Sequence record: PV764938.1
Length of the DNA stretch: 64,000 nucleotides
Direction: 5' to 3' (one strand)
Shown: piece after piece, positions 1 through 64,000 of the stretch
Position numbering within the stretch: position 1 is the first letter of the stretch
Layout: each line of letters opens with the position of its first letter
Translations under genes and position numbers: made by a program
Notes under the pieces: model-generated
The model's input: the letters and a program-made list of their open reading frames with translations, nothing else
What the model was told of the DNA's origin: nothing
Databases searched by the model: none

Positions 1-37
1 CCTATGTTAGGATTCAGGAAATTAATGGAGATCGAAC

Positions 38-625
38 ATGGCCAAGGCAATCAAGACGCTCACTGAAACGGAACTCGAAGCTGAACTCACCAAGATCAAC
101 ACTTCGATGGAAACCATCCGTGCTGAGATGGAGCCGTTGGAACGTCGCTGGAAGACCGCGGTCGATCGCAAGTCCAACCTGCAGAAGGCCCTCGCCGAAC
201 TCCGCAAGGACGACATCGGTTATATCATCAACGACATCAACGCCTACGATCAGTGGAAGGCAATGCTTCCGAAGCAGGCCTATGAGAACGGCTACTGGGG
301 CGATGAAATGCAGCAGGGCTTCAAGCTCATGTTCACCTACAAGGATGAACCGGGCCAGGATCTCATCGATTTCATCGGTCGCTATGAGGCTGTTGCCAAG
401 CGTATGCGGATGGGAATCTTCCGTTGGGACCTTTGCCGCAACGGCAGCTGGATTGTCGAAAAGATCGACGGCGAGTGGGTGATCTACGACGTCACCTCTT
501 ATCGTTATCGGAAGACAGTCGAATTCAAGACCAAGGATCTCGTTGAAATGCTCCGCTACGTTAGCGAGCACCACTACTACAAGGGTCCGCAGGACGACCG
601 CGAGGACGACGATGATCAGTATTGA
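38..625 (+). CDS. hypothetical phage protein with N-terminal coiled coil
   Basis: 195 aa ORF; GGAGATC RBS at 27-33; -10-like TAGGAT at 8-13. Confidence 0.75.
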   Translation: MAKAIKTLTETELEAELTKINTSMETIRAEMEPLERRWKTAVDRKSNLQKALAELRKDDIGYIINDINAYDQWKAMLPKQAYENGYWGDEMQQGFKLMFTYKDEPGQDLIDFIGRYEAVAKRMRMGIFRWDLCRNGSWIVEKIDGEWVIYDVTSYRYRKTVEFKTKDLVEMLRYVSEHHYYKGPQDDREDDDDQY

Positions 626-878
626 TTACAAAGTCAGCACGTACCAATACACAACTCCGTATCAGGACAAATATTGGTACCAAATCAAATTGAAACTCGA
701 CTCCAATGGATATTGGGATCGACGTGAAAGAATCAACGAGGAAGTAGAAGAGCTTCGTGACCGCGTTGAATCGATGGTCAAGGGTGAGGTGTTCACGGAA
801 CGTGAAACCTATACGGGCTCCATCTTGTTCATGTTCACGGACAAATCCGACTTTTTCCTCACCAAACTGATGGTCTAA
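612..878 (+). CDS. FKL-motif family small protein (divergent)
   Basis: In-frame ATG at 612 overlaps upstream stop; ends FMFTDKSDFFLTKLMV. Confidence 0.65.
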   Translation: MISIDYKVSTYQYTTPYQDKYWYQIKLKLDSNGYWDRRERINEEVEELRDRVESMVKGEVFTERETYTGSILFMFTDKSDFFLTKLMV

Positions 879-944
879 AACAGGAAGGGTTTCGGTTGAC
901 GCCCTTCCTATTCGTGCTATTGTTGGGATAACAAAGGAGCACAC

Positions 945-1181
945 ATGTCGGTTTGGACTTACAACCCCATCGAAGCACAGCGCGAAGTTGTTCGTCGTCA
1001 CGAAAACGAAGCCGCAATGCACCAGAAGGGTGTTGACTTTTACGCGGCAAAGCGTGGTCATCGCAACGCTGCAACCGCTGACAAGTTCCGTGCTCTTGTA
1101 AAGGCTCATCAGGGTTTGGCGCTCGAAGCTCGTGACAAACTCGCAGATATGATCGATGCGGAGGCAATGCGCAATGACTGA
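945..1181 (+). CDS. hypothetical protein
   Basis: 78 aa; AAGGAG RBS; promoter at 896. Confidence 0.7.
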   Translation: MSVWTYNPIEAQREVVRRHENEAAMHQKGVDFYAAKRGHRNAATADKFRALVKAHQGLALEARDKLADMIDAEAMRND

Positions 1182-1479
1182 ACAAACGGTTCGTGAATGG
1201 GTTGCATCGCATTGCAGCCACGGTACCAGCGAGTTCGATGATCAGATTGCCCGTTACGCGGACAAAAAGATCGTCAAGCATTTCGACGGCACTGTATTCG
1301 CGTTTCCACAGCCGCGTTATTCTTTCCGCAACGTGATGAACTGGGTTCTCCTCGAGGATGGTACCTCCGTCGGCTGGAACGAATCCGCGCGTAGTGGTTG
1401 GTCCTTCCCACGTTCCAGCAAAAAAGTCACCGCCCTTTATTTGGAAGCATTCCGCGCCAAGGGCAAATTGAAGGACTGA
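1174..1479 (+). CDS. hypothetical protein
   Basis: ATG at 1174 with GGAGG RBS, overlapping upstream stop. Confidence 0.7.
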   Translation: MTEQTVREWVASHCSHGTSEFDDQIARYADKKIVKHFDGTVFAFPQPRYSFRNVMNWVLLEDGTSVGWNESARSGWSFPRSSKKVTALYLEAFRAKGKLKD

Positions 1480-1481
1480 AC

Positions 1482-1832
1482 ATGTTTGCGAGCATCAATC
1501 GAGTAGGATTTGCAAGTGACAAACATCCGTCGGCGATCCGAACGGATGTGGTGATCTTCCTTCTCGAAGCTGGCTCCGACTTGTTCATTGAGCAGATAAA
1601 CTATCTGAGAGACATCCAGACGCTCGTCCTCGTGCAAAAAGAGCTGGTACGGTACGCAACTAAGCCCGACTATGATTTCAACTACATGAGCGGGACATTT
1701 CGTGTATTTGTGACCGACCGCGATCAAGCCATGCTGTTCAAGCTCAAGTTGCCGGCAAAGGTTCGCGCCGACACACAGATGTGGCTGGTCCCCGAGGACG
1801 ACAAAATGCGGGATCTTCTCCTGAATAAATAA
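1482..1832 (+). CDS. FKL-motif family small protein
   Basis: ATG at 1482 after AAGGA; contains VFVTDRDQAMLFKLKL. Confidence 0.75.
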   Translation: MFASINRVGFASDKHPSAIRTDVVIFLLEAGSDLFIEQINYLRDIQTLVLVQKELVRYATKPDYDFNYMSGTFRVFVTDRDQAMLFKLKLPAKVRADTQMWLVPEDDKMRDLLLNK

Positions 1833-1871
1833 TTGACACAATCGGATATTACCTGTTAATGTCCAATTAAT

Positions 1872-1948
1872 GCGCGTATAGCTCAGTTGGTTAGAGCACT
1901 CCGCTGATAACGGAGAGGTCGAAAGTTCGAGTCTTTCTCCGCGCACCA
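1872..1948 (+). tRNA. tRNA-Ile(GAU)
   Basis: Cloverleaf; anticodon arm CTCCG-CTGATAA-CGGAG; GTTCGA T loop; encoded CCA. Confidence 0.95.
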
Positions 1949-2004
1949 TCTTCCTAAAATTCTAATTTATTGACGTTTGCAAACCAGAGTTGCTACTCTG
2001 GCTA

Positions 2005-2805
2005 ATGCTTAAAAATAATAACAATAATCAATACATTAGAGCATTTTCTCAAGCAGAAACACAACAGGCTCAAACGCTTCTCGAACAGTTGGTCCTTGCG
2101 AAACAAGGAGCCAAGATTGAAGAAGCTGACTGGTCTTCCCTGTATTGCGATGTGATTGGTGCCCCTCGACAAAAGCTCAGCAACCTTCCGTTTCGTGATT
2201 TCAACCACGATGGCGTGGGTGTAGAGTTCAAGTTCATGTCGCGTAAATCGCCGATCTCGGATGTGGGTAAATCAATCATGCACCCATCGGCAACTCGGAC
2301 AATCTCGTTCGATGAGAACGACACAGCAGAGAATGCCAAGAATATGGTTCTCTCACAGTGGGCAAAGCAGATTGAAGGATTTGCTGAACGAGTGTCTGCG
2401 GGTTCCTCTGACGGTAGTTATGATTTGCGCTGGGGTATTCTGTTGTGGGCTGCCGATCACAGTGAGTTCCTGTATTTTGAGGAACGTATCGAAGAGCCAG
2501 ATCCTTCACAATATGAAGGCAGATGGGTTCTATCGTCGAGTCGTGGTCAAACCAGCCGCAACCTTCATATCTTCGAGAAGGCTTCTGGTGAGAAGAAATT
2601 CTCCTGCACTTTGCCACGTAACGGAGCTAAACTTCAGCCGTATTTTCGTGTTCCGACTCTAGCTGAAGGGGCCATTCATTTTAAGGTTGCCCCTACGGAT
2701 TTGGTTCCCATCTACGTGAGTAAACCGATGAGCGAACGGCTTGTTCAGTTGTTTCCGAACCTCAACAGCAACGATGCAATTGATTTCTTGATAAATAGCA
2801 TGTAG
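2005..2805 (+). CDS. putative PD-(D/E)xK restriction-endonuclease-like nuclease
   Basis: 266 aa; E...D-FNHDGVGV-E-F-K spacing typical of PD-(D/E)xK catalytic motifs; own promoter at 1970-1999; no RBS; sits between two tRNAs. Confidence 0.45.
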   Translation: MLKNNNNNQYIRAFSQAETQQAQTLLEQLVLAKQGAKIEEADWSSLYCDVIGAPRQKLSNLPFRDFNHDGVGVEFKFMSRKSPISDVGKSIMHPSATRTISFDENDTAENAKNMVLSQWAKQIEGFAERVSAGSSDGSYDLRWGILLWAADHSEFLYFEERIEEPDPSQYEGRWVLSSSRGQTSRNLHIFEKASGEKKFSCTLPRNGAKLQPYFRVPTLAEGAIHFKVAPTDLVPIYVSKPMSERLVQLFPNLNSNDAIDFLINSM

Positions 2806-2820
2806 ACAAACTATGTGAAT

Positions 2821-2895
2821 GCTCCCGTAGTTTAATGGATAGATCGACTCTCTCCTAAAGAGTAGGTCCGGGTTCGATTCCCGGCTGGAGCACCA
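2821..2895 (+). tRNA. tRNA-Arg(CCU)
   Basis: Cloverleaf; ACTCT-CTCCTAA-AGAGT anticodon arm; encoded CCA. Confidence 0.93.
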
Positions 2896-3189
2896 ATGTT
2901 ACAACTCACCGATCTCCAAAAAGGTTTGATTGCTTACCACGTTGGTAAGCCGCTTCGTTACGATCATTCGATGCGAGTCCAGTGGCTTGCTAAGAATGGT
3001 ATGTACGGAAGCATCAGTGAGCTTCGTGAGAACCAAGCCCAACGCAATGATATTCTGGATTGGTGTTACCAAGAGTTCGGAAAAGTGTCCAAAGGTCGAT
3101 GGGGTTGGATCACACTGGGTGATTGGCTCTTCGATGTCGGTTTCAACAGCAAAGCCGACATGATGCTCTTTAAGCTCCGCTGGTCTTGA
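2896..3189 (+). CDS. FKL-motif family small protein
   Basis: Ends VGFNSKADMMLFKLRWS; ATG directly follows tRNA CCA. Confidence 0.75.
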   Translation: MLQLTDLQKGLIAYHVGKPLRYDHSMRVQWLAKNGMYGSISELRENQAQRNDILDWCYQEFGKVSKGRWGWITLGDWLFDVGFNSKADMMLFKLRWS

Positions 3190-3237
3190 CTCCTTGTCTG
3201 TTCCTGCTATACCAGGGCAAAATTAAGGAGAGGATCC

Positions 3238-3426
3238 ATGACACTGAAAACCACCTATTTGCTCATTGCATTTCTCGTCGTCGCCGGCTTTGCTGGTTTC
3301 GTAATGAAGCCCGCGGTTTCAACCGAAGTGAACACCCCATTTAAGGAAGTCAAACTGCTGAAGACTTCGCGTGTGGCTGTTCCGCCGATGTCCGATGAGA
3401 TGCGCAGCCGCCTGTTTGCGAACTAA
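3238..3426 (+). CDS. small membrane/secreted protein
   Basis: Hydrophobic N-terminus; AAGGAGAGG RBS; promoter at 3186. Confidence 0.7.
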   Translation: MTLKTTYLLIAFLVVAGFAGFVMKPAVSTEVNTPFKEVKLLKTSRVAVPPMSDEMRSRLFAN

Positions 3427-3701
3427 TGTCGTTCATCATTCCATCCGATGAGCTCGTTTGTATCGCCGTGTTCAAGAAGGTTCGCGGCGGTATCAACGAG
3501 ATCAAGGCATTCTACAACACTATCCTGTATCACAGTTTCACTTATACGAATCGTGTCGATCTGGAGCTTATTGCGCAGACTCACTTCTACTTTACGTACA
3601 ATCCGGAACGGCATTTTGTCATGGGATTCAGTGACATAAAGACGTTCATGGTGCTCAAACTTGCGTATCCAGAGCTTATTGTGGATGTTTGGTACAAATA
3701 A
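3426..3701 (+). CDS. FKL-motif family small protein (divergent)
   Basis: TAATG coupling; contains GFSDIKTFMVLKLAY. Confidence 0.65.
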   Translation: MSFIIPSDELVCIAVFKKVRGGINEIKAFYNTILYHSFTYTNRVDLELIAQTHFYFTYNPERHFVMGFSDIKTFMVLKLAYPELIVDVWYK

Positions 3702-3744
3702 GGTTGACTCCCAAGACAGACGTAAATAAAGTACAAATACATAT

Positions 3745-3820
3745 GGTGGTCGTAGTGTAGCGGTTAGCACACCAGACTGTGACTCTGTTAGGGCGGGTTC
3801 AAATCCCGTCGATCACCCCA
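3745..3820 (+). tRNA. tRNA-His(GUG) with encoded G-1 and C73
   Basis: 8-bp acceptor G-GTGGTCG / CGATCAC-C-CCA; anticodon loop CT-GTG-AC; GGTTCAAATCC T arm. Confidence 0.93.
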
Positions 3821-3840
3821 AAACAACGCGGAACCCTACG

Positions 3841-4029
3841 ATGGTCAAAACTATTGTCATAGTTCTCGTGTATACTCTGACTTCTCCAGAAGGGAAGACA
3901 GTTGAAAACTTGGCGCTTTACGATAATTGGGATGATTGTCGAGTAAATGAGCGTCGGGTCGAAAATACATTCAAGGTTCCCGCATCTTGTTGGGACTTTG
4001 ATGAATACTACCAAGCAAGAACCCGCTAA
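3841..4029 (+). CDS. small hypothetical protein
   Basis: 62 aa ORF between tRNA-His and HisRS-like gene. Confidence 0.55.
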   Translation: MVKTIVIVLVYTLTSPEGKTVENLALYDNWDDCRVNERRVENTFKVPASCWDFDEYYQARTR

Positions 4030-4043
4030 CCAAGGAGGCGAAT

Positions 4044-4686
4044 ATGCTACGCGGAACTCGTGTAATTTCTGGCAACGAAGCTAGAGCGTATACCAATGCA
4101 ATCGACACCCTCCGAGGTTGTCTTCATCGAAGCTGATTACGAAGAAGTAATTCTGCCGTCTATCTGGGAACAGCAGACGTTCATCGATAAAGCTGGCCCG
4201 GAAATCATCAATCAAATGTGGGCTTTTGCGGATAAGGGCGGACGCGATGTCTGCTTGATTCCCGAAGTCACTGGGCTCGTACAAGAGCTCTGGCGTAACG
4301 AATGGTCCAAGGCCAAGAAAGCACGCCGAATCTTTTATGTGAACCGTTGCTACCGATACGAACGGCCACAAGCTGGTCGTTACAGAGAGTTTACCCAGTT
4401 TGGTGTAGAACTCCTTGGTGGTGATTCGACTACAGATCGTCAAGAAGTAATCGATTTGCTCGACAATTGTTTGAAGCGTATTCCGAATCTCTCCTATGAG
4501 TTTTCGGATGGTGTAAAGCGCGGGCTGTCCTATTATACCGAAGATGGTTTTGAAGTAGAATGTTCGCAGCTTGGCGCGCAAAAGCAGATCGCTGGTGGCG
4601 GTCGTTACGCGGAGGGGATCGGTTGGGCGATCGGAGTGGATCGCCTGATTCTAGCAGCCGAATCAACTACGAGCACGAAGACATAA
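4044..4686 (+). CDS. hisS: minimal histidyl-tRNA synthetase (catalytic core only) with +1 frameshift near 4113-4120
   Basis: AAGGAGG RBS before ATG 4044; frame 1 gives MLRGTRV...DTLR, frame 2 continues VFIEADYEEVILP; motif 2 YRYERPQAGRYREFTQ, RGLSYY, GGGRY, motif 3 GWAIGVDRL; no C-terminal anticodon-binding domain. Confidence 0.85.
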
Positions 4687-5084
4687 CTGTTCAACAGCGG
4701 GTAGCCGAGAAGCTTGCGTTTCTCGGCTATTCTATTGTCTACGTGGATGTCACTGGATTTCATGAACTCTGCCGGTTTTATGAACCTTCCCATATGAGCA
4801 GCATGAATACCTACGGGTTTCTCTGCCTTGAGGAAATGGTTTGGTTTGCGCAGGATTTCGTGTCGGTACTCCGACGAAATTCCCATGAGAACGAACACTT
4901 CCTGGGAATCAAGAACGCATACGGCGAAATCCTTCACGTCGATGAGTTCGGATTAGAGTTTGCGTACTCTTCCTATTATCCGGTGGACCCGTATAGCCCT
5001 GAGCTAGAACTTTGGTTGACAGCGCATCGTAAGCTGTTAGAAGCGCAGGGAAAAGGAATCGAAGATGCAAAAACTCACCCTTAA
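4560..5084 (+). CDS. hypothetical protein (true start probably near 4683)
   Basis: Open frame fills the gap between hisS and the next gene; start unresolved. Confidence 0.5.
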   Translation: MFAAWRAKADRWWRSLRGGDRLGDRSGSPDSSSRINYEHEDITVQQRVAEKLAFLGYSIVYVDVTGFHELCRFYEPSHMSSMNTYGFLCLEEMVWFAQDFVSVLRRNSHENEHFLGIKNAYGEILHVDEFGLEFAYSSYYPVDPYSPELELWLTAHRKLLEAQGKGIEDAKTHP

Positions 5085-5310
5085 AATTGAATATTTTGAT
5101 GGCTCCCACGGGCTGCTCGAACAGTTCTTCGAACGCCAATGGGTTCTCGATCATGCACTGGCTGAACTCGCACTGTTTGGTTTTGTCAGTATCGTTGAGA
5201 TCCAGACAATCGGGCCCATCGAAGTTAAGGTCGCCGAACACGCACAGGATGTTTTGGTTGCCCTGAAGGAAGCGATCGAATCTCATATCGAAATGAGTGC
5301 AGCAGCATGA
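5065..5310 (+). CDS. hypothetical protein
   Basis: 81 aa; overlaps neighbours in operon style. Confidence 0.6.
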   Translation: MQKLTLKIEYFDGSHGLLEQFFERQWVLDHALAELALFGFVSIVEIQTIGPIEVKVAEHAQDVLVALKEAIESHIEMSAAA

Positions 5311-5600
5311 GCTTTAAGATCACTGAATTTGGACGGCGCACCGACAAGTTCCGCTTTGGTGCAGAAATTATTCTCCCAATGCGTTGGTCCGAAACTCTCA
5401 GTTTCTCCTGCATTAATGCGTTGGATTTATGGTGCGTTAAGGAATTTGGTGGTTACCAAAAGCATTGGGTCGGATTGGGAATGCGCAAAGATAAACCTAG
5501 AGGTCGTACCTGGACCGGTGCATTCACTACGTTGGAGCAACGTACAAAATTCCTATCCGAGGCCAAAAATGTCATCCTCGTGACTAGGTTGACATCCTGA
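5307..5600 (+). CDS. possible divergent FKL-family protein
   Basis: ATGA coupling; LDLWCVKEFG...GAFTTLEQRTKFL resembles the family layout. Confidence 0.6.
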   Translation: MSFKITEFGRRTDKFRFGAEIILPMRWSETLSFSCINALDLWCVKEFGGYQKHWVGLGMRKDKPRGRTWTGAFTTLEQRTKFLSEAKNVILVTRLTS

Positions 5601-5639
5601 GTTCCTGTTGTTAGTATTCAGGAAATAAAGGAGAAACAA

Positions 5640-5750
5640 ATGAACAGCATCGAATTCAGTTTTCCGTTCCCTTGGGTCGCTGGCTCGGAATTTGCCAACG
5701 CCGTCGTCTACACGGGCCTTCTGATGATCCTCGAGGTTATGGCGCGTTGA
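5640..5750 (+). CDS. 36 aa hydrophobic peptide (not in ORF track)
   Basis: AAGGAG RBS, ATG 5640, MNSIEFSFPFPWVAGSEFANAVVYTGLLMILEVMAR; promoter at 5589. Confidence 0.6.
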   Translation: MNSIEFSFPFPWVAGSEFANAVVYTGLLMILEVMAR

Positions 5751-6043
5751 TTACCGAAGCTGTCCGCTTCAACTATCAATGGCTGCTCAAGTACGAGCAC
5801 TTCCAGTTTGAAGCTGGATGCCGCGACTATACGCACCACATCATCCTGTTTGACCCCAATAATGAGATCCTCAAGATCGAGCTAAGGCGTCTCAAAGAGG
5901 ACACGGCGTCGTTCGTTCGGTTGCTTCAAAACAATGGACTCATCAAATGGGTGCGTTGGGAGGATGGTGCTCATCCGGCTTTCTCGTTCGTCGACAAAGC
6001 CGACGCAATGATGTTCAAATTGATTTACAACGCTGCTAAATAG
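5747..6043 (+). CDS. FKL-motif family small protein
   Basis: TTG start overlaps upstream stop, GAGG RBS; FSFVDKADAMMFKLIY. Confidence 0.7.
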   Translation: MITEAVRFNYQWLLKYEHFQFEAGCRDYTHHIILFDPNNEILKIELRRLKEDTASFVRLLQNNGLIKWVRWEDGAHPAFSFVDKADAMMFKLIYNAAK

Positions 6044-6068
6044 TTGAAATCATTGAAAGGTTACTACC

Positions 6069-6455
6069 ATGCGTTTGGATGAAATCAACAATCACGGCGA
6101 CGAACAGTATTACGCCGCAGTCGGTGCAAAACTTGCGGAACTCCTGGGTGTTCAGCTACAACTCGCAGACATCAAGACGGGTTCCGGAAAAAGTTCCAGC
6201 AACTACCGTAAGGTCATCTATAAGGGCCGTGCAGAAGCTGGTGAATTTCTTCTCACCATTCGTCAGCGTTGGGAGTTTGATCAGTCTCCGACAAAGCCAT
6301 ACACGGACATCAACATCACCGACAATAATGAGATCGGCAATGGTTCCATTGATTTCGGGCGCGTTGCATTCTGGAATGATGATCCGCAGGGATATGCGGA
6401 AGATCTTGCCCGCAGCCCAAGAATTATAGAAATGATCGATTATTTGTTCGAATAA
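6069..6455 (+). CDS. hypothetical protein (possibly late)
   Basis: 128 aa; GAAAGG RBS; TAAATA at 6037-6042. Confidence 0.65.
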   Translation: MRLDEINNHGDEQYYAAVGAKLAELLGVQLQLADIKTGSGKSSSNYRKVIYKGRAEAGEFLLTIRQRWEFDQSPTKPYTDINITDNNEIGNGSIDFGRVAFWNDDPQGYAEDLARSPRIIEMIDYLFE

Positions 6456-6490
6456 GGCATTCTTTTATTGCGAAGTGGGTGCCAATAAAG

Positions 6491-6498
6491 TATAAATA
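6491..6498 (+). promoter_or_regulatory. T4-like late promoter TATAAATA
   Basis: Exact T4 late consensus upstream of tRNA-Pro; also exact at 20207, 26190 and 26379. Confidence 0.7.
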
Positions 6499-6528
6499 AA
6501 AACATAACGGAACAGGAAACTGTTTCAT

Positions 6529-6605
<77 letters not shown>

Positions 6606-6607
6606 AT

Positions 6608-6632
6608 AAAGCCGTCCTTCGGGGCGGCTTTT
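6608..6632 (+). terminator. intrinsic terminator
   Basis: GCCGTCC-TTCG-GGGCGGC-TTTT. Confidence 0.9.
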
Positions 6633-6672
6633 CCATACTTGACTTCCTGGTACTCTATGTTAGAATAACGCC

Positions 6673-6957
6673 ATGGAAACCTTAAGCGTCAACTACCGTC
6701 ACGATCCCTATGTCTATAAGACCCATCCGCATGTTGTGGGGCTCGAGGTAAACTTCTACAAGATCGGAAACGAGGAAACGATTCGCACAGTTGTTCGCGG
6801 TCGAAAGTTTCTCTCCGACAAAACGGTTCAAGCGGAAGCCTGGCTAATTCGGCAGGGCTACGATTACAAGGTCGAGGTGAAAGCTAACAGCGAAATCAGA
6901 AAGTTCCTGTTCGCGAATAAGGCCGAAGCAATGCTATTCAAATTGGCGATCACATGA
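6673..6957 (+). CDS. FKL-motif family small protein
   Basis: Ends FLFANKAEAMLFKLAIT. Confidence 0.8.
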   Translation: METLSVNYRHDPYVYKTHPHVVGLEVNFYKIGNEETIRTVVRGRKFLSDKTVQAEAWLIRQGYDYKVEVKANSEIRKFLFANKAEAMLFKLAIT

Positions 6958-7241
6958 GCCCGATAGAATTCCATTTCGATTACGAAGAGGTGACCCTGGC
7001 CTATCCTAGGTTCCCCCATCGTATCACTGTCTGGTTCGATGAAGACAAATTCAGTGGCCGACACTATGAGGCAATCAAAGCACTCGAGGGGTTGCGTGAC
7101 CGGATCAGGGACTGGCTGCAAGAGCATATTCGTGAGCAAGGTTCTGATTACGTTATAAATCTGGATCGCCATGGTGCCGTTGATTGGTACTATTTTGAGA
7201 CCAAAGCCCACGCCATGCTGTTTAAGGTTGCTATGTCATGA
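6954..7241 (+). CDS. FKL-motif family small protein
   Basis: ATGA coupling; ends YYFETKAHAMLFKVAMS. Confidence 0.8.
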   Translation: MSPIEFHFDYEEVTLAYPRFPHRITVWFDEDKFSGRHYEAIKALEGLRDRIRDWLQEHIREQGSDYVINLDRHGAVDWYYFETKAHAMLFKVAMS

Positions 7242-7525
7242 GCTACAAATGCGATTACGTGTTCAAGCCAAATGGTGAACCGCCTGTTATCAACGGATAT
7301 AATCACTTCATCGAGATTGAATTCCAGCATCCGATGCTCACACAAGCCAATGTCATCATGGGCGAAGTTGAGAAGTTCGTCAAGGATACAGTGGAGTGTC
7401 AACGCCTAGCCGAGGCATATTTGAGAGAGAATAAGATCAAGTATAAATTCTTTGACGGAGTGACCTATCGCTGGGCTTTCCGCAACAAGATCGATGCAAT
7501 GCGTTTCAAGCTTATGATGTCTTAA
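7238..7525 (+). CDS. FKL-motif family small protein
   Basis: ATGA coupling; ends WAFRNKIDAMRFKLMMS. Confidence 0.8.
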   Translation: MSYKCDYVFKPNGEPPVINGYNHFIEIEFQHPMLTQANVIMGEVEKFVKDTVECQRLAEAYLRENKIKYKFFDGVTYRWAFRNKIDAMRFKLMMS

Positions 7526-7863
7526 TGGTTCCTTTTGTTGATTTTGGGGATGACATGGACTCTCCTCACGTGAGTTTCAAATACTTCGTAAACTCTCTCC
7601 GTCAGATCGGTGCGAGTTCAGTCGACCTATGGTGGAATCGTCCTCCATTCTTGTCCAAGGATCCCGCTGATCACCTGAAGGATCAGAAGAACGAGATCTA
7701 CGAATGGTTACACCAGACCTATGGCGATCATCAAGGCAATTACGTGGTCAGGGAAATCCATCCACACGAGTGGACCATTTACTTCCTAAACGACGACAAC
7801 AACGGAAAGCTCATCTTGTTCAAGCTGCAATGGGGCGACTCCTACAATTGGCCCGAAGCTTGA
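7525..7863 (+). CDS. FKL-motif family small protein
   Basis: TAATG coupling; IYFLNDDNNGKLILFKLQWG. Confidence 0.75.
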   Translation: MVPFVDFGDDMDSPHVSFKYFVNSLRQIGASSVDLWWNRPPFLSKDPADHLKDQKNEIYEWLHQTYGDHQGNYVVREIHPHEWTIYFLNDDNNGKLILFKLQWGDSYNWPEA

Positions 7864-7912
7864 CAAATTGGAAACTCCTGTTATGGTGAGGAAAACCAAC
7901 AGGAGATCGTCA

Positions 7913-8065
7913 ATGTCTAAGCTCGCCCTCGCCCGTCAGTCGGCTCGTATTTTCCGCAATGCCGGCGAAACCCAGGCACAGTCGCTGGTCCGGATCCTCA
8001 AGATCAATCGGGCTCCGGCTCACGTAATCAGGGCGGCCGAAGCCAAGGCCAAGACACCGGCGTGA
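7913..8065 (+). CDS. small basic protein
   Basis: GGAGATC RBS; promoter at 7860; Arg/Ala-rich 50 aa. Confidence 0.7.
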   Translation: MSKLALARQSARIFRNAGETQAQSLVRILKINRAPAHVIRAAEAKAKTPA

Positions 8066-8343
8066 AACCCTACACGCTCAAGTACCAACTCACATCGATG
8101 CCTTTCGGTAAAGACAGCGTTCATTCGATTGTCTTGAACTGGACTGCTGATTTCTTCTTTGATCGCAACAATGAGCTCAAAGAAGATGAAATGGTCGAGA
8201 TCCGAAAGAAGATGCTGAACTGGTGCACTGACAACATCGGTAAACATGGAACCGATTGGTTCCACGATGTTTTCAGCAGAGGCATCGTCATCCACTTCAA
8301 ACTTCGCCCCGACGCGATGATATTCAAATTGGCATGGTCGTAA
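8062..8343 (+). CDS. FKL-motif family small protein
   Basis: GTGA coupling; LNWCTDNIG...IHFKLRPDAMIFKLAWS. Confidence 0.8.
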   Translation: MKPYTLKYQLTSMPFGKDSVHSIVLNWTADFFFDRNNELKEDEMVEIRKKMLNWCTDNIGKHGTDWFHDVFSRGIVIHFKLRPDAMIFKLAWS

Positions 8344-8597
8344 AAATCGATTGCAACGAGGGTCTCGTCCACGGCATTCAACGACACCGTTGTATCGTGC
8401 AGTGGTACGACTACATGGGCCATACCTGGAACTATGAGGAAGATCGCGCTCGCGGTGTTGCTGAGATGAAGAAGTGGTGCACTGACAATTTTGGTATCAT
8501 CAGTTGGAAGTGGCACCTCGTTGAAGTCTTTAAGTTTTCCATGTTCGCGTTTGACCATAAAGGTCATGCCATGATGTTCAAGCTCCGTTTCGGTTGA
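8334..8597 (+). CDS. FKL-motif family small protein
   Basis: KKWCTDNFG...FAFDHKGHAMMFKLRFG. Confidence 0.8.
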   Translation: MVVKIDCNEGLVHGIQRHRCIVQWYDYMGHTWNYEEDRARGVAEMKKWCTDNFGIISWKWHLVEVFKFSMFAFDHKGHAMMFKLRFG

Positions 8598-8641
8598 TTT
8601 TTCTGGTATTCCCAAGTAAAAGGAAATCAAAGGAGATCACA

Positions 8642-8917
8642 ATGGCTAAAGAATATTCCCTCACTTACGTCGGCAAGAAGCTCGTAAAGATCAATCCGAG
8701 CCTGGGCATTCATAAGCCCTTCTATGTCCACGTCATTGAGTTCTACTCGGAATATTCGGACCATGCTCCGCAGCTGGATCAGATCATGAAGCTCGATGAC
8801 TGGAACGAGAAAACGTTCGGCGAACGTGCTTATTCGTTGGATCCCACCGACAACGGCGAATGGTTCAAGTTCAAATCCAAGGACCATGCCGAGCAGTTCC
8901 TCACAGCGAACCAATGA
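8642..8917 (+). CDS. divergent FKL-family protein
   Basis: GGAGATC RBS; ends WFKFKSKDHAEQFLTANQ. Confidence 0.7.
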   Translation: MAKEYSLTYVGKKLVKINPSLGIHKPFYVHVIEFYSEYSDHAPQLDQIMKLDDWNEKTFGERAYSLDPTDNGEWFKFKSKDHAEQFLTANQ

Positions 8918-9219
8918 TCTTCTATCCGGAATCGATCCTTTTGCGATCTTCCAAATATAGGGGTTCGCTTAGTAAGCTCCAGATGCGATTGGAGTACGAG
9001 ACGCTTGAGGAAGCGTATTTCTCTGTTCAATACTTGGAAGGGTTCAAGACGTACGAAGAGGGTGGGTGCAAACGCCATTACGAGGTCATGGCCACCCAAC
9101 ACTTCATTGACGAACGAACCGCCCTGGCCCATTATTTCTATCGACAGAAGATTGAGCCGTGGAAGATCGCGCACCTCGATGAAACCCTAGTCGCGCAATG
9201 GTGGCACGTTGGCCTATAA
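8914..9219 (+). CDS. hypothetical protein
   Basis: ATGA coupling, 101 aa. Confidence 0.6.
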   Translation: MIFYPESILLRSSKYRGSLSKLQMRLEYETLEEAYFSVQYLEGFKTYEEGGCKRHYEVMATQHFIDERTALAHYFYRQKIEPWKIAHLDETLVAQWWHVGL

Positions 9220-9451
9220 AAGCACCACACTTAAACCACTCGAACTCATCATCCCGCTCAGTCTCATGGACGTTGTCGATGGTATGTTCATCCTAAAACG
9301 TGATGTCTACGGTTGGTTGAATGACTTCGGCATATCAACTACTATGAGTCATGCTTGGGTTTGTGACGAGGAAGACTCATATAGTCTAGTCACGACTCAG
9401 GTTTTTGAATCGGAGAGGGACATGATGCTCTTTAAGTTGGCTTTCCTCTAA
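9209..9451 (+). CDS. FKL-motif family small protein
   Basis: Ends QVFESERDMMLFKLAFL. Confidence 0.75.
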   Translation: MAYKSTTLKPLELIIPLSLMDVVDGMFILKRDVYGWLNDFGISTTMSHAWVCDEEDSYSLVTTQVFESERDMMLFKLAFL

Positions 9452-9514
9452 AATTCTGGTTGACGTGTCTTCCTATTCTGCTAATATCAGAACATAGGAA
9501 GACAGGAGACGAAG

Positions 9515-10246
9515 ATGATTCCGACGCGCAACGAAGTAATGGCTTACGCAACTGCAAAGATCGAAGAGATCAAGGCATTCGCAAACACATATTTCGATCT
9601 GCAAATCGGAAGAATGCTCCTCGACATCAACTTCAAGGACACGAATCGTCTCGGCCTCGGCGGTCGCAAAAGTGGTCTGCCGTTCATGCGTCTGAATCTG
9701 GGTCGGCTCGTCAAGTACGAGATTCGCGGCTACAACGAATACGCAACGCTCAACTCCTACGTCGGCATCTCAAGCTTCTACACCACGGATTGGAAGCTGT
9801 GGATCGACGCACTTGTCGCCCACGAATTCGCCCACGTTGTGCAATTCGCGCTTCCGTACTCCACAAGCAACCTGCGGACCGGCGACAAATACTTCAACAA
9901 GCTGGGCCGGTACGAGAACGGTCACGGTCCTTTCTTCCGTGCAATCTACCGGGTTCTGCGTAACAAGTTCGTAAACGATCGGGTTACCGACTGCTATGGT
10001 CCGGTTCCGGTATTCGATATTCCTTCCGACGACATGCAGGAACGTATTGCGGCCAAGGTCGCAAAGCGCGCCAAGCAAATCTCGAAGGATCATCCGCTGA
10101 TGGGCTCGAAGATCCCCTACAAGGGCAAGGTCTACGTGATCAGCGAATTCAACAAGCGTGCGCCCAAGTATGCGCTTGTTGGTGTTGCAGCTTGCGGCGC
10201 TCGTCTCCGTATGCCGGAAAGCTACGCTCTCACACACCGCATCTAA
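9515..10246 (+). CDS. SprT-like zinc metalloprotease
   Basis: HEFAH zinc motif followed by HGPFF; promoter at 9460; AGGAG RBS. Confidence 0.7.
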   Translation: MIPTRNEVMAYATAKIEEIKAFANTYFDLQIGRMLLDINFKDTNRLGLGGRKSGLPFMRLNLGRLVKYEIRGYNEYATLNSYVGISSFYTTDWKLWIDALVAHEFAHVVQFALPYSTSNLRTGDKYFNKLGRYENGHGPFFRAIYRVLRNKFVNDRVTDCYGPVPVFDIPSDDMQERIAAKVAKRAKQISKDHPLMGSKIPYKGKVYVISEFNKRAPKYALVGVAACGARLRMPESYALTHRI

Positions 10247-10306
10247 TATTGACTTTGACACTCCTGGTTCCGTACAATCATCGGAGCATACCAGGAGTGT
10301 CATATC

Positions 10307-10891
10307 ATGGAAATACTTTTCGAGAACAATTTTGACGAGCTGATCGAAACCGCGTGGGCTAATTTCTTTGCCGCCTTTCCGATGGCTCCTTCCTATATGG
10401 GCACTCCTGAGGAAACCAAACCCTACGGCCTCGTCTATACAGGCGGTGGCAAGACCGAACACGGTGAAGCGGTAATCCTGTACGATCCCGAAACTAACCA
10501 TCCCTATGAGATGCTAGTTCGCAGCGTCAAGGACAACGAATCATATCGTTGGGTACATCCGGCGTACTACCGCAAGCGAACCGAGCTCGTTGGTTACCAT
10601 AATCCGTCTACGACGTTAAGCCCGCTCGATGTTGAGGAGAAGTGGCACGAGACGGAATCCATCGAGGATATCATCGACAAGATCGAGAAGATCCTGCGTG
10701 GTGAAGAACATGATCACAAAGTGGTCATCGTGCTGGATCTTGAAGAGCAGCATATTGCGTTCTACGATAAGCTGGCCGAGAAGAAAGGCATCACGCGGGA
10801 TGAGGCCATCGAGTTCACTATCCGAAAGGAACTGACGAAGCTCGACAAAAAGGCGTTTCCGAATGGCCATCCTGATTCCTTTAACCCGTAA
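10307..10891 (+). CDS. hypothetical protein with possible C-terminal ribbon-helix-helix-like segment
   Basis: AGGAG RBS; ends IVLDLEEQHIAFYDKLAEKKGITRDEAIEFTIRKEL. Confidence 0.65.
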   Translation: MEILFENNFDELIETAWANFFAAFPMAPSYMGTPEETKPYGLVYTGGGKTEHGEAVILYDPETNHPYEMLVRSVKDNESYRWVHPAYYRKRTELVGYHNPSTTLSPLDVEEKWHETESIEDIIDKIEKILRGEEHDHKVVIVLDLEEQHIAFYDKLAEKKGITRDEAIEFTIRKELTKLDKKAFPNGHPDSFNP

Positions 10892-11159
10892 GCACCTGAA
10901 ATTCTCGTTCGATTACATGGGCGGGATGAAGCTAATCGATTTCAACGGCTTCCCAGCACATCTGTCGGATGAAATCGAAGAATGGCTTACCGCGCAAGGC
11001 ATTTCCTATGGATTCGTCTATGGGAAGGCTGTGAGCCATTCGGAGAGTGAGTCCGAAGTCTTCAAGCGACCTATAAAGAAAAGTGATGTTCGTCTTCACT
11101 TCTGGCTTGAATTCGATAATTCACAACATGCCATGCTATTCAGACTTACTTGGTGTTGA
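10863..11159 (+). CDS. FKL-motif family small protein
   Basis: IEEWLTAQG...LEFDNSQHAMLFRLTWC. Confidence 0.8.
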   Translation: MAILIPLTRKHLKFSFDYMGGMKLIDFNGFPAHLSDEIEEWLTAQGISYGFVYGKAVSHSESESEVFKRPIKKSDVRLHFWLEFDNSQHAMLFRLTWC

Positions 11160-11237
11160 CAACCCGTAGGACTCTGTTATGTTGCGCTGGTAACAGGAAC
11201 AAGTCAGTTTCCCGCAACTAACACGGAAGGATCGATA

Positions 11238-11417
11238 ATGTCGAAGTTTGGTAAGGCCGCCGAAGAGATGAACACCATCAACAGCGACGGTAAGGCTTTC
11301 AACGGCAACTACGGCGCCGCCGCAATCGCGTTCGGTATCATCGGCATCGCAATTGCCATCGGCCTCTTCTCGGTCGGTTCCGGGATCGTCCAGTCGGCTC
11401 TCGCCGCGATCAAGTAA
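11238..11417 (+). CDS. 59 aa membrane protein (not in ORF track)
   Basis: GGAAGG RBS; MSKFGKAAEEMNTINSDGKAFNGNYGAAAIAFGIIGIAIAIGLFSVGSGIVQSALAAIK; promoter at 11156. Confidence 0.7.
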   Translation: MSKFGKAAEEMNTINSDGKAFNGNYGAAAIAFGIIGIAIAIGLFSVGSGIVQSALAAIK

Positions 11418-11421
11418 TCGG

Positions 11422-11468
11422 CTAGCTCGCCCGCTAACAAAGCTTTGTGCTAATTAGTGGGCGAGCTT
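11422..11468 (+). terminator. long hairpin (terminator or processing site)
   Basis: AGCTCGCCCGCTAA pairs with TTAGTGGGCGAGCT. Confidence 0.55.
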
Positions 11469-11488
11469 CACACCATCGGAGAAATGCA

Positions 11489-11776
11489 ATGAACGTGACT
11501 AGCCTTCACCCGCTCAATACGGTAAATTCCAAGTACCTGAGCTTCAAGAACAACACGTTTGTTGCCGAGATCTCCGACTTCGGCCCTGACTTCCAGTTCA
11601 AGGTCGATGACCTGGGTATTCCCAGCTTCTTCATTCAGAGCGAGAAGACCGGCGAAGTTCGCACGTTCCGCTTTATCGTGGACGCCCGCAATGCGGACAA
11701 CGAAGTGACGGAAATGATCTTCCGTTGCACGGATCCCGCGCACAAGCATTTGACGGCCAGGATCTTCAATGACTGA
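11489..11776 (+). CDS. hypothetical protein
   Basis: GGAG RBS; phage-like codon usage. Confidence 0.7.
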   Translation: MNVTSLHPLNTVNSKYLSFKNNTFVAEISDFGPDFQFKVDDLGIPSFFIQSEKTGEVRTFRFIVDARNADNEVTEMIFRCTDPAHKHLTARIFND

Positions 11777-12104
11777 TGAGACCAAACGTCCCCTGAGCCA
11801 TGCGGAAGTGAACCAACTCATCGCGGACAAAACAATCCGCGACCAGTTCACGATCATCTCCTATGGCCTCAATACGACTCGCGAGAAACGTCGTGAGATT
11901 CGTAATTGGTGCGCCAACAATGTCACGGGACGTTGGTTCTCCCACAGCAATACGGTCCAAGTTAACCAGGAAAACAATTATAAGTCTGGTCCAACATGGT
12001 TCTCATCAAGGCCAGCAGTCAAGATCACTGCCTATTATGGCTTCGATAATCGAGTCGATGCCACGCTATTCCGTTTGACATGGGGCGGCGATATCGCCGA
12101 GTGA
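11769..12104 (+). CDS. FKL-motif family small protein
   Basis: IRNWCANNVTGRW...YGFDNRVDATLFRLTWG. Confidence 0.8.
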   Translation: MTDETKRPLSHAEVNQLIADKTIRDQFTIISYGLNTTREKRREIRNWCANNVTGRWFSHSNTVQVNQENNYKSGPTWFSSRPAVKITAYYGFDNRVDATLFRLTWGGDIAE

Positions 12105-12161
12105 ATCCTGGTTGACTTGGACGTTTCCTGTGTTAGTGTGAGCTGACACAGGAGATCTTTT

Positions 12162-12938
12162 ATGAGTATGGACCCGAATATTCCGAGCATTGCATCCTAC
12201 AACGTCGAAATGCGCAAGAGCATGATCGATAAGATCGTGTTCATGGACAAAATCGATGCGCAGGTCATTGTCGACTTCGGTTGCGCGGATGGTTCTACCA
12301 TCGCATTCATGCAAGCGATCTTCCCTGAAATCATCTACGTGGGCTATGACATCTCCGAAGAGATGCTTGATCTGGCCCGCAAGAATTGCCCAGGCGTACA
12401 GTTCTTTTCCAACTGGGATGAACTCAAGGCACACACTCTTACACTCGACGGCAACAAAGCGGTTCTCCTCAACAGCCTGATCCACGAGGTCTACTCCTAC
12501 GGCTCGACACATGATGTCGAAGTTTTCTGGGATCGCGTTTACGATGCCGAGTTGTTCCACTACGTCGTCATCCGAGATATGGTCATTTCGGATTCGGTCA
12601 CCCGCAAGAGTGACCCGCTCAGCGTGATCCGTATCCGTCAGAACTATGATCAGGCCAAGCTCCGCGAGTTTGAAAACCAGTGGGGAAGCATTAACGAGAA
12701 CTGGCCGCTCGTCCACTTCCTCTTGAAGTATCGGTACGAACGCAACTGGGCGCGTGAGGTCAAGGAAAACTATCTGCCGGTATCCCTGGAGAACCTGATC
12801 GGCCGTATTCCCAAGGGTTGGGACCCTGTTGATTACAAGCATTATGTGCTACCGTTCACTCGACGGACCATCAAGCAGGATTTCAACATCGACCTGCAGG
12901 ATCCCACCCATTTGCAGTTGATTCTGGAACGGATCTAA
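12162..12938 (+). CDS. class I SAM-dependent methyltransferase
   Basis: IVDFGCADG motif I; GYDISEEML motif II. Confidence 0.8.
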   Translation: MSMDPNIPSIASYNVEMRKSMIDKIVFMDKIDAQVIVDFGCADGSTIAFMQAIFPEIIYVGYDISEEMLDLARKNCPGVQFFSNWDELKAHTLTLDGNKAVLLNSLIHEVYSYGSTHDVEVFWDRVYDAELFHYVVIRDMVISDSVTRKSDPLSVIRIRQNYDQAKLREFENQWGSINENWPLVHFLLKYRYERNWAREVKENYLPVSLENLIGRIPKGWDPVDYKHYVLPFTRRTIKQDFNIDLQDPTHLQLILERI

Positions 12939-13240
12939 TGGGGTTCACATTCAAGCATAGTGAGGTTCCATTGGGTATTCCTCGTGGAACCCCAGAGGAT
13001 CCAAATTTCGGAATGGATTGGCACCAGATCCGTGTCCGCTTTCCTCGCGAATCCAAGCGCATTGAAGAGTACCGTGACTTTTCAATTGATATGAAAATCT
13101 GGTGCTACATAAATTTGGGTCAACGCGATTTCTGGGCAAACTGGGAAATGCGTGATTGGCTTGAGTTCGATGACTTTCTCGTTGACTTCTGGTTTATCCA
13201 CAAGGCCCACGCAATGGCATTCAAATTGAGGTTCGCATGA
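12938..13240 (+). CDS. FKL-motif family small protein
   Basis: KIWCYINLG...FWFIHKAHAMAFKLRFA. Confidence 0.8.
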   Translation: MGFTFKHSEVPLGIPRGTPEDPNFGMDWHQIRVRFPRESKRIEEYRDFSIDMKIWCYINLGQRDFWANWEMRDWLEFDDFLVDFWFIHKAHAMAFKLRFA

Positions 13241-13464
13241 ACTTCTATTACACCACTGTGGATTTCAAGGGCATCGGCAATCATCGCATCACTGTATTTG
13301 CGGATGATGCCAAAGCTCTCGTCGGCAAATACAGCGAGTTCCGCGGTTGGTGCGAAGAGAATTGTTCCGGCGAATATTTGGTTCGCCAGCGTGGATCAGA
13401 TGAGATCGACATCTTTTTCCATGAAAAGACCAAAGCAATGGAATTCAAGTTGGTGTTCGGATGA
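13237..13464 (+). CDS. FKL-motif family small protein
   Basis: RGWCEENCSG...IFFHEKTKAMEFKLVFG. Confidence 0.8.
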   Translation: MNFYYTTVDFKGIGNHRITVFADDAKALVGKYSEFRGWCEENCSGEYLVRQRGSDEIDIFFHEKTKAMEFKLVFG

Positions 13465-13757
13465 AATACTTTCTCAACGAAAAAGATTGGTCCAAAACGG
13501 TCGAGCCCTGGGCCCAAGCATACCTCGGAGACTACCAACATTGTATGGTATTGAGCTGGCCCGACTGGGACGAGCACAAGTTGGCGATCGGTGAATCCAA
13601 ACAACGGCGTGCGGAAGTTATCGACGATATGATATTTTGGTGTCAGCAGAGCCTTCCAAGCGAAGCGTTTGCTGTTGTGGGTGAGCGGCGAATTGTCACG
13701 TGTTTCTTCTTCAAGCAACGCGACTATATGATGCTGTTTAAGCTTGCTCACGCATGA
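13461..13757 (+). CDS. FKL-motif family small protein
   Basis: IFWCQQSL...FFFKQRDYMMLFKLAHA. Confidence 0.8.
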   Translation: MKYFLNEKDWSKTVEPWAQAYLGDYQHCMVLSWPDWDEHKLAIGESKQRRAEVIDDMIFWCQQSLPSEAFAVVGERRIVTCFFFKQRDYMMLFKLAHA

Positions 13758-14020
13758 AGTACCGCCTCGTTGAAAATCCGCGAATGTTCTATCCGTTTGA
13801 TTTTTATCGGTACGATCATTGTCTGATACTTGACTGGCTCGATAATTCCTCTGATTACGAACGGATGCTCTTTCTGAAAGAAGTGCGTGCTTGGGTGTTT
13901 GAGAACCTTGAATGTCTCGGTGAATGCGCAGTTGATCAGAAAACTCAGTACCATCATATCACCTATTTCTATTTCATGAATCCAAAGCAGATGGTACTTT
14001 TTAAGTTAAGGTGGTCTTAA
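13754..14020 (+). CDS. FKL-motif family small protein
   Basis: RAWVFENL...FYFMNPKQMVLFKLRWS. Confidence 0.8.
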   Translation: MKYRLVENPRMFYPFDFYRYDHCLILDWLDNSSDYERMLFLKEVRAWVFENLECLGECAVDQKTQYHHITYFYFMNPKQMVLFKLRWS

Positions 14021-14068
14021 TAAATTGACTAGGGCATTCCTCCCTGTGTAAGACTCCATTACAGACAA

Positions 14069-14395
14069 ATGGAGACTTCAATGGAAAAAGACTACGAATT
14101 CGAGCAGACTGAAGAGCACAAGGCAAAAGTTGCCGAGCGTAAAGCAAAGCTGAAGGCCGAAGCTGAAGCCGCAGTCATTGCAAAGGCCAAGGCTGCAAAG
14201 CGTCGTGTCATCGACGTCGATGCTACTCTCAAGCTGCTTCGTGAACTCAAGAAGGTTTCGCCGACTTGGGGCAACGATATGACTCCAGATCGTCTCCGTT
14301 ACATGGTGAAGACTGCCTGTGTCGCACACATGGTTGACGCTATCACGCTTACGGGTGCGCGTCTGAACTGCAACACGGCTAATCGGGTGCGTTAA
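14069..14395 (+). CDS. hypothetical protein
   Basis: Lys/Ala-rich helix; promoter at 14025; start may be 14081. Confidence 0.65.
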   Translation: METSMEKDYEFEQTEEHKAKVAERKAKLKAEAEAAVIAKAKAAKRRVIDVDATLKLLRELKKVSPTWGNDMTPDRLRYMVKTACVAHMVDAITLTGARLNCNTANRVR

Positions 14396-14673
14396 TGACT
14401 GTTGGCGTTTATAAGTTCTACTGCGATTTCCGTCGCATGGGTGATCTCGAAGGTGTTTTCGTTTCCAACTCCGAAGACATCAAGGCTGCAATTGGCCAGA
14501 CCGCATACTTCGGCGAAGTCCTCGGCAAGCATTCGGATGTTTGGTGCGAACTCGACGATTCCATGTTCACGCTGGTCAGCGAAGACCCGAACGTGGTTGA
14601 TGTTATCGTCAAGCACCGACTTTCCAGCGGCTACAATCCGCTGTCCTACATAAATCAGGAAGACGACGAATAA
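14395..14673 (+). CDS. hypothetical acidic protein
   Basis: TAATG coupling; 92 aa. Confidence 0.7.
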   Translation: MTVGVYKFYCDFRRMGDLEGVFVSNSEDIKAAIGQTAYFGEVLGKHSDVWCELDDSMFTLVSEDPNVVDVIVKHRLSSGYNPLSYINQEDDE

Positions 14674-14740
14674 TCCTGGTTGACTCCTTCGATTCCTATG
14701 TTACTATATGAGTACAAGATAGGAATCGAAGGAGAAAACA

Positions 14741-14974
14741 ATGTCAGGTGGTTACGGCGCAGCACGGTCTGGTAAGATCAAGGTAAAGGCAGAGATCCGC
14801 TTCAAGGGTTTCACACGCCGCGTTCGGACACACCTGTTCATTTCCGTGTACGATGACGCAATCGCAGTTGTCGACCGTATCGAGCGCAAATTCGACGCTC
14901 CGCTCGAAGTTCTCCGCATTCGCACAATCGACGGCTACGAACTGTTTGCGGCCCCTGAGAAGAAGGCGGCCTAA
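14741..14974 (+). CDS. hypothetical protein
   Basis: AAGGAG RBS; promoter at 14680. Confidence 0.7.
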   Translation: MSGGYGAARSGKIKVKAEIRFKGFTRRVRTHLFISVYDDAIAVVDRIERKFDAPLEVLRIRTIDGYELFAAPEKKAA

Positions 14975-14975
14975 C

Positions 14976-15176
14976 ATGACCCAGCGCGTTCTCTACAAGG
15001 GTTATACGATCTATTACGATCCGAAGCCGATCCCCACCGACAAAATGGACTGGAGCTGGTATCATCAGGATTTCGATGGTGCTCCCGATAGCAACGATCG
15101 CCGCTGTGGCGCATCTGCAAGCATCGAAGCTGCCATCCTGGACATCAATGATCTGATCGAGGACATGGACGAATGA
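14976..15176 (+). CDS. hypothetical protein
   Basis: 66 aa; AAGG RBS. Confidence 0.65.
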   Translation: MTQRVLYKGYTIYYDPKPIPTDKMDWSWYHQDFDGAPDSNDRRCGASASIEAAILDINDLIEDMDE

Positions 15177-15562
15177 TCGCCAAGCTAAAATTCTGGGCAC
15201 AACGTTTCGCTTGTGTATTTGGGTATCACGACTGGCTTTCAGTTCGTGGCTCCCGCAAGGAAACCGGCTTCACAACTTCCCATTACTGGTTCATGATCCA
15301 CGAAATGCAGGAAGATGAAGTCTGCGAATGCTGCCGGCTCCATCGGACGAAGTTCGGCCTGATCCCGCCCATGTATAACTACGATCGCCAAAGGGGCAAA
15401 TACACGTTCAACAAATCGGGCTGGCCGCTCGATGCCGATGGTAAACAGCTTCCCAGCTACGTGAGCGCCGGCATCTCCAGCACGTATCAGTGGCATCCCA
15501 AGCCGAAGTATCACGGCAAGGCAGGACCGGAAGTCGAAGGTTATCGTCCGGCGTTCGGATAA
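15173..15562 (+). CDS. hypothetical protein, possible Cys/His metal site
   Basis: ATGA coupling; CxxGxHDW...CECCRLH. Confidence 0.6.
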   Translation: MIAKLKFWAQRFACVFGYHDWLSVRGSRKETGFTTSHYWFMIHEMQEDEVCECCRLHRTKFGLIPPMYNYDRQRGKYTFNKSGWPLDADGKQLPSYVSAGISSTYQWHPKPKYHGKAGPEVEGYRPAFG

Positions 15563-15572
15563 GGAGATCCTA

Positions 15573-15863
15573 ATGAAGCGCAACAAACGTGGTATTAGGG
15601 TTCCTGGAATCCGCAACCGACTCAACGGCGACGATGATCTCGGTCTCTATGCGCTGATGGATTGGTATTGCCAGCCGCAGCTCACATTCAACGATGTGAG
15701 AGGTCGGGCGATCAAGTATGCGGACCTTTATCACAAGGCTCACGACGCTTACTTCAAAGGCAGAAACAGCGACCGTCATCGCATCCAGGTCAACACGCTG
15801 GAGATCAAAGTCACAACGTTGATGCTCGTCCTTAAGGATTGGAATGCTCGAAAATTTAGTTGA
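15573..15863 (+). CDS. hypothetical protein
   Basis: AAGGAGATC RBS. Confidence 0.65.
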   Translation: MKRNKRGIRVPGIRNRLNGDDDLGLYALMDWYCQPQLTFNDVRGRAIKYADLYHKAHDAYFKGRNSDRHRIQVNTLEIKVTTLMLVLKDWNARKFS

Positions 15864-15896
15864 CACTTTGGTACAACGGTACTAAATAAGAGATAC

Positions 15897-15997
15897 GTTC
15901 TGTAGTTTAAGCCTCCAAATAGCTTTGGCGAAATTGAGTGGTGTAGAACAGCAAGCATTGCTTGGTCGGTTTGGGTGCGAATCCCGACGGAACTACA
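15897..15997 (+). ncRNA. aberrant tRNA-like RNA (D-loop insertion, collapsed anticodon loop)
   Basis: 7-bp acceptor GTTCTGT/ACGGAAC; D stem GTTT/GAAC; T arm TTGGG-TGCGAAT-CCCGA; ~30 nt extra in D loop; no CCA. Confidence 0.55.
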
Positions 15998-15998
15998 T

Positions 15999-16074
15999 GG
16001 GATGGTGTTCCGGAATGGCACGGAAGCGCCTGCAAAGCGTTCGAATGTGGGTTCGATCCCCATCCATCCCTCCA
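15999..16074 (+). tRNA. tRNA-Cys(GCA)
   Basis: GGGATGG/CCATCCC acceptor, U73, CCA; loop CT-GCA-AA. Confidence 0.88.
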
Positions 16075-16090
16075 ATTCCCCTGAGATATC

Positions 16091-16450
16091 ATGCCGTTAA
16101 TCACTTATCCAGTTTCGATTCCCATTGAGGAACGTAGACATCCGCATGATTGTCTAAGCATGTTTGTCAACTGTGGCAACGAACGGTCAGTCGAGAGATG
16201 GGCCAACGAACAGGTGTTCAACGTGTACGAGTACAAGGGATGGCATCGAACCTACTTTTTCGACGAAACTTCCCATTACATTCTCTTGATGCTCGAAGTA
16301 CCGCAACGCGGCTACCTTCTGAATAAGCCACATAACGAAAAGTTCATGCCGTTTTACGAGACATGGCGCAAAGGTTATGATGAACGGCAAGAAGCGTATA
16401 AGGCGAAGATCCGGGCCGAGCGTATTGCTCGCGGAGAGAAGGTTGACTAA
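16091..16450 (+). CDS. hypothetical protein, possible divergent FKL-family member
   Basis: VERWANEQ...YFFDETSHYILLML. Confidence 0.6.
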   Translation: MPLITYPVSIPIEERRHPHDCLSMFVNCGNERSVERWANEQVFNVYEYKGWHRTYFFDETSHYILLMLEVPQRGYLLNKPHNEKFMPFYETWRKGYDERQEAYKAKIRAERIARGEKVD

Positions 16451-16491
16451 ACCGTAGCCTATGTTAGGATTTCCTTGTATGGAGATCGAAC

Positions 16492-17538
16492 ATGACACTT
16501 TTTGCGGACAAACTACTCTACAAGAAGAATTGGCATACGAGTTCATATGCGATGTATGCTTTCGACAGTTTTGCCCCAAAGCTGTATCAGTCCAGGGTGA
16601 TCTCACTAGATGATCACGCCGCAAAACTTGCCCATGATCTCTCCCTGAAATTAGACCTCTTGGAGATCCACAACAATCTCCGTTTCCTTCGATTGCCGAG
16701 TGAGCGCATTTGGATCGAAATGTCCCGTCGTGCGTTCTTCGAAAATCCAACCCTTGAAGAAGGGCGTGTGGGATACCTTCTCGAACGCACAAGCGAGACT
16801 GGCTTCCGTATCTCGATGATCGAGGAAATGATCACCGATTTCGATGATGCAATTCTCCCAGTCGTCGTGAGTTTCCAGTTTGATTCCGACTTTGAGAAGC
16901 TTAATCACTCAAATCCGATGAAGCTTTCCCATCAACAGAAGATGAGGTATTGCTTTGGCTTCGGATATAAGCCAGACGAAGATGGTCTTGATCTTGAAGT
17001 TCGTTGGCTCACCCAGCACGCAGATGTGCAGTTCCTATCGGACTTCTATGCGGAACAATATCGTACATTGGGAGCAGAGCGGGCATTCTTTGAGACACTG
17101 AATGAGGTCTCCGGGACCGTCCGTCATATCTTGGCGATGGTGCTGCTCATGCACTTCCCGCCAGTCTCCTTTTACGCGAGGAAGCCACAGGGCGGCCGTC
17201 GGATCATTAACGGTCAAAGCCGTCCCTATTTGCGTGTCGAGGATATGCAGGTAGCATGGCCCAAGCGTAAACCCGTAAACGTGTTGCGCTGGGTCAAGAA
17301 TGAGCTACCCAAGGAACCAGTCCACAAACGCGCACACGATGTGGACGGACATTGGCGTAGACTTCGCCCACTCACCGACGACGAGCTTGATGCACTGAAC
17401 AAGCCGCGTTCGCTGCTCGCACCCCACGAGTTCTACAAACACACTTGGGTCCGTGAGCACCAACGTGGTGATGCAAAGCTGGGCTTTGTTCACAAACGCA
17501 AGCATATTGTGGCAAATGAAAACTTGAATTCCATCTAG
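16492..17538 (+). CDS. hypothetical protein with His-rich C-terminal GHWR motif
   Basis: 348 aa; HKRAHDVDGHWR...WVREHQRGDAKLG; GGAGATC RBS. Confidence 0.75.
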   Translation: MTLFADKLLYKKNWHTSSYAMYAFDSFAPKLYQSRVISLDDHAAKLAHDLSLKLDLLEIHNNLRFLRLPSERIWIEMSRRAFFENPTLEEGRVGYLLERTSETGFRISMIEEMITDFDDAILPVVVSFQFDSDFEKLNHSNPMKLSHQQKMRYCFGFGYKPDEDGLDLEVRWLTQHADVQFLSDFYAEQYRTLGAERAFFETLNEVSGTVRHILAMVLLMHFPPVSFYARKPQGGRRIINGQSRPYLRVEDMQVAWPKRKPVNVLRWVKNELPKEPVHKRAHDVDGHWRRLRPLTDDELDALNKPRSLLAPHEFYKHTWVREHQRGDAKLGFVHKRKHIVANENLNSI

Positions 17539-17576
17539 GCACTCTGTTAGCTAAACGCTAACAAAGGTGCCTTTCC

Positions 17577-17915
17577 ATGATATCCTACATTACTGAGTCC
17601 GAAATTCTTAAACTGCCTACGTATGTCTGTGCGCGAACAACTCGTCTCCAATACGAGAACGCCGTGATGATGTGGAACCTGATTCACGACGAGAAGATGG
17701 AAGTCTACGTCTATGATTCCATCTTGGATAAACGGCTGGCCAGTGCTAGGCGCTATGATAGCGAGCATCGACTAACCGTTCACAACTTGATTATTTCGGA
17801 TTATCTTGTATTCGTACATCAGTGGGAACTTATCAAGTGCCGACTCTGCGGAGATTATTCATTCGAGGTCGTGCGCAGCGACAAGGACTATAAACTGGAA
17901 GAGCAAAATGGCTGA
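17577..17915 (+). CDS. hypothetical protein
   Basis: 112 aa ORF in operon. Confidence 0.6.
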   Translation: MISYITESEILKLPTYVCARTTRLQYENAVMMWNLIHDEKMEVYVYDSILDKRLASARRYDSEHRLTVHNLIISDYLVFVHQWELIKCRLCGDYSFEVVRSDKDYKLEEQNG

Positions 17916-18324
17916 AGAAAAAGAAGAACTCAAAATGTGGCTTGTGGTTCGCGGTGATATCGTGATCCCAAAGGGAAAGCTTGCTGCTCAAGCCGGTCAC
18001 GGATTTTGCTCGGCAATGCGTGCGGCACTTGAAAACGATGCCTGGGGCAAAGCGACCGACGAGTCCGGTTACTACGAGGGTGTTGTCGATCGCTACTTCG
18101 AGCAGAACCAGCCCAAGATCACAGTCGTTGCAAAGAATCTCGCAGCCTTAGAGCGTGCCTACAAAGAATGTATGGACGAGATGCTGCCGTGTAGCTTTAT
18201 CATCGATGAGGGCCGTACGGTGTTTCCTGAGCCCACAGCGACTGTGGTTGGGATTGGTCCGTGCCTGCGTAGTGAGCTACCGAAGTTCGTACAGCGTTTT
18301 CAACTGATGAAAGACGACGAATGA
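17908..18324 (+). CDS. peptidyl-tRNA hydrolase, Pth2 type
   Basis: KGKLAAQAGHG, QPKITV, IIDEGRTVF, TVVGIGP signatures of PTH2. Confidence 0.9.
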   Translation: MAEEKEELKMWLVVRGDIVIPKGKLAAQAGHGFCSAMRAALENDAWGKATDESGYYEGVVDRYFEQNQPKITVVAKNLAALERAYKECMDEMLPCSFIIDEGRTVFPEPTATVVGIGPCLRSELPKFVQRFQLMKDDE

Positions 18325-19109
18325 CACTTTTCGTCCTCCAAAACAATCGTATGGAACGCCTGGTCTATCCCGTGCTGGACTATTGTCGTGAGCGTGGCTA
18401 CCAGTGGCTGGATCGGTCGATGACCGATGACTTTGATTTTGACGCCGTAAACTATGAAGAGTTCGGCGGTCATCATCAGCCTATGATTGTTTATGGTTCA
18501 GTCGGTTGGTGCAAGCTGGCGGCTAATTGTTTGGTCACGGGCATGTACGTTTGGAGCGGAACAAAGGTCTTTGATTCTTACTATTGGCAGCAAACGCTGG
18601 GTAATGGCTATTTGAATCATGATGGCACGCTAGTCCGCGCTGACTCCATCGAGGACCTTTTCAGTCACTATGCGTTCCACGACAAGTACCATCTTCGTCC
18701 CTCGAATGAGGACAAGGCTTTCCTTGGTGCAGTCTACGACAGAGAGTCGTGGCTCCGACATAAGGAAGAACGCAATGTTGTGGGCCATCTTCCCGTGATG
18801 ATGAGTCCGTTGAAGAAGATCAACGCGGAATATCGCAGTTGGTTCATCGACGGTAAAATCATAGAGATCAGTCAGTATCGGCTTAACGATGTGCATGATC
18901 GTCAACGTATCACGGATCCCAAGCTGTTTGCGGTTGCCGAGGGTATTGCTGAGCAACTACAGGTGGATCATCCCTATGTGTTGGATTTCGCTGACACCGA
19001 CGATGGTTTCAAACTGATCGAGACCAATCCGCTTCATGCTTCGGGTTGGTATGCCGCTAATGTCGGCAACGTGTTGGATGCTTGGATCGAATACGTGAAT
19101 AAAAAGTAA
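18321..19109 (+). CDS. ATP-grasp protein (DUF4343/R2K-like)
   Basis: LRPSNEDKAFLG, EYRSWFIDG, YVLDFAD...LIETN ATP-grasp motifs; paralog of 34859-35629. Confidence 0.75.
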   Translation: MTLFVLQNNRMERLVYPVLDYCRERGYQWLDRSMTDDFDFDAVNYEEFGGHHQPMIVYGSVGWCKLAANCLVTGMYVWSGTKVFDSYYWQQTLGNGYLNHDGTLVRADSIEDLFSHYAFHDKYHLRPSNEDKAFLGAVYDRESWLRHKEERNVVGHLPVMMSPLKKINAEYRSWFIDGKIIEISQYRLNDVHDRQRITDPKLFAVAEGIAEQLQVDHPYVLDFADTDDGFKLIETNPLHASGWYAANVGNVLDAWIEYVNKK

Positions 19110-19117
19110 AAGAGTAT

Positions 19118-19146
19118 TTGACTCCTCGGAGTCAACTCTATACAGT
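19118..19146 (+). promoter_or_regulatory. sigma70-type promoter of Y-like RNA 1
   Basis: TTGACT-N17-TACAGT, predicted start near 19153. Confidence 0.75.
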
Positions 19147-19152
19147 AGGGAA

Positions 19153-19291
19153 TGTGGGAGCCGATTTATTTGGGTTATCTCTTATTGGAAAAGACGGGGT
19201 CAGGTTCGAATCCTGAGGGCTCCACCATTCTATGGGGCTCTGGTGTAGCGGATAGCATCGAAAACAGTCCAGATATCCACTTGCTCTCACA
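19153..19291 (+). ncRNA. YrlA-type Y RNA 1 (Ro60-binding-like stem plus permuted tRNA-like domain)
   Basis: TGTGGGAGC/GCTCTCACA terminal stem; GCCGAT/CACTTGC bulged helix; TATTTGGGTT/AGTCCAGATA stem; order T arm, acceptor-like hairpin, D arm. Confidence 0.85.
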
Positions 19292-19310
19292 CTTTCCTTT
19301 CTGTTGGTTT

Positions 19311-19332
19311 AGAGCGTCCTTCGGGGCGCTCT
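19311..19332 (+). terminator. terminator-like hairpin
   Basis: AGAGCGTCC-TTCG-GGGCGCTCT; weak U tail. Confidence 0.7.
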
Positions 19333-19414
19333 AATCGTTTCAGGAAGAAAACAGGTTGACGGCCTTCCTGTTTGTGTTAAGTTCGAGGCACAAACAACAC
19401 GGAGATCGAAACAC

Positions 19415-19888
19415 ATGTCTAATTTCCTCAAGGTCGGCGACGTATTCTTCGCAAACACGACTTTCGAATTCGCCTACGCCGATCTCGGCTCCTACGGCCA
19501 CGAAAAGCAGTACAAGAAGGGCGAATCAGTTCTCCAGGTTTCGGATCGCGGCGACACTCGCGAACGTCACATGGTCACCACCGGCTATGATCCCAAGACC
19601 GGCCGTCGGCTTGAAGTCGAATCCCATGCACACGAAAAGCATTCCAAGCAGCGCGTCGGCAAAGAGTTTGTGGTCGAAACCGTCCGCAATCTCGCACCAA
19701 GCGAACGCGATGGTATCCGCTCGGAACCGGAAGTCACGGCGCGCCGGCTCAACAAGGACGGCTCCTACGATCCCAATGGCGAACTGATCAAGTTCGTTGA
19801 TCGTCCCGAAGATCAGGGCTCCAACTATTCGACGGCCGCGACGGTCAGGGTTCACCGCAAAATGAAGCGCGTGGTCAACTTCGTATGA
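19415..19888 (+). CDS. hypothetical protein
   Basis: GGAGATC RBS; promoter at 19356. Confidence 0.75.
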   Translation: MSNFLKVGDVFFANTTFEFAYADLGSYGHEKQYKKGESVLQVSDRGDTRERHMVTTGYDPKTGRRLEVESHAHEKHSKQRVGKEFVVETVRNLAPSERDGIRSEPEVTARRLNKDGSYDPNGELIKFVDRPEDQGSNYSTAATVRVHRKMKRVVNFV

Positions 19889-20187
19889 TCAGTGCTCGAG
19901 TTATTGCGAGGGAATCATCGCTCGAAGAATATCGGGCGAGTGTTCGGACCCAAAACTCCTGGATGCAACGTGGGGTGCAACTTTACGTTCTTGAGATTGA
20001 GGGTCAGCCCTACATTGGGTCATGGTATCCGAATGGTGCGGAACAAGACGCATTCAAGGCCAAATCCGACGAAGTCTATGCTTGGATTCGCAATATGGGT
20101 ATTGAATCGCAAACGACTCCCTGGCGTAATTTTTACTCGATGCCAAATAAAGCGACAGCGATGCAATTTAAGTTAACTTTTTGTTGA
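19885..20187 (+). CDS. FKL-motif family small protein
   Basis: VYAWIRNMG...YSMPNKATAMQFKLTFC. Confidence 0.75.
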   Translation: MISARVIARESSLEEYRASVRTQNSWMQRGVQLYVLEIEGQPYIGSWYPNGAEQDAFKAKSDEVYAWIRNMGIESQTTPWRNFYSMPNKATAMQFKLTFC

Positions 20188-20218
20188 CTTATTTCCGTGG
20201 TTCTCGTATAAATAGAAC

Positions 20219-20293
20219 TGCGGTGAGGACAACGGGTAAGTCACGAGCCTCATAAGCTTGGGAACCGGGTTCAACTCCCGGCACACGCAACCA
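20219..20293 (+). tRNA. tRNA with CAU anticodon (Met, fMet or Ile2 unresolved)
   Basis: CGAGC-CTCATAA-GCTTG anticodon arm; GGTTCAACTCC T arm; CCA; one bulged A in acceptor; U1-A72 and A11-U24 but no triple G-C anticodon stem. Confidence 0.85.
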
Positions 20294-20321
20294 AAAAGCC
20301 AGGACATTGTTCCTGGCTTTT
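20294..20321 (+). terminator. intrinsic terminator
   Basis: AAAAAGCCAGGA-CATTGT-TCCTGGCTTTT. Confidence 0.85.
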
Positions 20322-20422
20322 CCGTTTCTTGTATAAAGGTGAGAAAAATCACAAAAACTTCTTGCAGGAAACTCCTAATCCTATTAGTGTTTCCAAAATA
20401 AGGTGCAAACGAGGATAACACA

Positions 20423-20830
20423 TTGACTACTTGGTCCCGCTCTGGCAACGCCAACTTCGAACAGTTCAAACACCGCGTGAAGCTTTCTTCGTCCCAGTGG
20501 ACGACAATCAACAAAAACGGCGAGCGTCCCGGCTACGACCACGGCGGTCCACTGCACCTGGTCGGTGACATTTTCAAGGAAATGAAGTCCAACGAATCCT
20601 TCAAGGCTTTCTCCGTTGAGCGCCGTGCAACCCGCACAATGTTCGTTCCCGAGATCATCGTGAAGGACGAACCGCTGCCCGCGCACATGATCACGGAGCA
20701 GGGCATCGCAGCTCTTGCACAGGGCCCGCAGTACGATATGTTCATCAGCTTCGAATCCAAGGATGAAGCAGCTCTCTTCAAGCTGAGCTTCTCCGGCGGC
20801 GTTGTTGTCGGCCACGGCGGCATCAATTAA
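20423..20830 (+). CDS. FKL-motif family protein
   Basis: TTG start after GAGGA; ISFESKDEAALFKLSFS. Confidence 0.75.
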   Translation: MTTWSRSGNANFEQFKHRVKLSSSQWTTINKNGERPGYDHGGPLHLVGDIFKEMKSNESFKAFSVERRATRTMFVPEIIVKDEPLPAHMITEQGIAALAQGPQYDMFISFESKDEAALFKLSFSGGVVVGHGGIN

Positions 20831-20893
20831 ACAGCGTTTTTGCTGACACCAAACTGACGGTAAATACCTCGCAACTAACTGCGAGGTATTTCC

Positions 20894-21289
20894 ATGTTCG
20901 CGCTAAGCCAACGAAGCCTAAATGAGCTCCAGGGTGTTCACCCTGATCTAGTGCGTGTCGTACAACGCGCAATTCAAATCACACAAGTCGATTTCATGGT
21001 CACATGCGGCGTTCGTACGATCGCTGAACAGAAGGTGCTGGTTGCTGCTGGTGCTTCTAAGACTATGAACTCCCGACACATTCCCGGCAAAGATGGTTTC
21101 TCCAAGGCTGTTGATCTTGCTGCGATGATTGGTCCGAATGTCCGTTGGGATTGGCCGCTCTACGCAACGCTTGCTGTGGCTATGAAGACTGCGGCTGCCG
21201 AGCTGAAGGTTCCATTGGAATGGGGTGGTGATTGGAAGTCCTTCAAGGACGGTCCTCACTTCCAGCTTCCCGCAAAGTTTTATCCGTAA
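20894..21289 (+). CDS. endolysin, peptidase M15C (L-Ala-D-Glu endopeptidase) type
   Basis: LQGVHPDL, CGVRTIAEQ, SRH, AVDL, WGGDW...DGPHFQL; TAAATA at 20861; GAGG RBS. Confidence 0.9.
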   Translation: MFALSQRSLNELQGVHPDLVRVVQRAIQITQVDFMVTCGVRTIAEQKVLVAAGASKTMNSRHIPGKDGFSKAVDLAAMIGPNVRWDWPLYATLAVAMKTAAAELKVPLEWGGDWKSFKDGPHFQLPAKFYP

Positions 21290-21298
21290 GGTGAGCAA

Positions 21299-22261
21299 AT
21301 GGGTCTTCCGAGCATCGGTCAGTATGTTGGGGTAGTTTCGTCAAGCAGTTCGGCGAAAGCTCCCTCTGTCGACGGTAAGTTCGTAATCATTGCAAGCGGC
21401 GCATCTACCAATTCGAACCGTCTCAACTATAGTAGCGATGGTAAGACTTGGGCTGTTGGTACAATTTCGGACCGAGACTGGAGATCCATTTGTTTCGACA
21501 CCCACAACAAACGTTTCATCGTCTCAGGCGGTGGTATCGCATATTCCGCCTATTCTAGCAATGGCATAAGCTTCACGACAGTTTCTCACGGAGTTTCCTA
21601 TATCACGGCTGCCGTAAACACCACAGGAACTTCAATTCTTGTCGGAACAAACACCGCTGCATATTCAACAGATGGTGGTGCAAACTGGACAACCACAACA
21701 ATTCCTGCTGGTACCTATTACGCGGCAGAGTGGTCTCCCTACTATGGAAAATTCTATGCAATAGCCACAAATGGTTCCCGTGTCTCTTCTCCCGATGGTA
21801 TAACATGGACAGCACAAACGTCCACTTCTGCGGTATCATGGGTCAATATTGATACGAACGGATCTGGCAGAATGGTGGCGATCGCGTATTCGAACCCCAC
21901 GTATATCACGACCAGCGACGATGGTACCACATGGAGCGCCGCAACATCCGCAGGCATTGATGCAAACGGTACAGTTATGAAATGGCTTCCGGCTCCACGT
22001 TCGCATTGGGTTGCAGGTTCTCAAAGTAATCAAGGACTCTTTACGTCGACGACTGGTGCTGCCGGTTCCTTTACTCGTCAAACTGGTTTCGGTTCAAATC
22101 CATTTGGTATTGCTTATTCTCCAGAGCTCAATATCCTGGTCACTGCCAATTACAGCAGCTTGCCCCAGTATAGCACTGATAATGCGAGTGCAGTCTGGAC
22201 AAACGGTTCAAACGTTTCGAGTAACCTTTGGCAAGACATCGCTTGGGGTAATTTCGCATAA
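21299..22261 (+). CDS. Asp-box/BNR beta-propeller protein, probably virion or late
   Basis: Repeated SxDGxxW motifs (SSDGKTW, STDGGANW, SPDGITW, SDDGTTW); Ser/Thr/Gly-rich. Confidence 0.7.
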   Translation: MGLPSIGQYVGVVSSSSSAKAPSVDGKFVIIASGASTNSNRLNYSSDGKTWAVGTISDRDWRSICFDTHNKRFIVSGGGIAYSAYSSNGISFTTVSHGVSYITAAVNTTGTSILVGTNTAAYSTDGGANWTTTTIPAGTYYAAEWSPYYGKFYAIATNGSRVSSPDGITWTAQTSTSAVSWVNIDTNGSGRMVAIAYSNPTYITTSDDGTTWSAATSAGIDANGTVMKWLPAPRSHWVAGSQSNQGLFTSTTGAAGSFTRQTGFGSNPFGIAYSPELNILVTANYSSLPQYSTDNASAVWTNGSNVSSNLWQDIAWGNFA

Positions 22262-22383
22262 CCTGTGCGTCAAAATCTTTTCTTAAAAATTCAGGAATTT
22301 ATGTCGTTTTGTGGTTGACGCTCCTGTTTCCTTCCTGTTAACTGATTGCATAGACATCGGAACAGCATTGGGAACAGCAACAC

Positions 22384-24024
22384 ATGCAAGCAACAGCAAA
22401 CGCAACTACGCTGCAAAAGCGTGCTTCTGCCGCTATTAAGAATCTCTTCGACCAGGGCGAAAAAGCGGTGCTGGTGCAGGCAATGACTGGAGCCGGTAAG
22501 ACCTACATCGGCTTTGATTTCATTGTCGAATATCTGCTTGCAGATCCTTCCCACAAGGTTCAGATCGTTGTTCCGACGATCGCACTGGTTGAACAGTTTC
22601 ACGAAACTGCCCAGCGTTTTGGTTTCCTCGCTTCCGTATATCACGGCGAACTCAAGTATCGCCTCGATGACGAGGGCAAGAAGGTGAAGATGGAATATCT
22701 TCCCCAAGCTCGGATCAACATTACGCTTCCCGACACTTTCAAGACGCTGATCGTAGACGGCAAAAATCACTACGGCTTCGACATGTCCTGGAAGCCTACG
22801 CTGCTCATGATGGACGAAGCTCACAAAAACACGTCGGCTTCCTCGCAGGAATTTAAGAAGTGGGCACCGGAAGCTCTGGTTCTCGGTTTCACCGCAACTC
22901 CGCGTCGTGAACAGAACGAGCTTGGTGAATATCTCATCGATTGGTACGGCGACAACTTGCTGATCGCGGCTTCTCCTGAGGAACTGATCGAAGCCGGTCG
23001 CATTGTTCCGCCCAGCATTCACGAGTTCAAGGAATCCCACAACGAATTCGACGAATGGGAAGCACTCACAGAGGGCCATACAAACAAATCTACGATGGTT
23101 GTTGCGCGTGATACTAAAGCTGCAATTGCTTACGTGGACGGCTTCCGTAAGCGTTTTCCGCAGCTTCGTGTGGAACTCATCACTGCGGTCGGCGATATGA
23201 CTGCCGGTATTGCCCAGCAGACTCCGAAACAGCGCCAGCAACTGCAGAACGAATTCAAGCGTGGACTCATCGATGTGCTGGTTTCCGTCGATACGCTTTG
23301 CGAAGGTTTCGATGCTCCGCGCGCCAAGTTCGTAATGATCATGCGCAGCATGACAAGCGAAGCTCTCTACCATCAGGTTGTCGGTCGCGTGCTTCGTATG
23401 TTCACTTGCGCAGTCAGCGGTGAGACCAAGACGCACGGTTACGTCATGGACTTCGGTGGCAACCACAAGCGTTACGGCAGCATTGTCGAACGGGAATGGA
23501 CCCCTAAGGACTACGCTCCGTTGGTTTCGATTGTGGCAAACGACAACAGTGTTCCACGGAAGCAGTTCAACAAGGCAACGACGCTGATGATTTCCTGCTT
23601 CGGCTGCCAGAAGGTGTTCGACGTTAAGTCGCGCAGCACTTGCCCTGCTTGTAAGCGTTCGACGAAGGCATTCATCGACATTACGGTGAAGGATTATCTT
23701 CAGGACGTCTACAACATCCAGGCTTCCGAATACATCCAGAGCCACCACCGGGGCATGATGAAGAACTTGTTCTTGAGCCAGGCTGAATCAAAGTTCATCA
23801 AGAACGAACGCACCGGGAAGTTCGAGCCGGACATGTCACACACTATCACTATGCTCCGCACGATGATGAACGATCTGATGGGCCACAAGGTGTTCCTGGA
23901 TACTGGTCTTTTCGACAAGGATCACCAGGTACTCGCTGACATCTTCCTGAACGATAAGAAGCTCGGCGAAAAGCTTAATATTTCGTTTATGGACAAAGTT
24001 ACGCTTGCACTCGTAGCAGCGTGA
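22384..24024 (+). CDS. superfamily 2 (DEAH) helicase with C-terminal Zn finger
   Basis: AMTGAGKT, DEAH, TATP, GFDAP, QVVGRVLR; CFGC...CPAC. Confidence 0.9.
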   Translation: MQATANATTLQKRASAAIKNLFDQGEKAVLVQAMTGAGKTYIGFDFIVEYLLADPSHKVQIVVPTIALVEQFHETAQRFGFLASVYHGELKYRLDDEGKKVKMEYLPQARINITLPDTFKTLIVDGKNHYGFDMSWKPTLLMMDEAHKNTSASSQEFKKWAPEALVLGFTATPRREQNELGEYLIDWYGDNLLIAASPEELIEAGRIVPPSIHEFKESHNEFDEWEALTEGHTNKSTMVVARDTKAAIAYVDGFRKRFPQLRVELITAVGDMTAGIAQQTPKQRQQLQNEFKRGLIDVLVSVDTLCEGFDAPRAKFVMIMRSMTSEALYHQVVGRVLRMFTCAVSGETKTHGYVMDFGGNHKRYGSIVEREWTPKDYAPLVSIVANDNSVPRKQFNKATTLMISCFGCQKVFDVKSRSTCPACKRSTKAFIDITVKDYLQDVYNIQASEYIQSHHRGMMKNLFLSQAESKFIKNERTGKFEPDMSHTITMLRTMMNDLMGHKVFLDTGLFDKDHQVLADIFLNDKKLGEKLNISFMDKVTLALVAA

Positions 24025-24038
24025 GCGCATAGTACGCG

Positions 24039-24141
24039 AACACACACAGTAATGCTTTCGGGCAACGCGGTGTGTTAGTTGAGACGCTTTCGAGTGATTC
24101 AACGGAAGGGTGGCCCGGGCTTCGGCTAGGGTCACTCTTTT
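24039..24141 (+). ncRNA. structured 3' element with three UUCG-capped hairpins ending in a terminator
   Basis: AACACAC/GTGTGTT, GTTGA/TCAAC and GGGTGGCCC/GGGTCACTC stems, each enclosing a TTCG loop; TTTT tail. Confidence 0.55.
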
Positions 24142-24186
24142 AAATTCAACAGTTGACTACTGGCTCCAAAACAGTTAGATCAACAA

Positions 24187-24322
24187 TTGCAGGCCGATGG
24201 TGTAAGGTTATCGCATCTCAAGCCGGAAACAGAGGTTCGAATCCTCTACCCCGCACCAACTGAGTGGGGTTCGTCTAGTGGTTAGGACAACGTAAATGGT
24301 CTTATCCGACACTTGCCTGCAA
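24187..24322 (+). ncRNA. YrlA-type Y RNA 2
   Basis: TTGCAGGC/GCCTGCAA terminal stem; GCCGATG/CACTTGC; T arm AGAGG-TTCGAAT-CCTCT; acceptor-like ACCCCGC/GTGGGGT; D arm with AGTGGTTA loop; promoter at 24153. Confidence 0.85.
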
Positions 24323-24360
24323 CCCGAGTTTCTCCTTCGGGGTCGCTGTTGAAGACAAAA

Positions 24361-24386
24361 AAAGCCGCTCGAAAGGGCGGCTTTTT
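24361..24386 (+). terminator. intrinsic terminator
   Basis: AAAGCCGCTC-GAAA-GGGCGGCTTTTT. Confidence 0.9.
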
Positions 24387-24424
24387 ATTCTTGACTTACC
24401 AGGGCTCGTACACTAATTTGTTGC

Positions 24425-24560
24425 TGTGAGCCGATGATATAGGGTTATCTCAAAAACAGCCTTACGTGGGTTCGAATCCCTCCACAGGATTCTTTGGATC
24501 TTGTGTAGCCGAGTGGTTAGGCAGCCGTCTCAAAGGTCCTACATCTAACACTTGCTCACA
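24425..24560 (+). ncRNA. YrlA-type Y RNA 3
   Basis: TGTGAGC/GCTCACA terminal stem; GCCGATG/CACTTGC; T arm GTGGG-TTCGAAT-CCCTC; acceptor-like CACAGGA/TCTTGTG; D arm GCC-GAGTGGTTA-GGC; promoter TTGACT-N17-TAATTT at 24391. Confidence 0.85.
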
Positions 24561-24571
24561 CTGTATTGCGT

Positions 24572-24599
24572 AAAAAAGGCGGCCTTCGGGTCGCTTTTT
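24572..24599 (+). terminator. intrinsic terminator
   Basis: AAAAAAGGCGGCC-TTCG-GGTCGCTTTTT. Confidence 0.9.
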
Positions 24600-24669
24600 C
24601 CGTATCTGCCGGTTGACTTCCTTCCTATTTCTGTTAAATTCAGAACATAGGAACAACGGAGAGATCGAA

Positions 24670-25131
24670 ATGTCCGACGCACATATGTTTGAGGATGCTG
24701 CAACTGCCCTGAACTACATCATGTCGGGCAAGGCAATTTTCACGATCGTCTCCAAGAAGACCGGTCAGCGGTTCACCTACTTGGTTGAACGCTCCTCGCA
24801 GGACCGGAAGGATAAGCGTACTGACATCGGCTTCCGTTTCGTCAAGCTTCTCAACGGTCCCGACAACACGCGGAGCTTCCAGTACATGGGCATCATCCGC
24901 GGCCAGACTTATGAACACGGTCGTAAGAGCAAGCTTACGGAAACTGCTCCGAGCGTGATCGCCCTGAACTGGGTCATGCAGTCGCTGGTTCGCGGTGAGA
25001 TCCGTGCAGATCAGCTGGAAATTTGGCACGAGGGTCGCTGCGGTAAGTGCGGTAAAAGATTGACTGTCCCGGCCAGCATTGCTACGGGTCTGGGCCCGGA
25101 ATGCGTAAAGTCGGCATTCCGTTGCGTTTAA
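24670..25131 (+). CDS. DUF6011-like protein with C-terminal Zn-binding motif
   Basis: Ends WHEGRCGKCGKRLTVPASIATGLGPEC, matching the recalled DUF6011 pattern. Confidence 0.7.
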   Translation: MSDAHMFEDAATALNYIMSGKAIFTIVSKKTGQRFTYLVERSSQDRKDKRTDIGFRFVKLLNGPDNTRSFQYMGIIRGQTYEHGRKSKLTETAPSVIALNWVMQSLVRGEIRADQLEIWHEGRCGKCGKRLTVPASIATGLGPECVKSAFRCV

Positions 25132-25141
25132 GGAAAACATA

Positions 25142-25567
25142 ATGAATTGGAAGTTTTGGCAGAGACCGGTTCAAACGGAGCCGGTCAAGGTTTATCCGAT
25201 TGAAATTCCGGATGCTCCGATCGTGGTGAATCCACTTGAAGGCGCAACGATCAAAAACGGCCGTGAGGATATGCCGAAGCTCAATCGGACCTACACGAAA
25301 CAGTTGACGGCGGTTGCCGAAATCAAGCTGTCGTTTTCGTCGTCTGGCTATTGGGGGCGGCAGGCTGCTGGTACACTTACTCAGCCCAACTACAATTACA
25401 TTTTCTTCGATCCACATAAAATCGCCGACAAGATTCTGGACCCCAAGCTGGTTCCACTTGTCGAGGCATTCTGTGCGGCTGCCATTCAAGAGGATGCTCG
25501 CTGGCTGAAGGAAAACGCCAACGAATACGTCGATGAAAAAGGCCAGCGTTGGGTTAAGGCGTCATAA
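25142..25567 (+). CDS. hypothetical protein
   Basis: AAGGA RBS; 141 aa. Confidence 0.7.
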   Translation: MNWKFWQRPVQTEPVKVYPIEIPDAPIVVNPLEGATIKNGREDMPKLNRTYTKQLTAVAEIKLSFSSSGYWGRQAAGTLTQPNYNYIFFDPHKIADKILDPKLVPLVEAFCAAAIQEDARWLKENANEYVDEKGQRWVKAS

Positions 25568-25643
25568 AAATATTGCGGAACAAGGTCTTCCTTTGCTAGA
25601 TTACGATTGTGGTAAACACAAAGACGTAATTGAAAGGCATAAA

Positions 25644-26162
25644 ATGAAGAAGACTCTTGTTGCTGCGTTCGCAGCTCTTATGATTGCTGGCGCTGCACAG
25701 GCTGCTGATGCTGTTGATCTTCCCGGCGTTGTAGTTCCTGACTACGCTCCTGTAGCGCAGAACTACGTTGGTGTTTCTGTTGGCCAGTCCACAGGTGATG
25801 ACCGTCACAATTCGGTTGGCTTCACCGCAGGCCGTCAGCTCAACGAAAACGTCGCTGTTGAAGGCCAGTACGAACGCGCTTTCAACCGTAAGGGTTCCGA
25901 TTCGACGACAGACCGCGTTTCCGGTAATGTCCTCGTCGGCAAGCGTTTCGGCTCAGTAACTCCATACGCCCTGGGTGGTGTTGGTTACGAATGGCGTGAT
26001 GCAGCGGAAGACCGTGCAGTCTACGCACTCGGCGGTGGTGCAAAGCTCCACGTTTCCGAGAAGGTCGATCTGGATGCCCGCTACCGTTATATCAACTCGT
26101 TTGATTCCGACAAGCGCGGCGAAGATAACGTCTTTACTCTTGGCGTAAACGTTAAGTTCTAA
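25644..26162 (+). CDS. outer-membrane beta-barrel protein, RopB/Omp25-like
   Basis: Signal peptide MKKTLVAAFAALMIAGAAQA, mature N-terminus ADAV, alternating strands, PYALGG, EYRY-like ARYRY, terminal Phe. Confidence 0.85.
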   Translation: MKKTLVAAFAALMIAGAAQAADAVDLPGVVVPDYAPVAQNYVGVSVGQSTGDDRHNSVGFTAGRQLNENVAVEGQYERAFNRKGSDSTTDRVSGNVLVGKRFGSVTPYALGGVGYEWRDAAEDRAVYALGGGAKLHVSEKVDLDARYRYINSFDSDKRGEDNVFTLGVNVKF

Positions 26163-26208
26163 GACTTATTGACATGGCGTGTCCACATGTATAAATAAAG
26201 GACACTAT

Positions 26209-26283
26209 GCGGGTATAGTATAGTGGTTATTACTACAGCCTTCCAAGCTGAAGACGCGGGTTCGATTCCCGCTACCCGCTCCA
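26209..26283 (+). tRNA. tRNA-Gly(UCC)
   Basis: GCGGGTA/TACCCGC acceptor, U73, CCA; loop CT-TCC-AA. Confidence 0.96.
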
Positions 26284-26390
26284 AGTGCTACAAGCAGATG
26301 CGAGATTGACCACGCCACGTGAGTAGCGACCCCCAGGGCTAAATGAATGGTCAACTGACGCCACTGGGCAAGTCTTTCTATAAATAATCA

Positions 26391-26431
26391 GTGCGGTTAA
26401 TGGTTTCACCCGTTGACCGCACTTTCCTTTT
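26391..26431 (+). terminator. hairpin with U-rich tail upstream of ODC
   Basis: GTGCGGTTAA/TTGACCGCAC stem followed by TTTCCTTTTT. Confidence 0.6.
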
Positions 26432-26461
26432 TCGTTTCTGTTTGTGGAGTTTGTATGACAA

Positions 26462-27598
26462 ATGGTTACCCAAAATATTTTGAACTTTCTCGCTGATTAC
26501 CGAGAGGACGGACCAGTCCTAGTTGTTGATCTTAATACTGTTCGTGAGAACTTTGAATCATTTAGGGTATCCCTCCCGGATAGTAAAGTCTACTATGCCG
26601 TCAAGGCCAACCCTGACCCAAAAATCCTCCAGATGCTCGCGGACAACGGTTCTTCCTTTGACTGCGCCAGTGTACCAGAAATCATGATGGCGCTTAATGC
26701 GGGTGCTTCTGCGGATCGGATTTCCTACGGCAACACCATTAAAAAGGAACGTGATATCGCCAAGGCATTTTCCCTGGGCATCCGTTTGTTTGCTGTGGAC
26801 TCAACAGAGGAAGTCACAAAGGTAGCTAAAGCTGCCCCTGGCTCTAAGGTGTTTTGTCGCATTCTAACAAGCGGAGCAGGTGCTGATTGGCCACTATCCC
26901 GTAAATTCGGATGCACCACAGCAATGGCCGTCGACGTTCTTGTTGACGCCAATAAGCAGGGTTTGATCGCCTACGGTGTATCATTCCATGTGGGTTCTCA
27001 GATGACAAATCCCGATGGTTGGAACGAAGCAATTGGCGAGGCCAAGGACATTTTCGATGAGACCGCGAAGCACGGTATCGAGTTGAAACTCGTAAATCTT
27101 GGCGGTGGTTTCCCTACACGTTACCTCAAGGATGTTCCAAGCAGCGCCGACTATGGCCACGCAATTCGTGCATCGCTTGCGCATCACTTTGGGAATAACA
27201 TTCCGGAAACCATCATTGAGCCAGGTCGTGGTATGGTCGGCAACGCTGGTGTTCTACGTTCGGAAGTCGTGTTGATCTCTCGCAAGTCCGATGCTGATGC
27301 GCACCGTTGGGTGTTCTTGGATATCGGCAAGTTCGGTGGTCTAGCTGAGACGATGGAAGAAGCAATTCGTTATCCGATCTTCTCGATTCGTGACGAAGCC
27401 GCAAAGGGTCCATGTGTTCTTGCGGGTCCAACTTGCGATTCCGCAGACGTGCTTTATGAGAAGCAGATGTACGCGCTGCCAGAGACTCTGGAGATCGGCG
27501 ATTACCTCTACTTTGATTCCGCTGGCGTTTATACGACAACCTACAGTGCGGTTGCATTCAACGGCTTTGAGCCTTTGCGCAGCTTTGTAATTGACTAG
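26462..27598 (+). CDS. PLP-dependent ornithine/lysine decarboxylase (type III fold, eukaryote-like ODC family)
   Basis: YYAVKANP (PLP Lys), FDCAS, SFHVGSQ, NLGGGF, EPGR, GPTCDSAD, GVYT. Confidence 0.93.
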   Translation: MVTQNILNFLADYREDGPVLVVDLNTVRENFESFRVSLPDSKVYYAVKANPDPKILQMLADNGSSFDCASVPEIMMALNAGASADRISYGNTIKKERDIAKAFSLGIRLFAVDSTEEVTKVAKAAPGSKVFCRILTSGAGADWPLSRKFGCTTAMAVDVLVDANKQGLIAYGVSFHVGSQMTNPDGWNEAIGEAKDIFDETAKHGIELKLVNLGGGFPTRYLKDVPSSADYGHAIRASLAHHFGNNIPETIIEPGRGMVGNAGVLRSEVVLISRKSDADAHRWVFLDIGKFGGLAETMEEAIRYPIFSIRDEAAKGPCVLAGPTCDSADVLYEKQMYALPETLEIGDYLYFDSAGVYTTTYSAVAFNGFEPLRSFVID

Positions 27599-27644
27599 GT
27601 GATTCTATCCAATTATAGTCGGAACAAAATTATTGGAGTCCGAC

Positions 27645-28109
27645 ATGAAAATTGGATTTAGCTTCGGTCGTTGCATCGATGATATCCTGAATAAACGAGT
27701 CGAGTACAGCGACGTTCTTTTGATCGTCGCTCGTACCCTCATGCGCACCAACGACGACATTCGAGACGTTGTGATCGCCTACATCAACGAAGGCTATATC
27801 CGCGGCGATCTTCAAGAAGCCGTCGATATTGGCCAGCGTCTGTTCAAAGATGGCAAGCTCCATCAACCTCGCGCTTTCGGTGCTCGTGTTCCGCAAGTCG
27901 GAAATGGTGAGATCTGGATGGACTTGGCGCCAACCATCGATTCTCCGAGCGAAACAATTCAGAAGGCCTGGAAGCAATATCAGATGCTGTTGCGTCTGAC
28001 GGAAGAAGCCAAGCCCGAAGAGCCATACCACATCCAAGTGGTAAAGAATCTCCACAAGGAGAAGAAGATCGATGAAACCCCAAGACCCCCGATTGATGAC
28101 AATTTCTGA
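27645..28109 (+). CDS. hypothetical protein
   Basis: GGAG RBS; promoter at 27591. Confidence 0.7.
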   Translation: MKIGFSFGRCIDDILNKRVEYSDVLLIVARTLMRTNDDIRDVVIAYINEGYIRGDLQEAVDIGQRLFKDGKLHQPRAFGARVPQVGNGEIWMDLAPTIDSPSETIQKAWKQYQMLLRLTEEAKPEEPYHIQVVKNLHKEKKIDETPRPPIDDNF

Positions 28110-28488
28110 GCTGAAGGAAGCACGGCTTTCTTTAGACAGAGGTGTCACCGAATCGTTAACCGGTTATGCACTTCTCGGACTACCTCCGGGAAGCTTTGGT
28201 CTTGCCTGTCTTTTGGGCGATTATGACCTTGCGGTGAATCGTGCTCATTTCAAACTACGGGAAACCGTAGGTACTGATGACGATATTATCGCAAACATGA
28301 TCGCAATTGCTTCGAGCTTACCTCGGAGCATTACTGGCGACATCGAAGTCATCAACAATTGGTGCAACCAGGGCGGTCTATATGAGGCAACTCCTGCTCA
28401 ACAGGTGTTGCTGAAACTGGAATGGGCTAAAGAAATCTGGGGCCCATTCCCCACAAATCGAGAAGAAATATGGAGTCGCATAAGGTAA
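28072..28488 (+). CDS. hypothetical protein
   Basis: 138 aa; start may be 28096. Confidence 0.6.
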   Translation: MKPQDPRLMTISELKEARLSLDRGVTESLTGYALLGLPPGSFGLACLLGDYDLAVNRAHFKLRETVGTDDDIIANMIAIASSLPRSITGDIEVINNWCNQGGLYEATPAQQVLLKLEWAKEIWGPFPTNREEIWSRIR

Positions 28489-28853
28489 CTGGCGCCGCGT
28501 TTTTCGTGAACATGTTCGTAACGATCTACAACGTGTTCATCGTTATTGGTGCCCTTGCTGCAAATGATTATCTGATCATCCCGCAGTTCTCTTCGCTGCC
28601 ATCGGTTATTTGGTGGCTGGCATTCGCTAACTCTGCAATCACCGCATTGGTTGTTGCTGTTGTTGGCTATCACTTCCAGCAGAAGAATTTCGAAGACGTA
28701 AAGAAGATGATTCCAGTGAGCCCATTCGTGGTCACGGCTGTCATCATCAACGTTCTACTGTTGATCGCCAACGGCTTCTTCCCCTTTGCAATCTTCATCT
28801 GCTTGGCCTACCTGGTCCTGTTCTATGTGAGATTCAATAAGATTCCCGAATAA
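28470..28853 (+). CDS. multi-pass membrane protein
   Basis: About four hydrophobic segments in 127 aa. Confidence 0.7.
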   Translation: MESHKVTGAAFFVNMFVTIYNVFIVIGALAANDYLIIPQFSSLPSVIWWLAFANSAITALVVAVVGYHFQQKNFEDVKKMIPVSPFVVTAVIINVLLLIANGFFPFAIFICLAYLVLFYVRFNKIPE

Positions 28854-28863
28854 GGGGATCCGA

Positions 28864-29493
28864 ATGAAAATTACGAAGACGGCAGCAGAAACGAAGCTTC
28901 GCCACATTCACAAGAGTGCGACACGACGCGGTTACACTTGCACGTTGAGCGTGGCGAATGTTCGGTTGTTGATGGCAGAAACCCACTGCATTTACACGGG
29001 CAAACCATTCGACAACGAAGCCAACAACATGAGCTTTGACCGCGTTGACAATACCAAGGGTTATGAACCCGGTAACGTCATTCCGGTCACAGCGCACGCC
29101 AATCACTTGAAATCCAATTACGGAGTAGTCGAGCTTCGTAAGCTGGGCGAGGACAATCACAAACGGCACCTCGGTTACATCAACAGTGTGACCACGCAAA
29201 TAGCCAAAAAAGATCAAAAGATTCAAGCACGCCGTAAGCATATCGAGGAACTTGAGAAGCTCCTCGAAAAGGATATTGCGGAACTTGAACTATTGTCGAC
29301 GGAAAAGGCAAAGGCAGAAAGTCTTGTAGCGACTGATATTCGTGACGGAGAAATCTACACGAACATGGCTAAGGTCTTGGAAACACATAGGGATCTGGGT
29401 GCCAAATACTTAACGTTCTGGCAGAAAGTTAAGAAACTGATACATCGCATTACTGGTAGTAACACTTTATTAACTAAGGGCGTCGCAAATTAG
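28864..29493 (+). CDS. T4 Srd-like protein (HNH-like domain plus coiled coil)
   Basis: CIYTGKPFD...SFDRVDNTKGYEPGNVIPV...N resembles the recalled T4 Srd core; C-terminal coiled coil. Confidence 0.6.
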   Translation: MKITKTAAETKLRHIHKSATRRGYTCTLSVANVRLLMAETHCIYTGKPFDNEANNMSFDRVDNTKGYEPGNVIPVTAHANHLKSNYGVVELRKLGEDNHKRHLGYINSVTTQIAKKDQKIQARRKHIEELEKLLEKDIAELELLSTEKAKAESLVATDIRDGEIYTNMAKVLETHRDLGAKYLTFWQKVKKLIHRITGSNTLLTKGVAN

Positions 29494-29567
29494 CACAGAT
29501 TACGATGCCACGTAAAATATTGTTAGCTTTCCGCAATGTGATTTGTTATATGTGAGAAGTGAGCAGA

Positions 29568-29660
29568 GCAGTCACGTATGTGCCCAAATCCATGCGTGCG
29601 AGGGGAGACTGAAATCTCACGCCAGGTTTGACTGCCCTTTCCTGGCACACTGAGAGGGAA
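29568..29660 (+). ncRNA. candidate pseudoknotted ncRNA
   Basis: GCAGTCA/TGACTGC closes a multiloop; GCCAGG/CCTGGC crossing pair; own terminator at 29683. Confidence 0.45.
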
Positions 29661-29682
29661 ATAATCTACTGTGCGGCGATCC

Positions 29683-29710
29683 AAAAGCGGCCCCTAAAAA
29701 GGTCGCTTTT
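29683..29710 (+). terminator. intrinsic terminator
   Basis: AAAAGCGGCC-CCTAAAAA-GGTCGCTTTT. Confidence 0.75.
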
Positions 29711-29777
29711 GTCATGACTATCGGTTGACTTCCTGATTTCCTATGTTAGAAACGGAATAGTTAAACGGAGTCAACAT

Positions 29778-29954
29778 ATGTCCTGGGTCGGATTAATTCT
29801 AACTGTTTTGTTCTTCTGGTTCTTCGGAAGAGCCATCCTCGGGCTCATTGTTGGCTCCATTATCGGACTGGGCTTTCTCACGGTGAAAGTCTACAAGACG
29901 TCAAAGGTCGGCCTTCGCGGGCTCTTTTCAAACATCGACACGGAGAAGAAATAA
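29778..29954 (+). CDS. 58 aa membrane protein (not in ORF track)
   Basis: GGAG RBS; promoter at 29725; MSWVGLILTVLFFWFFGRAILGLIVGSIIGLGFLTVKVY... Confidence 0.7.
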   Translation: MSWVGLILTVLFFWFFGRAILGLIVGSIIGLGFLTVKVYKTSKVGLRGLFSNIDTEKK

Positions 29955-30124
29955 TGGCTCGCACCAAAGTCAAAAGCGTTCGTCAGATCCAGAACGAAAT
30001 CTTCGATCGCCTCAAGTTCTCCAAGGAACAGCGCGATGAAGCCCGCACGAAGGTCGATTACGAAGACACCAAGGTCTTCGTGGCCAATCCCAAGGTCGAA
30101 CTCACCGACGTGACCTTCCACTGA
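29954..30124 (+). CDS. 56 aa protein (not in ORF track)
   Basis: TAATG coupling, GGAG RBS; MARTKVKSVRQIQNEIFDRLKF... Confidence 0.7.
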   Translation: MARTKVKSVRQIQNEIFDRLKFSKEQRDEARTKVDYEDTKVFVANPKVELTDVTFH

Positions 30125-30199
30125 ATTCCTGATTTTTGCAATTGACATGCCTTGCCTGCTCCAATAGTTTGGACAGGCAACAAACAAACGAGGAAATAA

Positions 30200-30814
30200 A
30201 TGAATCCTACCGCTCTCGTGCCGATGGTCGTCGAACAGACACACCGTGGCGAACGTTCCTACGACATCTACTCGCGTCTTCTCAAGGAACGCATTGTCTT
30301 CCTGACCGCGCAGGTCGAAGACCACATGGCAACGCTCATTTGCGCTCAGCTGCTCTTCCTCGAAGCTGAAGATCCGAAGAAGCCAATCGCCATGTACATC
30401 AATTCACCGGGCGGCGTCGTAACCGCTGGTATGTCGATCTACGACACGATGCAGTTCATTTCGGCTCCGGTTCACACCATCGTTATGGGCCAGGCTTGCT
30501 CGATGGGTTCGTTCCTCGCAAATGCCGGCGCTCCTGGTCACCGTTACATGCTGTCCAACGCACGTCACATGATCCACCAGCCCTCTGGCGGCGCCCGCGG
30601 CCAGGCCACCGACATCAAGATTCAGTACGAAGAAATTCAGAAGATGAAGGTGTCGCTGACCCAGACCTACGTCAAGCACAACTCGAAGGGTAAGACCTTC
30701 GAAGAAATGCTCGCCGACATGGAACGCGACTACTTCATGAGCGCAGAAGAAGCTCTCGCTTATGGTCTTTGCGACCGCGTGATCAGCTCGCGTTCGGAAG
30801 TCGAATCCGAATAA
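30200..30814 (+). CDS. clpP: ATP-dependent Clp protease proteolytic subunit
   Basis: [39 protein letters not shown] (Ser), MIHQP (His), ERD (Asp). Confidence 0.96.
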
Positions 30815-30819
30815 CAAAC

Positions 30820-30851
30820 GGATAGGGGATGGTTCAGTCCATCCCCTATTT
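30820..30851 (+). terminator. intrinsic terminator
   Basis: GATAGGGGATGG-TTCAGT-CCATCCCCTATTT. Confidence 0.8.
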
Positions 30852-30894
30852 CCATGAGCTCGCTAAATAACCAACAACTAGCGAGCTCGAGGTT

Positions 30895-31842
30895 ATGAGA
30901 CGGAACACCTTTCACTATTACCGTGGTATCATCCACCCCTATAAGTCCAATACTGGAAACAACAGTGTCAAGCTTATCACTGCGGGTGGTTATTACAGTA
31001 GTGCGACCCAAATATCGGTAGACGGTATCAATTGGCAACCAACAACCACTGGAGCCAATGGCGCATATAATGCTGTGTATTGCGGCAAATACAAAACTTT
31101 CGTTGTTTGTGGTCCTGGATTCATTCGTGTCTATAATGCGGAGAATCTAGCAGCGGCACCAACCGTGGTAACACTTCCATCCGGTTATGCAAATGGTGCG
31201 TCCATTGCATACCATCCTCCCACGGGCAATGTGGCAATCGCTAATTTTGGTGGTGGCAACTCACACTATTCGACAAATGGTGGCTATACCTGGACCTCAA
31301 CCACTGCAATTGGTTCGTCAGATATGATGACCTACAACTACGACAATGGTGACCTAGTTCAAGTTACCCGAGACGGTAGCATGGGTCGTAGTTCAAACGG
31401 CGGGGTAAGTTGGGTCACTATGACTGGACCCGCTGCATCCACCCGCTTGGGAGTTGCTTATGCGTTTGGGAAATATTGGGTCACAAGTCTTGGCTCATCC
31501 AGCATTTATTGGACCAACAATAACGGAGCATCGTGGACACCAGTAGATGTAGGCAATGCAACCTCGCGTATTCACTTTGCTAAAGAAGCGAACATCCTGT
31601 TTGCTGCTTATGGTGCCGGTGTAACTTACACGAACAATGGTACTACTTGGCAAAATTCATCGTTGCCTCCGGGTTCTGCAGGTTCTAGAAGCCTTGGATA
31701 TTCCCCAACGGTCGGTCGCTTCTACGTGGGCACAACAGGCGAAGCCTATATGAGCAGTGACATGTTAACGTGGTCCGCGATGGCTGGCACCGCAAGTTTC
31801 GACCACTATGCGTTCGCGGTAGCTGATCCCCTTTTTGTTTGA
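30895..31842 (+). CDS. Asp-box/BNR beta-propeller protein, paralog of 21299-22261
   Basis: SVDGINW, STNGGYTW, SSNGGVSW, TNNGTTW repeats; TAAATA at 30864. Confidence 0.7.
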   Translation: MRRNTFHYYRGIIHPYKSNTGNNSVKLITAGGYYSSATQISVDGINWQPTTTGANGAYNAVYCGKYKTFVVCGPGFIRVYNAENLAAAPTVVTLPSGYANGASIAYHPPTGNVAIANFGGGNSHYSTNGGYTWTSTTAIGSSDMMTYNYDNGDLVQVTRDGSMGRSSNGGVSWVTMTGPAASTRLGVAYAFGKYWVTSLGSSSIYWTNNNGASWTPVDVGNATSRIHFAKEANILFAAYGAGVTYTNNGTTWQNSSLPPGSAGSRSLGYSPTVGRFYVGTTGEAYMSSDMLTWSAMAGTASFDHYAFAVADPLFV

Positions 31843-31883
31843 CGTATTCCGATTCTGTGTTAGAGTGCGACAAAGGAGATCCT

Positions 31884-32642
31884 ATGAGAATCAAGATTGT
31901 CGCATCGCCCGCACCACTGGCACGTGAAGCCCATGCTGAGGTTTGTGGCCGGTACAAATGTGTGGAAGACATCAAGGACGCTGACGTTCTCGTAGTGCTC
32001 GGCGGTGATGGTACAATGCTCCATGCAATCCACACCTATATGGAATACGGGCTGCCCATCTACGGGATGAACCGAGGCCACGTTGGCTTTCTCCTCAACG
32101 AATACGACCCCAATCATCTGGATGAGAAGCTTGAAGCTGCCGTCGATACGATCGTGCATCCGCTTCGCACTCGGATCCAAACGACTGGCGGCATTTGGGA
32201 TCCATTGGCGATCAACGATGTCTCGATCACTCGCCAGTCGGGCCAAGCTGCCAAGCTCAAGATCAGTGTTGCTGGACAGGTTCGCATTGAGGAACTCATC
32301 GGCGATGGTCTAATTGTTTCGACACCAGTCGGTTCCACCGCTTACAACCGATCGGCTGGCGGGCCAATCCTTCCGCTTGAAGCACCACTGCTCGCGGTTA
32401 CTCCGATTTGTGCGTTCCGTCCTCGGCATTGGAAGGGAGCAATCATCCCGGACAATCTGCAAGTGGACGTCGAAGTGCTTGAGCGAGAAAGTCGCGGCGT
32501 GATGGTTGCGGCGGACTCCTTTGAAGTCAAAGATGTTATAAGTGTATCGGTGGCTCCGGACCATTCCAAGAAGGTTCATATTTTGAGTGATCCGGGTCGC
32601 TCGTGGTCCGATAAACTTTTGAGCGAGCAATTCTATGGCTAA
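31884..32642 (+). CDS. nadK: NAD kinase
   Basis: VLGGDGTML, GHVGFL, AINDV, GDGLIVSTPVGSTAYNRSAGGPI. Confidence 0.95.
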   Translation: MRIKIVASPAPLAREAHAEVCGRYKCVEDIKDADVLVVLGGDGTMLHAIHTYMEYGLPIYGMNRGHVGFLLNEYDPNHLDEKLEAAVDTIVHPLRTRIQTTGGIWDPLAINDVSITRQSGQAAKLKISVAGQVRIEELIGDGLIVSTPVGSTAYNRSAGGPILPLEAPLLAVTPICAFRPRHWKGAIIPDNLQVDVEVLERESRGVMVAADSFEVKDVISVSVAPDHSKKVHILSDPGRSWSDKLLSEQFYG

Positions 32643-33003
32643 GCGCAAGAAGAAGCCCAGAGACATGACACCGCACCAGTTCCCCGCGGACGAAATGTGG
32701 TATATTAGCAAGAGCGTGTGGAAGCTCAAGGAATACCGAGAATCTCGTTGGGACACCACAACGAAGATCAAGGCTCGGCTGTTCTATCAGGACGACGACA
32801 TTCCGGAAACCGTGTGGTGCCTACCGGTACCCGGCGATCTCGATACGCTGTTCTCTTGGACTGAGCAACTCGTCGGGCAAACTCACAATGCGCGTGTCGG
32901 CGCAATCGATACGCACGATGAGGATATCGAGGACACCTATCACAGCTTCATATTCGAGGACAAGAACGACATGCTCTTGTTCAAACTCTCGGTAAAGCTG
33001 TAA
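32635..33003 (+). CDS. FKL-motif family protein
   Basis: LFSWTEQLVG...FIFEDKNDMLLFKLSVKL. Confidence 0.75.
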   Translation: MAKRKKKPRDMTPHQFPADEMWYISKSVWKLKEYRESRWDTTTKIKARLFYQDDDIPETVWCLPVPGDLDTLFSWTEQLVGQTHNARVGAIDTHDEDIEDTYHSFIFEDKNDMLLFKLSVKL

Positions 33004-33059
33004 TAACCCAATAAAAACAAACAGGTATAACTTTTTTTGAAAAAAGTTGAAAAAAGTTA

Positions 33060-33088
33060 TTGCAAAGTCCTGGTGCTTATCGTATAAC
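33060..33088 (+). promoter_or_regulatory. sigma70-type promoter of large ncRNA
   Basis: TTGCAA-N17-TATAAC. Confidence 0.7.
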
Positions 33089-33094
33089 AAGAAC

Positions 33095-34010
33095 ATGACG
33101 CAAACGGAAACGTTTGCAGCACAATTCGGAATGAAACACTTCCAAACAGTTTGGCCGCTTAGGGCCGTTAAAGGGGCAGCATCCGCGAGGGTGTTAAAGC
33201 AAGGTTTCCCAGAAACTTGCGCCATAGCAATATGGTTCCACTAAGCAAGCACGGGCCTTCCGCGCAGGAGGTATCGTCCAAAAGGCGGTGCTAAGCGGGA
33301 AGACAAGGAGTAAGTTTGCGTCCGAAAGACGCGCTCATCGAGGCCTTACGGTGTAGATGAGTAACCCGCAAGGTATACTGCTCATGCAAAACTTGTCGAC
33401 CGCCGATGGCTAACGTGTAGTTGATTAGTTCGATGCTTAGCGGCAAAGAGCGGTCAGCAATTTGATACGGAAACGGATTGCAACGTCCGAGTTCGTAGAA
33501 AATGATTGAGTACCTCGCAAGGGGAAAGATACGCGGCGTGTAGTATTTTGTTTGGCGAAAGTCAGATGAAGCTACAGAGACAGCACGTCGTAATGGGTTT
33601 GCGATAGCATAGTGGTTATGCAACGGCCTTCTAAGCCGTCGAACGTAGGTTCAAATCCTGCTCGACATAAAAACGCAAAGACTGTCTCGGTAGTGTGTGA
33701 AAGGTGCTTAATGCTCAGGGCGAAAGCTAACTGAGTCACTCAAAGGCCGCAAGCTGGAGAGTGTTTATAGAAGAAAGTTCATAATCGGGTAGCTCCGATG
33801 AGCGGCATGCGAGTGTCGGTGGGCCGGAAACTGTAGAATAGCATACTATGACGTGTCTAATGCCTGACACTAAAAACGGCAGCATTGGTTGATACGTGTT
33901 TAGGTGAAAGCCAAGCGCGTGGATGTTAGAGGGAACCCTCCGGGTAGCACTGGAACGGGATAATCCTCAAAGGCAACTACTGGAAGCTATAATCTCAGGC
34001 TTCCCGAAAA
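33095..34010 (+). ncRNA. large ornate ncRNA, GOLLD-like
   Basis: ~915 nt without a credible ORF between a promoter and a terminator; many GNRA-capped hairpins; embedded tRNA domain. Confidence 0.65.
33598..33669 (+). tRNA. tRNA-Arg(UCU)-like domain embedded in the large ncRNA
   Basis: D arm GCAT-AGTGGTT-ATGC; anticodon arm ACGGC-CTTCTAA-GCCGT; T arm GTAGG-TTCAAAT-CCTGC; acceptor only 3 bp, no CCA. Confidence 0.75.
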
Positions 34011-34011
34011 C

Positions 34012-34031
34012 AGCCCCGCAAGGGGCTTTTT
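34012..34031 (+). terminator. intrinsic terminator
   Basis: AGCCCC-GCAA-GGGGCTTTTT. Confidence 0.9.
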
Positions 34032-34049
34032 CCATATCAGGAATATCAA

Positions 34050-34310
34050 ATGTCTCAAGAAGTTAACCGATATTTCGTCAAAAGCGATCACTTTGCATTT
34101 ACGTGGTATGCCCGAGTTGACACCGACGATGGTCACGCCAATATCACTCCCAACCTTTACAGTGAATTCTACGCGGACATTCGCCGCTTCTGTAGCGAGC
34201 AATGGCCCGATGGTGAAGGCTGGGACTGGACTCTCGATCTCCGCGATGGCTCCATTTATATACCTGACCCCAAGCATTTCATGCTGCTGAAGCTGGCACT
34301 ATCTGCTTGA
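34050..34310 (+). CDS. FKL-motif family small protein
   Basis: IRRFCSEQW...IYIPDPKHFMLLKLALSA. Confidence 0.7.
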   Translation: MSQEVNRYFVKSDHFAFTWYARVDTDDGHANITPNLYSEFYADIRRFCSEQWPDGEGWDWTLDLRDGSIYIPDPKHFMLLKLALSA

Positions 34311-34352
34311 CTCTTTTGGTGTCCATGTTAAGTTCCAGTAAAGGAGATCACT

Positions 34353-34859
34353 ATGAGAGCCATTGCTAAAGTTTTGTCGGGCATTTTCGGCAATCCGTCC
34401 CCGCTTAAGGTGGTGGAACCAGTCGAAGCACCAAAGCCGACACCTCCGCGGGAAGTGACACTGGGCTCTCTGATCAATGCTAAGGAACGCGCCGAAAGGG
34501 CTGCTGAACAGGCTCGAATAGATGCCGAGCATGAAGCATACAAAAAGCGGATCGCCATCGAGCGCGTAGAAGTTGTCAGGTTCCTAGAAGCCGTAAAAGT
34601 TTCCTTCACCCATGATATCAAGCAGGGGCGGCGACCACATTCGGTGATGATTCCCGATACACCTGAATTCAACACAGCAAGTTGGCGGTTTGACAAGATG
34701 CTCCATCGTTTTGAAATGGACAAGCATCCGCATAAACGAGCTTTCGACAACTTCTTCATATGGGTCAAATCGCAACGTCTGTATGTGGGACTCTTCCGTC
34801 GCGAAGATGGTCGCTATTACATTAACAACTGGGCGGCACAGTCCGAGGATAAGTTTTAA
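34353..34859 (+). CDS. hypothetical protein
   Basis: AAGGAGATC RBS; promoter at 34307. Confidence 0.7.
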   Translation: MRAIAKVLSGIFGNPSPLKVVEPVEAPKPTPPREVTLGSLINAKERAERAAEQARIDAEHEAYKKRIAIERVEVVRFLEAVKVSFTHDIKQGRRPHSVMIPDTPEFNTASWRFDKMLHRFEMDKHPHKRAFDNFFIWVKSQRLYVGLFRREDGRYYINNWAAQSEDKF

Positions 34860-35629
34860 TGCAGTGGATTCTCCAGGACTACGAAGACACCAATAAGCTC
34901 GGAGAAATCCTTGAGCGTGTTGGGATTGCTCATAGTTTTCATAAGGTTATCCCGTTTATCGGCCAGCTCGATCCGGTCCCGCCAATCGATGATCCCAATA
35001 GCGTGATCATGTTCGGCTCCTATAGCTTGCGCCACTATGCGCGTGAGCACGGATTGAAACCCGGTGTGTTCGAGCTTCGTCCATTCATTCACGAACACAA
35101 CTGGCAGCCCCATCTGTTGAATGGTATCGACAGCAAGATCATTGCTGCTCGCAACTTGGGTTCGCTTGATCCTGAGCGTCTGTATTTCGTCCGTCCCGTC
35201 GAGGACAGCAAGGAAATTGCCGGTGCTGTTATGTCGGGCACTGAGCTTGAATACCTCATCAAGACCGTCAATAATTTGGATCCATCCGAATACATCAAGG
35301 GGTCGCTGACTCCGGAAACCCTGTTGATGATTTCCGAACCCGTGAACATCCAGAAGGAATGGCGCACGTGGGTGGTCAAGGATCGGGTAGTCACATATTC
35401 GCTCTACAAAATGGGTTCACGAGTCCTGTATCGTCCTGAAATCGACGATGACGCGCTCGAATTCACAAAACGTATGGTCGCATTGAATCCTGGCTACGCG
35501 GATGCGTATGTGTTGGACGTCTGTAAGTGCGACCTAGGCTTAAAAATTCTAGAAACCAATTGCTTGAACGCCGCAGGCTTTTATGCTGCGGACTTGTTCA
35601 AGCTCATCGAAGCATTTGAGGAACTCTAA
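34859..35629 (+). CDS. ATP-grasp protein (DUF4343/R2K-like)
   Basis: FVRPVEDSKEIAG, KEWRTWVVKD, YVLDVC...ILETNCLNAAGFY. Confidence 0.8.
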   Translation: MQWILQDYEDTNKLGEILERVGIAHSFHKVIPFIGQLDPVPPIDDPNSVIMFGSYSLRHYAREHGLKPGVFELRPFIHEHNWQPHLLNGIDSKIIAARNLGSLDPERLYFVRPVEDSKEIAGAVMSGTELEYLIKTVNNLDPSEYIKGSLTPETLLMISEPVNIQKEWRTWVVKDRVVTYSLYKMGSRVLYRPEIDDDALEFTKRMVALNPGYADAYVLDVCKCDLGLKILETNCLNAAGFYAADLFKLIEAFEEL

Positions 35630-36201
35630 TGTACCGCAGCACTGACACGCACGTCTACTTCCTGGGCGGATATTTCTCCCAATGGGCTCGCACTCCATTT
35701 ACGGGCTCTGTTCCGATTCTCAGGGCAACCTCAAGCGGAGCAATCCTGCGTCCGGCGGGTTCACTCCGTTTCAATTGCTGCGAGCAATTTATGATGGCCG
35801 GCAAGGCTATGGTCTTCAACGATCAGGACGCAATGCTGGCGATCATGGATGCTGAACATCCAGCGGAACAGAAAAAGCTCGGCCGCACGGTCAAGAATTT
35901 CGACCAGGCCATCTGGGAATCTGTTGCACGGGATATCGTCTATATCGGCAACTATTACAAATTCACCCAGCACACGGCGTCGAAGGAATTCCTCGATGAA
36001 TCCGAAAATCGCACAATCGTTGAAGGTGCAGATTACGATCCCGTTTGGGGCGTGAAAATCGATTGGGCTGATCCGGCCATCGAAGATGAAGCAAACTGGA
36101 AGGGCACCAACTGGCTCGGACAGTGCATCATGCGTGTTCGTGAAGACATTGGTGTGCATGGCACCAGCGCGGATCCGTGGAAGCTGCGGAGACCCTGGTA
36201 A
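35629..36201 (+). CDS. NADAR (YbiA-like) ADP-ribosyl glycohydrolase
   Basis: GYFSQW, CEQFMMAGKA, KKLGR, YKFTQH, VEGADYDPVWG, GTNWLGQCIMRVR. Confidence 0.9.
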   Translation: MYRSTDTHVYFLGGYFSQWARTPFTGSVPILRATSSGAILRPAGSLRFNCCEQFMMAGKAMVFNDQDAMLAIMDAEHPAEQKKLGRTVKNFDQAIWESVARDIVYIGNYYKFTQHTASKEFLDESENRTIVEGADYDPVWGVKIDWADPAIEDEANWKGTNWLGQCIMRVREDIGVHGTSADPWKLRRPW

Positions 36202-36701
36202 TGCACGGATTCCAAAAGCGTGCCGTCGATATGATGCGGCAGTGGGATTCCATTGCCAAATCTATCATTGCTTCACCGCGTCATAACTCGTTCATCGACA
36301 GAGCTATCTGGCCGAACATCAGCTTCAAAACCCGCTACAATTGGTGGTTCGGTTTCGATGCCTGTCATAGCATCGACCTCCGTTACAGTGAGGTTCAATA
36401 CCGAACTCATCGGCCCTATGCGATTGAAGTCGTAGGGGTGAATTCCGACAATACTGGTGTTCAGGTCCCCCACAACCATCCATTGATCAAACATTTGGAT
36501 AAATGGTGCTTCTCCCATTATGGGCGGCCCTATAAGAAGCCAGGTGCTCGTTGGAAACGTGGTCGCAACCATAACACCAACGCACACGGAACCTATTACT
36601 TCCGTAACCGTTCGGATGCCGCTGCATTCAAATTCCACTTTCATCAAGCAACGCTGGCAGGGAGTGGCAATATCCTCAACGGCGAAGCTCTGGAATATTG
36701 A
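36201..36701 (+). CDS. FKL-motif family protein (extended)
   Basis: LDKWCFSHYG...YYFRNRSDAAAFKFHF. Confidence 0.7.
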   Translation: MHGFQKRAVDMMRQWDSIAKSIIASPRHNSFIDRAIWPNISFKTRYNWWFGFDACHSIDLRYSEVQYRTHRPYAIEVVGVNSDNTGVQVPHNHPLIKHLDKWCFSHYGRPYKKPGARWKRGRNHNTNAHGTYYFRNRSDAAAFKFHFHQATLAGSGNILNGEALEY

Positions 36702-36732
36702 TAAAGTCGGTGTGCTCTGTTAGATTCTAATT

Positions 36733-37224
36733 ATGGCTCACGGACTTTATTACCACTCTGCTATTCAGCACGACACGATCATCGACTTCCGCGTTAACAT
36801 GGGAATGTCGAGTTCGCGTTATGCTCGATTCAAGAAAAACTACGAGTTTGTTTGGGATATCTACAACGATGTCGCAAAGAAGCACGGCATTAAACTCCCA
36901 CGTCATTGGGTAGCCGTCGATAAACTCAAAAAGGCTGACCGCTATCGTCGGTTCAAGGATGACTATTATATCCTGGAGCCTTTGGGCCCAGTAGTTCACG
37001 TTGACATGAACTTCAGTATGAACAACAATCTGAGTACATCAGCGAGCCGTGGTTCAGTTGCTTATGCGTTCAATTGGTACCAACTGGCCGAACAGTTCTT
37101 CATGGTTAATGGAACTGCGAAACAAGCTCTGTCCAAAGAGTACCGCGTGCGTCCTGGCTTCCTATGCGAGCGTTGGCGCGCAAAGTCGATGAGACAGGTT
37201 TATAATTTGACACGCAGGACCTAA
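36733..37224 (+). CDS. hypothetical protein
   Basis: 163 aa; promoter TTGATA-N17-TAGATT at 36698; apparently leaderless. Confidence 0.65.
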   Translation: MAHGLYYHSAIQHDTIIDFRVNMGMSSSRYARFKKNYEFVWDIYNDVAKKHGIKLPRHWVAVDKLKKADRYRRFKDDYYILEPLGPVVHVDMNFSMNNNLSTSASRGSVAYAFNWYQLAEQFFMVNGTAKQALSKEYRVRPGFLCERWRAKSMRQVYNLTRRT

Positions 37225-37256
37225 CCTGTTAATTGGGCGTTAAAGGAGCCCAATTA

Positions 37257-37949
37257 ATGTCTCAGAGCAAACAGATTTTCCTCCAGTCCCTCGGGCTGGC
37301 ACTAATCCTCACATCTTTCACATACCTGGTAAGTGTTTTGGTCGGCTGGACTCATCCGAGTCAGCTGAACTGGCTCGAATTTTTCGCAGTCTTCACAAGC
37401 TATTCCTGCACTTATATGTGTGTGCGCCAGTCGCGCTGGAACTATCCAATGGGCGTCCTGACAACGTTCATCTACAGCTGGTTCTATTGGACCGCTCAGC
37501 CTGAGCCGGCAACTGCACTGGCTATCTTCAATCTCTACCTGGTCTTTTCGTTGATGTTCGGCTACTGGCGCTGGGGCCCGGATGGTAACCCGCGTACGGT
37601 ATCACGTGTTGAATCCAAGTGGTGGGTCGGCTATGTGAGTCTCGGACTTGTGATCGCCGCTCTCATGTGGATCGCTTTGCAATTCGGTGCAAAGATCTCC
37701 AACTTGGAAATCGGAATCGTGATCCTTTCGGGTGTTGCCCAGTTCCTCTTAGACAACAAAAAGATTGAGACTTGGGCCGTTTGGATTGTAGTTAATATTC
37801 TAAGTATCTACTTCTACTGGACAGTCGGCTGGTACCTCGTTATGTTCCAATACGTGTTCTTCCTGGCCAATGCTTTCTGGGGCCGATACGAATGGCTGAA
37901 GTCGATGAAGGAAGCACCACAAGCATTCGGACGACAGGTAACAGCATAA
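37257..37949 (+). CDS. pnuC: nicotinamide riboside transporter
   Basis: Multi-pass membrane protein; QSRWNYPMG, GYWRW, AQFLLDNKKIETWAVWIVVN, GRYEW; upstream of nadR. Confidence 0.88.
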   Translation: MSQSKQIFLQSLGLALILTSFTYLVSVLVGWTHPSQLNWLEFFAVFTSYSCTYMCVRQSRWNYPMGVLTTFIYSWFYWTAQPEPATALAIFNLYLVFSLMFGYWRWGPDGNPRTVSRVESKWWVGYVSLGLVIAALMWIALQFGAKISNLEIGIVILSGVAQFLLDNKKIETWAVWIVVNILSIYFYWTVGWYLVMFQYVFFLANAFWGRYEWLKSMKEAPQAFGRQVTA

Positions 37950-38158
37950 TGGGATTGAAACGGCAATATCGCATCGAACGACACAGTCACAATCGTTGGT
38001 TCATTCAATGGTCGTGGATGGGTATGTTCTGGTCCTATCTGATGGACTCCCGCTATTACAACAGCAAGCACGAGTTTAGATCCGAACGCGAAGCCGAAGT
38101 CTTCATCAACGATATGATCAAGGCTCGCACCTCGGACATCAAGAAAGTCTACAAGTAA
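37949..38158 (+). CDS. hypothetical protein
   Basis: 69 aa; TAATG coupling. Confidence 0.6.
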   Translation: MGLKRQYRIERHSHNRWFIQWSWMGMFWSYLMDSRYYNSKHEFRSEREAEVFINDMIKARTSDIKKVYK

Positions 38159-38159
38159 A

Positions 38160-39212
38160 ATGCCAAGAGATATGAACGGTCTGATCATCATGACCGCCCT
38201 AGTGCCTACCATTGGCCACCGATTTCTCATCGAAACTGCCGCAGAGGTAATGGATCAGAATTTCGGACTATTGCATGTCATCGTGTTTGACCGTTCATTT
38301 GAGCCTATCAAAGGAAGCCTCAGAGCTTCTGCGATAAAAGAACAGTTCGCACACATGCCCTGGGTGCGCGTATACCATCACGTCGATGATGGGGCTCCAC
38401 AGAACGACGATGGTACCCAGGAGTTCTGGGACTATTGGTGTGAACTGGCCCGAGATATCACTGGAGAGGAAACTTTCCAATATGTGTTTGCGAGTGAGGC
38501 CTACGGCAACACCTACGCAAATCAACTCGGTGCAAAATTCATTCCCGTTGACATCGATCGCGAAGTCTACGCGGTCAAGGGCACCAACGTTCGCCGCAAT
38601 CTTAATTATGGTTTCGGCGATGTAATGCCGGCGTTCAAGAAGCACTTGGCTCGTCGCATCGTATTTTTCGGTGCTGAGTCCACCGGTAAGACCACACTCT
38701 CGAAAATGTTCGCCACCGACAACCGATATGGTGGAAAGTTCCTTCCGGAATGGGCGCGACCCTACTTGGAGCGTTTCGGTCCAGACGTGACTGATGAGCG
38801 GATGGAAAATATCACGCTTACTCAGTATGCGACACAGAAGTCGGTTATTGCTTCGCTGGATCGTCCCTGGATTTTCCAGGACACTGACCTGTTGAGCACC
38901 ATCGGTTACTATCGCATTTATGGTGGCAAGCATGATGGCCACATCGAAAACCTCTACAGGGAAACCAAGGGTCATCTCTACATCGTGATGAACTCGGGCA
39001 TCAAGTTTGCTCCTGATCCACTTCGTTATGGTGGCAATGTTCGTGAATCCACTGATCAGTTTTGGATTGATCTCCTTGAGGAATACGGCTGCAACTATTA
39101 CGTCGTGAAGGACAAAGGTTCAGCAATGTCTCAGTTCCATGAGATTGCTGAAGTGGTTGCGGATTTTCAAAGTTCCACATATAAGGAACTAGCTAATTTT
39201 GAGAGGGATTGA
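38160..39212 (+). CDS. nadR: NadR-like NMN adenylyltransferase / ribosylnicotinamide kinase (no HTH)
   Basis: PTIGH nucleotidyltransferase motif; FASEAYG; P-loop GAESTGKTTL; PEWARPY; DTDLLST. Confidence 0.9.
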   Translation: MPRDMNGLIIMTALVPTIGHRFLIETAAEVMDQNFGLLHVIVFDRSFEPIKGSLRASAIKEQFAHMPWVRVYHHVDDGAPQNDDGTQEFWDYWCELARDITGEETFQYVFASEAYGNTYANQLGAKFIPVDIDREVYAVKGTNVRRNLNYGFGDVMPAFKKHLARRIVFFGAESTGKTTLSKMFATDNRYGGKFLPEWARPYLERFGPDVTDERMENITLTQYATQKSVIASLDRPWIFQDTDLLSTIGYYRIYGGKHDGHIENLYRETKGHLYIVMNSGIKFAPDPLRYGGNVRESTDQFWIDLLEEYGCNYYVVKDKGSAMSQFHEIAEVVADFQSSTYKELANFERD

Positions 39213-39213
39213 A

Positions 39214-39489
39214 ATGAAAGAAATTCTCCTATCAATTGCCGGCATCATCGGCGCTATCGCACTTCTGGTCGTGATCATCGAATGGTTCAATCAGCCATCG
39301 GCGGCTGAAATCAACACGATTCGCCAGAACTTGCCCGAGGGTTGTGAATTCCGTGATCTGGGTTCCTACGGGGATATCAACCATGTCGTTGCTGTGATCT
39401 GTGAGGGTCGCAAGGTATCCACTCTGAGCCATCGCGAACAGCACGGCAAGTACAGCCGTTATGGACTGTCGGTTACGATCGATGGCTAA
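39214..39489 (+). CDS. membrane-anchored hypothetical protein
   Basis: N-terminal TM; GAGG RBS. Confidence 0.7.
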   Translation: MKEILLSIAGIIGAIALLVVIIEWFNQPSAAEINTIRQNLPEGCEFRDLGSYGDINHVVAVICEGRKVSTLSHREQHGKYSRYGLSVTIDG

Positions 39490-39673
39490 AAGGAAGAAGA
39501 CTCCTCGCAACACGGATTTTGCGTTGATGGAGGAGTTCAAACGGCGGGCCATTCAGTTTCAGGAAGCTTCCCGTAGTGGTGACCCGGAAACTCGCCGTTT
39601 GAATGCAGTGGTGGCACGGAAGTATTTGTTTCACGTCATTGACGAAATGGGAGACTACTATGCCTCGCTATGA
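39482..39673 (+). CDS. hypothetical protein
   Basis: 63 aa; overlapping coupling. Confidence 0.6.
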   Translation: MAKRKKTPRNTDFALMEEFKRRAIQFQEASRSGDPETRRLNAVVARKYLFHVIDEMGDYYASL

Positions 39674-40007
39674 TGACAAGCAAGCTCTCGAGCTGTTCAA
39701 GAGCAAAGCTGTGGAATCAATGGCCGATCTTGCAAAAATCCGCAAAGGGATTGAAGCGTCTGTTCCGTCATGGGCCAACGAATTCCCCATGGATGTCATC
39801 GACAAGATGGAGAAAATCGACAACGCGATCAAGGTTATGTCGATTCTAGTCGACGCATTGGGGCAGGCCGAAAAGATCTTTGATCCCGATGCGAAGGCAA
39901 AACAGAAATTCCTGGATCATCGTGAGAAATTCGGTGGTCTTTGCGAATCGGTAACCTGGGAAGATCTGTCCGCAGGCATCAAGCATTATTATCGCAATTT
40001 AGGTTGA
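39660..40007 (+). CDS. hypothetical protein
   Basis: GGAG RBS; 115 aa. Confidence 0.65.
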   Translation: MPRYDDKQALELFKSKAVESMADLAKIRKGIEASVPSWANEFPMDVIDKMEKIDNAIKVMSILVDALGQAEKIFDPDAKAKQKFLDHREKFGGLCESVTWEDLSAGIKHYYRNLG

Positions 40008-40055
40008 TTTCCTGGCTACCTAAGTTATACGTGGCCGGAACAACCGGAGATCCCT

Positions 40056-41240
40056 ATGGATATCATTCTTTTCATTGCCCTAGCTGCGCCCATCGTGGTC
40101 GCGCTGATTTCGATATTCGTACTGAAACAGTCCATCACTATTACCGAAGGCATTACACAGGCGCTACTCGTCGCGTTGATCGTTTCGGGTCTCTGGGCTG
40201 CTGGTCGCTATTCCGACACACATGATGTGGAGCTTTGGAACGGTGAAGTCACCAACAAGCAAATCCAACGCGAACAGTGCCCCTGGGGCTGGCGGGATTG
40301 GCAGGATGACTTCTGCACCGAGTACAATACTCGCCGCGTGAAGGATGGTCCTCCGCGTAAGGTCTGCTCGACTGATTCGAATGGCAAAAAGAGCTGCCAC
40401 ACGGTTCAGGACTACAAGACCCAGTACAAGTATATCTATCCGTGGGAACAGAAGTTCTACGTCTTCTCCAACGTGCAGGAGACCTACTACATTCCACGTG
40501 TTGACGCACAGGGCGCTAGGATTCCTCCCTTCTACTTGAAGGCATACATCGGCGAACCGGTTGCTGCTCGCAAGTCCTATACGAACTGGGTACGTGCGGC
40601 TTCCACAAGCATCTTCCATGAGGATGGTGCAGTTGAGGAAAAGTACAAGGACGTTATTCCGCAGTATCCGAATGATGTCTACGACTTTTACAACGTGAAT
40701 CGCGTGGTGAAGGTCGGCAACGTAACGGTTCCAAACTTCCTCAACGAAGCACTTCGTATGGAGCTCAAACAGCTTGGTCCGCAGCGGCAAATGAATGCGA
40801 TCTTCGTTATTGCTGATGCCAAGGTTGTCGGTCAGGACTTCCCATATGCGGTTCGCCGTGCATGGATGGGCTTCAAGAAAAACGATGCGGTCATCTTCCT
40901 GGGTGTCGATGGTGACACTTTGAAGTGGGCTGATGTGATGAGCTGGTCGAAGAAGTCCATCTTCGATATCACGCTCCGCAACGAGCTCTACACGATGGAG
41001 GGTAAGACTGTTGATTATATGTTTGCCCTCAACAAGTTGACAAACACTGCTATGGCGCATTACGAACGCCGCAGCATGAAGGAATTTGAATACCTAAAGT
41101 CGCAGATCCCGGTACCAACCTGGTTGACAATTATGGTATTCCTGCTAAGTTTCGGTGGAAGCGCGGGGTTGACCTTCCTCTTCCATCGCGTAGATTTTGA
41201 CCCAATTGGTGCATTCACCAACACAAGGAGATTCAGGTGA
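40056..41240 (+). CDS. membrane protein with large extracytoplasmic domain (possibly TPM-like)
   Basis: Two N-terminal TMs, one C-terminal TM; AWMGFKKNDAVIFLGV; GGAGATC RBS. Confidence 0.7.
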   Translation: MDIILFIALAAPIVVALISIFVLKQSITITEGITQALLVALIVSGLWAAGRYSDTHDVELWNGEVTNKQIQREQCPWGWRDWQDDFCTEYNTRRVKDGPPRKVCSTDSNGKKSCHTVQDYKTQYKYIYPWEQKFYVFSNVQETYYIPRVDAQGARIPPFYLKAYIGEPVAARKSYTNWVRAASTSIFHEDGAVEEKYKDVIPQYPNDVYDFYNVNRVVKVGNVTVPNFLNEALRMELKQLGPQRQMNAIFVIADAKVVGQDFPYAVRRAWMGFKKNDAVIFLGVDGDTLKWADVMSWSKKSIFDITLRNELYTMEGKTVDYMFALNKLTNTAMAHYERRSMKEFEYLKSQIPVPTWLTIMVFLLSFGGSAGLTFLFHRVDFDPIGAFTNTRRFR

Positions 41241-41788
41241 AAGTTTTCGGTGCAATTCTCGGTGGCGTAGCCATCCTACTGGTCGGTTTCTTTGCGATCA
41301 CGTACTTCAACTATTCGAACTGGGCGGTTGACCAGGAAGAACTCATCGACGCGCAGGTTCGTCAGAATCAGAACGCATACTCGACTTTCACGCAGACGGC
41401 GGTCGAATCCATGGGCGTCACCAAGGAATACCAGAAGGCGGTCAAGGACGTGATCACCGCTGGCATCGAAGGTCGTTACGGTGAAGGCGGCGCCAAGCCC
41501 CTCGCGCTCGCTGTTCGTGAAGCTTATCCGAACATCGATCCCGCAATGTTCCGCAACGTTCAGCTGACCATCGAATCCGGCCGCCGCGACTTCTCCGCGG
41601 AACAGAAGCTGCTGATCTCCAAGGTCCAGGGCTACCGCGCTTCGATCCGCAAGCCGTGGTCCGGCATGTGGCTGAAGTCCGCCGGCTATCCGACGATCAA
41701 TCTCGAGGAAGCCAAGTACAATCCGGTCGTGTCGGAAGGTACCAAGGAAACGTTCTCGACAGGCACGGACAAGGGCATCAAGTTCTAA
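41237..41788 (+). CDS. LemA-like membrane-anchored helical protein
   Basis: GTGA coupling; single N-terminal TM then amphipathic helices, AYPNID, IESGRRDF. Confidence 0.6.
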   Translation: MKVFGAILGGVAILLVGFFAITYFNYSNWAVDQEELIDAQVRQNQNAYSTFTQTAVESMGVTKEYQKAVKDVITAGIEGRYGEGGAKPLALAVREAYPNIDPAMFRNVQLTIESGRRDFSAEQKLLISKVQGYRASIRKPWSGMWLKSAGYPTINLEEAKYNPVVSEGTKETFSTGTDKGIKF

Positions 41789-41875
41789 AAACTTATGCAC
41801 AGGGCGGGAAGAAATTCCCACCCTATTATCTTGACTTCGGTAGTAGAATTTTGCAGATTCCGATTATGGAAGTTT

Positions 41876-42049
41876 GTTAGGAACTCGAGTTAACGTCAAC
41901 GGGTCAGAGAGTCCTAACTCCAAAATTTTCCTACAAAGGGCGATGGTCTACATTGCCCTGGTTGCGGCAGGATGCAATACTTCTGAGCTTACGTTACGCT
42001 TAGGACTATTGGTGCGGTGTTGGGGATCGGGGAAACCCAACTTGTAGGA
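41876..42049 (+). ncRNA. candidate structured leader or ncRNA
   Basis: GTTAGGA/TCCTAAC; TCCTACAA/TTGTAGGA closes a multiloop and sequesters the downstream RBS. Confidence 0.45.
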
Positions 42050-42056
42050 GTTTAAA

Positions 42057-42245
42057 ATGCACGAACTATTTCGAGAGTTTCTCGTTAACTTTTTCGGATG
42101 GACAATCCTTGCGGGGCTCTGTCTTGGCTTGCTCTATACGGGCTATCGGTTTCTCGTATGGGGTGCAAACGCGCTGCGTCAGCGGATTCTCAAACAGATC
42201 CGTTTGAAAGAGTTCAAGTCCCACTTCCCACAGCAGGTAAAATAA
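42057..42245 (+). CDS. small membrane protein
   Basis: AGGAG RBS; one TM. Confidence 0.65.
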   Translation: MHELFREFLVNFFGWTILAGLCLGLLYTGYRFLVWGANALRQRILKQIRLKEFKSHFPQQVK

Positions 42246-42472
42246 TGCGGGTAGCTCTGGTAACCATTGCACTCGTGTTGACGCTCACCGCTGCTTCCGC
42301 TGCGGTCTCACCGGAAGAGCAATCACGTATAGAGGAAATCCTGGGGCATCGTGTAGAGCTTGTGGATAAGCCTACGACATCTCCGTATCGGGCACTTGTT
42401 ATGCTGGGCATCGGTTTTTGTCTCGGAGCCGCCGGCAATGCTCTGTATTCACGTTTCCGCAAAAATAATTGA
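42245..42472 (+). CDS. small membrane protein
   Basis: TAATG coupling; signal-like N-terminus and C-terminal TM. Confidence 0.6.
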   Translation: MRVALVTIALVLTLTAASAAVSPEEQSRIEEILGHRVELVDKPTTSPYRALVMLGIGFCLGAAGNALYSRFRKNN

Positions 42473-42525
42473 CACCGAGTTTACTGCCTGTTAACGCAGG
42501 TCATCAGACTCTAAAGGAGAACCAT

Positions 42526-43206
42526 ATGTCTCGCAGATACTACCGCGGCGTTCTCGTCGCAGCACTTTTGGCAATTGCGGGTGTTGTCGGTACGCCGGTA
42601 ACTTCGCTTGCACAGGCTCAGGAGCAGAAGGCAAGCGTCGTTGATACGACTGGTCTGTCTGCGGAAAAGCTCAAGCAGATCCAGGACATCGTCGAGTCCG
42701 GCAAGTCCACAACTCAGACCATCGCCGATGCTGTTTCGCCGGAAGCACTGGGCTCCTATGCGGAGATCGGCAAGGCAATCGGTAGCTCGGTTGCAGAAGC
42801 TGCGAAGGCAATCGGCGTTGCTGCCAAGGACTTCTCCGATACGTGGGTCGGTAAGGTCGCAATCTTCATGATCGCCTGGAAGCTCATGCTCGGCGATATC
42901 GTCTCCGGCGCTGTGGATATTCTTATCGGCGGTGTATGGATGGTCGCGCTGTTTGCGTTCTGGTCCCGCTACTTCAAGAAGATCTGCTTGGTCGAATCTA
43001 CGACCACTGAAACTGTCGACCGTCGCATTACTGACGCCAGCGGCAACTACGTGAAGAACGAGGCCGGCGAATACGAGACCGAGAAGGTCACGACTGTGGT
43101 CGTGAAGGGCCAGGACATTCAGGACGGTTCGGTCGCAGGTTACCGCATCATCATGATCATTGCGCTGGTCATTGGTACGGTCCCCGGCTGGATCTTCCTT
43201 TCCTAA
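42526..43206 (+). CDS. secreted/membrane protein
   Basis: Signal peptide, then several TMs; AAAGGAG RBS; promoter at 42469. Confidence 0.75.
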   Translation: MSRRYYRGVLVAALLAIAGVVGTPVTSLAQAQEQKASVVDTTGLSAEKLKQIQDIVESGKSTTQTIADAVSPEALGSYAEIGKAIGSSVAEAAKAIGVAAKDFSDTWVGKVAIFMIAWKLMLGDIVSGAVDILIGGVWMVALFAFWSRYFKKICLVESTTTETVDRRITDASGNYVKNEAGEYETEKVTTVVVKGQDIQDGSVAGYRIIMIIALVIGTVPGWIFLS

Positions 43207-43392
43207 CAGACGGTATTGGCTGGGTTCACGCCCAGCCAAAGCCTTGACTAAATCTTGCTTTTTGCTAATATTTGCGCGGATTTAGCCACATTTTTGTGCG
43301 CTTTAGAGCAGAAACTTGGTCACCCAGGCTTGACAGAAACAGGTTATCTGTTTAGTATTGGACACAGTGCTAAACACAAGGAGAAGATCGTA

Positions 43393-43716
43393 ATGGCAGA
43401 CCTCAAGCTCGCTGACTTCATCGAAAAGACCGAAGGCGGCAAGATTTTCACCGTCGAATTCTACAAGCGTGGCAACGGCGAACTTCGCAAGATGAACTGC
43501 CGGCGCGGTGTCCAGAAGGGTGTCAAGGGTGTCGGCCTTGCGTTCGACCCCAAGGCCAAGAACCTCCTGGTCGTCTACGACATGCAGAAGATCAACGAAG
43601 GCTCCGACGAAAAGGGCGCGTTCCGCATGATCAATCTCTCCGACCTGAAGACGCTGAAGATGGACGGCGCTTCGTACGACTGGGACCACGCTTCCCAGAT
43701 GTTTGTGGAAGCATAA
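43393..43716 (+). CDS. conserved phage protein, possible SH3/WYL-like beta-barrel
   Basis: IFTVEFYKRGNGELRKMNCRRGV...VVYDMQK...GAFRMI pattern. Confidence 0.6.
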   Translation: MADLKLADFIEKTEGGKIFTVEFYKRGNGELRKMNCRRGVQKGVKGVGLAFDPKAKNLLVVYDMQKINEGSDEKGAFRMINLSDLKTLKMDGASYDWDHASQMFVEA

Positions 43717-43748
43717 ATATCAGAGGGTTATCCCCTCATAAGCACCCC

Positions 43749-43778
43749 AAAGGGCTGGATTCGTCGTCCAGCCCTTTT
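43749..43778 (+). terminator. intrinsic terminator
   Basis: AAAGGGCTGGA-TTCGTCG-TCCAGCCCTTTT. Confidence 0.85.
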
Positions 43779-43799
43779 CTGTTATCGAAAGGATGAATA

Positions 43800-44198
43800 T
43801 TGAATTGTAAAAAGGGCCTATGCGCGTTGTTTGTTGTGCTTGCACTTTCAAACACTCCGGCACACGGTACTGAAGTTACAAGCGGAACTAAAATCGTAGC
43901 TCAAACCAAAAGTGTCAATTACGGATGCTTCCCATTGAAACTAATGGGCGTCCTAACTTTCATACAAAAGGAAACAAGAAGAAGGATCATAATAACAAGC
44001 GGCCATCGTGGTCATGGTCGACGTAAGTCCTTGCATCGCTCTTGCAAGGCAGCTGATATTCGTGTGCCGGGATACTCTACGAGTAGACTCAGGCAAATAG
44101 CTAGAAGAGCGCCAGGCATTGGTGGCATTGGAACCTATCGGAAACAACCGGGACTTTTGCACGTAGATGTCGGGTCAAGAAGAGAATGGACCCATTAA
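43800..44198 (+). CDS. peptidase M15A (YcbK-like) cell-wall hydrolase
   Basis: Signal-like N-terminus; ITSGHR, KSLH, AADI, LHVDVG zinc ligands. Confidence 0.8.
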   Translation: MNCKKGLCALFVVLALSNTPAHGTEVTSGTKIVAQTKSVNYGCFPLKLMGVLTFIQKETRRRIIITSGHRGHGRRKSLHRSCKAADIRVPGYSTSRLRQIARRAPGIGGIGTYRKQPGLLHVDVGSRREWTH

Positions 44199-44226
44199 TG
44201 GGGCCCAAACAAAAGAAAGATACTAT

Positions 44227-44634
44227 ATGAAGAAAACTCTAGCAATGATGCTCGTAGGCCTTATGGTCGCAAGCTGCACAACGGTCAAACCGACCGAAGT
44301 TGCCGCAAAACCCACAACAGCCAAGGAAATCATCCTAGCGTCTGCGGACGCACATGGCGTCCCTCGTAACGTAATCATGTATGTGGCGAAAAAGGAGAGC
44401 GGGTTCCGATGCTCTACCAACAGCCGATACAAAGGTCCCCTACAGATAAGCCCTGGTAGTGCTCGCGCACTCGGATATCGAGGCAAGGGTGGACTAGACA
44501 ATTGTGGCGCAGGTCTTACCTACGGTATGCGCCATCTCAAGCTCTGCGTGAATAAAGTTGGAGCAAACCCAAAGAAGGCAGCTCGCTGTCACGCTTCCCC
44601 CGGATCATACGGGGTAAGACTGGCTTGGAAATAA
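44227..44634 (+). CDS. lytic transglycosylase (SLT) lipoprotein
   Basis: Lipobox VASC; KESGF catalytic Glu; GPLQI; GMRHL. Confidence 0.8.
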   Translation: MKKTLAMMLVGLMVASCTTVKPTEVAAKPTTAKEIILASADAHGVPRNVIMYVAKKESGFRCSTNSRYKGPLQISPGSARALGYRGKGGLDNCGAGLTYGMRHLKLCVNKVGANPKKAARCHASPGSYGVRLAWK

Positions 44635-44698
44635 CCAGGTTGACAAATTCCTGTTTCCCGCTTAGATAGTGGGAAACAGGAAGATATGGAGATCGAAG

Positions 44699-45055
44699 AT
44701 GAGTGTTGCAGATAACATCAAGAACGACAAATACAAAGTGAAGATCGAGTATCCGGTTCGTCCGTCGAAGCCGATCCTCAAGAAGAATGCAACGTCGGCA
44801 GAAGCGCGTGAATACGCTGATTTGCTCGCCGCATATGAATCCGCCGGCGACAACTTCAACGCTTCGCGCGAAGCGTTCCGCGCAGAAGAAAATCGCCTCT
44901 ACGCGCTTTTCCGTGAGGACGTTGAATCCGAATACGGAATGCGCGAACATCCGAAGCGCGAAAAGCTTTGGAGCAAGGCCTGGGAACGCGGTCACTCCGA
45001 AGGTCTTTCGCAGGTTCTCTGGTGGTACGACGATCTCTACGAGCTTGTCGCTTAA
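44699..45055 (+). CDS. hypothetical protein
   Basis: GGAGATC RBS; promoter at 44640. Confidence 0.75.
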   Translation: MSVADNIKNDKYKVKIEYPVRPSKPILKKNATSAEAREYADLLAAYESAGDNFNASREAFRAEENRLYALFREDVESEYGMREHPKREKLWSKAWERGHSEGLSQVLWWYDDLYELVA

Positions 45056-45073
45056 CACCAGGCATTGACAAGG

Positions 45074-45104
45074 ACCGCTCCGCGTTTTACGTAGGGGCGG
45101 TTTT
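45074..45104 (+). terminator. intrinsic terminator
   Basis: ACCGCTCC...GGGGCGGTTTT. Confidence 0.7.
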
Positions 45105-45222
45105 CTACGATTACTGCTTGACACAAGCTTTAATTGCAAAACGCTAATGTAAGGGTGTACGGAGCCGCAACGAATTGCGTACGGACACAGCACACTTAAA
45201 ACTTGTATGTGAGTATTCGCAC

Positions 45223-45705
45223 ATGGACCAGCACGATTTAGCAACGAAACAAGCACAAACCGAAAACTGGTTCCATGGCCGTGGCAAGCTTGTCTACGAC
45301 CCCGTTCGGCCCGGCTTGAAATCCAAGAACAAATGGTGGGTTGTCGTCGAGTTGGATCGCGGCATTACCGATTACTACCGTTGGTGGGTCAACAAGGAGA
45401 TCCTCAATCCTCTGGGGTTCGAACGCAAAGGTCTTCAAATGCCAGCGTGGGGCGCGCACATGAGCATTGTCCGTGGTGAACAGCCACGTCCTGACAAGCT
45501 GCATCTGTGGAACAAATACAACGGCGAGATCGTTGACTTCCGTTACCATTATGTGGTGCGTCAGTCCGGTGATACCACAGGCGGCGATCGCCCTGATGTG
45601 TTTTGGTTCGTGGATTCCATTTGCGCCAAGGGCAAAGCTCTGCGTGATGAGCTTGGTTTCCGTAGCAATTGGAAATTCCACATCACTGTTGGAAGAACCT
45701 ATTGA
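45223..45705 (+). CDS. 2H phosphoesterase
   Basis: Two HxS/T motifs: GAHMSIV and KFHITVG. Confidence 0.7.
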   Translation: MDQHDLATKQAQTENWFHGRGKLVYDPVRPGLKSKNKWWVVVELDRGITDYYRWWVNKEILNPLGFERKGLQMPAWGAHMSIVRGEQPRPDKLHLWNKYNGEIVDFRYHYVVRQSGDTTGGDRPDVFWFVDSICAKGKALRDELGFRSNWKFHITVGRTY

Positions 45706-45750
45706 CGTGGCTCCAGTGTGCTCGTATATTGGAGCCAAAGGAACAAAGAC

Positions 45751-46179
45751 ATGAAGACCAAACGTGGCACCTACTATTACATTCAAGTCGGTCCTAGCTT
45801 TTACGCTGGGACGCGCCCCGTTATGGTCGAAGTAAAACGGACCTCAGTGGATGCTGAACGGCTAAAGGAGAAGCGCAAGAATCTCCCTAAGTACCAGCTC
45901 AACAAAGTGGGTTCCGGCTATGGACGGTTTGTGATGCGCGGGGATGGTTCACGGCGTGTCAAGTCCTCAAAGGCAATGCACACGAGCATTCCGATGAAGG
46001 ACGAATACATTGAGGTACCGTCGAACCAATTTGTGAATGATTGGACTTCAGACGCCACGAAAGCGAAGAAGTTTAGGATTCACAGTAAAGCACTTGCAAA
46101 AGCCGACGAACTAGCTAACTCTCTCGGCTTGGACAAAGTAAAACCGAAAGTCATACTTTTTGAAGGAGATCGGACATGA
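45751..46179 (+). CDS. basic hypothetical protein
   Basis: AAGGA RBS; promoter at 45702. Confidence 0.7.
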   Translation: MKTKRGTYYYIQVGPSFYAGTRPVMVEVKRTSVDAERLKEKRKNLPKYQLNKVGSGYGRFVMRGDGSRRVKSSKAMHTSIPMKDEYIEVPSNQFVNDWTSDATKAKKFRIHSKALAKADELANSLGLDKVKPKVILFEGDRT

Positions 46180-46631
46180 TCGCAGAAGCACTGAAAAACA
46201 AAACTCTGGAACTCCGCAAGGCACGTGACCCGATGGCGACCTTCTTGATCGCTGTTGGCTCCAAGGCCAAGGATCTCGCGAAGGCTGAAAATCCGGCCGC
46301 AGAGACCTACAACGATGAACAGGCGCTTCGTGCCATCAACAGCTATGTCAAGGGCGCCGAAGACAACCTGGCTCTCCTGGCGGCTAATCCGGAATCTCCG
46401 ACCTACGTTCGTGCGGCTGCTGAGCGTGAAATGCTCAAGTCGTTCCTTCCGCAGGAAGCATCCGCTGACGAAGTCCGCAAGGAAGTCGAGCTGTTCGTCG
46501 AAAATGCCGAGGGCATGGTCGACCGCAAGAAGCTGATGGGCCCGATCATGAAGCACATCAACGACAAATTCGGTGCTGCCCTGAACAAAAAGGAAGCATC
46601 CGCAATCGTACAGTCGGTGCTGAACAGCTGA
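46176..46631 (+). CDS. GatB/YqeY domain protein
   Basis: DEQALRAINSYVK...AEREMLKSFLPQEASADEVRKEV...MGPIMK pattern. Confidence 0.8.
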   Translation: MIAEALKNKTLELRKARDPMATFLIAVGSKAKDLAKAENPAAETYNDEQALRAINSYVKGAEDNLALLAANPESPTYVRAAAEREMLKSFLPQEASADEVRKEVELFVENAEGMVDRKKLMGPIMKHINDKFGAALNKKEASAIVQSVLNS

Positions 46632-47065
46632 TGCCATTTCTCAAGCGCAGACGTTTGGGTAGGAGTTACCGTCGGAAGCGTCTTCCGACGGATCTCCATA
46701 TCATTGTAAATGGTATGCCCGTCTCCCTAAAAGAGCTGAACAATGTGGTCCCTGGGATCACACGCATGGGCATCATCGACGCCATTAAGTGGATTCCCGT
46801 CGCAATGGGATATTCCAAAGAGCCGATGGAACTCACTGACCTCCAGCCGGAATTCAGTGTTATGCGGACGGATACGAATGAACCGTTTTCCGATGCGTAC
46901 TCGAAAGCTTGCGATGACCTCGTAAAAACGCGTCACGCCTACTATCGGATTCCTGAGGAAAATACTGCTGAACGTGAAGCAGCCCTGCAGGAAATTGCGA
47001 AAAAGACTGCGGAGACCGAGGACGCTTACAAAAAGATGTCAATGATATCAAAGCTTTCCTCCTAA
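46631..47065 (+). CDS. hypothetical protein
   Basis: TGATG coupling; 144 aa. Confidence 0.6.
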   Translation: MPFLKRRRLGRSYRRKRLPTDLHIIVNGMPVSLKELNNVVPGITRMGIIDAIKWIPVAMGYSKEPMELTDLQPEFSVMRTDTNEPFSDAYSKACDDLVKTRHAYYRIPEENTAEREAALQEIAKKTAETEDAYKKMSMISKLSS

Positions 47066-47204
47066 ACAGAACTTTTTTCAAAAGAATAGAAAAAACCTGG
47101 TTGACTATTCCTCTTCCTATGTTACTTTACTGACATAAGCGCAGAACAAGGCGCTGGAGAAAACGGCGAATGGTTCGCTGTAGATCGGAAAGGAAGAAAT
47201 TCAA

Positions 47205-47546
47205 ATGGCTAAGGTTCTCAATCTCAACGTTGCTGCTCTCGCTCTCATCGCCGACAACACCCAGGTTCGCGTTCGCGAAAAGGAAATCGACGGCGTGAAC
47301 GTTCTGCAGATTCGCCCGTCGGCTCGCGTACTGGCCACCAATCTCCCGGCCGGCGAAACGATGCGCAAGCTGAGCTTCAAGACCGAAGCTGGCAAGGTTC
47401 GCGGCGCAGTCCTCAACATGAAGGATCTCGGCGGCGAAGCAGGCCAGGCTTTCGAACTGGTCCCCGGCAAGTACGGTTGGGTCAACCTGGCCCCGGTTGC
47501 AGAAGTCGCCAAGGGCGCTGCATTCGGTCGCGTTGCTGTAAAGTAA
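47205..47546 (+). CDS. highly expressed small beta-rich protein, paralog A
   Basis: Strongly biased codons; LQIRPSAR...KYGWVNL; promoter at 47101. Confidence 0.75.
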   Translation: MAKVLNLNVAALALIADNTQVRVREKEIDGVNVLQIRPSARVLATNLPAGETMRKLSFKTEAGKVRGAVLNMKDLGGEAGQAFELVPGKYGWVNLAPVAEVAKGAAFGRVAVK

Positions 47547-47572
47547 CGCACACAAGCTTCCGATACTACGGC

Positions 47573-47598
47573 AAAAGGGCGCTTTCGGGCGCCCTTTT
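47573..47598 (+). terminator. intrinsic terminator
   Basis: AAAAGGGCGCT-TTCG-GGCGCCCTTTT. Confidence 0.9.
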
Positions 47599-47907
47599 CC
47601 GCGTCAAAACAAGGCAAACACAGTCGCACATTTTTAACATAATTCCTACGCGCATTAGTAGTTTTCGCGCTTGACGCCTACAAAATTATGATACCTTTGA
47701 TTAAGTTACGGTTTGTAACCTATTGAAGGAATTGACTTCTTTGAAAATGTGTTGTCAGGACTATTCCTTTTTCAGCTATTTGGTTGACTATAACCATACC
47801 AAGCGTACATTGGCTACATGAACAGCAAGGCACAAAACGAAACGCCAAACTGTTTAACTGGAAAGTCGGAGCAATGGTGCAACCGACAAACACGGAGATC
47901 GAAAATC

Positions 47908-48279
47908 ATGAACACTGAAGCAAACACCGTTTCCCGCGCAGTTGGAATCTCGTTCAACCCGGCAGCAGTTTCCGCATTCATCGCCAAGATGGCCGCCGGC
48001 ACCCGCTTCCGTATGGCAGTCAAGGATGGCACGCTGTTCATCCGGCCGACCGACCGCGCAAAGGGCCCGCACGTTTTCGCCGACTACATGCAGACGCCGT
48101 CCGCCGGCAGCTCCCTGAAGGTGCAGCTCTCGGACGAACAGCTGGAAAAGCTCGGCCTCAATCTCGAGCAGGGCACGAAGTTCGGCGTCCAGGAAGATCG
48201 CTACGGCTGGTTCTTCCTCACAACGGACGACACGGGAATCGAAGGCGCCAAGGCAACGGTCACCAAGTCCGCTGCTTAA
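47908..48279 (+). CDS. highly expressed small beta-rich protein, paralog B
   Basis: GGAGATC RBS; LFIRPTDR...RYGWFFL. Confidence 0.75.
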   Translation: MNTEANTVSRAVGISFNPAAVSAFIAKMAAGTRFRMAVKDGTLFIRPTDRAKGPHVFADYMQTPSAGSSLKVQLSDEQLEKLGLNLEQGTKFGVQEDRYGWFFLTTDDTGIEGAKATVTKSAA

Positions 48280-48297
48280 TCGGATCGCCCGATATGG

Positions 48298-48330
48298 AAA
48301 AAGTGCGCTGGGGCAGTCCAGCGCACTTTT
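48298..48330. terminator. bidirectional terminator at the convergent early/late boundary
   Basis: AAAAAGTGCGCTGG-GGCAGT-CCAGCGCACTTTT. Confidence 0.9.
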
Positions 48331-48337
48331 CGTTTGA

Positions 48338-51300
48338 TTAGTTGATTTTCTTGATGAATACTGCGCCAGCTTCCTGAACAAGGTTTGCACCAAGTGCATC
48401 GTAATCCTGGCCAGGAGCGCCCACAATAAGCGCACCCTTTGCATCCAAAGCAACTGCATGACCGAACAAGTCCTCTGGGTGACGACCGTTTGTCATTTCA
48501 GTACCAGCTTCGTCGGAGAAGCCTGCAATCTTCTCCTTGAGAGCCCATGTAGCATTCGAAGCATCCAACGCAAAGACGTAAGTTGCACCAGCGTTGGTCA
48601 TTGGGTTCTCACCATCTGCATCTGTGGACGCCATAGCGGAGCCTACCGCAATGTATCCGCCAGCCACAGCCAGTGTTTTACCAAATACTTCACCAGCATC
48701 TGGAGTCACTGTGAGCGTCTGTGTGAGTGTTAGGGTTTCGCCGTCGAATGCAAAGATGTGAACCGCGTTTGCGCCGGGTTCGCCAACAACCACTGTGTTG
48801 GTCTTTTCATCAATACCAACGGTTTCACCGAAACGACCATCCACAATACGCGATGGGCTTGTGAACTTGGCAACCATTGGGAACTGTGTGTTCTTCAGGT
48901 AGATCCAAATTGCACCAGCGTTCGAGAGTTCCAGGTCACCCGTAACGTCGAAGTCGTATTGCGGAGAACCGATGACCACGAAGTTCTTGTTTGCGGATAC
49001 CGAGTAACCGAACCAATCACCAGCGTTACGACCACGTGCCAAGCCCTGTGCGGAGAATGTACCACGGACGAACCAGTCTTCACCAACACGCTCGTAAGCC
49101 TGGACAATACCAGAGTTTGCGACCTGTGGAGCACCTGGAACGTTGTTTGCATCCGGAACACCAACAACGAACTTGTTCGTGTCAGCAGCCGCAACCGCAG
49201 CACCGAAGCGGCCATTGGTTGCACCGTTGCCGGTGTAGTCCTTCCGAGCTACCCAGTTACCTTCAGCTACGCGCTGGAATACACGGGCAAGACCTGTATC
49301 GTTGGTGTAATTGCCTGTGATGATCCAACCGTTTCGGCCAGACAATGTGCGACCGAAACCAATCGGAGCCGTTGCATCTGGAACGATTTTAGATTCTGTG
49401 TTCCACTTGTCGCCGGTCTTATTGTAGACGAACAGCGCACCACTCTTGCTCGTTGCGTTACCATAGAGGTCATAGCTGTGGAACGGAGAACCGACAACCA
49501 CGAAGTCGTGATTCGCGTAAACGGAGTAGCCGAACTGATCGCCAGCAGCACGACCATTTGAGCGACCGGGAACCGAATAATCCGCGTTTGCGTCTGTGAG
49601 CGAACCATTCGAGTTGATCGTGAAGGTCTTTGCACGACCAGCACCCGAAAGCGCAGGCTGTGGACCAACACCCTGGGAAGCACCACTGTCGAGTTCGATA
49701 AGTCGTGTACCGCTTACGATCTCTGCGACCTTACCTGCACCAGCCTCGATGTGACGGGCAATTGTCCAAGCACCGTTTGTTGCTGTGAGTTCGACCATCT
49801 TCGCTGCATCGTTAGTACCGGCATAGAGCTTGTCACCGATTAGCTTCAATGTCTTACCGTAGCCGAGCAATTCCGAGTTTGTTTCCAAGTTGAGTTTTTC
49901 ACGGAATGTATAGGTTGCGCCCTTCTTGTCGAATACGAAGATTGCACCCTGACCATCACGGAAGTTGACACCGTTGTTGCCGTAATCGTGACCAGGAGCA
50001 CCAACCAGGATCTGTGTTGGTGTAACTTCAACAGCCGAACCGAAGAGATCCGATGCAAAGCGACCGTGGGAAACACCATCACCAACAATAGAACCCGCGC
50101 TTGTGAGCGTTGGAACCGTGATGTCGAATGTTGTGAAACCACCCGAGTTGGAGACTGTTGGCTTGACACCATCTGTATTACGACGTGTCTGACCCAGTAC
50201 AATCTTATCACCGACCAATGTAAGCGAGATACCCAAATCAACAGTCGCTGTAAGCGTTGTCTTTGCTTGGCTTACGAAGTTGCTGCCGTCGAACGCGAAC
50301 AATTCCACAGCATTTTTGTCTGGGCTACCAGCGAATGTCGGAACCTCAAGCGTTGCAATCGAGGAGTACGGCTGCGAACCGAGAACCAACAGGTTGTTGT
50401 CGTTGACTTCCAGAGCAAAGCCGAAGTAATCGGCATTTGTTGCCTTGGACGATGTGATCTTCTGGATAAGCTGCCACTTACCGTTGATGCGCTTGTATTC
50501 AAATACCGCACCCGAGTTAGCTGGAAGTGGATCGCCGCTGGAGTCATATTCGTGACCAGGAGCACCAACGTAAATCTGATTCTCATCCTTGATACCAACG
50601 GCATGACCGAAGAAGTCTGTAGCCGAACGGGAGTTGATGATACCAGGAGCCACAACAGCATCGGAATCCAAGAGTGTTTCGAGAGTCGTTGCAACGTCCT
50701 TGATGACTTCGTAACCACCCGGACGACCGTCCAGCGTAAATGTCGCAGTACGTGTCGAACCGCCACCACCACCACCGGCAATTGCTAGGAAGTCGTTGCC
50801 ACGAGCAATACCCGCGAGACCACCACCACAACCAGCGCCATCAATAGCCGTGTTCAGCGAGCGGCCGCCTAGACCACCAAGACCATACTTGCGGTTCTGA
50901 TTTCGGTTAGAGAGGTCCGTACCGATTTGTCCACCAGCACCACCACCGCCGACTACGATCTTGAGCTCTTCGCCTTCTGTGACGCTAAGAGTACCTGTTA
51001 CGAATGCACCTGCACCGCCGCGACCACTACGACGTGTTGCCCAACCCGAAGCATGGTTTGCAGCACCACCACCAGCGCCCCAAAGCGCAACTGTGATTTC
51101 AGTTACACCAGCTGGGACTGTGAAGGTCTGGTCAAAGCCCGTGTAGTTGAATACCACGTCTGTTGTACCGTGTGTGATTACGACACGAGCGTCTTCACCG
51201 ATTGCACCAACAGTATTACCGCCAGCGCCAGTTGCGTTTGCATTTGCCGAGTTTGCACGAGCTGCACCCAAGCTGAGGATCTGCGAGCCACCGTTTGGAA

Positions 51301-54300
51301 CCAAGTTAGAACCACCCTGGCCACCTGCACCGAAGTTGGTGTTGAATGCACCACCAGCGCCACCACCGATGTAACCGGCACCACCACCGCCACCGGCGGA
51401 TGTTGCCGCGGAGTAAGCTTCAGCATCAGCACCTGCATTGATACCGCGCGAACCACCCCATACGTTTCCGTTCAGGACTCGTGTACGGATTGCACCGCTC
51501 TGAGTAACACTTGGGTAACCGTTTGCTGTTGGCTTTGCCATGACCAATGCGTTGCCGTCCAGTGTCAGAATAGCATTCGTCAGGGTGTTTTCCATCGTTG
51601 CGGATGTGTCGATCTTCCAGAAACGGTCATCTACGAGCTTGTAAACGAACACGCGATCAACGTTTGGAATTGCAACAGCGAGCTTACCATCGACCCAGCT
51701 CAGGTTCATCGCGGATTGCGAAGCTCCCGAAACAGGATTTACAAAGTGGCTGTGATACTCGAACATACTCTTTGGTGTATTCCAACGATAGACGAATACC
51801 TTACCCCAAGTGTTCTGACCAGCGACTTGGAATGTGGTTGCGCTGTGCATGAACTGAACGTCGTTATGCGAACCAATTGCAAGCATCGAACCATCTGGAG
51901 AAAGTGCAAGTCCAGTCTGACCGAAACCAGCGTTTGAGCTCATGTAAACGTGAGAAAGCTCGTTTACGCCATTCGAGTTGACAGTCTGTGTTACCACACC
52001 AACGTTGCTAACCGCGAATGAATCAGTACCCTCGGTGTAGTTGATCGGGATAGCAGCACCAAAAGCGTTAGCCGTTCCCGTATTAAAGTTACCGTTAGTC
52101 GCACCGAGCATACCCTGCAAAGTTTCCTTATCCCAAGCTGCACGGGTCTGTGATACTTGAGCTGTAGCGGTGAGAGTAGCAGCCGCAGTCGATGTCAACG
52201 GAGTACCAAATTTGCCAGCACCATCACGCTTGAATACAACTGGTGTTTCACGGTTGCTGTTAACGTAGAGATAATCATCATTCAAACCAACGAACAGACC
52301 GTAGTTTGTAACTGCTGGTGCGTTTTCGAATGTGATCTTCTGATCGTAATAGAAACGTTCGTCTTCGGCCAACTTATATGTGTAGACTGCACCGCGGTTT
52401 GTTGTGAATGATACACCAGTAGTGTTCCAATCGTAACCAGGAACACCAACTGCCAATGCGCCATTGTGAATTGCCACGGAGTAACCGAAGTTATCACCAG
52501 CATTACGATTGTTGATGTTGCCTTCGTTCGTGTAAACTGTACGGGCGCGAGTGCTTGCCAACACCGTCTCGAAAATACCCGAAGCGATGGAGTTTACCGT
52601 GCGCAAAGGCGAACCCGAGTAGTACATGTCACGAACTGAATCATAAGCTAGACCAGTGCCAAAAGCCTGAGTACTCGTCGTGCCATTCATTGTAAACGTG
52701 TCAGTCCACGTCGAAGTAATGCCGATGTTGCCCTGAGCAAAACGTGTAAATGCACCGTTATTGCCATTGTTATACGCGCTGGTGATAAAGAAATCGTTGT
52801 TATACTCATTGAGGACACGTCCGAAGAACGCATTCGAAGTGGACAAGGTTTCGATAACCTTGGTGTTCAGACGCCACTTGTTTGTATCAGTGTCCAGGTA
52901 ATAGACAAACACTGCACCCATATTTGACGATGTATTTGCAGTCGAATCAACACGATATACGTGAGTCGGAGCACCAATCATCAGGATGTTCTTATTGCTA
53001 TTCAGCTTGACAGCGGTACCAAATGCGTCGTTGGCATTACGACCGTATGCGATGTTTGCATTCGAACCATAAACGATTGTGCCCTTCTCATAAGCACCAT
53101 TCGTGTGCAGGGGAACAGCGTTATCTGTTCCCTTTGTCCAAGTAGAACCAGAACGATTGAAGTCTGCGAAGCTACCAGCAGCCAACTGAACGTTTGTGCT
53201 TGGCGACCATGTGGTGCTACCACCAACAAACTTGTCATCAGAGAACAATGCACCAGAGTACATGTTTCGGCCACCAGCAGAGTTGTTGATGCGCGACTCG
53301 AATGTTGCGGTTGTTCCATCGAACGTGTATGTCGCAGCCTGCGATACTGCATTGCTCGAATGCAGAAGAATACGGTTTCCACGCATACCAACTCGAGAAC
53401 CCCAGAATTGGCTTGAGGAATCGGTCGCTGGGTTTGTCAATAGTGTCTTGAAAGTCCAAACGCCTTGTTCGTTCTTTTCGAAGATTGTACCAGCACCCAT
53501 GTTTGTGCGTGTTGCGGAGCCACCGTCAATCTTGTTGTACTGTGGGATACCAATAACGACACGACCATCCTTGACGACCAACGATGTAGCGAAGAAGCCA
53601 TTGCCAACACGGTCATCTACCGCAATATTGGTTGGTTTGTAGCTGACACTATCCACGTTATATGTGCCATCGACATCCTGAGTGTAGTGACGGGCGTAAC
53701 CAACTCCGGTCTTAGCACCATCAACAGCATCTGGCGAACCCGTAATAAAGTTGGCCTCAGTGCTGAAGAAACGAGCACTATTGTAGACGAATGGATCGTT
53801 GGTGTTGCTTTCGCTGAAACGCTCCAGGAATACATAACCGTTTTCGCCCTTCTTGAACACTTCAACGCCAGCATTTGTTGTCGTTGTCTTAGAAATCAAG
53901 TAGTCGCCCTTGATGTCGAAGGACAGACCGAACGCCTGCGATCCTCCAAGAACCGACGGCAAGATGAGTTCCTTTTCATCCCAACCCTGCAGAAGCGCAT
54001 TGTATTCGTAACGGTGAATACCACCCATGTTGACATGAACGTTATTGTTGTTTGGTGTCTGTCGGTTACCATAAGCGCCTACAAATACCGAAGTTCCATC
54101 AGTTTTCACATCATAGCCAAAGTAATCGTTGGCGATTTTGTTGTTGCTCGCCGAACCCGGATATGTGAATGTCTGAGTGTATGTGTATTCGTTTGTGCCG
54201 TTCCATACAAGCGGAGCAATATAACCGCTTGATGTGTTGTCCCAATCCGGATTTACGCGGACACCATTGGAGATCGAGTAATAGAGTTGATCTCCCAAAT

Positions 54301-57300
54301 ACTTGAGTGGCAAAATCAAAATTGGGAATTGTGTTCCTCCACTTGGAACACTGTAAGTTGCACCAGTAAACGCCGTATAAGGGACCGCAACACCCGGCCA
54401 AGCTGCATTGTAAATCTTTGTAGTTTTCAGGACTGTAGTCTTACGTGCCAACAAATCAGTACCAGCAATAGACAGATCTGTCATGCGACCTGTGCTCTCA
54501 ACTTGCCATACCTTTTTAGCGTTGGCTGGGACAAAGTTGAGACCCGAGCCGTACATGATGTTGAAGTAAACGTTTTCGCGAGTACCGAAGTTGTAATCGG
54601 TGAGTGCAGTCTTAGTCGCCGTGTCGATGCCGTGGATACCAAACTGACGGCTACCAAAATCAATGCTGTTGTTGGAACGCTGAACGATCTTCGTTTTGTA
54701 ACGGAAGTTTTCGTTAGTATCAAAGATATAACCGGAACCTGTAGCCGATGGATTATACTCACCAGAGTGACCAGTGTATCGGCTTGCAGGAGCACCAACA
54801 ACAAGGCGATCCTTATTGATACTTACGAAGCGACCAAAATTACTGCTATCATTACGACGCTGTTGGTGACCAGGGACAACAACTGGATTGTCGATCTTCA
54901 TCCATTCATCACCAACTCGTGTTGTGATTTCGAGCTGACCAGCACCGGATACAGATTGCTCAATGTGTTGGAAACTATTGATGTTCTTCTTATCGAGTTC
55001 GTTTTTAACGACTTCGTTCGAGTAAGCGTTTGGAAGACCAGAAAGGATTGTATGGGCATCCCAAATATATGTGGAACTTCCACGACCTTGTGCGCTTGGT
55101 GTTGGAATTGCCGCAGCAAAGTTTTCACCACCCAAGTTTGGTGTGAATGGGTTGTGGTATGCAGCAACCGAGCGAACCTTGAAATCACGAAAGTTCATCA
55201 TTGGAGGTTGAATCGTCGACTGTGCGCTGTCGTAACCCCAGACAATATTTGTGTCAGCATCGATGAATGTTAGACCAGTGACATCGTACGTATTGCGGAG
55301 TTCACCGTTGACGTAAGTACGAATCTGATTACCATCACGCACCATCGCCAAATGTGTCCAAGTCTTGCGCTGAACTGTTCCAAACTCATAACGCTTCTTA
55401 ACGGCGCCATCAGTTGTGAGTTCAAATACACACTGACCTCCGTTTGCTTCACTCTCACCAACAACGTTGTAGAGGCCCCATTGACCGGAACGACGCATCA
55501 TTGGCAGCATAATTCCTGGATTTTCGTTCCCTGGAACAGAACGTGGCTCAGCAATCCAATACCACTGCTCGAATGTGAAGTTTGGTAGGTTTGCAAATGC
55601 TTTACCAGACAAACGAATGAACGCAGCCTGCGCCGGTATAGTCGAAAGACTTACTGAGAAATTTGAGCGGTCGTTGCTGTATGCGTTTTCCCAGTAATTG
55701 CCGGAACTACGATTGACAAATGTCATGTTCGTACCGTTGATACCAGTCAAATAGTTACCGTCCAATGGAATCATACGCGAATACATGACAACGTCAGAAA
55801 CTGCTGAGTCACTCAGGTTCGTATTAAGAGTCCAAACGCCTCCAACCTTCTCGAACACATACTTCGTAGAGTTTCCGGAGGCTTCAATCGAAATTAGCGA
55901 ATCCTTAACATTGACTGCGGATCCGAAGTTAGAAGCAGCAACTGGGAGGCCAGTTAGACGTGCTGTTTGACCCCAGGAGCCTGTGTTCTCGAATACGAAA
56001 ACAGTGCCGGCACCAGTTGTCAAAGTTGTACCAGTGTCGTCGTAGCCATTCTTGCTGCTGATAGCAATCGTGTTATTGAAAGCAGAGAATTTGTAACCGA
56101 AATTGTCCGAAGCAATACGCGAGTTAACACCATTTGCGGAGAGCTTTGCCGAGTTTTCCCAAGTCGAAACATTCAAGTCGTAAACGAATACCGCGCCAGC
56201 CGCCGTAACACTGTTGACGCCAGTAGCGTCGTAGGAGTTTCCAGGAGCACCAACAAACAGACGACCACCAGCAAAAGCAACAGCAGTACCGAAGCCATCG
56301 CCTGCGTTGCGGCCACCAGTACCAGTTGCTACGAGCTTCTGTACTTGGTTCCAAACACCAGCAGTACGCTTAAAGATGAATACCGCACCAGCGCCAGTCA
56401 ACAGGTTTGCACCGGATGCGTCGTAGGACTGTCCAGGCGCTCCTACAGCAGCCCAATCCTCAAACACAGCAACGCTAGTACCGAACAGGTCCTGCGCTAG
56501 ACGAGCGTTTGTGCCCGTCGGAACAAGCTTCTTGGACTGGGTCCAAGACCAAACTTCATCAGCGTCTAGATCTTCACTCAGTTCAACTTCATCCCACTCG
56601 ATGACAACGATACCGTTACCGCCAGGTGTTGTGGAATCACCACCGATACCGTAACCGTCGAATTCGGAGCTAACCTTGAGCTTACCACCATCGTAGGCAA
56701 CTACATCGTAGATCATCTGTTCATCAGTGATCATCGGAGCGAATGCTGGGGTTGGATCAACCATCGAAGAACCGCCCGAACCCGAACCACCAACCTTATA
56801 GTTTGTTGTGGCGACGTTGTAGGCACTGCGGTAACCATAACCATCAGGACCAGCAGCACCACCAGAGAAGCCACCGCCACCAGCGCCGTTCGAGAATACG
56901 TTTCCGGGAATCACAGACGCAGGGCTTGCGTTACCGCCCGCAAGGCGAGTAGTCCAGTAGGTGTCATCGGCGATCGCGAAACGAATATCAAATGTGGAAC
57001 CAAACAGAACGTAGTTTGGGTAACGAGCTACAGCTTCGTTGTAACCGTAGATGTAGCCCTTTGCGCCCTTCATGTTCAACGAGTATTCAATTGGATGAGT
57101 CACAGTTCTAATAGTGACACCATCACCAGCTACGATACCACCGTAACCACCAGGACCATCAACACCTGCACCACCACCGGCGCCAGCTGTGATAAGGTCA
57201 CCGAGGAGTGGATGATTGATAGCAGAACGACCGCCACCAGAACCACCGATACCACCAGCTACTGTGAGATAACCACCACCGCCGAAAGCTGCGGTTGTGC

Positions 57301-57826
57301 CAGCTGCAACACCACCTTGACCAACGATAACGTTGTAGGTCTGTCCTGGGTTCACGAGGATTGTCGCCTTAACATAAGCGCCATCACCGCCGCGATGAGT
57401 ACCCGTAGTGTTTCCGCCACCGCCACCAGCGATCATCTGGACTGTGATGCGATCGACATTTTCGGGAACTGTAAATGTTTGATTTGCACCAGTGCTGGAG
57501 AATGTCTGCTTGTGATGTGTCTTCAGCTTAGAGTTGCGAGCCACATACTTGACAGTCTTCTCGAACATCCAAGCTGCACCGGCATTGGCCAAGTTGTTTG
57601 CACCAGTTGCATCATACGTGTGATTTGCTGTTCCGACCAACAAACTGTTGGAATGTGTATCGAGAACTGAGCCAAAACGGTCACCTGCGCGAATCGCGTT
57701 GGTTCCAGTTGGGCGAATCTGGTTCTTGAAGGTAACCTTCTTCTCTTGAACTCCGGCAGCTTCTTTCGAATTGCCCTTCAGTACAAGATCATTACCATAT
57801 GAAGAATTGTCGGAAATAGAGGTCAT
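48338..57826 (-). CDS. giant FG-GAP repeat beta-propeller protein with two glycine-rich domains and a LamG-like domain (probable virion fibre/adhesin)
   Basis: 3162 aa; many GDxFGxSV...VGAPxxxYDxxGxN...GAVxxF repeats; GGGGAG-rich segments; WTHLAMVRDG LamG-like segment; GGAG RBS. Confidence 0.85.
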   Translation of the reverse strand: MTSISDNSSYGNDLVLKGNSKEAAGVQEKKVTFKNQIRPTGTNAIRAGDRFGSVLDTHSNSLLVGTANHTYDATGANNLANAGAAWMFEKTVKYVARNSKLKTHHKQTFSSTGANQTFTVPENVDRITVQMIAGGGGGNTTGTHRGGDGAYVKATILVNPGQTYNVIVGQGGVAAGTTAAFGGGGYLTVAGGIGGSGGGRSAINHPLLGDLITAGAGGGAGVDGPGGYGGIVAGDGVTIRTVTHPIEYSLNMKGAKGYIYGYNEAVARYPNYVLFGSTFDIRFAIADDTYWTTRLAGGNASPASVIPGNVFSNGAGGGGFSGGAAGPDGYGYRSAYNVATTNYKVGGSGSGGSSMVDPTPAFAPMITDEQMIYDVVAYDGGKLKVSSEFDGYGIGGDSTTPGGNGIVVIEWDEVELSEDLDADEVWSWTQSKKLVPTGTNARLAQDLFGTSVAVFEDWAAVGAPGQSYDASGANLLTGAGAVFIFKRTAGVWNQVQKLVATGTGGRNAGDGFGTAVAFAGGRLFVGAPGNSYDATGVNSVTAAGAVFVYDLNVSTWENSAKLSANGVNSRIASDNFGYKFSAFNNTIAISSKNGYDDTGTTLTTGAGTVFVFENTGSWGQTARLTGLPVAASNFGSAVNVKDSLISIEASGNSTKYVFEKVGGVWTLNTNLSDSAVSDVVMYSRMIPLDGNYLTGINGTNMTFVNRSSGNYWENAYSNDRSNFSVSLSTIPAQAAFIRLSGKAFANLPNFTFEQWYWIAEPRSVPGNENPGIMLPMMRRSGQWGLYNVVGESEANGGQCVFELTTDGAVKKRYEFGTVQRKTWTHLAMVRDGNQIRTYVNGELRNTYDVTGLTFIDADTNIVWGYDSAQSTIQPPMMNFRDFKVRSVAAYHNPFTPNLGGENFAAAIPTPSAQGRGSSTYIWDAHTILSGLPNAYSNEVVKNELDKKNINSFQHIEQSVSGAGQLEITTRVGDEWMKIDNPVVVPGHQQRRNDSSNFGRFVSINKDRLVVGAPASRYTGHSGEYNPSATGSGYIFDTNENFRYKTKIVQRSNNSIDFGSRQFGIHGIDTATKTALTDYNFGTRENVYFNIMYGSGLNFVPANAKKVWQVESTGRMTDLSIAGTDLLARKTTVLKTTKIYNAAWPGVAVPYTAFTGATYSVPSGGTQFPILILPLKYLGDQLYYSISNGVRVNPDWDNTSSGYIAPLVWNGTNEYTYTQTFTYPGSASNNKIANDYFGYDVKTDGTSVFVGAYGNRQTPNNNNVHVNMGGIHRYEYNALLQGWDEKELILPSVLGGSQAFGLSFDIKGDYLISKTTTTNAGVEVFKKGENGYVFLERFSESNTNDPFVYNSARFFSTEANFITGSPDAVDGAKTGVGYARHYTQDVDGTYNVDSVSYKPTNIAVDDRVGNGFFATSLVVKDGRVVIGIPQYNKIDGGSATRTNMGAGTIFEKNEQGVWTFKTLLTNPATDSSSQFWGSRVGMRGNRILLHSSNAVSQAATYTFDGTTATFESRINNSAGGRNMYSGALFSDDKFVGGSTTWSPSTNVQLAAGSFADFNRSGSTWTKGTDNAVPLHTNGAYEKGTIVYGSNANIAYGRNANDAFGTAVKLNSNKNILMIGAPTHVYRVDSTANTSSNMGAVFVYYLDTDTNKWRLNTKVIETLSTSNAFFGRVLNEYNNDFFITSAYNNGNNGAFTRFAQGNIGITSTWTDTFTMNGTTSTQAFGTGLAYDSVRDMYYSGSPLRTVNSIASGIFETVLASTRARTVYTNEGNINNRNAGDNFGYSVAIHNGALAVGVPGYDWNTTGVSFTTNRGAVYTYKLAEDERFYYDQKITFENAPAVTNYGLFVGLNDDYLYVNSNRETPVVFKRDGAGKFGTPLTSTAAATLTATAQVSQTRAAWDKETLQGMLGATNGNFNTGTANAFGAAIPINYTEGTDSFAVSNVGVVTQTVNSNGVNELSHVYMSSNAGFGQTGLALSPDGSMLAIGSHNDVQFMHSATTFQVAGQNTWGKVFVYRWNTPKSMFEYHSHFVNPVSGASQSAMNLSWVDGKLAVAIPNVDRVFVYKLVDDRFWKIDTSATMENTLTNAILTLDGNALVMAKPTANGYPSVTQSGAIRTRVLNGNVWGGSRGINAGADAEAYSAATSAGGGGGAGYIGGGAGGAFNTNFGAGGQGGSNLVPNGGSQILSLGAARANSANANATGAGGNTVGAIGEDARVVITHGTTDVVFNYTGFDQTFTVPAGVTEITVALWGAGGGAANHASGWATRRSGRGGAGAFVTGTLSVTEGEELKIVVGGGGAGGQIGTDLSNRNQNRKYGLGGLGGRSLNTAIDGAGCGGGLAGIARGNDFLAIAGGGGGGSTRTATFTLDGRPGGYEVIKDVATTLETLLDSDAVVAPGIINSRSATDFFGHAVGIKDENQIYVGAPGHEYDSSGDPLPANSGAVFEYKRINGKWQLIQKITSSKATNADYFGFALEVNDNNLLVLGSQPYSSIATLEVPTFAGSPDKNAVELFAFDGSNFVSQAKTTLTATVDLGISLTLVGDKIVLGQTRRNTDGVKPTVSNSGGFTTFDITVPTLTSAGSIVGDGVSHGRFASDLFGSAVEVTPTQILVGAPGHDYGNNGVNFRDGQGAIFVFDKKGATYTFREKLNLETNSELLGYGKTLKLIGDKLYAGTNDAAKMVELTATNGAWTIARHIEAGAGKVAEIVSGTRLIELDSGASQGVGPQPALSGAGRAKTFTINSNGSLTDANADYSVPGRSNGRAAGDQFGYSVYANHDFVVVGSPFHSYDLYGNATSKSGALFVYNKTGDKWNTESKIVPDATAPIGFGRTLSGRNGWIITGNYTNDTGLARVFQRVAEGNWVARKDYTGNGATNGRFGAAVAAADTNKFVVGVPDANNVPGAPQVANSGIVQAYERVGEDWFVRGTFSAQGLARGRNAGDWFGYSVSANKNFVVIGSPQYDFDVTGDLELSNAGAIWIYLKNTQFPMVAKFTSPSRIVDGRFGETVGIDEKTNTVVVGEPGANAVHIFAFDGETLTLTQTLTVTPDAGEVFGKTLAVAGGYIAVGSAMASTDADGENPMTNAGATYVFALDASNATWALKEKIAGFSDEAGTEMTNGRHPEDLFGHAVALDAKGALIVGAPGQDYDALGANLVQEAGAVFIKKIN

Positions 57827-57864
57827 TATGGTCTCCAGGATGCAACTCGCATTTGATTCACGAG

Positions 57865-57870
57865 TATTTA
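57865..57870 (-). promoter_or_regulatory. late promoter TAAATA
   Basis: CATAAATAC on the - strand upstream of the 3162 aa gene. Confidence 0.6.
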
Positions 57871-57899
57871 TGCACCCCAGAGACTGTTAAGCCACAATG

Positions 57900-60800
57900 T
57901 TAATTCGGAATCCAGTTTGCTCGGACGTTAGACGCCTTTACACTTGTGGACGAATCCGTCTGAAGCGCATCAACATCTGTTTGATCCAAAGCTGCATTCC
58001 AAATTGTGATGTCGCTCATGTAACCGATAAAGCCGTTTTCGGTTGCATCGTCCAAGTTGTGGTTGTCAAAAGCTGCACCAATCGAGAACAGCGAGTTTGC
58101 TGTGATTGTTGCATCGGTCTGTTTGGTACCAGCCAATACACCGTTCACATAAACCGAGATCACACCAGCATTGCACGTATAGACCACATTGTTCCATTCG
58201 TGAATTACGAAGTTCGAAGTGTTAAAGCCAATTACTTCGCTTTCAGCAGTTACGCGAATCTGACCGGCGTTATCCAGAACTAGCATGTGCGGGTTGGCAA
58301 CACCCAGATCCAATGGCGAACCATCTTCAACAGCAGAGTAACCAGGACGATCTGTACCATTTGTGATAGCGAAGATTGTGCCGCCGGACAAGTTCTGATG
58401 ACGCTGGTTGCTACGGATCCAAACACTGAATGAGAAAGTGTTTCCGATGTTATTGATGACCGTCGAAGCATCGAGCCAACCATCAACCAGAACCTTGTTC
58501 AAGCGATCTTCCTTAGCCGAAACCTCATATACGATAACAGAGCCGCTGGACGAACGCACTGTACTCGTGGCCGATGTCAGAGCATCTGTTGGTGCGCCGA
58601 CGGCCAGGATATTTTCGTGACCAGCGATCGCAACACCGAAGTTCTGAGCTTCACGACGCATGTTTGTGGGTTCAGCCAAACGACGCAGCATGTTAACGCG
58701 ACCCTGAATCGTAAGCGTCGGATCCGTTGCTGTCGTAACAACCGAGTTCACTGTTGTCGGAGCAAGCTCGATGGACGCGGAGAAGCCCGACTCAGAGAAT
58801 ACCAATTTCGGTGTACGAGTGTAACCGGAACCAGCCGATACCAACTGAATACCACTTATGATGCCTTCGGAAACTTCCGCAGTCGCTGTTGCTGGACGAG
58901 TATTTGTACCAGTAAAGATGATCTGCGTGCTCTGCGACAAGTTGTTACCCGCCGACAGAATGTTAACGGCTTCAACGCTTGTCGGAGCAATCGTCGCTGT
59001 CGCTGTTGCCGCGGTTGCAAACGAGCCACCGAAGCTGACAGCAGGAACTCGACGATAGCCCGAACCTGGGTTGTCCAAGATGAAATCCGAGATCTTAGCT
59101 GTTAGGCTCAGCGTCATTGTAGAAGCTGTGATTGGACCATACGAGATTGTTTCCAATACTGTGTCATCAACACTACCGTAGGAAACCGCATTGTTGGAAA
59201 CCTGATAGTCTTCGCTGCTTGTGATACCTTCAGTTACGAGACCATAGTCTTCAGAACCCGTAACACCTTCGGTTACGAGACCGTAATCCTCAGAAGTATC
59301 ACCACCAGCAATCGGATCAATTACCGCACCAAATGTCTGTGTTTCGATAACACGAACCGCTGGACGATTCGCAAAGTTCGGAAGTGCGCTGAACTGACCC
59401 GCAACATCAATTGCGATGCTTGTCGAATTGTAGTTGGCGTCTACAGTCAACGTCTTAACACGGAGGTTTGCAGTATCTAGGCTTACTGTGAAGGACTCGC
59501 CAACATAGGACTTTGTCGAAGCCTGCATCAACACGCCGTCAGTTTCCATAACAACGTGAGCCTGTGCAGTCGTACCACCGGAGTCTGGGCTGTCGATGAG
59601 GATCGTTGGGAATGCTGTGAAGCCCGAACCCGAATTTGTCAACGACAATGTTGCGACTTCAGTTGGTTCCAAGACCGCCTGCAGAACGACACCAACACCA
59701 GAGTTTGCTGTGACTGTTGGGATATTCGTGTAGCCTTCACCGCCATCTGTGAGCGTTACGTTGAGTAGCGTTGCGCCCGAACGTGTCAACACAACCGAAG
59801 CACCCGTACCAGTTGTATCGTACTGATCACGGACAACTGTGATTGTTGGATCAACCGCAGTTGCTGGAGCCGAAAGCAACTTCGGATTTGCAACACCAAC
59901 TGGGTTCATCATTGCATGACCCTTGAACGCATCAATCGAGTAAACTGCTTCTGGGTGACCCTTATAGGAAATACCTGCGAATGGAACCGCAACACTTTCG
60001 AATGTTCCGTCTTCGCTGTCGAAGACGATCTGGGTGGTCGCTGGTTGTGCAGGCTTACCACCGATCAGGTTAACGTTGAGGCCGTCTAGGGATTCGACCT
60101 TGTAAGTCCAAACCGAACCAGCATTCGAGATTGCGTCTTCATCGAACTCATTCTTCGAAGCTGCTGGTGTTCCGATAGCCAAGTAGCCATCGTTGAAGCT
60201 CATATAGCGACCAAACTCAAGACTGCTTTCACGAGCACTGAGCGGAGTCGGAGCAAGCTTTTGTACGAAGTGCCATACATTGTCGATGCGCTTGTAAACC
60301 ATCGCCGATCCAACATTGAGGTATCCACCACCGTTATCAGCTGCACTCACGCCATAAACGGAGCCAGGGGCACCAACTACGAGAACATTATCATTCAGGA
60401 TCAATGAAGTACCAAACAAGTTGGATTCATTTGAGCCATAACCCTGTGGAGAGATCTTTGTCTGATTCTTGAAGTAACCATCGACATCCAGCTCAAACGC
60501 AAATACTGCACCATAGTTGACCGCAATGGCTGCACCAGCAACGTCGTACATGTGGTTAGGAGCACCAACTACGAGTAAGCCATTCTGTAGACCAATAGAT
60601 GTACCAAAACGGTCACCACTATTGTGCTGATTTGTGCCAATCGGCGTGACCTTCTGCTTATAGGTCCAATTTCCACCTACAAGTTCGAACACAAATACTG
60701 CACCACCGTCGGTGACTGTACGATTCAATCGGTTGTAGTCGTGTGCCGGTGCACCAATAGCCAAATAGTTACCATCGGCTGCCCAAGTTGAACCAAACGC

Positions 60801-63800
60801 CATACCGGATTCAGCAACAGGACGCTGAGGATAAACCTTGTCCTCAAATGTCCAAACCCCATCAACACGACGGAAGATAGCAGCCGCGCCACCATTTGAA
60901 ACATAAATGGATTCGTATGGAGCACCAGCAACACACAGGTCACCTACAATGCTAATGGACGCGCCAACACTACCACCGTTGGCATTGTTTGGCGCAGTTG
61001 GATCGTAGATGCTCTGAACGAAATTAAACTGTCCAGTTCCGCTATCACGTTCGAAGAAGTTGACCTTACCAACGCCAAATGAACTTGCTGGAAGTACCGA
61101 GTTTCTAGAACCAATAGCAAGAGTTTCACCATCGTAATCAATAGACGAACCGAACTGAGAGTTCTTGTAAGGAAGTGCAGAGTTATCAATGGACAGCACT
61201 TGGATTTCTTCGAAGAATCCATCCACAAGCTCATAAACAAACACGACTCCCTGATTTAGGTTTCCACCGAATGTAGTACCTGGAGCACCGATGAACAACA
61301 AATCGCCATACATCTTTGCCGAAGCACCGTAGAGTCCACTTGCGTTTCGGATGGAGCCAGAAAGCTTCTGATGGTATGTCCAATTTACACCATCGTTGAA
61401 CCAAACATATGCGGAACCACTTGCAGCCACGTAATAGTCTTCGTTGGCGTCATAGGAGTTTCCGATAGCACCGACCACGAAGTAATCGCCATCACCGGAC
61501 ACCGCAGTACCAAGACGATCACCAGCAACAACGGTGTTGGACTTAGCTGTGATAACCTGAACCTGTGCCCAGTTTTCTGTGTCGTCGGCGCGTGAAAATG
61601 CAATCGCAGCACCTGCGTTACCGACGACAACACCACGACCATCAGAATCACGATATGGTGTACCAACGATCAAATCGTTACCACTTGTTGATACCGTTAG
61701 ACCAAACCAATCCGAAACACCACGAGCCGGGACAGTTGGAGTACCCAAGTGGTTTGTACCGAGAACCAACTTCTGCGCCATCGACCAAATCGCCGACTTC
61801 TTGAACACATAAGCGGAACCAGCTTCGATGACATTGTTTGCGCCGTTTACGTCGTAGCCGTTAAGCGATGTAACAATGACTTCGTTGTCCGAGTTGATCG
61901 CGACAGCAAGACCATAACGATCGCCATTGTTGTAGGCGTTCGTACCAACTGGCGTCAGTTCAGTACCTGCGTTCCAGCAGTTGATTGCAGTATCTCCGGG
62001 AGTCTTCTCAAACACAAATGCCTTACCCGGCTTTGTATTGTCGTCGTAGGATGGAGCACCGACAACCATGCGAGATTCAGTCAGGGCAATTGCACGACCG
62101 AAGAGCGCATTTGCGACACGATTCGGAGCAACAACCTTCTGTTCGAGAATCCAACGGGAGCCAGCGGAATCCCAACGCCATACATAGACAGCACCTGCAC
62201 CAACCACGTAGTTGTTACCGTTTGCATCATATGCGTGGTACGGGCTACCAACAGCAACGATTGTATCAGCCGCTGCAATTTCGTAGCCGGTCCAATCGCT
62301 GGCGTTTGTATCGTGACCCCAAGCAACAACCTTCTGTTGCTGAGTCCATGTACCTTCGATGTTCTGGAAGAAGAACGAAGCACCAGCACCAGTCTTTGCA
62401 AGATTGCCATCTTGGTCGTAACGGTGTGCAGGAGAACCAACAATCAGGAAGTCATCAACGAGTGTCAGCGACGAACCAAAGTTATCGCCAGCCGCATATG
62501 CGTTGGTACCAGTCGGAGATACCGTCGAGTCGTATTCCCATGTTTCGCCATTGCGATTGAACATGTGAACAACACCGCCGAGATTCGTCGTGTTTGCCTT
62601 ACCCGGAACAAAAGTCAAATCCGAACTGTTCGAAGCCAAACCCGTATAGTTACCGGTTAGGTCGTCATAGCCATTGTTGACGAATTCACTGTAGTTGACA
62701 AAGAATACCGAGCTAGGACGAGCACCAATTTCTTCACCCTGATTCAAGGTTAGATCAATGCTTTCGTTGTTGATTCGAATGAAGTCAACGATCTTGTTGA
62801 TGTTATGAACGGATCGACCAAACGTAAGACCATTTCGAAGATCAAGTGGTACGTTGGAAGAAGTAACCGCAGCAGAACCTGAAAGTACACCATCAACGTA
62901 GAGCTGATAAGTATTTCCTGTTCGACGAACACCCAAAATGTGCCAACCGATACCAACAGGTGTTGTCAAACGTGTAATTACTGTCGTACTGTTTGTGAAG
63001 TCAGCAAACATGCCGCCTGCACTTAGGTAAATGCTGAAACCACCGTTGGTTCCAGCTGTGAAATAGTTGAGCGAGCTAACAATGTCGAACGTATTGGCGT
63101 TGTCGGCCTTGTAGAACCCAACCTCAATCGACCAATCCTTTGTCGGATCTACGATTGTGCTGAATGGCGCTGGGCGATAAGAGATTATCGAGTTTGTGTT
63201 AATTCGAATTGCCGACGCATCAGGAGCAGTCGAGCCAATAGCCAGTGTATCACCGTGACGGTCAACGGCTGCGCCGAATACCAATGTCTGATTAACACCT
63301 GTTGGCGGAACGATTTCCTGCTTGACTTCCCAAGTATCACCGATCAACTCGTAAACGTAGACAATACCACGATACAGAGCATCGCTACCGCCAGTCGTTT
63401 GACCAGGCGCAGCAATGAGCAATTCACCGTTTTCGAAGTGGATAGCAGAGCCGAAGAACGCATTTGAGAGACGATTTTCAGTTGGAGCAATAATCTTCTG
63501 CTTGTTTGTGAGAACGCCTGCATCCCACTTCCACATGAACACTGCACCGGAGTTTGCAACCTTGTTGCTGACGTTTGTGTCGAAATCATGCTGTGGTGCA
63601 CCAACTGCAATCCAGTCGTTACTATAAGCAACCTGCGAGCCAATAAGGTCACCAGCATTACGAACGTTACCTGGAGGACCCACACGCTGAACCTTAGTCC
63701 AAAGACCATTTTCCTTGCGATACACGAATACAAGACCAGCACCTGACAAACCGTCTTCACCGGCTTCGTCAAACTGTTGGTTGTAAGATCCAACAGCGAT

Positions 63801-64000
63801 GTAATCCTCGAATACGCTTACGTAGGAACCAAATTCAGAGTTCAGAGTCGTGTTAAGTCCGAACGGATACAAAGCACCGGACTGTTCCCATTCGAAGCCG
63901 TTGAACTCGTATGCGAATGTAGCACCGAAGCCCGAACCACGAACTGTCGTGTCTTCGTTGAATGTGTTACCAGGCGCACCAACTACGAGAGTTGCACCGT
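57900..64000 (-). CDS. giant FG-GAP repeat protein with LamG-like domains, 5' end outside the window
   Basis: Frame stays open from 63872 to the window edge (GATLVVGAPGNTF...); FG-GAP repeats; WHILGVRRTG and WNNVVYT LamG-like segments; GxGYT repeats. Confidence 0.85.
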   Translation of the reverse strand, partial: GATLVVGAPGNTFNEDTTVRGSGFGATFAYEFNGFEWEQSGALYPFGLNTTLNSEFGSYVSVFEDYIAVGSYNQQFDEAGEDGLSGAGLVFVYRKENGLWTKVQRVGPPGNVRNAGDLIGSQVAYSNDWIAVGAPQHDFDTNVSNKVANSGAVFMWKWDAGVLTNKQKIIAPTENRLSNAFFGSAIHFENGELLIAAPGQTTGGSDALYRGIVYVYELIGDTWEVKQEIVPPTGVNQTLVFGAAVDRHGDTLAIGSTAPDASAIRINTNSIISYRPAPFSTIVDPTKDWSIEVGFYKADNANTFDIVSSLNYFTAGTNGGFSIYLSAGGMFADFTNSTTVITRLTTPVGIGWHILGVRRTGNTYQLYVDGVLSGSAAVTSSNVPLDLRNGLTFGRSVHNINKIVDFIRINNESIDLTLNQGEEIGARPSSVFFVNYSEFVNNGYDDLTGNYTGLASNSSDLTFVPGKANTTNLGGVVHMFNRNGETWEYDSTVSPTGTNAYAAGDNFGSSLTLVDDFLIVGSPAHRYDQDGNLAKTGAGASFFFQNIEGTWTQQQKVVAWGHDTNASDWTGYEIAAADTIVAVGSPYHAYDANGNNYVVGAGAVYVWRWDSAGSRWILEQKVVAPNRVANALFGRAIALTESRMVVGAPSYDDNTKPGKAFVFEKTPGDTAINCWNAGTELTPVGTNAYNNGDRYGLAVAINSDNEVIVTSLNGYDVNGANNVIEAGSAYVFKKSAIWSMAQKLVLGTNHLGTPTVPARGVSDWFGLTVSTSGNDLIVGTPYRDSDGRGVVVGNAGAAIAFSRADDTENWAQVQVITAKSNTVVAGDRLGTAVSGDGDYFVVGAIGNSYDANEDYYVAASGSAYVWFNDGVNWTYHQKLSGSIRNASGLYGASAKMYGDLLFIGAPGTTFGGNLNQGVVFVYELVDGFFEEIQVLSIDNSALPYKNSQFGSSIDYDGETLAIGSRNSVLPASSFGVGKVNFFERDSGTGQFNFVQSIYDPTAPNNANGGSVGASISIVGDLCVAGAPYESIYVSNGGAAAIFRRVDGVWTFEDKVYPQRPVAESGMAFGSTWAADGNYLAIGAPAHDYNRLNRTVTDGGAVFVFELVGGNWTYKQKVTPIGTNQHNSGDRFGTSIGLQNGLLVVGAPNHMYDVAGAAIAVNYGAVFAFELDVDGYFKNQTKISPQGYGSNESNLFGTSLILNDNVLVVGAPGSVYGVSAADNGGGYLNVGSAMVYKRIDNVWHFVQKLAPTPLSARESSLEFGRYMSFNDGYLAIGTPAASKNEFDEDAISNAGSVWTYKVESLDGLNVNLIGGKPAQPATTQIVFDSEDGTFESVAVPFAGISYKGHPEAVYSIDAFKGHAMMNPVGVANPKLLSAPATAVDPTITVVRDQYDTTGTGASVVLTRSGATLLNVTLTDGGEGYTNIPTVTANSGVGVVLQAVLEPTEVATLSLTNSGSGFTAFPTILIDSPDSGGTTAQAHVVMETDGVLMQASTKSYVGESFTVSLDTANLRVKTLTVDANYNSTSIAIDVAGQFSALPNFANRPAVRVIETQTFGAVIDPIAGGDTSEDYGLVTEGVTGSEDYGLVTEGITSSEDYQVSNNAVSYGSVDDTVLETISYGPITASTMTLSLTAKISDFILDNPGSGYRRVPAVSFGGSFATAATATATIAPTSVEAVNILSAGNNLSQSTQIIFTGTNTRPATATAEVSEGIISGIQLVSAGSGYTRTPKLVFSESGFSASIELAPTTVNSVVTTATDPTLTIQGRVNMLRRLAEPTNMRREAQNFGVAIAGHENILAVGAPTDALTSATSTVRSSSGSVIVYEVSAKEDRLNKVLVDGWLDASTVINNIGNTFSFSVWIRSNQRHQNLSGGTIFAITNGTDRPGYSAVEDGSPLDLGVANPHMLVLDNAGQIRVTAESEVIGFNTSNFVIHEWNNVVYTCNAGVISVYVNGVLAGTKQTDATITANSLFSIGAAFDNHNLDDATENGFIGYMSDITIWNAALDQTDVDALQTDSSTSVKASNVRANWIPN
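59203..59296 (-). repeat. in-frame 36-nt tandem repeat, about 2.5 copies
   Basis: TSEDYGLVTEGV-TGSEDYGLVTEGI-TSSEDYQVS. Confidence 0.8.

Follow-up and report, generated by a model that had tools for sequence, protein, structure and literature searches.

Do the tRNA genes, tRNA-shaped RNAs and tRNA-related enzymes dispersed over the first 64,000 nucleotides of Sinorhizobium phage Phosso form one integrated system, or several modules that merely share a region? The stretch analysed here (hereafter the window; PV764938.1 positions 1–64000, 100% identity) belongs to a jumbo phage genome of 469,473 bp, and a first-pass annotation had read its contents as a dispersed tRNA-mimic and translation-protection arsenal. 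We favour a different explanation, which, taken jointly, we consider somewhat probable: the interval forms the final portion of an extensive accessory arm, a tRNA island that starts at ~383 kb, crosses the genome origin and reaches ~48 kb, mostly on the + strand, and this arm consists of several separate, individually known modules for RNA and translation upkeep rather than one co-evolved arsenal.

The strongest result of the analysis is the identification of three Y RNAs. The three Y-like RNAs of the first-pass annotation were recovered, all on the + strand, at 19155–19289 (Y1), 24188–24321 (Y2) and 24425–24560 (Y3), with Y RNA model E-values of 1e-20 to 1e-25; they are paralogous RNAs of the YrlA class that carry no GenBank annotation. 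Y1 comprises an outer helix P1 (19155–19161 with 19283–19289), a CGAU motif, a T arm (19200–19216), an acceptor-like stem (19217–19223 with 19234–19240; G1-C72, G2-C71, G3.U70), A73-CCA (19224–19227) and a D arm (19243–19258). The layout of Y2 is similar, with P1 at 24188–24194 and 24315–24321, the T arm at 24231–24247, the acceptor-like stem at 24248–24254 and 24264–24270, ACCA at 24255–24258 and a tRNA-Glu-like D arm at 24273–24288, while Y3 has a 9-bp acceptor-like stem and lacks CCA. Each is predicted from its sequence to be an independent gene with its own TTGACT promoter and terminator: a sigma-70-like promoter (TTGACT-17-TACAGT; 19118–19146, + strand) ends 9 nt before Y1, TTGACT lies at 24153 and a terminator at 24359–24386 for Y2, and TTGACT lies at 24391 for Y3.

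Family-wide evidence supports these structures. A motif search found 40 phage loci, and RNAalifold on the family showed compensatory changes in 18 of 23 pairs; across 83 distinct Y RNA sequences, 97.2% of cells were paired (65.7% when shuffled, at most 46% when slid), and 22 of the 23 pairs covary, including all seven of P1. P2, the second helix, pairs imperfectly; in individual sequences its pairing did not exceed that of shuffles, its register alone being consistent. A covariance model (R1) built from the motif-found phage sequences without reference to Ro60 scores Y1, Y2 and Y3 at 97, 110 and 90 bits, respectively, and has matches of up to 74 bits directly upstream of, and in the same orientation as, Ro60 genes, at the majority of 43 further phage loci. 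As the model was built without Ro60 and yet its matches adjoin Ro60 genes, this is independent validation of the family. Two observations count against our reading: the motif is GCCGAU (published, GNCGAA), and the Phosso Y RNAs lie 266–271 kb from Ro60 instead of in the usual adjacency. In addition, the Rfam YrlA model gives Y3 only 17 bits and has no match to Y1 or Y2.

These RNAs might instead be functionless remnants of decayed tandem tRNAs, in which the T arm of a first tRNA precedes the D arm of a second. An encoded NCCA with a 5′ acceptor strand after it does resemble a tRNA–tRNA junction, the D arm of Y2 is similar to that of tRNA-Glu, and tandem tRNAs match R1 weakly, at 13–31 bits. 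However, the Phosso copies score 90–110 bits, the outer helix covaries throughout, the family adjoins Ro60 in other phages and each copy has promoter and terminator signals of its own. Moreover, Y2 and Y3 are kept in soil relatives in which the intervening spacers have been replaced. The remnant reading is thus already contradicted, and we regard it as extremely improbable. Metatranscriptome contigs, which could include DNA, cover the Y RNA loci, and none covers 20.8–24.2 kb.

A predicted partner for these YrlA-class RNAs is encoded in the same genome: Phosso Ro60 (290301–291965), ~270 kb away, contains a TROVE domain (E = 1e-47) and a vWA_Ro60 domain (E = 5e-47), and five IMG/VR contigs carry Ro60 and Y RNA motif matches together. 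The paired 5′ and 3′ ends with their CGAU bulge motif form a helix that, if the bacterial and Thermus-phage systems are a guide, the phage Ro60 would bind. The middle of the RNA folds into a tRNA elbow in which a closed acceptor-like stem lies between the T arm and the D arm. This tRNA-like module may then engage enzymes of tRNA processing or else an exoribonuclease (host PNPase, for example), and in this way redirect or dampen the decay or repair of RNA during infection. In Y1 and Y2 an encoded NCCA comes after the 7-bp acceptor-like stem, which suggests that RNase P cleaves both into two-piece, CCA-ended molecules; such processing has been shown for Mycobacterium smegmatis YrlA.

The seven tRNAs of the first-pass annotation are likewise present, all on the + strand. 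Six are canonical and are called by both ARAGORN and Rfam: tRNA-Ile (GAU; 1872–1948, Rfam 69 bits), tRNA-Arg (CCU; 2821–2895), tRNA-His (GUG; 3746–3820), tRNA-Pro (UGG; 6529–6605), tRNA-Cys (GCA; 15999–16074, with a low Rfam score of 32 bits) and tRNA-Gly (UCC; 26209–26283). The sequence shows CCA to be encoded in the first two, and tRNA-His to have a genomic G-1 (3745) and C73-CCA. The seventh, an atypical tRNA (CAU; 20219–20293) with a bulged acceptor stem and without U8, is not called by ARAGORN but is found by Rfam (38 bits, 20220–20289) and listed in GenBank as tRNA-Met. The separate ‘aberrant tRNA-like RNA’ that had been reported could not be placed, the remaining tRNA-like signals in the window being confined to the Y RNA domains and the large RNA described below; the T-loop motif occurs 23 times in the window (9.2 expected). 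These tRNAs are among the 62–63 that make up the tRNA supply of the whole genome. Beyond the window, Phosso encodes ~56 further tRNAs, a CCA-adding enzyme, ThrRS, CysRS, the ligases Rnl1 and Rnl2-like, three more annotated peptidyl-tRNA hydrolase genes, and IF1, IF3, RRF and S21; PDF is a further product of the genome, and the phage's investment in the upkeep of tRNAs and translation is evident.

Such a gene content raises the question of whether the tRNAs and factors simply raise translational capacity and match codon use in a phage of 50% GC growing in a GC-rich host, the rest being housekeeping with no link to defence. The GC content of the window (0.46–0.54) and the phage-encoded translation factors would fit, as would those of its tRNAs that read A-ending or rare codons (Arg CCU, Pro UGG and Gly UCC among them). 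But the phage itself makes little use of AGA and AGG (2.6 and 2.3 per 1000 codons), tRNA-Tyr is absent although Tyr codons are common (32 per 1000), and no explanation is offered for Ro60 and its Y RNAs, for the RNA ligases or for the 2H enzyme (see below). We consider plain supplementation unlikely.

Within our multi-module reading, a third putative module is the large RNA in which an Arg anticodon arm had been noticed. Its conserved part (33533–34001, + strand) is a GOLLD RNA (Rfam RF02032, 186.6 bits, E = 6e-51; gathering score 150), followed by a terminator at 34012–34027; the structured sequence upstream (33004–33532; fold z-score −5.0) may be its variable 5′ region. Embedded in the GOLLD linker is a tRNA-like Arg(UCU) domain (33598–33669, + strand; loop CU-UCU-AA; Rfam tRNA 54 bits), the sole UCU anticodon in the genome; pairing is standard at only four of its seven acceptor positions, the mispairs being marked in the Rfam alignment, and ARAGORN does not call this domain.

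A fourth putative module comprises enzymes whose substrates would be tRNA ends or stalled complexes: a minimal HisRS next to tRNA-His, Pth2 together with an R2K ligase, and the conserved 2H–ORF–YqeY cluster. The mini-HisRS (4096–4686, + strand; 196 aa; Pfam tRNA-synt_His, E = 2e-21), already recognised in the first pass, is a catalytic core that retains motif 2, the HisA/B elements, the GGGRY histidine loop and motif 3, and lacks the insertion and anticodon-binding domains. It aligns with Thermus thermophilus HisRS (4rdx) in two stretches (residues 38–156 and 243–319) and scores 142 bits with NCBIfam hisS, under the cut-off of 287; the ORFs downstream are not HisRS. Since these motifs are retained and a tRNA-His with G-1 and C73 ends 276 nt upstream, charging of this tRNA by the mini-HisRS is plausible. 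The Pth2-type hydrolase was also borne out (17908–18324, + strand; Pfam PTH2, E = 1e-23; NCBIfam Pth2 71 bits, under the equivalog cut-off), and its stop overlaps the start of an R2K-clade ATP-grasp gene (18321–19109, + strand; Pfam R2K_3, E = 5e-18; R2K_2, E = 2e-14), with three paralogs in the genome. Both ATP-grasp enzymes that had been listed are real members of the R2K clade, but the second (34859–35629, + strand; R2K_3, E = 6e-18) lies in an NAD cluster, where it is translationally coupled to a NADAR gene (35629–36201; Pfam NADAR, E = 8e-42) rather than to a gene for a tRNA enzyme.

The 2H phosphoesterase (45223–45705, + strand; annotated ‘RNA ligase’) carries HMS and HIT motifs and matches PHROG 12204, and its Pfam 2H-SAK score, 24.7 bits, is just under the cut-off of 27. 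It is followed on the same strand by a 142-aa ORF (45751–46179) without Pfam, PHROG or Atlas match and by a YqeY/GatB-tail domain protein (46176–46631; Pfam YqeY, E = 9e-11, 42.5 bits against a cut-off of 27); the 2H enzyme and YqeY had both been listed in the first pass. Besides Phosso, only phage Atu_ph07 has a YqeY match, and there too the 2H gene adjoins it. The Srd-like protein (28864–29493, + strand) does share the N-terminus of T4 Srd (phmmer, E = 5.5e-13; 37% identity over Srd residues 14–96), and tblastn matches it to srd genes of T4-like phages, but the match is confined to the N-terminal third (~85 residues).

Nearly all the listed elements are therefore real, and the first-pass annotation had joined them into one counter-defence: cleaved tRNAs are replaced from a spare set, nucleases that target tRNA are absorbed by RNAs of tRNA shape, and Srd diverts the RNA decay of the host. 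The genome does hold a classic heal-and-seal kit (Rnl1, the Rnl2-like ligase, the 2H enzyme, the CCA-adding enzyme and, outside the window, an ORF annotated as polynucleotide kinase but without Pfam match); together with the 62–63 tRNAs and the intact Arg anticodon arm of the GOLLD linker, this speaks for such a role, and reviews interpret jumbo-phage tRNAs and repair enzymes likewise (PMC7824862). Against it, the Y RNAs are not free-standing decoys: Ro60 is their predicted dedicated partner and, as the anticodon arm is replaced by the predicted Ro60-binding helix, they would offer no bait to anticodon nucleases. The NADAR pairing of the second R2K enzyme and the N-terminal limit of the Srd match also weigh against it, and the host is not linked here to any tRNA-targeting defence. 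Finally, the elements are interspersed with ~100 unrelated genes, and the phages that carry them differ from one element to the next. Ro60 is found in 354 phage records, most of them from actinophages; 20 records have the mini-HisRS, 54 the R2K enzyme and 925, from T4-like phages, the Srd N-domain, and YqeY is confined to Phosso and Atu_ph07. Hence they vary independently across genomes, the first of two outcomes that the first-pass annotation had itself named as refuting its model. These are known kinds of jumbo-phage genes occurring independently; a decoy arsenal is not proven, and we consider the integrated counter-defence improbable.

How do these modules compare with known systems? YrlA-class Y RNAs with Ro60/Rsr are known from bacteria (Chen et al., 2014; PMC4201824), and Thermus phage phiLo carries Ro60 with Yrl1/Yrl2 (PMC12135203). 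The Phosso RNAs share with them the succession of modules (a terminal helix bearing a CGA-type Ro60 motif, the variable region, the T arm, a closed acceptor-like stem and finally the D arm), the 7-bp acceptor-like stem of M. smegmatis YrlA, and several Y RNAs in a genome that also encodes a TROVE–vWA Ro60. They differ in lying far from Ro60, within a tRNA island and under their own promoters; in their motif variant and scores far under the Rfam YrlA threshold; in having both lower-helix strands recognisable (3′ side CACUUG), as in animal and Deinococcus Y RNAs; and in having NCCA encoded in the genome, not added afterwards. Y1 also resembles the alphaproteobacterial two-piece (permuted) tmRNA and tRNA-Ala: its T arm is followed by GCUCCACCA, a short spacer and GGGGCU, which gives, in permuted order, the same G1-C72, G2-C71, G3.U70, A73 and CCA. 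Unlike permuted tmRNA, it has no mRNA-like reading frame or pseudoknots and has a true D arm and a predicted Ro60-binding helix; the Rfam permuted-tmRNA model matches it weakly (19.5 bits, far under the threshold of 47). As a new lead, 13 phage Y RNAs (Y1 and 12 others) show this tRNA-Ala/tmRNA acceptor signature.

The GOLLD RNA, of a class described by Weinberg et al. (2009) and since seen by cryo-EM as a nanocage with linker tRNAs (bioRxiv 10.1101/2024.12.08.627333), conforms to known examples in its full-length match above the gathering score, its phage origin and its nearby tRNAs. Linker tRNAs also occur in the GOLLD RNAs of Caulobacter phage Magneto (169 bits) and phage DSS3_MAL1 (160 bits); that of Magneto is homologous but has CUU (Lys) where Phosso has UCU (Arg), and the mostly mispaired acceptor stem sets Phosso apart from known GOLLD. 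The general framework of RNA repair and translation in jumbo phages has been published (Iyer et al., 2021; PMC7824862), and its repertoire of counter-measures already includes many tRNAs, Rnl1/Rnl2, 2H phosphoesterases, PTH2, IF3, R2K ATP-grasp ligases, a TROVE protein whose partner is tRNA-like, and NAD salvage including NADAR; decoys are not proposed there. To this repertoire Phosso adds mapped RNA partners, a minimal HisRS and the conserved 2H–ORF–YqeY cluster.

The two largest intergenic gaps of the region hold three paralogous elements on the plus strand, Y1 (19155–19289), Y2 (24188–24321) and Y3 (24425–24560); extra exact T-loop motifs, read outside the tRNAs, pointed to these gaps, which the GenBank record of Phosso leaves empty together with a 1-kb gap at 33–34 kb. 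Each element opens and closes with a 7-bp terminal helix, P1 (GUGGGAGC/GCUCUCAC in Y1, UGCAGGC/GCCUGCA in Y2 and UGUGAGC/GCUCACA in Y3), between the strands of which lie C-GA-U, an imperfect second helix (P2) and then GUUAUC, a T arm (GGUUCGAAUCC), a closed acceptor-like stem, a D arm and, before the closing strand, CACUUG. This is the module order of YrlA RNAs (Chen et al., 2014; PMC4201824). As in the Ro60-binding part of Y RNAs, the 5′- and 3′-ends pair in P1, where seven of seven pairs covary, and the motif of Y1–Y3, GCCGAU, differs by one base from the published Ro60 motif of the 5′ strand, GNCGAA(N0–1)G. The tRNA-like module, running from the T arm through the closed acceptor-like stem to the D arm, is recovered by RNAalifold and by pair counts, with 99.8%, 96.8% and 95.4% of cells paired in the T arm, acceptor-like stem and D stem, respectively, and with compensatory changes. 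The second helix is less sharply defined: its offset of 4–6 nt is consistent in 18 of 24 sequences, and its per-sequence pairing does not exceed that of shuffles.

Existing models and nucleotide searches pass over these RNAs. Rfam scans of the whole window yielded no Y RNA match either at the gathering score or at E ≤ 1; in a short-range scan Y3 reached 17.1 bits against the 69-bit gathering score of YrlA (RF02553), and Y1 and Y2 gave no match to that family at E up to 10. Among GenBank phages, blastn likewise found no homologue. When IMG/VR was searched with a pattern drawn from the shared features of Y1–Y3, 40 loci came back, a good number of them on contigs of 400–500 kb. An alignment of 24 sequences has four helices, with compensatory change at 18 of the 23 pairs. 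The model built from this alignment (R1) scores Y1, Y2 and Y3 at 97, 110 and 90 bits, and tandem tRNAs at no more than 31 bits. Across 83 distinct hits to the model, 97.2% of cells pair, as against 65.7% in shuffled and at most 46% in slid sequences, and 22 of the 23 pairs covary, so that the three Y-like RNAs with tRNA elbows proposed in the first-pass annotation can be placed in the YrlA class. Every Phosso Y RNA is preceded by a TTGACT box 34–37 nt before the start of the helix and followed by a terminator hairpin. Soil relatives retain the Y RNAs, with other sequence in the spacers between them. Soil metatranscriptome contigs cover the Y RNA and tRNA(CAU) loci, with none over 20.8–24.2 kb, which is suggestive of expression.

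Further possible members of the family were seen elsewhere. Several uncultured phages carry tandem arrays of three to five Y RNA genes (IMG/VR contigs L021, L022, L029 and L040). Two short candidates (genome 420437–420499 and 420665–420734; R1 32–33 bits, outside the training set) are interspersed with tRNA genes in the main tRNA array of Phosso; they have P1, C-GA, P2 and then a GUUAUCUU loop, and are without the tRNA-like domain.

The expected protein partner is encoded far away, as the Phosso Ro60 gene (genome 290301–291965; TROVE, E 1e-47; vWA_Ro60, E 5e-47) lies 266–271 kb from the Y RNAs. When 43 phage loci were fetched by means of this Ro60, most of them had strong R1 hits (up to 74 bits) in the same orientation and just upstream of the Ro60 gene, and five IMG/VR contigs contain both Ro60 and hits to the pattern. 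Because R1 was trained without any use of Ro60, these matches count as independent evidence that the family is a partner of Ro60, the binding itself being predicted from sequence. The scatter of Y RNA genes in a tRNA island distant from Ro60 means that searches confined to Ro60 neighbourhoods miss members of the family. Nearer to the Phosso Ro60, 1.5 kb upstream, there is a weak Y RNA-like candidate (genome 288695–288801; GAAGCCGAC...GGGUUAUC; 20.7 bits), which overlaps with the beginning of an ORF of 81 aa in the annotation. A local Ro60 was suspected in the ORF of 546 aa that lies upstream of Y2 and Y3, and was rejected because this ORF encodes an SF2 helicase.

The acceptor-like stem of Y1 reads G1–C72, G2–C71, G3·U70 and G4–C69, followed by A73-CCA, which we take, from the identity rules of AlaRS, to be the signature of tRNA-Ala and tmRNA, and which explains the weak permuted-tmRNA match of Y1. 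The G3·U70 pair occurs in 18 of the 83 distinct Y RNAs, the same wobble orientation appearing only three to seven times at other positions of the stem; G1–C72, G2–C71, G3·U70 and A73 are present together in 13 of the 83, from several phage lineages, in which pairs 4–7 covary. An encoded NCCA was found in 13 of 91 hits, and Y1 is among the signature carriers that encode CCA. Chen and colleagues (2014) mention neither alanine nor U70, and a pairing of YrlA with AlaRS was not found in the literature searched. We put forward, as an unlikely but concrete hypothesis on the purpose of the tRNA-like module, that the subfamily containing Y1 consists of alanine-type tRNA mimics: RNase P would cut in the loop of the acceptor-like stem to leave an RNA in two pieces, bound by Ro60 and ending like a tmRNA, and this end might then be charged by AlaRS. 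If true, the Ro60 particle would be tied to EF-Tu, the ribosome or factors that sense aminoacylated ends.

The setting of these RNAs is rich in tRNAs. Phosso, which was isolated from soil on S. meliloti, has a circular genome of 469,473 bp (PV764938.1), to positions 1–64000 of which the window is identical; no cultured phage closely related to it turned up in megablast or blastn searches. From position 1 to about 48.3 kb every gene is on the plus strand, and ARAGORN finds 62 tRNAs in the whole genome, 51 of them in the last 50 kb and six in the window; this makes the interval the end part of a large accessory arm, rich in tRNAs, which runs across the genome origin. The seven tRNAs of the first-pass annotation are accounted for by these six canonical ones (Ile GAU, Arg CCU, His GUG, Pro UGG, Cys GCA and Gly UCC) and an atypical tRNA(CAU) at 20219–20293 (Rfam, 38 bits), which has a bulged acceptor stem and is missed by ARAGORN. 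All seven have a genome-encoded CCA, and tRNA-His has a genomic G-1 together with C73. We could not locate the additional aberrant tRNA-like RNA that had been proposed: around 15.8–16.2 kb and 20.15–22.45 kb there is none besides tRNA-Cys and tRNA(CAU). Across the whole genome, tRNA-Tyr is absent among the 62 ARAGORN tRNAs, though Tyr accounts for about 32 of every 1000 codons, and two tRNAs are of the CUA (amber-suppressor) type (446731–446806 and 171983–172058). Three stretches without an annotated gene (446806–448103, 229758–230773 and 288243–288753) may hold more non-coding RNAs. Directly after the accessory arm come two giant minus-strand ORFs annotated as hypothetical, one at 48338–57826 (3162 aa) and one from 57900 past the window end at 64000 to genome position 68978 (about 3692 aa).

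The large RNA displaying an Arg anticodon arm proves to be a GOLLD RNA (RF02032; 186.6 bits against a gathering score of 150, model positions 1–416), with a terminator right after it. The arm belongs to a tRNA-like domain in its linker, which has the anticodon UCU and standard pairing at only four of the seven acceptor positions. ARAGORN finds no other UCU anticodon in the whole genome, and the linker domain might be the phage's sole decoder of AGA. Linker tRNAs in GOLLD RNAs are already known (bioRxiv 10.1101/2024.12.08.627333), and the GOLLD RNAs of phage DSS3_MAL1 and of Magneto, a Caulobacter phage, share this layout; the linker tRNA of Magneto is a clear homologue of that of Phosso, but has the anticodon CUU. 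Permuted (two-piece) tmRNA genes adjoin the GOLLD RNAs of both DSS3_MAL1 (L096:1296–1584, in a fetched phage segment) and Magneto (L095:13–217, likewise). In Phosso the GOLLD RNA sits within a cluster of NAD-related genes (31839–39212) encoding NAD kinase, an R2K ATP-grasp enzyme whose gene abuts NADAR, PnuC and a NadR-type NMN adenylyltransferase, and further NAD salvage genes occur at 268–275 kb of the genome.

Most of the enzymes named in the first-pass annotation are borne out by profile matches or catalytic motifs. The mini-HisRS (196 aa) is a catalytic core with class II motifs 2 (RYERPQAGRYREF) and 3 (GIGWAIGVDR) and the histidine-binding loop (GGGRY), all of which can be aligned with the HisRS of T. 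thermophilus; the alignment falls in two stretches, with the insertion and C-terminal anticodon-binding domains (HisRS residues ~157–242 and beyond 320) missing and a TIGR00442 score of 142.5 against an equivalog cut-off of 286.75. A frameshift separating it from a second half of the gene was considered and rejected, as the next three ORFs are without HisRS or anticodon-binding-domain signal. Two uncultured phages of 630–640 kb have similarly short genes. Pth2 matches its Pfam domain in full (PF01981, 84.1 bits against 23, profile positions 1–115 of 115). Upstream of its gene is a 348-aa ORF (16492–17538) with no Pfam or PHROG match, which language-model features liken to an AcrVA2-like (anti-CRISPR) cluster (0.97, 225 shared features), a lead only. 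Both ATP-grasp enzymes of the window belong to the R2K clade (53–66 bits against 26; Pfam R2K_2 and R2K_3); one gene (18321–19109) follows and is coupled to that of Pth2, the other (34859–35629) precedes NADAR, and a third paralog elsewhere in the genome follows Rnl1 (L006:19672–20529, in a fetched Phosso segment). That each paralog stands beside a different enzyme gene suggests, from gene order, that their activities may be paired. The 2H phosphoesterase has its two H-x-T/S motifs (AHMSIV and FHITVG) and falls slightly under the Pfam 2H-SAK cut-off (24.7 against 27). Its gene lies about 400 bp from that of YqeY in Agrobacterium phage Atu_ph07 (453183–454443) as in Phosso (45223–46631), where a 142-aa ORF stands between them (45751–46179; no match in an ESM Atlas search), and among 50,697 phage records tblastn finds YqeY in these two phages only. 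For the 2H enzyme and others, PHROG searches returned unnamed families only. For the Srd-like protein the likeness is confined to the N-terminal third of T4 Srd (residues 14–96 of 248, E 5.5e-13), the remainder being unmatched.

The inventory is thus largely confirmed, and its interpretation as one counter-defence arsenal with tRNA-shaped decoys is partly supported. When elements were compared singly by tblastn with the 50,697 phage records, matches were found for Ro60 in 354 (mostly actinophages), the mini-HisRS in 20, R2K in 54, the 2H enzyme in 76 and the Srd N-domain in 925; because these distributions differ so widely, a single arsenal holds poorly. The decoy part is weakened as well, since Y1–Y3, in which the P2/P1 helix replaces the anticodon arm, have no anticodon loop and have in Ro60 a predicted protein partner of their own, and would thus be poor bait for anticodon nucleases; only the GOLLD linker domain displays such an arm.

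With three Y RNAs and one GOLLD RNA the annotation gaps of the region are filled, and because Phosso is a cultured phage with a tractable host, it offers a system in which the function of Ro60–Y RNA and GOLLD can be tested during infection. The elements themselves are of kinds already known. The broad idea of an arsenal was already in print: Iyer and colleagues (2021; PMC7824862) set out as one framework tRNAs, RNA ligases, 2H enzymes, PTH2, R2K ligases and a TROVE protein that has a tRNA-like partner. A 14-mer nanocage is known from cryo-EM of another GOLLD member only, and in Thermus phage phiLo a phage Ro60 has been shown to bind both phage Y RNAs and the host PNPase (PMC12135203).

Follow-up and report, generated by a model that had tools for sequence, protein, structure and literature searches.

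Why does a Sinorhizobium phage carry a tRNA-His gene next to a gene for a histidyl-tRNA synthetase (HisRS) of only about 213 residues, and why is the reading frame of that synthetase gene broken near its start? The locus belongs to phage Phosso (PV764938.1), which has a genome of 469 kb and S. meliloti NRRL L-50 as its host, and on which our literature search found no paper. The window analysed here is a stretch of 64,000 nucleotides, the coordinates of which correspond one to one to those of the record. The results allow us to propose that Phosso carries a self-contained module for the decoding of histidine codons, in which the synthetase may be produced by a +1 frameshift that responds to charged tRNA-His.

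Organisation of the locus

The features on which the argument rests all lie on the same strand, and the small synthetase is referred to as mini-HisRS.

3704..3732, + strand: candidate sigma-70-like promoter (TTGACT, 17 nt, TAAAGT) immediately 5' of tRNA-His; consensus match only
3745..3820, + strand: tRNA-His(GTG) of the conventional bacterial type, by ARAGORN, Rfam and direct reading
3841..4029, + strand: ORF13, 62 aa, annotated as hypothetical protein 13, between tRNA-His and mini-HisRS
4032..4038, + strand: ribosome-binding site AAGGAGG, 5 nt 5' of the ORF1 start codon, by direct reading
4044..4136, + strand: mini-HisRS ORF1, translation MLRGTRVISGNEARAYTNAIDTLRGCLHRS and stop, which aligns to the N-terminus of in-frame homologues
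4114..4127, + strand: putative +1 frameshift cassette, made up of a Shine-Dalgarno (SD)-like element, a spacer, a slip codon and a 0-frame His codon
4126..4686, + strand: mini-HisRS body in the +1 frame, 186 codons, stop TAA at 4684-4686
4699..4742, + strand: terminator-like hairpin with a 15-pair stem and a T-rich tail, 13 nt 3' of the HisRS stop; consensus match only

The promoter is a candidate start of a transcription unit comprising tRNA-His, ORF13 and mini-HisRS; as one promoter-like site was found and 2.4 were expected from shuffled sequences, it is suggestive by its position only. ORF13 has no Pfam or PHROG match, and in the closest relative of Phosso (L004) a different gene, of 220 aa, stands in its place. 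The ORF at 4623-5084 was considered as a detached anticodon-binding partner of the synthetase and was rejected, since it matches nothing in Pfam or PHROG and the closest relative lacks a conserved counterpart.

The phage tRNA-His is of the conventional type

ARAGORN calls the tRNA-His at 3746-3820, and its Rfam score is 59 bits. Direct reading of the sequence adds an encoded G-1 (3745), which pairs with C73 (3817), as the preliminary description of the locus had stated. The acceptor stem (GTGGTCG/CGATCAC) has 7 pairs including G1:C72, position +1 is at 3746, the GUG anticodon is at 3779-3781, A37 is at 3782, CCA is encoded at 3818-3820 and the D loop has 8 nt. The tRNA-His genes read from Rhizobiaceae (Rhizobium, Mycoplana), Brucella, Mesorhizobium, Caulobacterales and Rhodobacterales have no G-1 and possess G1:U72, A73, G37 and a 9-nt D loop, which agrees with the earlier statement that Rhizobiales, Caulobacterales and Rhodobacterales have lost G-1 and use A73. 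The phage tRNA does not belong to this RRCH type (no G-1, G1:U72, A73, G37, 9-nt D loop with U20a), as it has G-1, C72, C73, A37 and an 8-nt D loop. For S. meliloti itself, the type of the tRNA-His was taken from family-level data (Rhizobium, Mycoplana) and from the literature.

RRCH features are carried by five phage tRNA-His, and five related phages possess both a host-type and a G-1-type tRNA-His, both beside the mini-HisRS gene. A second, host-type tRNA-His was not detected in Phosso when phage G-1-less tRNA-His were compared with phages by BLAST, at the sensitivity of that search, and the same comparison with plasmids gave no useful match. Co-occurrence of the two genes across phages, a point raised in the preliminary description, is borne out: the mini-HisRS gene sits within tRNA arrays, and 13 of the loci read have a tRNA-His at most ~1.5 kb away, which is often its immediate neighbour.

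A histidyl-tRNA synthetase reduced to its catalytic core

The mini-HisRS gene starts with the ATG at 4044, 223 nt downstream of the tRNA-His. Codons 1-27 of ORF1 (MLRGTRVISGNEARAYTNAIDTLRGCL) correspond to the N-terminal helix of the enzyme and, together with the body from 4126, amount to 213 aa; in the 0 frame, codon 27 is followed by H-R-S and then by TGA (4134-4136). The body contains YRYERPQAGRYREFTQ from 4351, KRGLSYY (4516-4536), GGGRY (4594-4608) and motif 3, GWAIGVDRL (4621-4647), and also holds ILPSIWEQQTF, DKGGRD with the glycines of the G-1 pocket, CLIPEVTG, and motif 2 with its loop. In HisRS the G-1 pocket is built between the two subunits of the dimer. KRGLSYY, GGGRY and YRYERPQAGRYREF, all present in Phosso, are invariant or nearly so across the family. 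The in-frame homologue P0016 aligned with the HisRS of T. thermophilus (Tt) at residues 6-153 and 244-315 only, which means that the insertion domain (~154-243) and the C-terminal anticodon-binding domain (316-421) are absent. The mini-HisRS ends ~10 residues past motif 3 and has no Pfam anticodon-binding domain. The preliminary description of a HisRS of ~213 aa, placed ~220 nt past the tRNA-His, with its motifs present and without an insertion or anticodon-binding domain, is confirmed in every part.

Searches were carried out with the Phosso body, ORF1 and natural in-frame homologues. The Phosso mini-HisRS matches Pfam families PF13393 (E = 2e-21) and PF00587. The NCBIfam hisS profile (TIGR00442) gives 142.5 bits for the Phosso body and 154.7 bits for P0016, both below the cut-off of 286.75, as is expected of a protein of half length. 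Mini-HisRS proteins score 84-98 bits with the hisZ profile, compared to 142-155 bits with hisS. The AF2 model of P0016 has a pLDDT of 91.8, its best Foldseek matches are the HisRS of E. coli (1KMM) and T. thermophilus (1ADJ) with TM scores of 0.86-0.88, and the N-terminal helix (residues 10-29) is packed in the folded core of the model.

The residues equivalent to Tt E114, R115, R120, R122 and the G72/G73 pocket are kept, and those touching ATP, histidine, C74, A76 and G-1 are invariant family-wide. The motif-2 loop, ERPQxGRYREF, is conventional and includes the Gln that was lost in RRCH alphaproteobacteria (PMC3937112). Certain positions deviate: Gln stands in place of the essential Tt Glu64, Ile replaces the Arg of LRPEGT, and some distant members have S, T, G or P for the R of GGGRY. 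With the insertion domain, the clamp of the acceptor stem, absent and with Gln at Glu64 and Ile in LRPEGT, activity could be low or altered. We nevertheless predict, from the residues retained, that the Phosso enzyme is likely to charge G-1:C73 tRNA-His.

The family has thousands of members (roughly 2,500) in large phage genomes, and PHROGs holds no family for the protein. PV764938.1 annotates just the 196-aa body, from an internal ATG. As the proteins called in the searched collection likewise start at an internal or out-of-frame codon, most members are likely to be mis-annotated at the N-terminus.

A conserved +1 frame break at a histidine codon

The preliminary description regarded the break between ORF1 and the body as something to be corrected. 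This is contradicted by our results, since the same +1 break is found in 27 distinct genes and in independent assemblies (ENA, Logan) of a 93%-identical relative. All 27 split genes break at [C/G]TT CA[T/C], with a short ORF1 and the body in the +1 frame. The Phosso cassette consists of the SD-like GAGGT (4114-4118), the spacer TGT (4119-4121), the slip codon CTT (4122-4124) and the His codon CAT (4125-4127), and the order is the same throughout the family: SD-like element, 3 nt, [C/G]UU CAY. Positions +1 to +5 of the cassette are invariant (T, T, C, A, Y), and G predominates at -8, -7, -5 and -4. Among the 26 distinct cassette sequences the slip codon is CTT_C in 18 and GTT_C in 8, and the A-site codon is His CAY in every case. 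The anti-SD duplex energy is -7.1 kcal/mol in Phosso; it averages -8.3 over the sites and -2.7 kcal/mol in 4,166 control windows, and values of -6 kcal/mol or lower occur at 81% of the sites against 14% of the controls (Mann-Whitney p = 1.6e-12), although the sequences are kin, so that p-values and counts overstate their independence. The SD-like element is absent in two of the 26 (L015, L032).

Both the position of the break and the pattern of selection speak for a functional element. In one locus (L006) the body frame opens just 5 nt ahead of the stop codon of ORF1, so that the shift must take place within GTT CAC TGA. Counted from the RGTR motif, the slip codon occupies position 16, 17, 21, 25 or 69, and the total N-terminal length is preserved; positions 16 and 17 could reflect one origin plus an indel. 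In L020 the cassette lies within the conserved VCL|IPE motif. This locus groups with the unsplit L014 and L025, and the clade around them also includes L028, whose cassette is at the common site. This placement in the tree points to repeated gain and loss of the cassette. Ahead of the slip codon, the ORF1 frame has a pN/pS of 0.57 and the other frames have 0.95 and 1.27; downstream, the value is 0.26 for the body frame versus 1.67 and 1.39. Purifying selection switches frame at the slip codon.

The choice of the A-site codon deserves separate consideration. At the matching position of unsplit homologues the residue varies and may be R or K, the usual codons of which (AAR, AGR) would give CAA or CAG (Gln) in the 0 frame; neither occurs in any split gene. 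The chemistry of the site by itself imposes part of CAY, as re-pairing on UUC requires the C and the two bases that follow it code for Ile or Thr in the new frame; the evidence for a constraint on the His codon therefore rests on this variability. Across 606 kb of phage loci there are 23 cassette-like sites with CAY, and every one of them falls in a mini-HisRS gene. The L021 genome carries CGGAGG CGT CTT CAT in its mini-HisRS gene and CAGGAG CGT CTT TGA in the gene of a phage release factor 2 (RF2), recognised by its PCRF and RF-1 domains. The +1-frame cassette signature is present in at least 80 of the 120 closest database proteins. Judged from these sequences, the break is best read as a programmed +1 frameshift that has been conserved, and no other feature of the locus is as informative; the shift is very probably required for expression of mini-HisRS. 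The predicted tryptic peptide across the Phosso junction is GCL-IEADYEEVILPSIWEQQTFIDK, and the joined sequence there would read GCL-IEADYEEV.

The products of the split genes are almost devoid of the amino acid concerned. The 27 proteins contain a single His in 5,607 residues, compared to 2.66% in neighbouring ORFs and 1.03% in 27 full-length HisRS; a metagenome scan with very general peptides had given mostly full-length HisRS (L043-L105), which served solely as a control of His content. The Phosso mini-HisRS has zero His, and its body has no His codon. Unsplit family members are also mostly His-free, which indicates that the avoidance of histidine predates the frameshift and is no proof of sensing.

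Proposed mechanism

The explanation that we favour on balance is that of a His-decoding module, in which mini-HisRS is made through an RF2-like +1 frameshift sensing charged tRNA-His and the phage tRNA and enzyme form an orthogonal pair. The module would consist of a G-1:C73 tRNA-His and a 213-aa HisRS pared down to its class II catalytic core. After 27 codons of translation, the ribosome would hold peptidyl-tRNA-Leu on CUU, with the SD-like sequence 3 nt upstream and CAU in the A site. When His-tRNAHis is plentiful, CAU would be decoded and termination three codons further on would release a 30-aa peptide. When it is scarce, the A site would stay empty and the tRNA-Leu (tRNA-Val at GUU) would slip by +1, re-pairing from CUU to UUC, whereby the G34:U wobble becomes G34:C; the slipped ribosome would then read on in the +1 frame and make the synthetase. 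As mini-HisRS is free of histidine, it could be completed during a shortage of His-tRNAHis. By way of G-1:C73 and its conventional motif-2 loop, the enzyme would charge the tRNA-His of the phage, whereupon frameshifting would become less frequent again. The net effect would be negative feedback on charged tRNA-His and, given an orthogonal pair, a private supply of His-tRNA for the phage. The cassette is reasonably likely to sense His-tRNAHis. A lone sense codon causes less of a pause than a stop codon, and the dynamic range may hence be small.

Alternative explanations

The alternative that survives best, which we nonetheless consider unlikely, is a constitutive +1 shift that is required and senses nothing. 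A one-base insertion at a Leu-Ile dicodon (CTT ATY to CTT C ATY) would have been rescued by slippage, the SD-like stimulator would have been added later, and the His codon would be a by-product. The addition of one C to CTT ATT GAA does give the cassette, and the unsplit P0082 reads ...SCLIENGY at this point; the C and the A-Y bases serve re-pairing and Ile/Thr coding in any case, and translational correction of problem indels is recognised in the recoding review (PMC5009743). However, the cassette has been kept at five positions across saturated synonymous divergence (pS 0.7-0.8), even though the loss of a single base would give back an uninterrupted ORF, and the tree places unsplit genes within groups of split ones. 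An incidental A-site codon is also difficult to reconcile with the complete lack of CAA/CAG, CGN and CCN where the matching residue varies in unsplit homologues, with a protein free of His, and with a 0-frame stop that follows directly or within a few codons, as in RF2.

A second alternative concerns the protein and not the frameshift. Mini-HisRS might not charge tRNA, being instead a regulator similar to HisZ, or an enzyme that forms His-AMP and uses another acceptor or makes a signalling nucleotide. The loss of the insertion and anticodon-binding domains, a score of 142 bits where the hisS cut-off is 287, the Gln at Tt Glu64, the Ile for Arg in LRPEGT and the substituted R of GGGRY in some distant members could be read in this way. 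We regard it as quite improbable, as the contacts to ATP, histidine, C74, A76 and G-1 do not vary, and as the gene repeatedly adjoins tRNA-His in the loci read, which are tRNA arrays. Moreover, an N-terminal catalytic fragment of E. coli HisRS reportedly still charges tRNA in a G-1:C73-dependent manner. HisZ is likewise a HisRS paralogue without the anticodon-binding domain, but it lacks adenylation activity and works with HisG (PMC9437257), which is not annotated anywhere in positions 1-59000 of the window. The phage protein keeps its catalytic residues, is encoded among tRNA genes and scores well above hisZ with the hisS profile, so that the resemblance to HisZ considered in the preliminary description is not upheld. 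Engineered core-only fragments of HisRS, of 119-145 residues, retain histidine activation (PMC3060492); these are laboratory constructs, whereas mini-HisRS is a natural family under purifying selection.

It is very unlikely that the shift results not from slippage of a normal tRNA but from quadruplet reading of CUUC or GUUC by a phage tRNA whose anticodon loop is expanded. ARAGORN did call odd tRNAs with 2- or 4-base anticodons in related loci (L012 4185-4267, L017 462-544, L022 7385-7452); however, none of these anticodons fits CUUC or GUUC, the locus with the 4-base anticodon aagg (L017) has an unsplit gene, and the Phosso window yielded no tRNA of this kind. The two slip codons would require two such tRNAs, and an SD-like stimulator at the spacing of RF2 points to slippage in the P site. 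A model that places His in the P site and a stop codon in the A site fails, since the same spacing fits [C/G]UU in the P site and since the stop is not next to CAY in 12 of the 26 cassette sequences. Transcriptional slippage was rejected, as there is no homopolymer at the Phosso site.

Still less probable is the production of two separate polypeptides, with the SD-like element acting as a ribosome-binding site for (re)initiation at AUU or AUC after the slip site. The element does lie ~7 nt 5' of the body-frame AUY, a workable spacing for initiation, but in four loci AUY is replaced by ACU, which is not a start codon, and many loci offer no body-frame ATG, GTG or TTG ahead of codon +31. Furthermore, ORF1 is homologous to the helix fused in unsplit members, is under purifying selection and is part of the modelled core. 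Lastly, a pseudogene lesion or an error of sequencing or assembly, to which the annotation of the 196-aa body alone could be taken to point, is scarcely credible and for practical purposes refuted by the identical break in independent assemblies and 27 distinct genes, by purifying selection on both parts and by a site that is not a homopolymer run.

Orthogonality to the host and range of the family

The HisRS of C. crescentus charges conventional tRNA-His 250-fold less well, with U72C alone costing 91-fold (PMC3064791), and a HisRS/tRNA-His pair of the conventional type is orthogonal in living Caulobacter cells (PMC3875453). Given a host tRNA-His without G-1 and with U72 and A73, and a host HisRS reliant on the anticodon and U72, the phage pair is, by analogy, probably orthogonal to that of the host. 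The E. coli pair placed in C. crescentus offers a precedent, since there too a G-1:C73 pair exists beside a G-1-less pair with no cross-reaction (PMC3064791, PMC3875453); that system is engineered, whereas Phosso appears to use such orthogonality naturally and with a minimal enzyme.

The orthogonal pair put forward in the preliminary description holds in part. The G-1:C73 phage tRNA, the conventional motif-2 loop and the G-1-less tRNA of the host family support it, but an AT-rich clade (L002, L003, L124-L127) of uncultured phages also has mini-HisRS, in unsplit form and with a conventional tRNA-His nearby. The mini-HisRS family does not appear to be special to phages of Rhizobiales. The further suggestion that the pair tolerates variation of the anticodon loop found no support.

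Comparison with known systems

Sensing of histidine supply at the level of tRNA is known from other systems. In attenuation at the his operon leader, the ribosome pauses at His codons in a short ORF and thereby reads the charging of tRNA-His, and in T-box control of hisS uncharged tRNA-His is bound; the output of both is transcription termination or antitermination. In contrast, the mini-HisRS cassette would switch the reading frame inside the coding sequence itself, and its leader ORF doubles as the N-terminus of the enzyme.

The closest likeness is to RF2 (prfB), which also has a short ORF1 (~26 codons), a long +1 ORF, the slip codon CUU and an internal SD-like GG(G/A)GG 3 nt 5' of it (PMC5009743). 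In both, the A-site codon is decoded by an activity that the gene itself supplies, and a short dead-end peptide is the product when that activity is abundant. In mini-HisRS, however, the A-site codon is a sense His codon, CAY, instead of UGA, and the molecule sensed would be an aminoacyl-tRNA instead of a release factor. Re-pairing would take place on UUC (G34:C) and not UUU, the slip variant GUU is accepted, and the cassette occupies several positions in the gene. With CAY in the A site, the cassette is a variant of the RF2 type and not a strict member of it. Ty1 (CUU_AGG_C) and shifting at 'hungry codons' are similar in that a P-site tRNA-Leu slips on CUU while the next sense codon is slow, its aminoacyl-tRNA being limiting (PMC5009743). 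Ty1 relies on an Arg codon that is constitutively rare and thereby sets the Gag-Pol ratio, whereas in mini-HisRS the slow codon is the cognate codon of the enzyme, which would close a feedback loop, and an SD-like stimulator is also present.

As an enzyme, mini-HisRS shares with bacterial HisRS (1KMM, 1ADJ/4RDX) the catalytic fold, motifs 1-3, the histidine-binding motifs, the ERPQxGRYRxF loop and the G-1 pocket glycines. It differs in being half the size, in lacking the insertion and anticodon-binding domains and an 11-residue loop before motif 3, in the Gln for Tt Glu64, and in the replacement of the His of RHERPQ and FHQ, being His-free throughout.

Significance

Neither the recoding review nor our full-text literature searches yielded a description of such a synthetase-gene case. 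We regard it as an even question whether this is the first natural synthetase gene under +1 frameshifting at its cognate codon, together with a natural minimal tRNA-charging HisRS of 213 aa, the motif having arisen or moved several times. If true, an analogue of RF2 that operates at a sense codon and gauges aminoacyl-tRNA would extend the principle of the self-measuring frameshift to synthetases, and the cassette would be a simple natural sensor of tRNA charging. The cassette, 14 nt long, is also a candidate tunable switch, and the tiny HisRS without an anticodon-binding domain could, along with its tRNA, serve as an orthogonal pair in alphaproteobacteria. Widespread in nature and under purifying selection, a HisRS of ~210 residues is a real-world counterpart of the urzymes and fragments used in arguments on the origins of synthetases. 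Since the motif appears to have originated or changed place on several occasions among huge phages, other phage synthetases might follow the same logic. For the phages themselves, the module means that huge phages may secure the decoding of one amino acid without dependence on the host and, if true, that in Rhizobiales and their relatives the phage pair would be beyond the reach of the host system.

The Phosso histidine module

The stretch between 3400 and 5200 of the window is 100% identical to the record of Sinorhizobium phage Phosso (PV764938.1), and coordinates are the same in the record. The Phosso genome is circular (469,473 bp) and the host on record is S. meliloti NRRL L-50, in line with the Rhizobiales host presumed in the preliminary description. 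A tRNA-His gene, ORF13 and a synthetase gene are bracketed by a promoter-like site and a terminator-like hairpin, amid small ORFs and scattered tRNA genes (the tRNA search covered 64 kb of the genome).

Features of the Phosso histidine module
3704-3732, + strand: promoter-like site (consensus match only)
3746-3820, + strand: tRNA-His (record annotation; also ARAGORN and Rfam)
4044-4136, + strand: mini-HisRS ORF1, 0 frame
4096-4686, + strand: 'histidyl-tRNA synthetase' CDS as annotated in PV764938.1
ending at 4686, + strand: mini-HisRS body, +1 frame relative to ORF1
4699-4742, + strand: terminator-like hairpin (consensus match only)

Direct reading confirms the earlier observation that G-1 (g3745) can pair with C73 (c3817) in the tRNA-His, which has a 7-bp acceptor stem with G1:C72, anticodon GTG, A37 and an encoded CCA, and matches the conventional type in every feature. 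The synthetase gene starts at ATG 4044, preceded by a strong RBS (AAGGAGG), and fusion of ORF1 and body at the slip site yields 213 aa with all the HisRS motifs previously quoted for a protein of about this length. The closest relative (L004/L005; enzyme 93% identical) carries the same G-1:C73 tRNA-His at 2146-2222, with CTC after C73 and CCA not encoded, and a 220-aa gene where Phosso has the 62-aa ORF13. Another annotated ORF, of 153 aa (4623-5084), runs in a different frame over the final 64 nt of the mini-HisRS gene; it matches nothing in Pfam or PHROG and is not conserved in this relative.

Elsewhere in the window, a tRNA-Met(CAT) at 20219-20293 (Rfam 38 bits and record annotation) was missed by ARAGORN. 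A PTH2-type peptidyl-tRNA hydrolase (17908-18324; PF01981, 84 bits) and an annotated 'RNA ligase' (45223-45705), whose sole match is a 2H phosphoesterase domain under the Pfam cut-off, add to the translation or RNA-repair functions in the vicinity of tRNA genes. The record also annotates auxiliary metabolic genes at 26462-27598, 31839-32642 and 37257-39212 (ornithine/lysine decarboxylase, NAD kinase, nicotinamide mononucleotide transporter and NMN adenylyltransferase). At 30200-30814 there is a subunit of the ClpP protease, and there are two giant minus-strand ORFs annotated as hypothetical proteins at 48338-57826 (9,489 nt) and 57900-64000 (at least 11 kb, running off the window).

Identity of the enzyme

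The Phosso product was represented by P0016, a natural in-frame homologue that is 77% identical. P0016 aligns with T. thermophilus HisRS at residues 6-153 and 244-315 only, and therefore the insertion and anticodon-binding domains are absent, as the preliminary description had held; an 11-residue loop preceding motif 3 is also missing. NCBIfam scores are 142-155 bits for hisS and 84-98 for hisZ, both under the curated cut-offs, which a half-length protein would be expected to miss. The AlphaFold model of P0016 (mean pLDDT 91.8, alignment of 44 sequences) has as its best matches the HisRS catalytic domains from E. coli and T. thermophilus (TM 0.86-0.88), with HisZ ranked lower. The mini-HisRS is thus predicted to be a HisRS catalytic core, and the HisZ-like protein raised earlier as an alternative is disfavoured by both the family scores and the modelled fold. 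In the T. thermophilus HisRS-tRNA structure, Glu114, Arg115, Arg120 and Arg122 of the motif-2 loop hold the acceptor end, and the G-1 pocket, Gly72-Gly73, is supplied by the other subunit (PMC4357726). Counterparts of all these residues exist in Phosso (ERPQAGRYREF, DKGGRD). The mini-HisRS differs from the T. thermophilus enzyme in having Gln at the Glu64 position and Ile replacing the Arg of LRPEGT, and it has no insertion domain, which normally acts as a clamp on the acceptor stem.

A probable programmed +1 frameshift

We compared 27 distinct split genes, encoded in two frames, with 16 unsplit, single-frame homologues from viral and metagenome contigs. The +1 shift falls at [C/G]TT CA[T/C] in all 27 split genes, although phylogenetic relatedness means that such counts and the associated p-values overstate independence, and directly behind the slip codon's first base come five invariant positions (T, T, C, A, Y). 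At one locus (L006) the body frame opens just 5 nt upstream of the ORF1 stop, which confines the shift to GTT CAC TGA. Among 26 distinct cassette sequences, the 0-frame stop follows CAY immediately in 14 and 1-10 codons later in the remainder, and the histidine codon is the wobble-read CAU in 22. An SD-like element (GGAGG, AGGGGG, GAGGT, AGGTG or GGGAG) ends 3 nt upstream of the slip codon; its pairing to the 16S 3' end has a mean duplex energy of -8.3 kcal/mol, compared with -2.7 kcal/mol across 4,166 other windows taken in frame from these genes (p = 1.6e-12, indicative only since the sequences are related). Taken together, these sequence patterns identify the frame break as a conserved, putatively programmed +1 frameshift.

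The cassette has the anatomy of the RF2 site, in which an ORF1 of about 26 codons is followed by GG_GGG or GG_AGG, a 3-nt spacer and CUU_UGA (PMC5009743), but carries a histidine codon where RF2 has a stop. Both kinds of site occur about 5 kb apart in one phage (L021; IMGVR_UViG_3300020429_000539, 488 kb), whose mini-HisRS cassette reads CGGAGG CGT CTT CAT. Its release factor gene at 9931-10552, with PCRF and RF-1 domains, is a phage RF2 with the canonical frameshift site CAGGAG CGT CTT TGA.

We propose that peptidyl-tRNA-Leu(GAG) on CUU, or tRNA-Val(GAC) on GUU, would sit in the P site with the anti-SD paired 3 nt upstream. If the A site were empty at CAY, the P-site tRNA would shift to UUC, exchanging a G34:U wobble for G34:C. 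Abundant His-tRNAHis would outpace the slip and lead to termination; scarce His-tRNAHis would allow the enzyme to be made.

In all split genes the first residue past the slip is Ile or Thr, which leaves CAU or CAC as the 0-frame codon in every case. The matching position in unsplit homologues holds T, R, F, I, V or K; Arg and Lys codons there (AGR, AAR) would make the 0-frame Gln codons CAG and CAA, neither of which occurs at the slip in the 27 split genes. The products of these genes contain one histidine in 5,607 residues (none in Phosso), compared with 2.66% in neighbouring ORFs and 1.03% in 27 full-length HisRS, and thus the slip-site codon is the only histidine codon that a ribosome meets on this mRNA. 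A histidine-free enzyme gated by a histidine codon would fit a device for His-tRNAHis shortage. Unsplit members are mostly histidine-free as well; histidine avoidance is therefore a family trait, and the frameshift was added later, in one large portion of the family.

Could the frame break be inherited damage? The cassette occupies five codon positions (16, 17, 21, 25 and 69, with the RGTR motif as the starting point) without a change in N-terminal length, and in one gene (L020) it lies within the conserved VCL|IPE motif. Phylogeny of the single-frame body puts L020 in a group with unsplit genes, nested in a clade where the common site is present too. Purifying selection switches frame at the slip, since pN/pS is lowest in the ORF1 frame upstream (0.57 vs 0.95-1.27 in other frames) and in the body frame downstream (0.26 vs 1.39-1.67). 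At many loci the body frame has no start codon until codon +31, and so the body cannot be made alone. Among the 120 nearest database proteins, two thirds or more show the cassette's +1-frame footprint (GGxF[IT] or F[IT]) at a mis-called N-terminus. Across 606 kb of phage sequence there are 23 cassette-like sites with CAY, each of them in a mini-HisRS gene. These patterns argue that the cassette is selected rather than inherited damage.

Relation to the host tRNA-His

The preliminary description proposed an orthogonal tRNA-His/mini-HisRS pair. Its premise is upheld by the literature, which places Rhizobiales in the RRCH group with no G-1, A73 and a diverged HisRS (PMC3064791, PMC3937112), and by the genes that we read from related taxa (Rhizobium, Mycoplana, Rhizobiaceae MAGs, Brucella, Mesorhizobium, one Caulobacterales and one Rhodobacterales; S. 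meliloti was not among them), all with T, A or C at -1, G1:U72, A73, G37 and a 9-nt D loop. For C. crescentus HisRS, U72C costs 91-fold, an added G-1 5-fold and E. coli tRNA-His 250-fold (PMC3064791), and in vivo E. coli HisRS with its tRNA-His forms an orthogonal pair in Caulobacter (PMC3875453). At five related loci a host-type tRNA-His (no G-1, U72, A73 or U73, G37) lies beside the mini-HisRS gene.

G-1-less tRNA-His genes (T at -1, G1:U72)
L009 4343-4418
L011 3979-4054
L012 4275-4348
L016 4372-4447
L110 4572-4644

Four of the five also hold a G-1:C73 tRNA-His, as expected if the host enzyme serves one type and the phage enzyme the other. The G-1-less gene likely marks the host group of these uncultured huge phages. 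An AT-rich clade (L002, L003, L124-L127) combines a conventional tRNA-His with an unsplit mini-HisRS and counts against exclusivity. The orthogonal-pair proposal is partly supported, and orthogonality is not clearly what the enzyme evolved for.

Two minus-strand CTA-anticodon tRNAs (amber-reading; tRNA-Pyl by ARAGORN) at L011 9367-9441 and 9448-9523, on a 578-kb phage contig, may reflect stop-codon reassignment or suppression. ARAGORN assigns 'anticodons' of 2 or 4 bases (gc, aagg, ac) to tRNA-like genes at L012 4185-4267, L017 462-544 and L022 7385-7452; these may be mis-calls or genes with unusual anticodon loops.

Distribution and significance

A length-restricted search returned 2,518 representatives of clusters; the top 120 measure 155-281 aa, are 63-93% identical and in many cases sit on 250-580 kb contigs. 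Close relatives in deposited phage records are limited to Phosso and two uncultured 635-642 kb phages, and PHROGs holds no family for the mini-HisRS. The family is thus large and at home in huge phages. In the two uncultured phages (L002, L003) the unsplit gene is flanked by RNA ligase genes, which suggests a tRNA-repair context.

RNA ligase genes (PF09414 confirmed at L002 4782-5492 and L003 3232-3894)
L002 4782-5495
L003 3232-3897
L003 4779-5492

We found neither the mini-HisRS family nor a synthetase under frameshift control at its cognate codon reported in full-text searches, in a comprehensive 2016 recoding review or in a jumbo-phage genomics survey. On the proposed mechanism, RF2-type autoregulatory frameshifting would extend to a sense codon and to an aminoacyl-tRNA synthetase.

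What the first reader, a model, noticed from the sequence alone, without database searches (positions are those of the whole stretch)
19153..24560. Three phage-encoded YrlA-type Y RNAs (Ro60 stem plus circularly permuted tRNA domain)
Seen: RNAs at 19153-19291 (139 nt), 24187-24322 (136 nt) and 24425-24560 (136 nt), each with its own promoter and downstream terminator hairpin. All share a 5'/3' terminal stem with different but compensating sequences, a GCCGAT...CACTTGC bulged helix, GGTTATC, a second long stem, then T arm (GGTTCGAATCC), acceptor-like hairpin and D arm in reversed order. Established: metazoan Y RNAs use GUCCGA.../...CUUGAC with a bulged C to bind Ro60, and bacterial YrlA RNAs join this stem to a permuted tRNA-like domain and tether Rsr to partners such as PNPase. 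No Ro60/TROVE gene is in this window. Inference: three diversified Y RNAs that hijack or titrate host Rsr, or act as tRNA decoys.
Basis: partly seen in the sequence, partly recalled or inferred. Interest (0 to 1): 0.92.

Follow-up and report, generated by a model that had tools for sequence, protein, structure and literature searches.

The report
Three unannotated phage Y RNAs (YrlA-type)
A giant Sinorhizobium phage carries three unannotated small RNA genes that are tRNA-mimicking Y RNAs of a known class. They most likely partner the Ro60 protein that the phage itself encodes about 270 kb away, so they are real new members of a known kind.

Summary
The window is bases 1-64000 of Sinorhizobium jumbo phage Phosso (PV764938.1), where these RNAs are not annotated.

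Each RNA has a terminal stem with a bulged-C/CGA//UUG helix, a second stem, an invariant GGUUAUC, and a permuted tRNA domain (T arm, 7-bp acceptor hairpin, U8, D arm). A covariance model built from them scores 94-110 bits on the three copies. Covariation is strong across 30 relatives: 95.5% of cells paired, score 0.89 against 0.23 shuffled.

The same model hits RNAs directly upstream of Ro60 genes in mycobacteriophage Rizal, many other phage contigs and several bacteria. An RNA-motif-only search gave 16 model-positive loci, 13 with Ro60 directly downstream. The YrlA assignment therefore holds, although Rfam's YrlA model fails (17 bits against 69). That model also fails on a Ro60-adjacent array.

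Phosso encodes its own Ro60 (gene 398, 290301-291965). Its genome also holds two mini Y RNAs and one long Y-like RNA.

Two of the RNAs encode NCCA after the acceptor stem, and R1 has G3:U70 plus A73. This suggests RNase P processing and perhaps charging with alanine, which is untested.

The parts
19153..19291 (+). Y RNA R1 (139 nt). P1 19153-19160/19284-19291; CCGA 19161-19164 opposite UUG 19281-19283; P2 19167-19173/19269-19275; GUUAUC 19174-19179; V stem-loop 19180-19199; T arm 19200-19216; acceptor 3' strand 19217-19223; ACCA 19224-19227; loop to 19233; acceptor 5' strand 19234-19240 (G3:U70); U8 G9; D arm 19243-19258.
   Evidence: Model R1 108.5 bits, E about 1e-26; element map; orthologue L003:1411-1554 is 82.6% identical with compensating changes.
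19118..19146 (+). Promoter-like site for R1: TTGACT-N17-TACAGT, ending 6 nt before the RNA.
   Evidence: The class is enriched on the + strand: 30 sites against 6.6 expected.
19309..19341 (+). 11-bp GC-rich hairpin (UUCG loop) followed by UCGUUUC. Terminator-like with a weak U tract, 18 nt after R1.
   Evidence: Read from the sequence. Not listed by the terminator scan because the T run is short.
24153..24180 (+). Promoter-like site for R2: TTGACT-N16-TTAGAT.
   Evidence: Read from the sequence. It has the same -35 box as the enriched class.
24187..24322 (+). Y RNA R2 (136 nt). P1 24187-24193/24316-24322; CCGA 24194-24197 opposite UUG 24313-24315; P2 24199-24206/24301-24307; GUUAUC 24207-24212; T arm 24231-24247; acceptor 3' strand 24248-24254; ACCA 24255-24258; acceptor 5' strand 24264-24270; D arm 24273-24288. 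Bases 27-72 of R2 (V region, T arm, acceptor 3' strand) resemble a phage tRNA-Glu.
   Evidence: Model R1 109.5 bits; map; orthologue L001:9123-9263 is 79.4% identical; nt 27-72 are 85% identical to a Sphingobium phage tRNA-Glu.
24359..24386 (+). Strong bidirectional intrinsic terminator between R2 and R3 (GCCGC...GCGGC stem flanked by A and T runs).
   Evidence: listed on the - strand; the palindrome with a 3' T run also reads on the + strand; sequence.
24391..24419 (+). Promoter-like site for R3: TTGACT-N17-TAATTT.
24425..24560 (+). Y RNA R3 (136 nt). P1 24425-24430/24555-24560; CCGA 24431-24434 opposite UUG 24552-24554; P2 24436-24443/24538-24545; GUUAUC 24444-24449; T arm 24466-24482; closed 7-bp acceptor hairpin 24483-24505 (no CCA); D arm 24508-24522, with a 3-bp stem that looks like class II tRNAs.
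   Evidence: Model R1 93.9 bits; map; orthologue L001:8587-8720 is 70.6% identical, with wholly different but still paired acceptor and D stems.
24573..24600 (+). Terminator-like hairpin after R3 (AGGCGGCC UUCG GGUCGCUU followed by UUUUU).
   Evidence: Read from the sequence.

Best explanation
R1, R2 and R3 are three paralogous YrlA-class Y RNAs of jumbo phage Phosso. Each is transcribed from its own sigma-70-type TTGACT promoter in a region rich in tRNA genes.

The paired 5' and 3' ends form the Ro60-binding module: P1, then a bulged C with C-G, G.U and A-U pairs (GCCGA opposite UUGC), an internal loop, and P2. This module most likely docks on the phage's own Ro60 ring protein (gene 398, 290301-291965).

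The other end is a circularly permuted tRNA: the P2 stem stands in for the anticodon stem, followed by a variable region, T arm, 7-bp acceptor hairpin and D arm. It presents a tRNA-shaped handle that recruits a tRNA- or RNA-processing partner to Ro60. Host PNPase is the documented precedent, in Deinococcus radiodurans and in Thermus phage phiLo. The likely role is RNA quality control or repair during infection.

The three differ in acceptor, D and variable arms, so they probably address different partners or are processed differently. R1 and R2 carry a 7-bp acceptor stem, an encoded NCCA and a U-rich loop before G+1. They are therefore likely cut by RNase P into two-piece RNAs with a free CCA end, as shown for the Mycobacterium smegmatis YrlA.

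Shown here: the anatomy, the covariation, homology to Ro60-adjacent RNAs, and the presence of a Ro60 gene in the same genome. Inferred: binding to gp398, the identity of the effector, and the processing.
For: (1) Anatomy is identical in the three copies and in 30 relatives.

(2) Covariation. 22 modelled pairs are 95.5% paired; the covariation score is 0.894 against 0.234 shuffled (0 of 500 shuffles reach it) and 0.12-0.16 for slid controls; 19 of 22 pairs show double changes. The D stem covaries (11-24: UA 12, CG 12; 12-23: CG 11, GC 7, UA 8). P2 forms 6-10 bp from different sequences in all 29 sequences that could be parsed.

(3) tRNA hallmarks are kept: U8 in 24 of 26, A14 and GG in every D loop, T loop UUCRANY, G53-C61.

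(4) The model built only from the Phosso-type RNAs hits RNAs directly upstream of Ro60 genes. Examples: mycobacteriophage Rizal, 71.7 bits, 160 nt before Ro; Chthonomonas, 65.5 bits, 60 nt before rsr; Poribacteria; a cyanobacterium; many Streptomyces-phage-like contigs.

(5) A search by RNA motif alone gave 16 model-positive loci, and 13 of them have Ro60 directly downstream on the same strand. The L011 array also lies upstream of a Ro60 gene.

(6) Phosso gene 398 is a full-length Ro60: TROVE plus vWA_Ro60, with E 1e-105 to 1e-114 against vertebrate Ro60 and Deinococcus Rsr structures.

(7) The contigs that hold L001/L003, L007/L008, L004, L010 and L012 also encode Ro60 far from their Y RNA genes. 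Atu_ph07 has a syntenic Ro60.

(8) Published defining features of YrlA match (PMC4201824; bioRxiv 10.1101/312249). A phage Ro60/Yrl/PNPase complex has been reported (PMC12135203).

(9) The phage carries a tRNA and RNA-repair toolkit: a CCA-adding-type nucleotidyltransferase, Rnl1- and Rnl2-type ligases, PTH2 and 62 tRNAs.
Against: There are no expression or binding data. The published 5'-strand motif GNCGAAN0-1G is only partly matched: all three RNAs read GCCGAU, with U where the motif has its sixth-position A. The genes lie 266-271 kb from the Ro60 gene, whereas every described YrlA is adjacent to it. Rfam RF02553 scores only 17.1 bits against a gathering score of 69. Single-sequence folding is not significantly better than shuffles. 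The Ro60 gene lies among tail genes, while the RNAs have TTGAC-type promoters in a region of small genes and tRNAs, so expression timing could differ (inference). The effector is unknown even for the model YrlA RNAs.
Confidence: 0.8

Rival explanations
1. The RNAs target the host's Rsr/Ro60, by hijacking or titrating it, rather than a phage protein.
For: Some Rhizobiales carry TROVE genes on plasmids: Rhizobium in 44 records, also Bosea and Shinella. A host Rsr is therefore conceivable. The Y RNA genes are not linked to the phage Ro60 gene.
Against: The phage encodes its own complete Ro60. Related jumbo-phage contigs with these RNAs also encode Ro60. No Sinorhizobium or Ensifer record appeared among the TROVE hits in the plasmid collection or among the genome hits. 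Both searches have limits: the host chromosome is not in the plasmid set, and the genome search reaches only close relatives.
Confidence: 0.08
2. They are circularly permuted or split tRNA genes that mature into decoding tRNAs, or two-piece tmRNA-like molecules of the kind found in alpha-proteobacteria.
For: The gene order T arm, acceptor 3' strand, CCA, loop, acceptor 5' strand, D arm is that of permuted tRNA and two-piece tmRNA genes. There are weak partial Rfam hits to permuted tmRNA (19.5 bits) and cyanobacterial tmRNA (16.9 bits) at R1. R1 has G3:U70, as tmRNA does.
Against: There is no anticodon loop: the anticodon-stem position continues into P2, the Ro60 helix and P1. There is no tag reading frame and there are no pseudoknots. 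ARAGORN, which finds permuted tmRNA, reports nothing there. The tmRNA scores are far below gathering (47 and 70). R3 and most relatives have closed acceptor loops. The family is tied to Ro60 genes.
Confidence: 0.03
3. They are decaying remnants of tRNA gene rearrangements in a phage with 62 tRNA genes, or R1 is really the 60-codon ORF at 19152-19334. In either case the RNA has no function.
For: They lie among tRNA genes. An ATG-initiated ORF overlaps R1. Adjacent tRNA pairs give weak false hits to the model (about 20-26 bits).
Against: The three score 94-110 bits, far above tRNA-pair artefacts. All helices keep pairing through compensating changes across orthologues that are 71-83% identical. 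The synteny R1, helicase, R2, R3 is kept in contig 3300020156_000001. The ATG of the ORF is absent in the L003 orthologue, and the GenBank record does not call that ORF. The best match of each tRNA-like domain to any Phosso tRNA is only generic (about 38 of 50 positions), so these are not recent duplicates.
Confidence: 0.03

Closest known systems
YrlA RNAs of bacteria (Salmonella Typhimurium YrlA, crystal structure 6CU1; Chen et al. 2014, PMC4201824; Wang et al. 2018, bioRxiv 10.1101/312249)
   Same: Modular build: a 5'/3' terminal stem carrying the Ro60 site (GNCGA core) and a tRNA-like domain in the order anticodon-like stem, variable region, T arm, acceptor stem-loop, D arm. The tRNA tertiary-contact nucleotides are kept.
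   Different: The Phosso RNAs read GCCGAU rather than GNCGAA. They keep a conserved 3' strand (CACUUGC), whereas the papers state that only the 5' strand is conserved in bacteria. The acceptor stem is 7 bp (6 bp in Salmonella). The genes are about 270 kb from Ro60 rather than in an rsr operon. Rfam's YrlA model does not detect them.
Mycobacterium smegmatis YrlA (Chen et al. 2014)
   Same: A 7-bp acceptor stem. The published RNA is cut by RNase P at the acceptor loop and ends in CCA, giving a 5' fragment of about 82 nt. R1 and R2 have the same geometry.
   Different: In M. smegmatis the CCA is completed after cleavage (an additional CA was detected). In R1 and R2, and in 9 of 26 cleanly parsed relatives, NCCA is encoded in the gene. 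Processing of the phage RNAs is not shown.
Phage Y RNAs next to phage Ro60 (mycobacteriophages such as Rizal/Bxz1, Caulobacter phage CcrColossus, Bacillus phage G; Thermus phage phiLo Yrl1/Yrl2 with phiRo60 and host PNPase, PMC12135203)
   Same: Phage-encoded Ro60 together with phage-encoded Y RNAs. My model hits the Rizal RNA 160 nt upstream of its Ro gene at 71.7 bits.
   Different: Those RNAs are adjacent to the Ro60 gene. In Phosso and related contigs of 180-480 kb the tRNA-like Y RNAs are 55-270 kb away, dispersed among tRNA genes and present in several paralogues. phiLo Yrl RNAs are described as stem-bulge-stem RNAs; the passages I read describe no tRNA-like domain.
Deinococcus radiodurans Yrn1 and metazoan Y RNAs (Rfam RF00019)
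   Same: A bulged helix formed by the RNA ends binds Ro60. [quoted passage not shown] From my memory only, human Y RNAs also show ...CACUUGAC and GUUAUC-like strings.
   Different: No RF00019 match was listed at E up to 10. In Yrn1 the tRNA-like arms have a different orientation. Metazoan Y RNAs have no tRNA domain.
Two-piece (permuted) tmRNA of alpha-proteobacteria and cyanobacteria
   Same: Permuted gene order with an internal CCA. R1 has the alanine identity pair G3:U70.
   Different: No tag ORF, no pseudoknots and a true D arm. Rfam scores are far below threshold and ARAGORN reports nothing there.

Membership tests
YrlA-class Y RNA (Chen et al. 2014; Rfam RF02553) | [quoted passage not shown] | tested here: met
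   P1 is 6-9 bp in the three RNAs. Across 30 sequences, 9 of 10 P1 pairs show double changes and 92.5% of cells are paired.
YrlA-class Y RNA (Chen et al. 2014; Rfam RF02553) | Ro60-binding motif GNCGAAN0-1G on the 5' strand | tested here: inconclusive
   The GNCGA core is present in all three (GCCGA), but position 6 is U, not A. Orthologues and paralogues in the same model family read GCCGAAU or GCCGAAG (L001:9123, L008:5999, L006:1626). The opposite strand can form bulged C, C-G, G.U, A-U.
YrlA-class Y RNA (Chen et al. 2014; Rfam RF02553) | tRNA-like domain in the order V, T arm, acceptor stem-loop, D arm, closed by an anticodon-like stem | tested here: met
   Element maps. T stem 99.3% paired and acceptor stem 97.1% paired, with all 7 acceptor pairs covarying. 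D stem covaries. P2 forms in all 29 sequences that could be parsed.
YrlA-class Y RNA (Chen et al. 2014; Rfam RF02553) | Nucleotides of tRNA tertiary contacts (U8, A14, G18 G19, T-loop U54 U55 C56 R57 A58, G53-C61) | tested here: met
   U8 in 24 of 26; A14 and GG in every D loop; T loop UUCGAAU in 17 of 26 and UUCRANY in all; G53-C61 invariant.
YrlA-class Y RNA (Chen et al. 2014; Rfam RF02553) | Gene adjacent to the Ro60/rsr gene | tested here: not met
   The Ro60 gene lies at 290301-291965, which is 266-271 kb away. Ro60 is in the same genome, and homologues of the RNAs are adjacent to Ro60 in 13 of 16 motif-retrieved loci and in Rizal and bacterial loci. Adjacency was the discovery criterion used in the 2014 paper, not a mechanistic requirement.
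YrlA-class Y RNA (Chen et al. 2014; Rfam RF02553) | Match to the Rfam RF02553 covariance model at its gathering score | tested here: not met
   17.1 bits against 69, partial (model positions 30-81), for R3 only. The model also gives no gathering-level hit in loci L001-L011, including the Ro60-adjacent array in L005. The Rfam model is therefore too narrow for this branch.
YrlA-class Y RNA (Chen et al. 2014; Rfam RF02553) | Physical binding to Ro60/Rsr; modification by TruB and DusA | not testable with these tools
   Needs co-immunoprecipitation, gel shift and modification mapping.
Metazoan Y RNA (Rfam RF00019) | Match to the family model | tested here: not met
   No RF00019 match was listed at E up to 10 in 18900-24800.
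tRNA (Rfam RF00005 / ARAGORN) | Contiguous cloverleaf with an anticodon arm | tested here: not met
   Neither ARAGORN nor the Rfam tRNA model reports a tRNA at the three sites. The arm order is permuted and there is no anticodon loop.
Two-piece/permuted tmRNA (RF04321, RF01851) | Model match; tag reading frame; pseudoknots | tested here: not met
   19.5 bits against 47 and 16.9 bits against 70, covering only the T arm, acceptor and CCA. ARAGORN finds no tmRNA. 136-139 nt leaves no room for a tag ORF and pseudoknots.

The most novel reading that the evidence does not exclude
R1 and R2, and a recurrent subset of phage Y RNAs, may not be closed tRNA mimics. They may be precursors that RNase P cuts in the acceptor loop, yielding a nicked two-piece Y RNA with a genomically encoded, free NCCA 3' end. 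R1 (G1-C72, G2-C71, G3:U70, A73, CCA) would then be charged with alanine by host AlaRS. The result would be a Ro60-tethered aminoacyl-tRNA mimic, which could sense or regulate the tRNA charging and repair state, or deliver Ro60 to EF-Tu or ribosome-associated RNA during infection.

Supporting leads. NCCA directly follows the 7-bp acceptor stem in 9 of 26 cleanly parsed relatives (about 0.4 expected by chance). It stays invariant while the discriminator base and the loop vary. The loop often ends in UAU before G+1. The full alanine-like set recurs in R1, its orthologue L003, and two Ro60-adjacent RNAs, L056:3794-3929 and L005:1636-1774. The phage encodes a CCA-adding-type enzyme.
Probability: 0.12. 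Interest if true: 0.85.

Novelty: new member of a known kind. Interest (0 to 1): 0.5.

Why it matters
Y RNAs in bacteria and phages were catalogued by searching next to Ro60 genes. This case shows that large phages keep several Y RNA genes far from Ro60, scattered among tRNA genes, where both that strategy and the current Rfam YrlA model miss them.

Counting the two mini and one long Y-like RNAs outside the window, Phosso has up to six candidate Ro60 ligands. It also has a full tRNA and RNA-repair toolkit and grows on a safe laboratory host (S. meliloti). That makes it a tractable system for two open questions: what the tRNA-like module of YrlA binds, and what a Ro60 particle does for a virus.

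The encoded CCA ends and alanine-type acceptor stems make the old speculation that some Y RNAs are aminoacylated directly testable. On the practical side, the three genes should be added to the annotation, and a broader YrlA covariance model is needed.

Tried and rejected
- Rfam at gathering threshold on the window gave tRNAs and GOLLD only. In E-value mode it gave only noise plus a 17-bit partial YrlA hit.
- Rfam on related loci found no YrlA anywhere, so that test is uninformative.
- Minimum-free-energy folding of single sequences gave z-scores of only -1.2 to -1.6, and parts of the predicted folds were wrong. I abandoned it in favour of comparative analysis.
- MAFFT plus RNAalifold found P1, the T stem and the acceptor stem. 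It mis-registered the D arm and P2, so I parsed those with scripts instead.
- BLAST of the 6-kb region and of R2 against 50,697 phage records found no homologous RNA outside Phosso. The only hit was a tRNA-Glu fragment.
- Comparing each tRNA-like domain with the 62 Phosso tRNAs gave only generic similarity, so no recent donor tRNA was identified.
- The host Rsr question stays open. There was no Sinorhizobium or Ensifer hit in the plasmid collection or in the genome scan, but neither search covers the host chromosome sensitively.
- The weak model hit at window 43709-43841 is a GAGGGUUAUCCCCUC hairpin plus the terminator of ORF 43393-43716, not a Y RNA.
- Weak hits between adjacent tRNA genes that span only the T-arm-to-D-arm part of the model are the 'dimeric tRNA' artefact described by Chen et al.
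- No tRNA-like Y RNA was found within 4 kb of the Atu_ph07 Ro60 gene. I did not scan the rest of that genome.
- The supplementary tables of Chen et al. 2014 and the 2020 Annual Review were not available.

Full report
**Identity of the window.** The 6-kb region matches Sinorhizobium phage Phosso (PV764938.1; 469,473 bp; host S. meliloti NRRL L-50) at 100% identity. Window coordinates equal record coordinates 1-64000. The GenBank record annotates nothing at the three sites.

**The observation.** Reading the sequence and mapping it base by base shows the same plan in all three elements:
- a terminal stem P1 made by the two ends, with different but complementary sequences in each copy;
- GCCGA opposite UUGC, which can form a bulged C followed by C-G, G.U and A-U pairs;
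- an internal loop and a second stem, P2;
- an invariant GGUUAUC and a variable region;
- a T arm with loop UUCGAAU;
- a 7-bp acceptor-like hairpin, then U8 and N9;
- a D arm with A14 and G18 G19, and an A-rich linker back to P2.

The composite motif occurs three times in the window against zero in 100 shuffles.

Each RNA is preceded by TTGACT and a -10-like hexamer. R1 and R3 belong to a promoter class found 30 times on the + strand against 6.6 expected. Each RNA is followed by a hairpin, and the one between R2 and R3 is a strong bidirectional terminator. Single-sequence folding energies are unremarkable (z -1.2 to -1.6), so the case rests on comparison.

**Relatives and covariation.** An exact-motif scan of IMG/VR gave 12 loci, mostly from contigs of 375-480 kb.
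- A covariance model (R1) built from 14 sequences scores 108.5, 109.5 and 93.9 bits on the three RNAs. No other site in the 469-kb genome scores above 26 bits.
- On 30 matches, the 22 modelled pairs are 95.5% paired. The covariation score is 0.894 against 0.234 in shuffles (0 of 500 reach it) and 0.12-0.16 when partners are slid. 19 of 22 pairs show double changes, including all seven acceptor pairs. That alignment was fitted to the model, but the slid controls argue against an artefact.
- The D stem covaries, and P2 forms 6-10 bp from unrelated sequences in every one of the 29 sequences that could be parsed.
- The closest relative contig (3300020156_000001, 480 kb) has orthologues of all three in the same order: R1-like, then a helicase, then R2-like and R3-like. 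Identities are 83%, 79% and 71%, with compensating changes.

**What they are.** The plan is the one published for YrlA RNAs: a Ro60-binding terminal stem and a tRNA-like domain ordered anticodon-like stem, V, T, acceptor stem-loop, D (PMC4201824; bioRxiv 10.1101/312249). Three independent links to Ro60 were found.
1. The model built only from Phosso-type RNAs hits RNAs directly upstream of Ro60 genes. These are in mycobacteriophage Rizal (71.7 bits; RNA 2695-2842, Ro from 3001), Chthonomonas (65.5 bits; RNA 2309-2441, rsr from 2501), Poribacteria, a cyanobacterium and many phage contigs.
2. A search using only the RNA motif GGTTATC...GGTTCRANTCC gave 16 model-positive loci, and 13 have Ro60 immediately downstream on the same strand. 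The Y RNA array in L011 also lies upstream of a Ro60 gene. L005 has five copies upstream of a TROVE plus vWA_Ro60 gene.
3. Phosso itself encodes Ro60: gene 398, 290301-291965, annotated 'Ro-like RNA binding protein'. It scores TROVE 1.4e-47 and vWA_Ro60 5.5e-47, and aligns over its full length with vertebrate Ro60 and Deinococcus Rsr structures at E 1e-105 to 1e-114.

The contigs that hold L001/L003, L007/L008, L004, L010 and L012 also encode Ro60, about 55-340 kb from their Y RNA genes as the linear contigs are numbered. Atu_ph07 has a Ro60 that is 48.6% identical and sits at the same place, between the tail-sheath and tail-tube genes.

**The Rfam test.** RF02553 gives only a partial 17.1-bit match against a gathering score of 69. 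It also reports nothing in loci L001-L011, including the Ro60-adjacent array in L005. The model is too narrow for this branch, and its failure is not evidence against membership.

**Differences from described YrlAs.**
- The 5' motif reads GCCGAU, not GNCGAA. Orthologues and paralogues do read GCCGAAG or GCCGAAU.
- The 3' strand CACUUGC is conserved within this group. The papers say that only the 5' strand is conserved across bacteria.
- The genes are unlinked from Ro60 and sit among tRNA genes, each with its own promoter.
- The acceptor stem is 7 bp throughout. R1 and R2 encode ACCA directly after it. NCCA occurs in 9 of 26 cleanly parsed relatives (about 0.4 expected) and stays fixed while the discriminator base and the loop vary.
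- R1 and its orthologue carry G1-C72, G2-C71, G3:U70 and A73, the alanine identity set (established knowledge: G3:U70 is the main AlaRS determinant and suffices in minihelices). Neighbouring pairs show compensating changes. The same set recurs in Ro60-adjacent RNAs L056:3794-3929 and L005:1636-1774.
- Bases 27-72 of R2 (V region, T arm, acceptor 3' strand) are 85% identical to a phage tRNA-Glu. To my eye, not tested here, R2's D arm also looks tRNA-Glu-like and R3's D arm looks class-II-like.

M. smegmatis YrlA, the one published case with a 7-bp acceptor stem, is cut by RNase P and ends in CCA (PMC4201824). R1 and R2 are therefore plausible RNase P substrates, while R3 with its closed loop is less so.

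**Mechanism.** The most likely reading is that the three RNAs bind phage Ro60 through the P1/bulge/P2 module and present tRNA-shaped handles that bring a partner to the ring. PNPase is the documented partner, in D. radiodurans and in Thermus phage phiLo (PMC12135203). The phage also encodes a CCA-adding-type nucleotidyltransferase, Rnl1- and Rnl2-type RNA ligases, PTH2 directly upstream of R1, an ATP-grasp protein, aminoacyl-tRNA synthetases and 62 tRNAs. A review of jumbo phages already lists TROVE proteins 'with a tRNA-like partner' among RNA-repair systems (PMC7824862). Binding, partner and processing are inferred, not shown.

**Rivals.** Acting on a host Rsr is possible but not needed, and no Sinorhizobium TROVE gene turned up in limited searches. 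Decoding tRNA or tmRNA-like function is excluded by the absence of an anticodon loop, a tag ORF and model matches. Junk or coding readings are contradicted by covariation, synteny and the non-conserved ATG of ORF 19152-19334.

**Beyond the window.** Phosso has further Ro60-ligand candidates.
- Two RNAs of about 65-70 nt consist of the Ro60 module alone. They lie at 420434-420502 (GCCGAAUG, a full motif match) and 420662-420734, between tRNA genes. Similar short forms lie next to Ro60 in other loci.
- An RNA of about 215 nt lies at 288694-288908, 1.4 kb upstream of the Ro60 gene. It has its own TTGACG promoter, and an orthologue in L024 has a compensating terminal stem.

**Verdict.** The three elements are real RNAs of a known class and are unannotated. 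Phage Y RNAs and phage Ro60 have been known since 2014, so novelty is modest. The unlinked multi-gene arrangement, the encoded CCA ends and the alanine-type acceptor stem are worth experimental follow-up.

Noticed in passing
window 33533-34001 (+): A GOLLD RNA (Rfam RF02032, 186.6 bits, E 6e-51) lies in an unannotated gap of the GenBank record. It contains a tRNA-like insert at 33598-33669 (Rfam tRNA 54.1 bits) that ARAGORN does not call.
   Followed up: no
L018:38255-38650 (record 288255-288650, outside the window): A conserved non-coding stretch of about 385 nt lies between the tail-sheath gene and the Ro60 gene and has its own promoter-like site. It is 73% identical to L024:2008-2400. The consensus fold has 109 pairs, 17 of them with compensating double changes in just two sequences. 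There is no Rfam match. This is a candidate unknown structured RNA next to the Ro60 locus.
   Followed up: partly
L018:38694-38908 (record 288694-288908): A long (about 215 nt) Y-like RNA lies 1.4 kb upstream of the Ro60 gene: GAAGCCGAC...GGGUUAUC...CACUUGCUUC, with a TTGACG-N17-TAAATA promoter and no tRNA-like domain. The orthologue in L024 (about 2448-2625) keeps the stem through compensating changes.
   Followed up: partly
L021:20434-20502 and L021:20662-20734 (record 420434-420502, 420662-420734): Two mini Y RNAs of about 65-70 nt (P1, CCGA//UUG, P2 and a GGUUAUC loop only) are wedged between tRNA-Gly and tRNA-Asp and between tRNA-Arg and tRNA-Leu. One has a perfect GNCGAANG motif. They resemble YrlB-type RNAs.
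   Followed up: partly
window 1-48000, + strand: The promoter-like motif TTGAC-N15-18-TANNNT (often TGTTAnnnT) occurs 30 times, all on the + strand, against 6.6 expected. It probably marks an early-gene region of small ORFs and tRNAs read by host sigma-70.
   Followed up: no
window 17908-19109, and L016:17468-19529: A PTH2 peptidyl-tRNA hydrolase and an R2K-clade ATP-grasp protein lie directly upstream of R1. A second R2K ATP-grasp gene is paired with a T4 Rnl1-type RNA ligase at 167-169 kb. A CCA-adding-type nucleotidyltransferase lies at 367954-369522.
   Followed up: partly
window 19152-19334 (+): A 60-codon ATG ORF overlaps R1. Its start codon is not conserved in the orthologue, and the GenBank gene numbering skips 57 at this place.
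   Followed up: yes
window 48338-57826 and 57900-63872+ (-): Two giant ORFs on the minus strand (3162 aa, and one of about 3692 aa that runs to 68978) are annotated as hypothetical proteins.
   Followed up: no
window 4096-4686 (+): A 196-aa fragment-sized histidyl-tRNA synthetase core domain lies next to a phage tRNA-His gene.
   Followed up: no
L011:1089-4082 (-), L005:751-1774 (+), L008, L006: Some phage contigs carry arrays of 4-9 tRNA-like Y RNA genes in tandem. L011 and L005 have them directly upstream of Ro60. The copies differ in their acceptor and D arms.
   Followed up: partly
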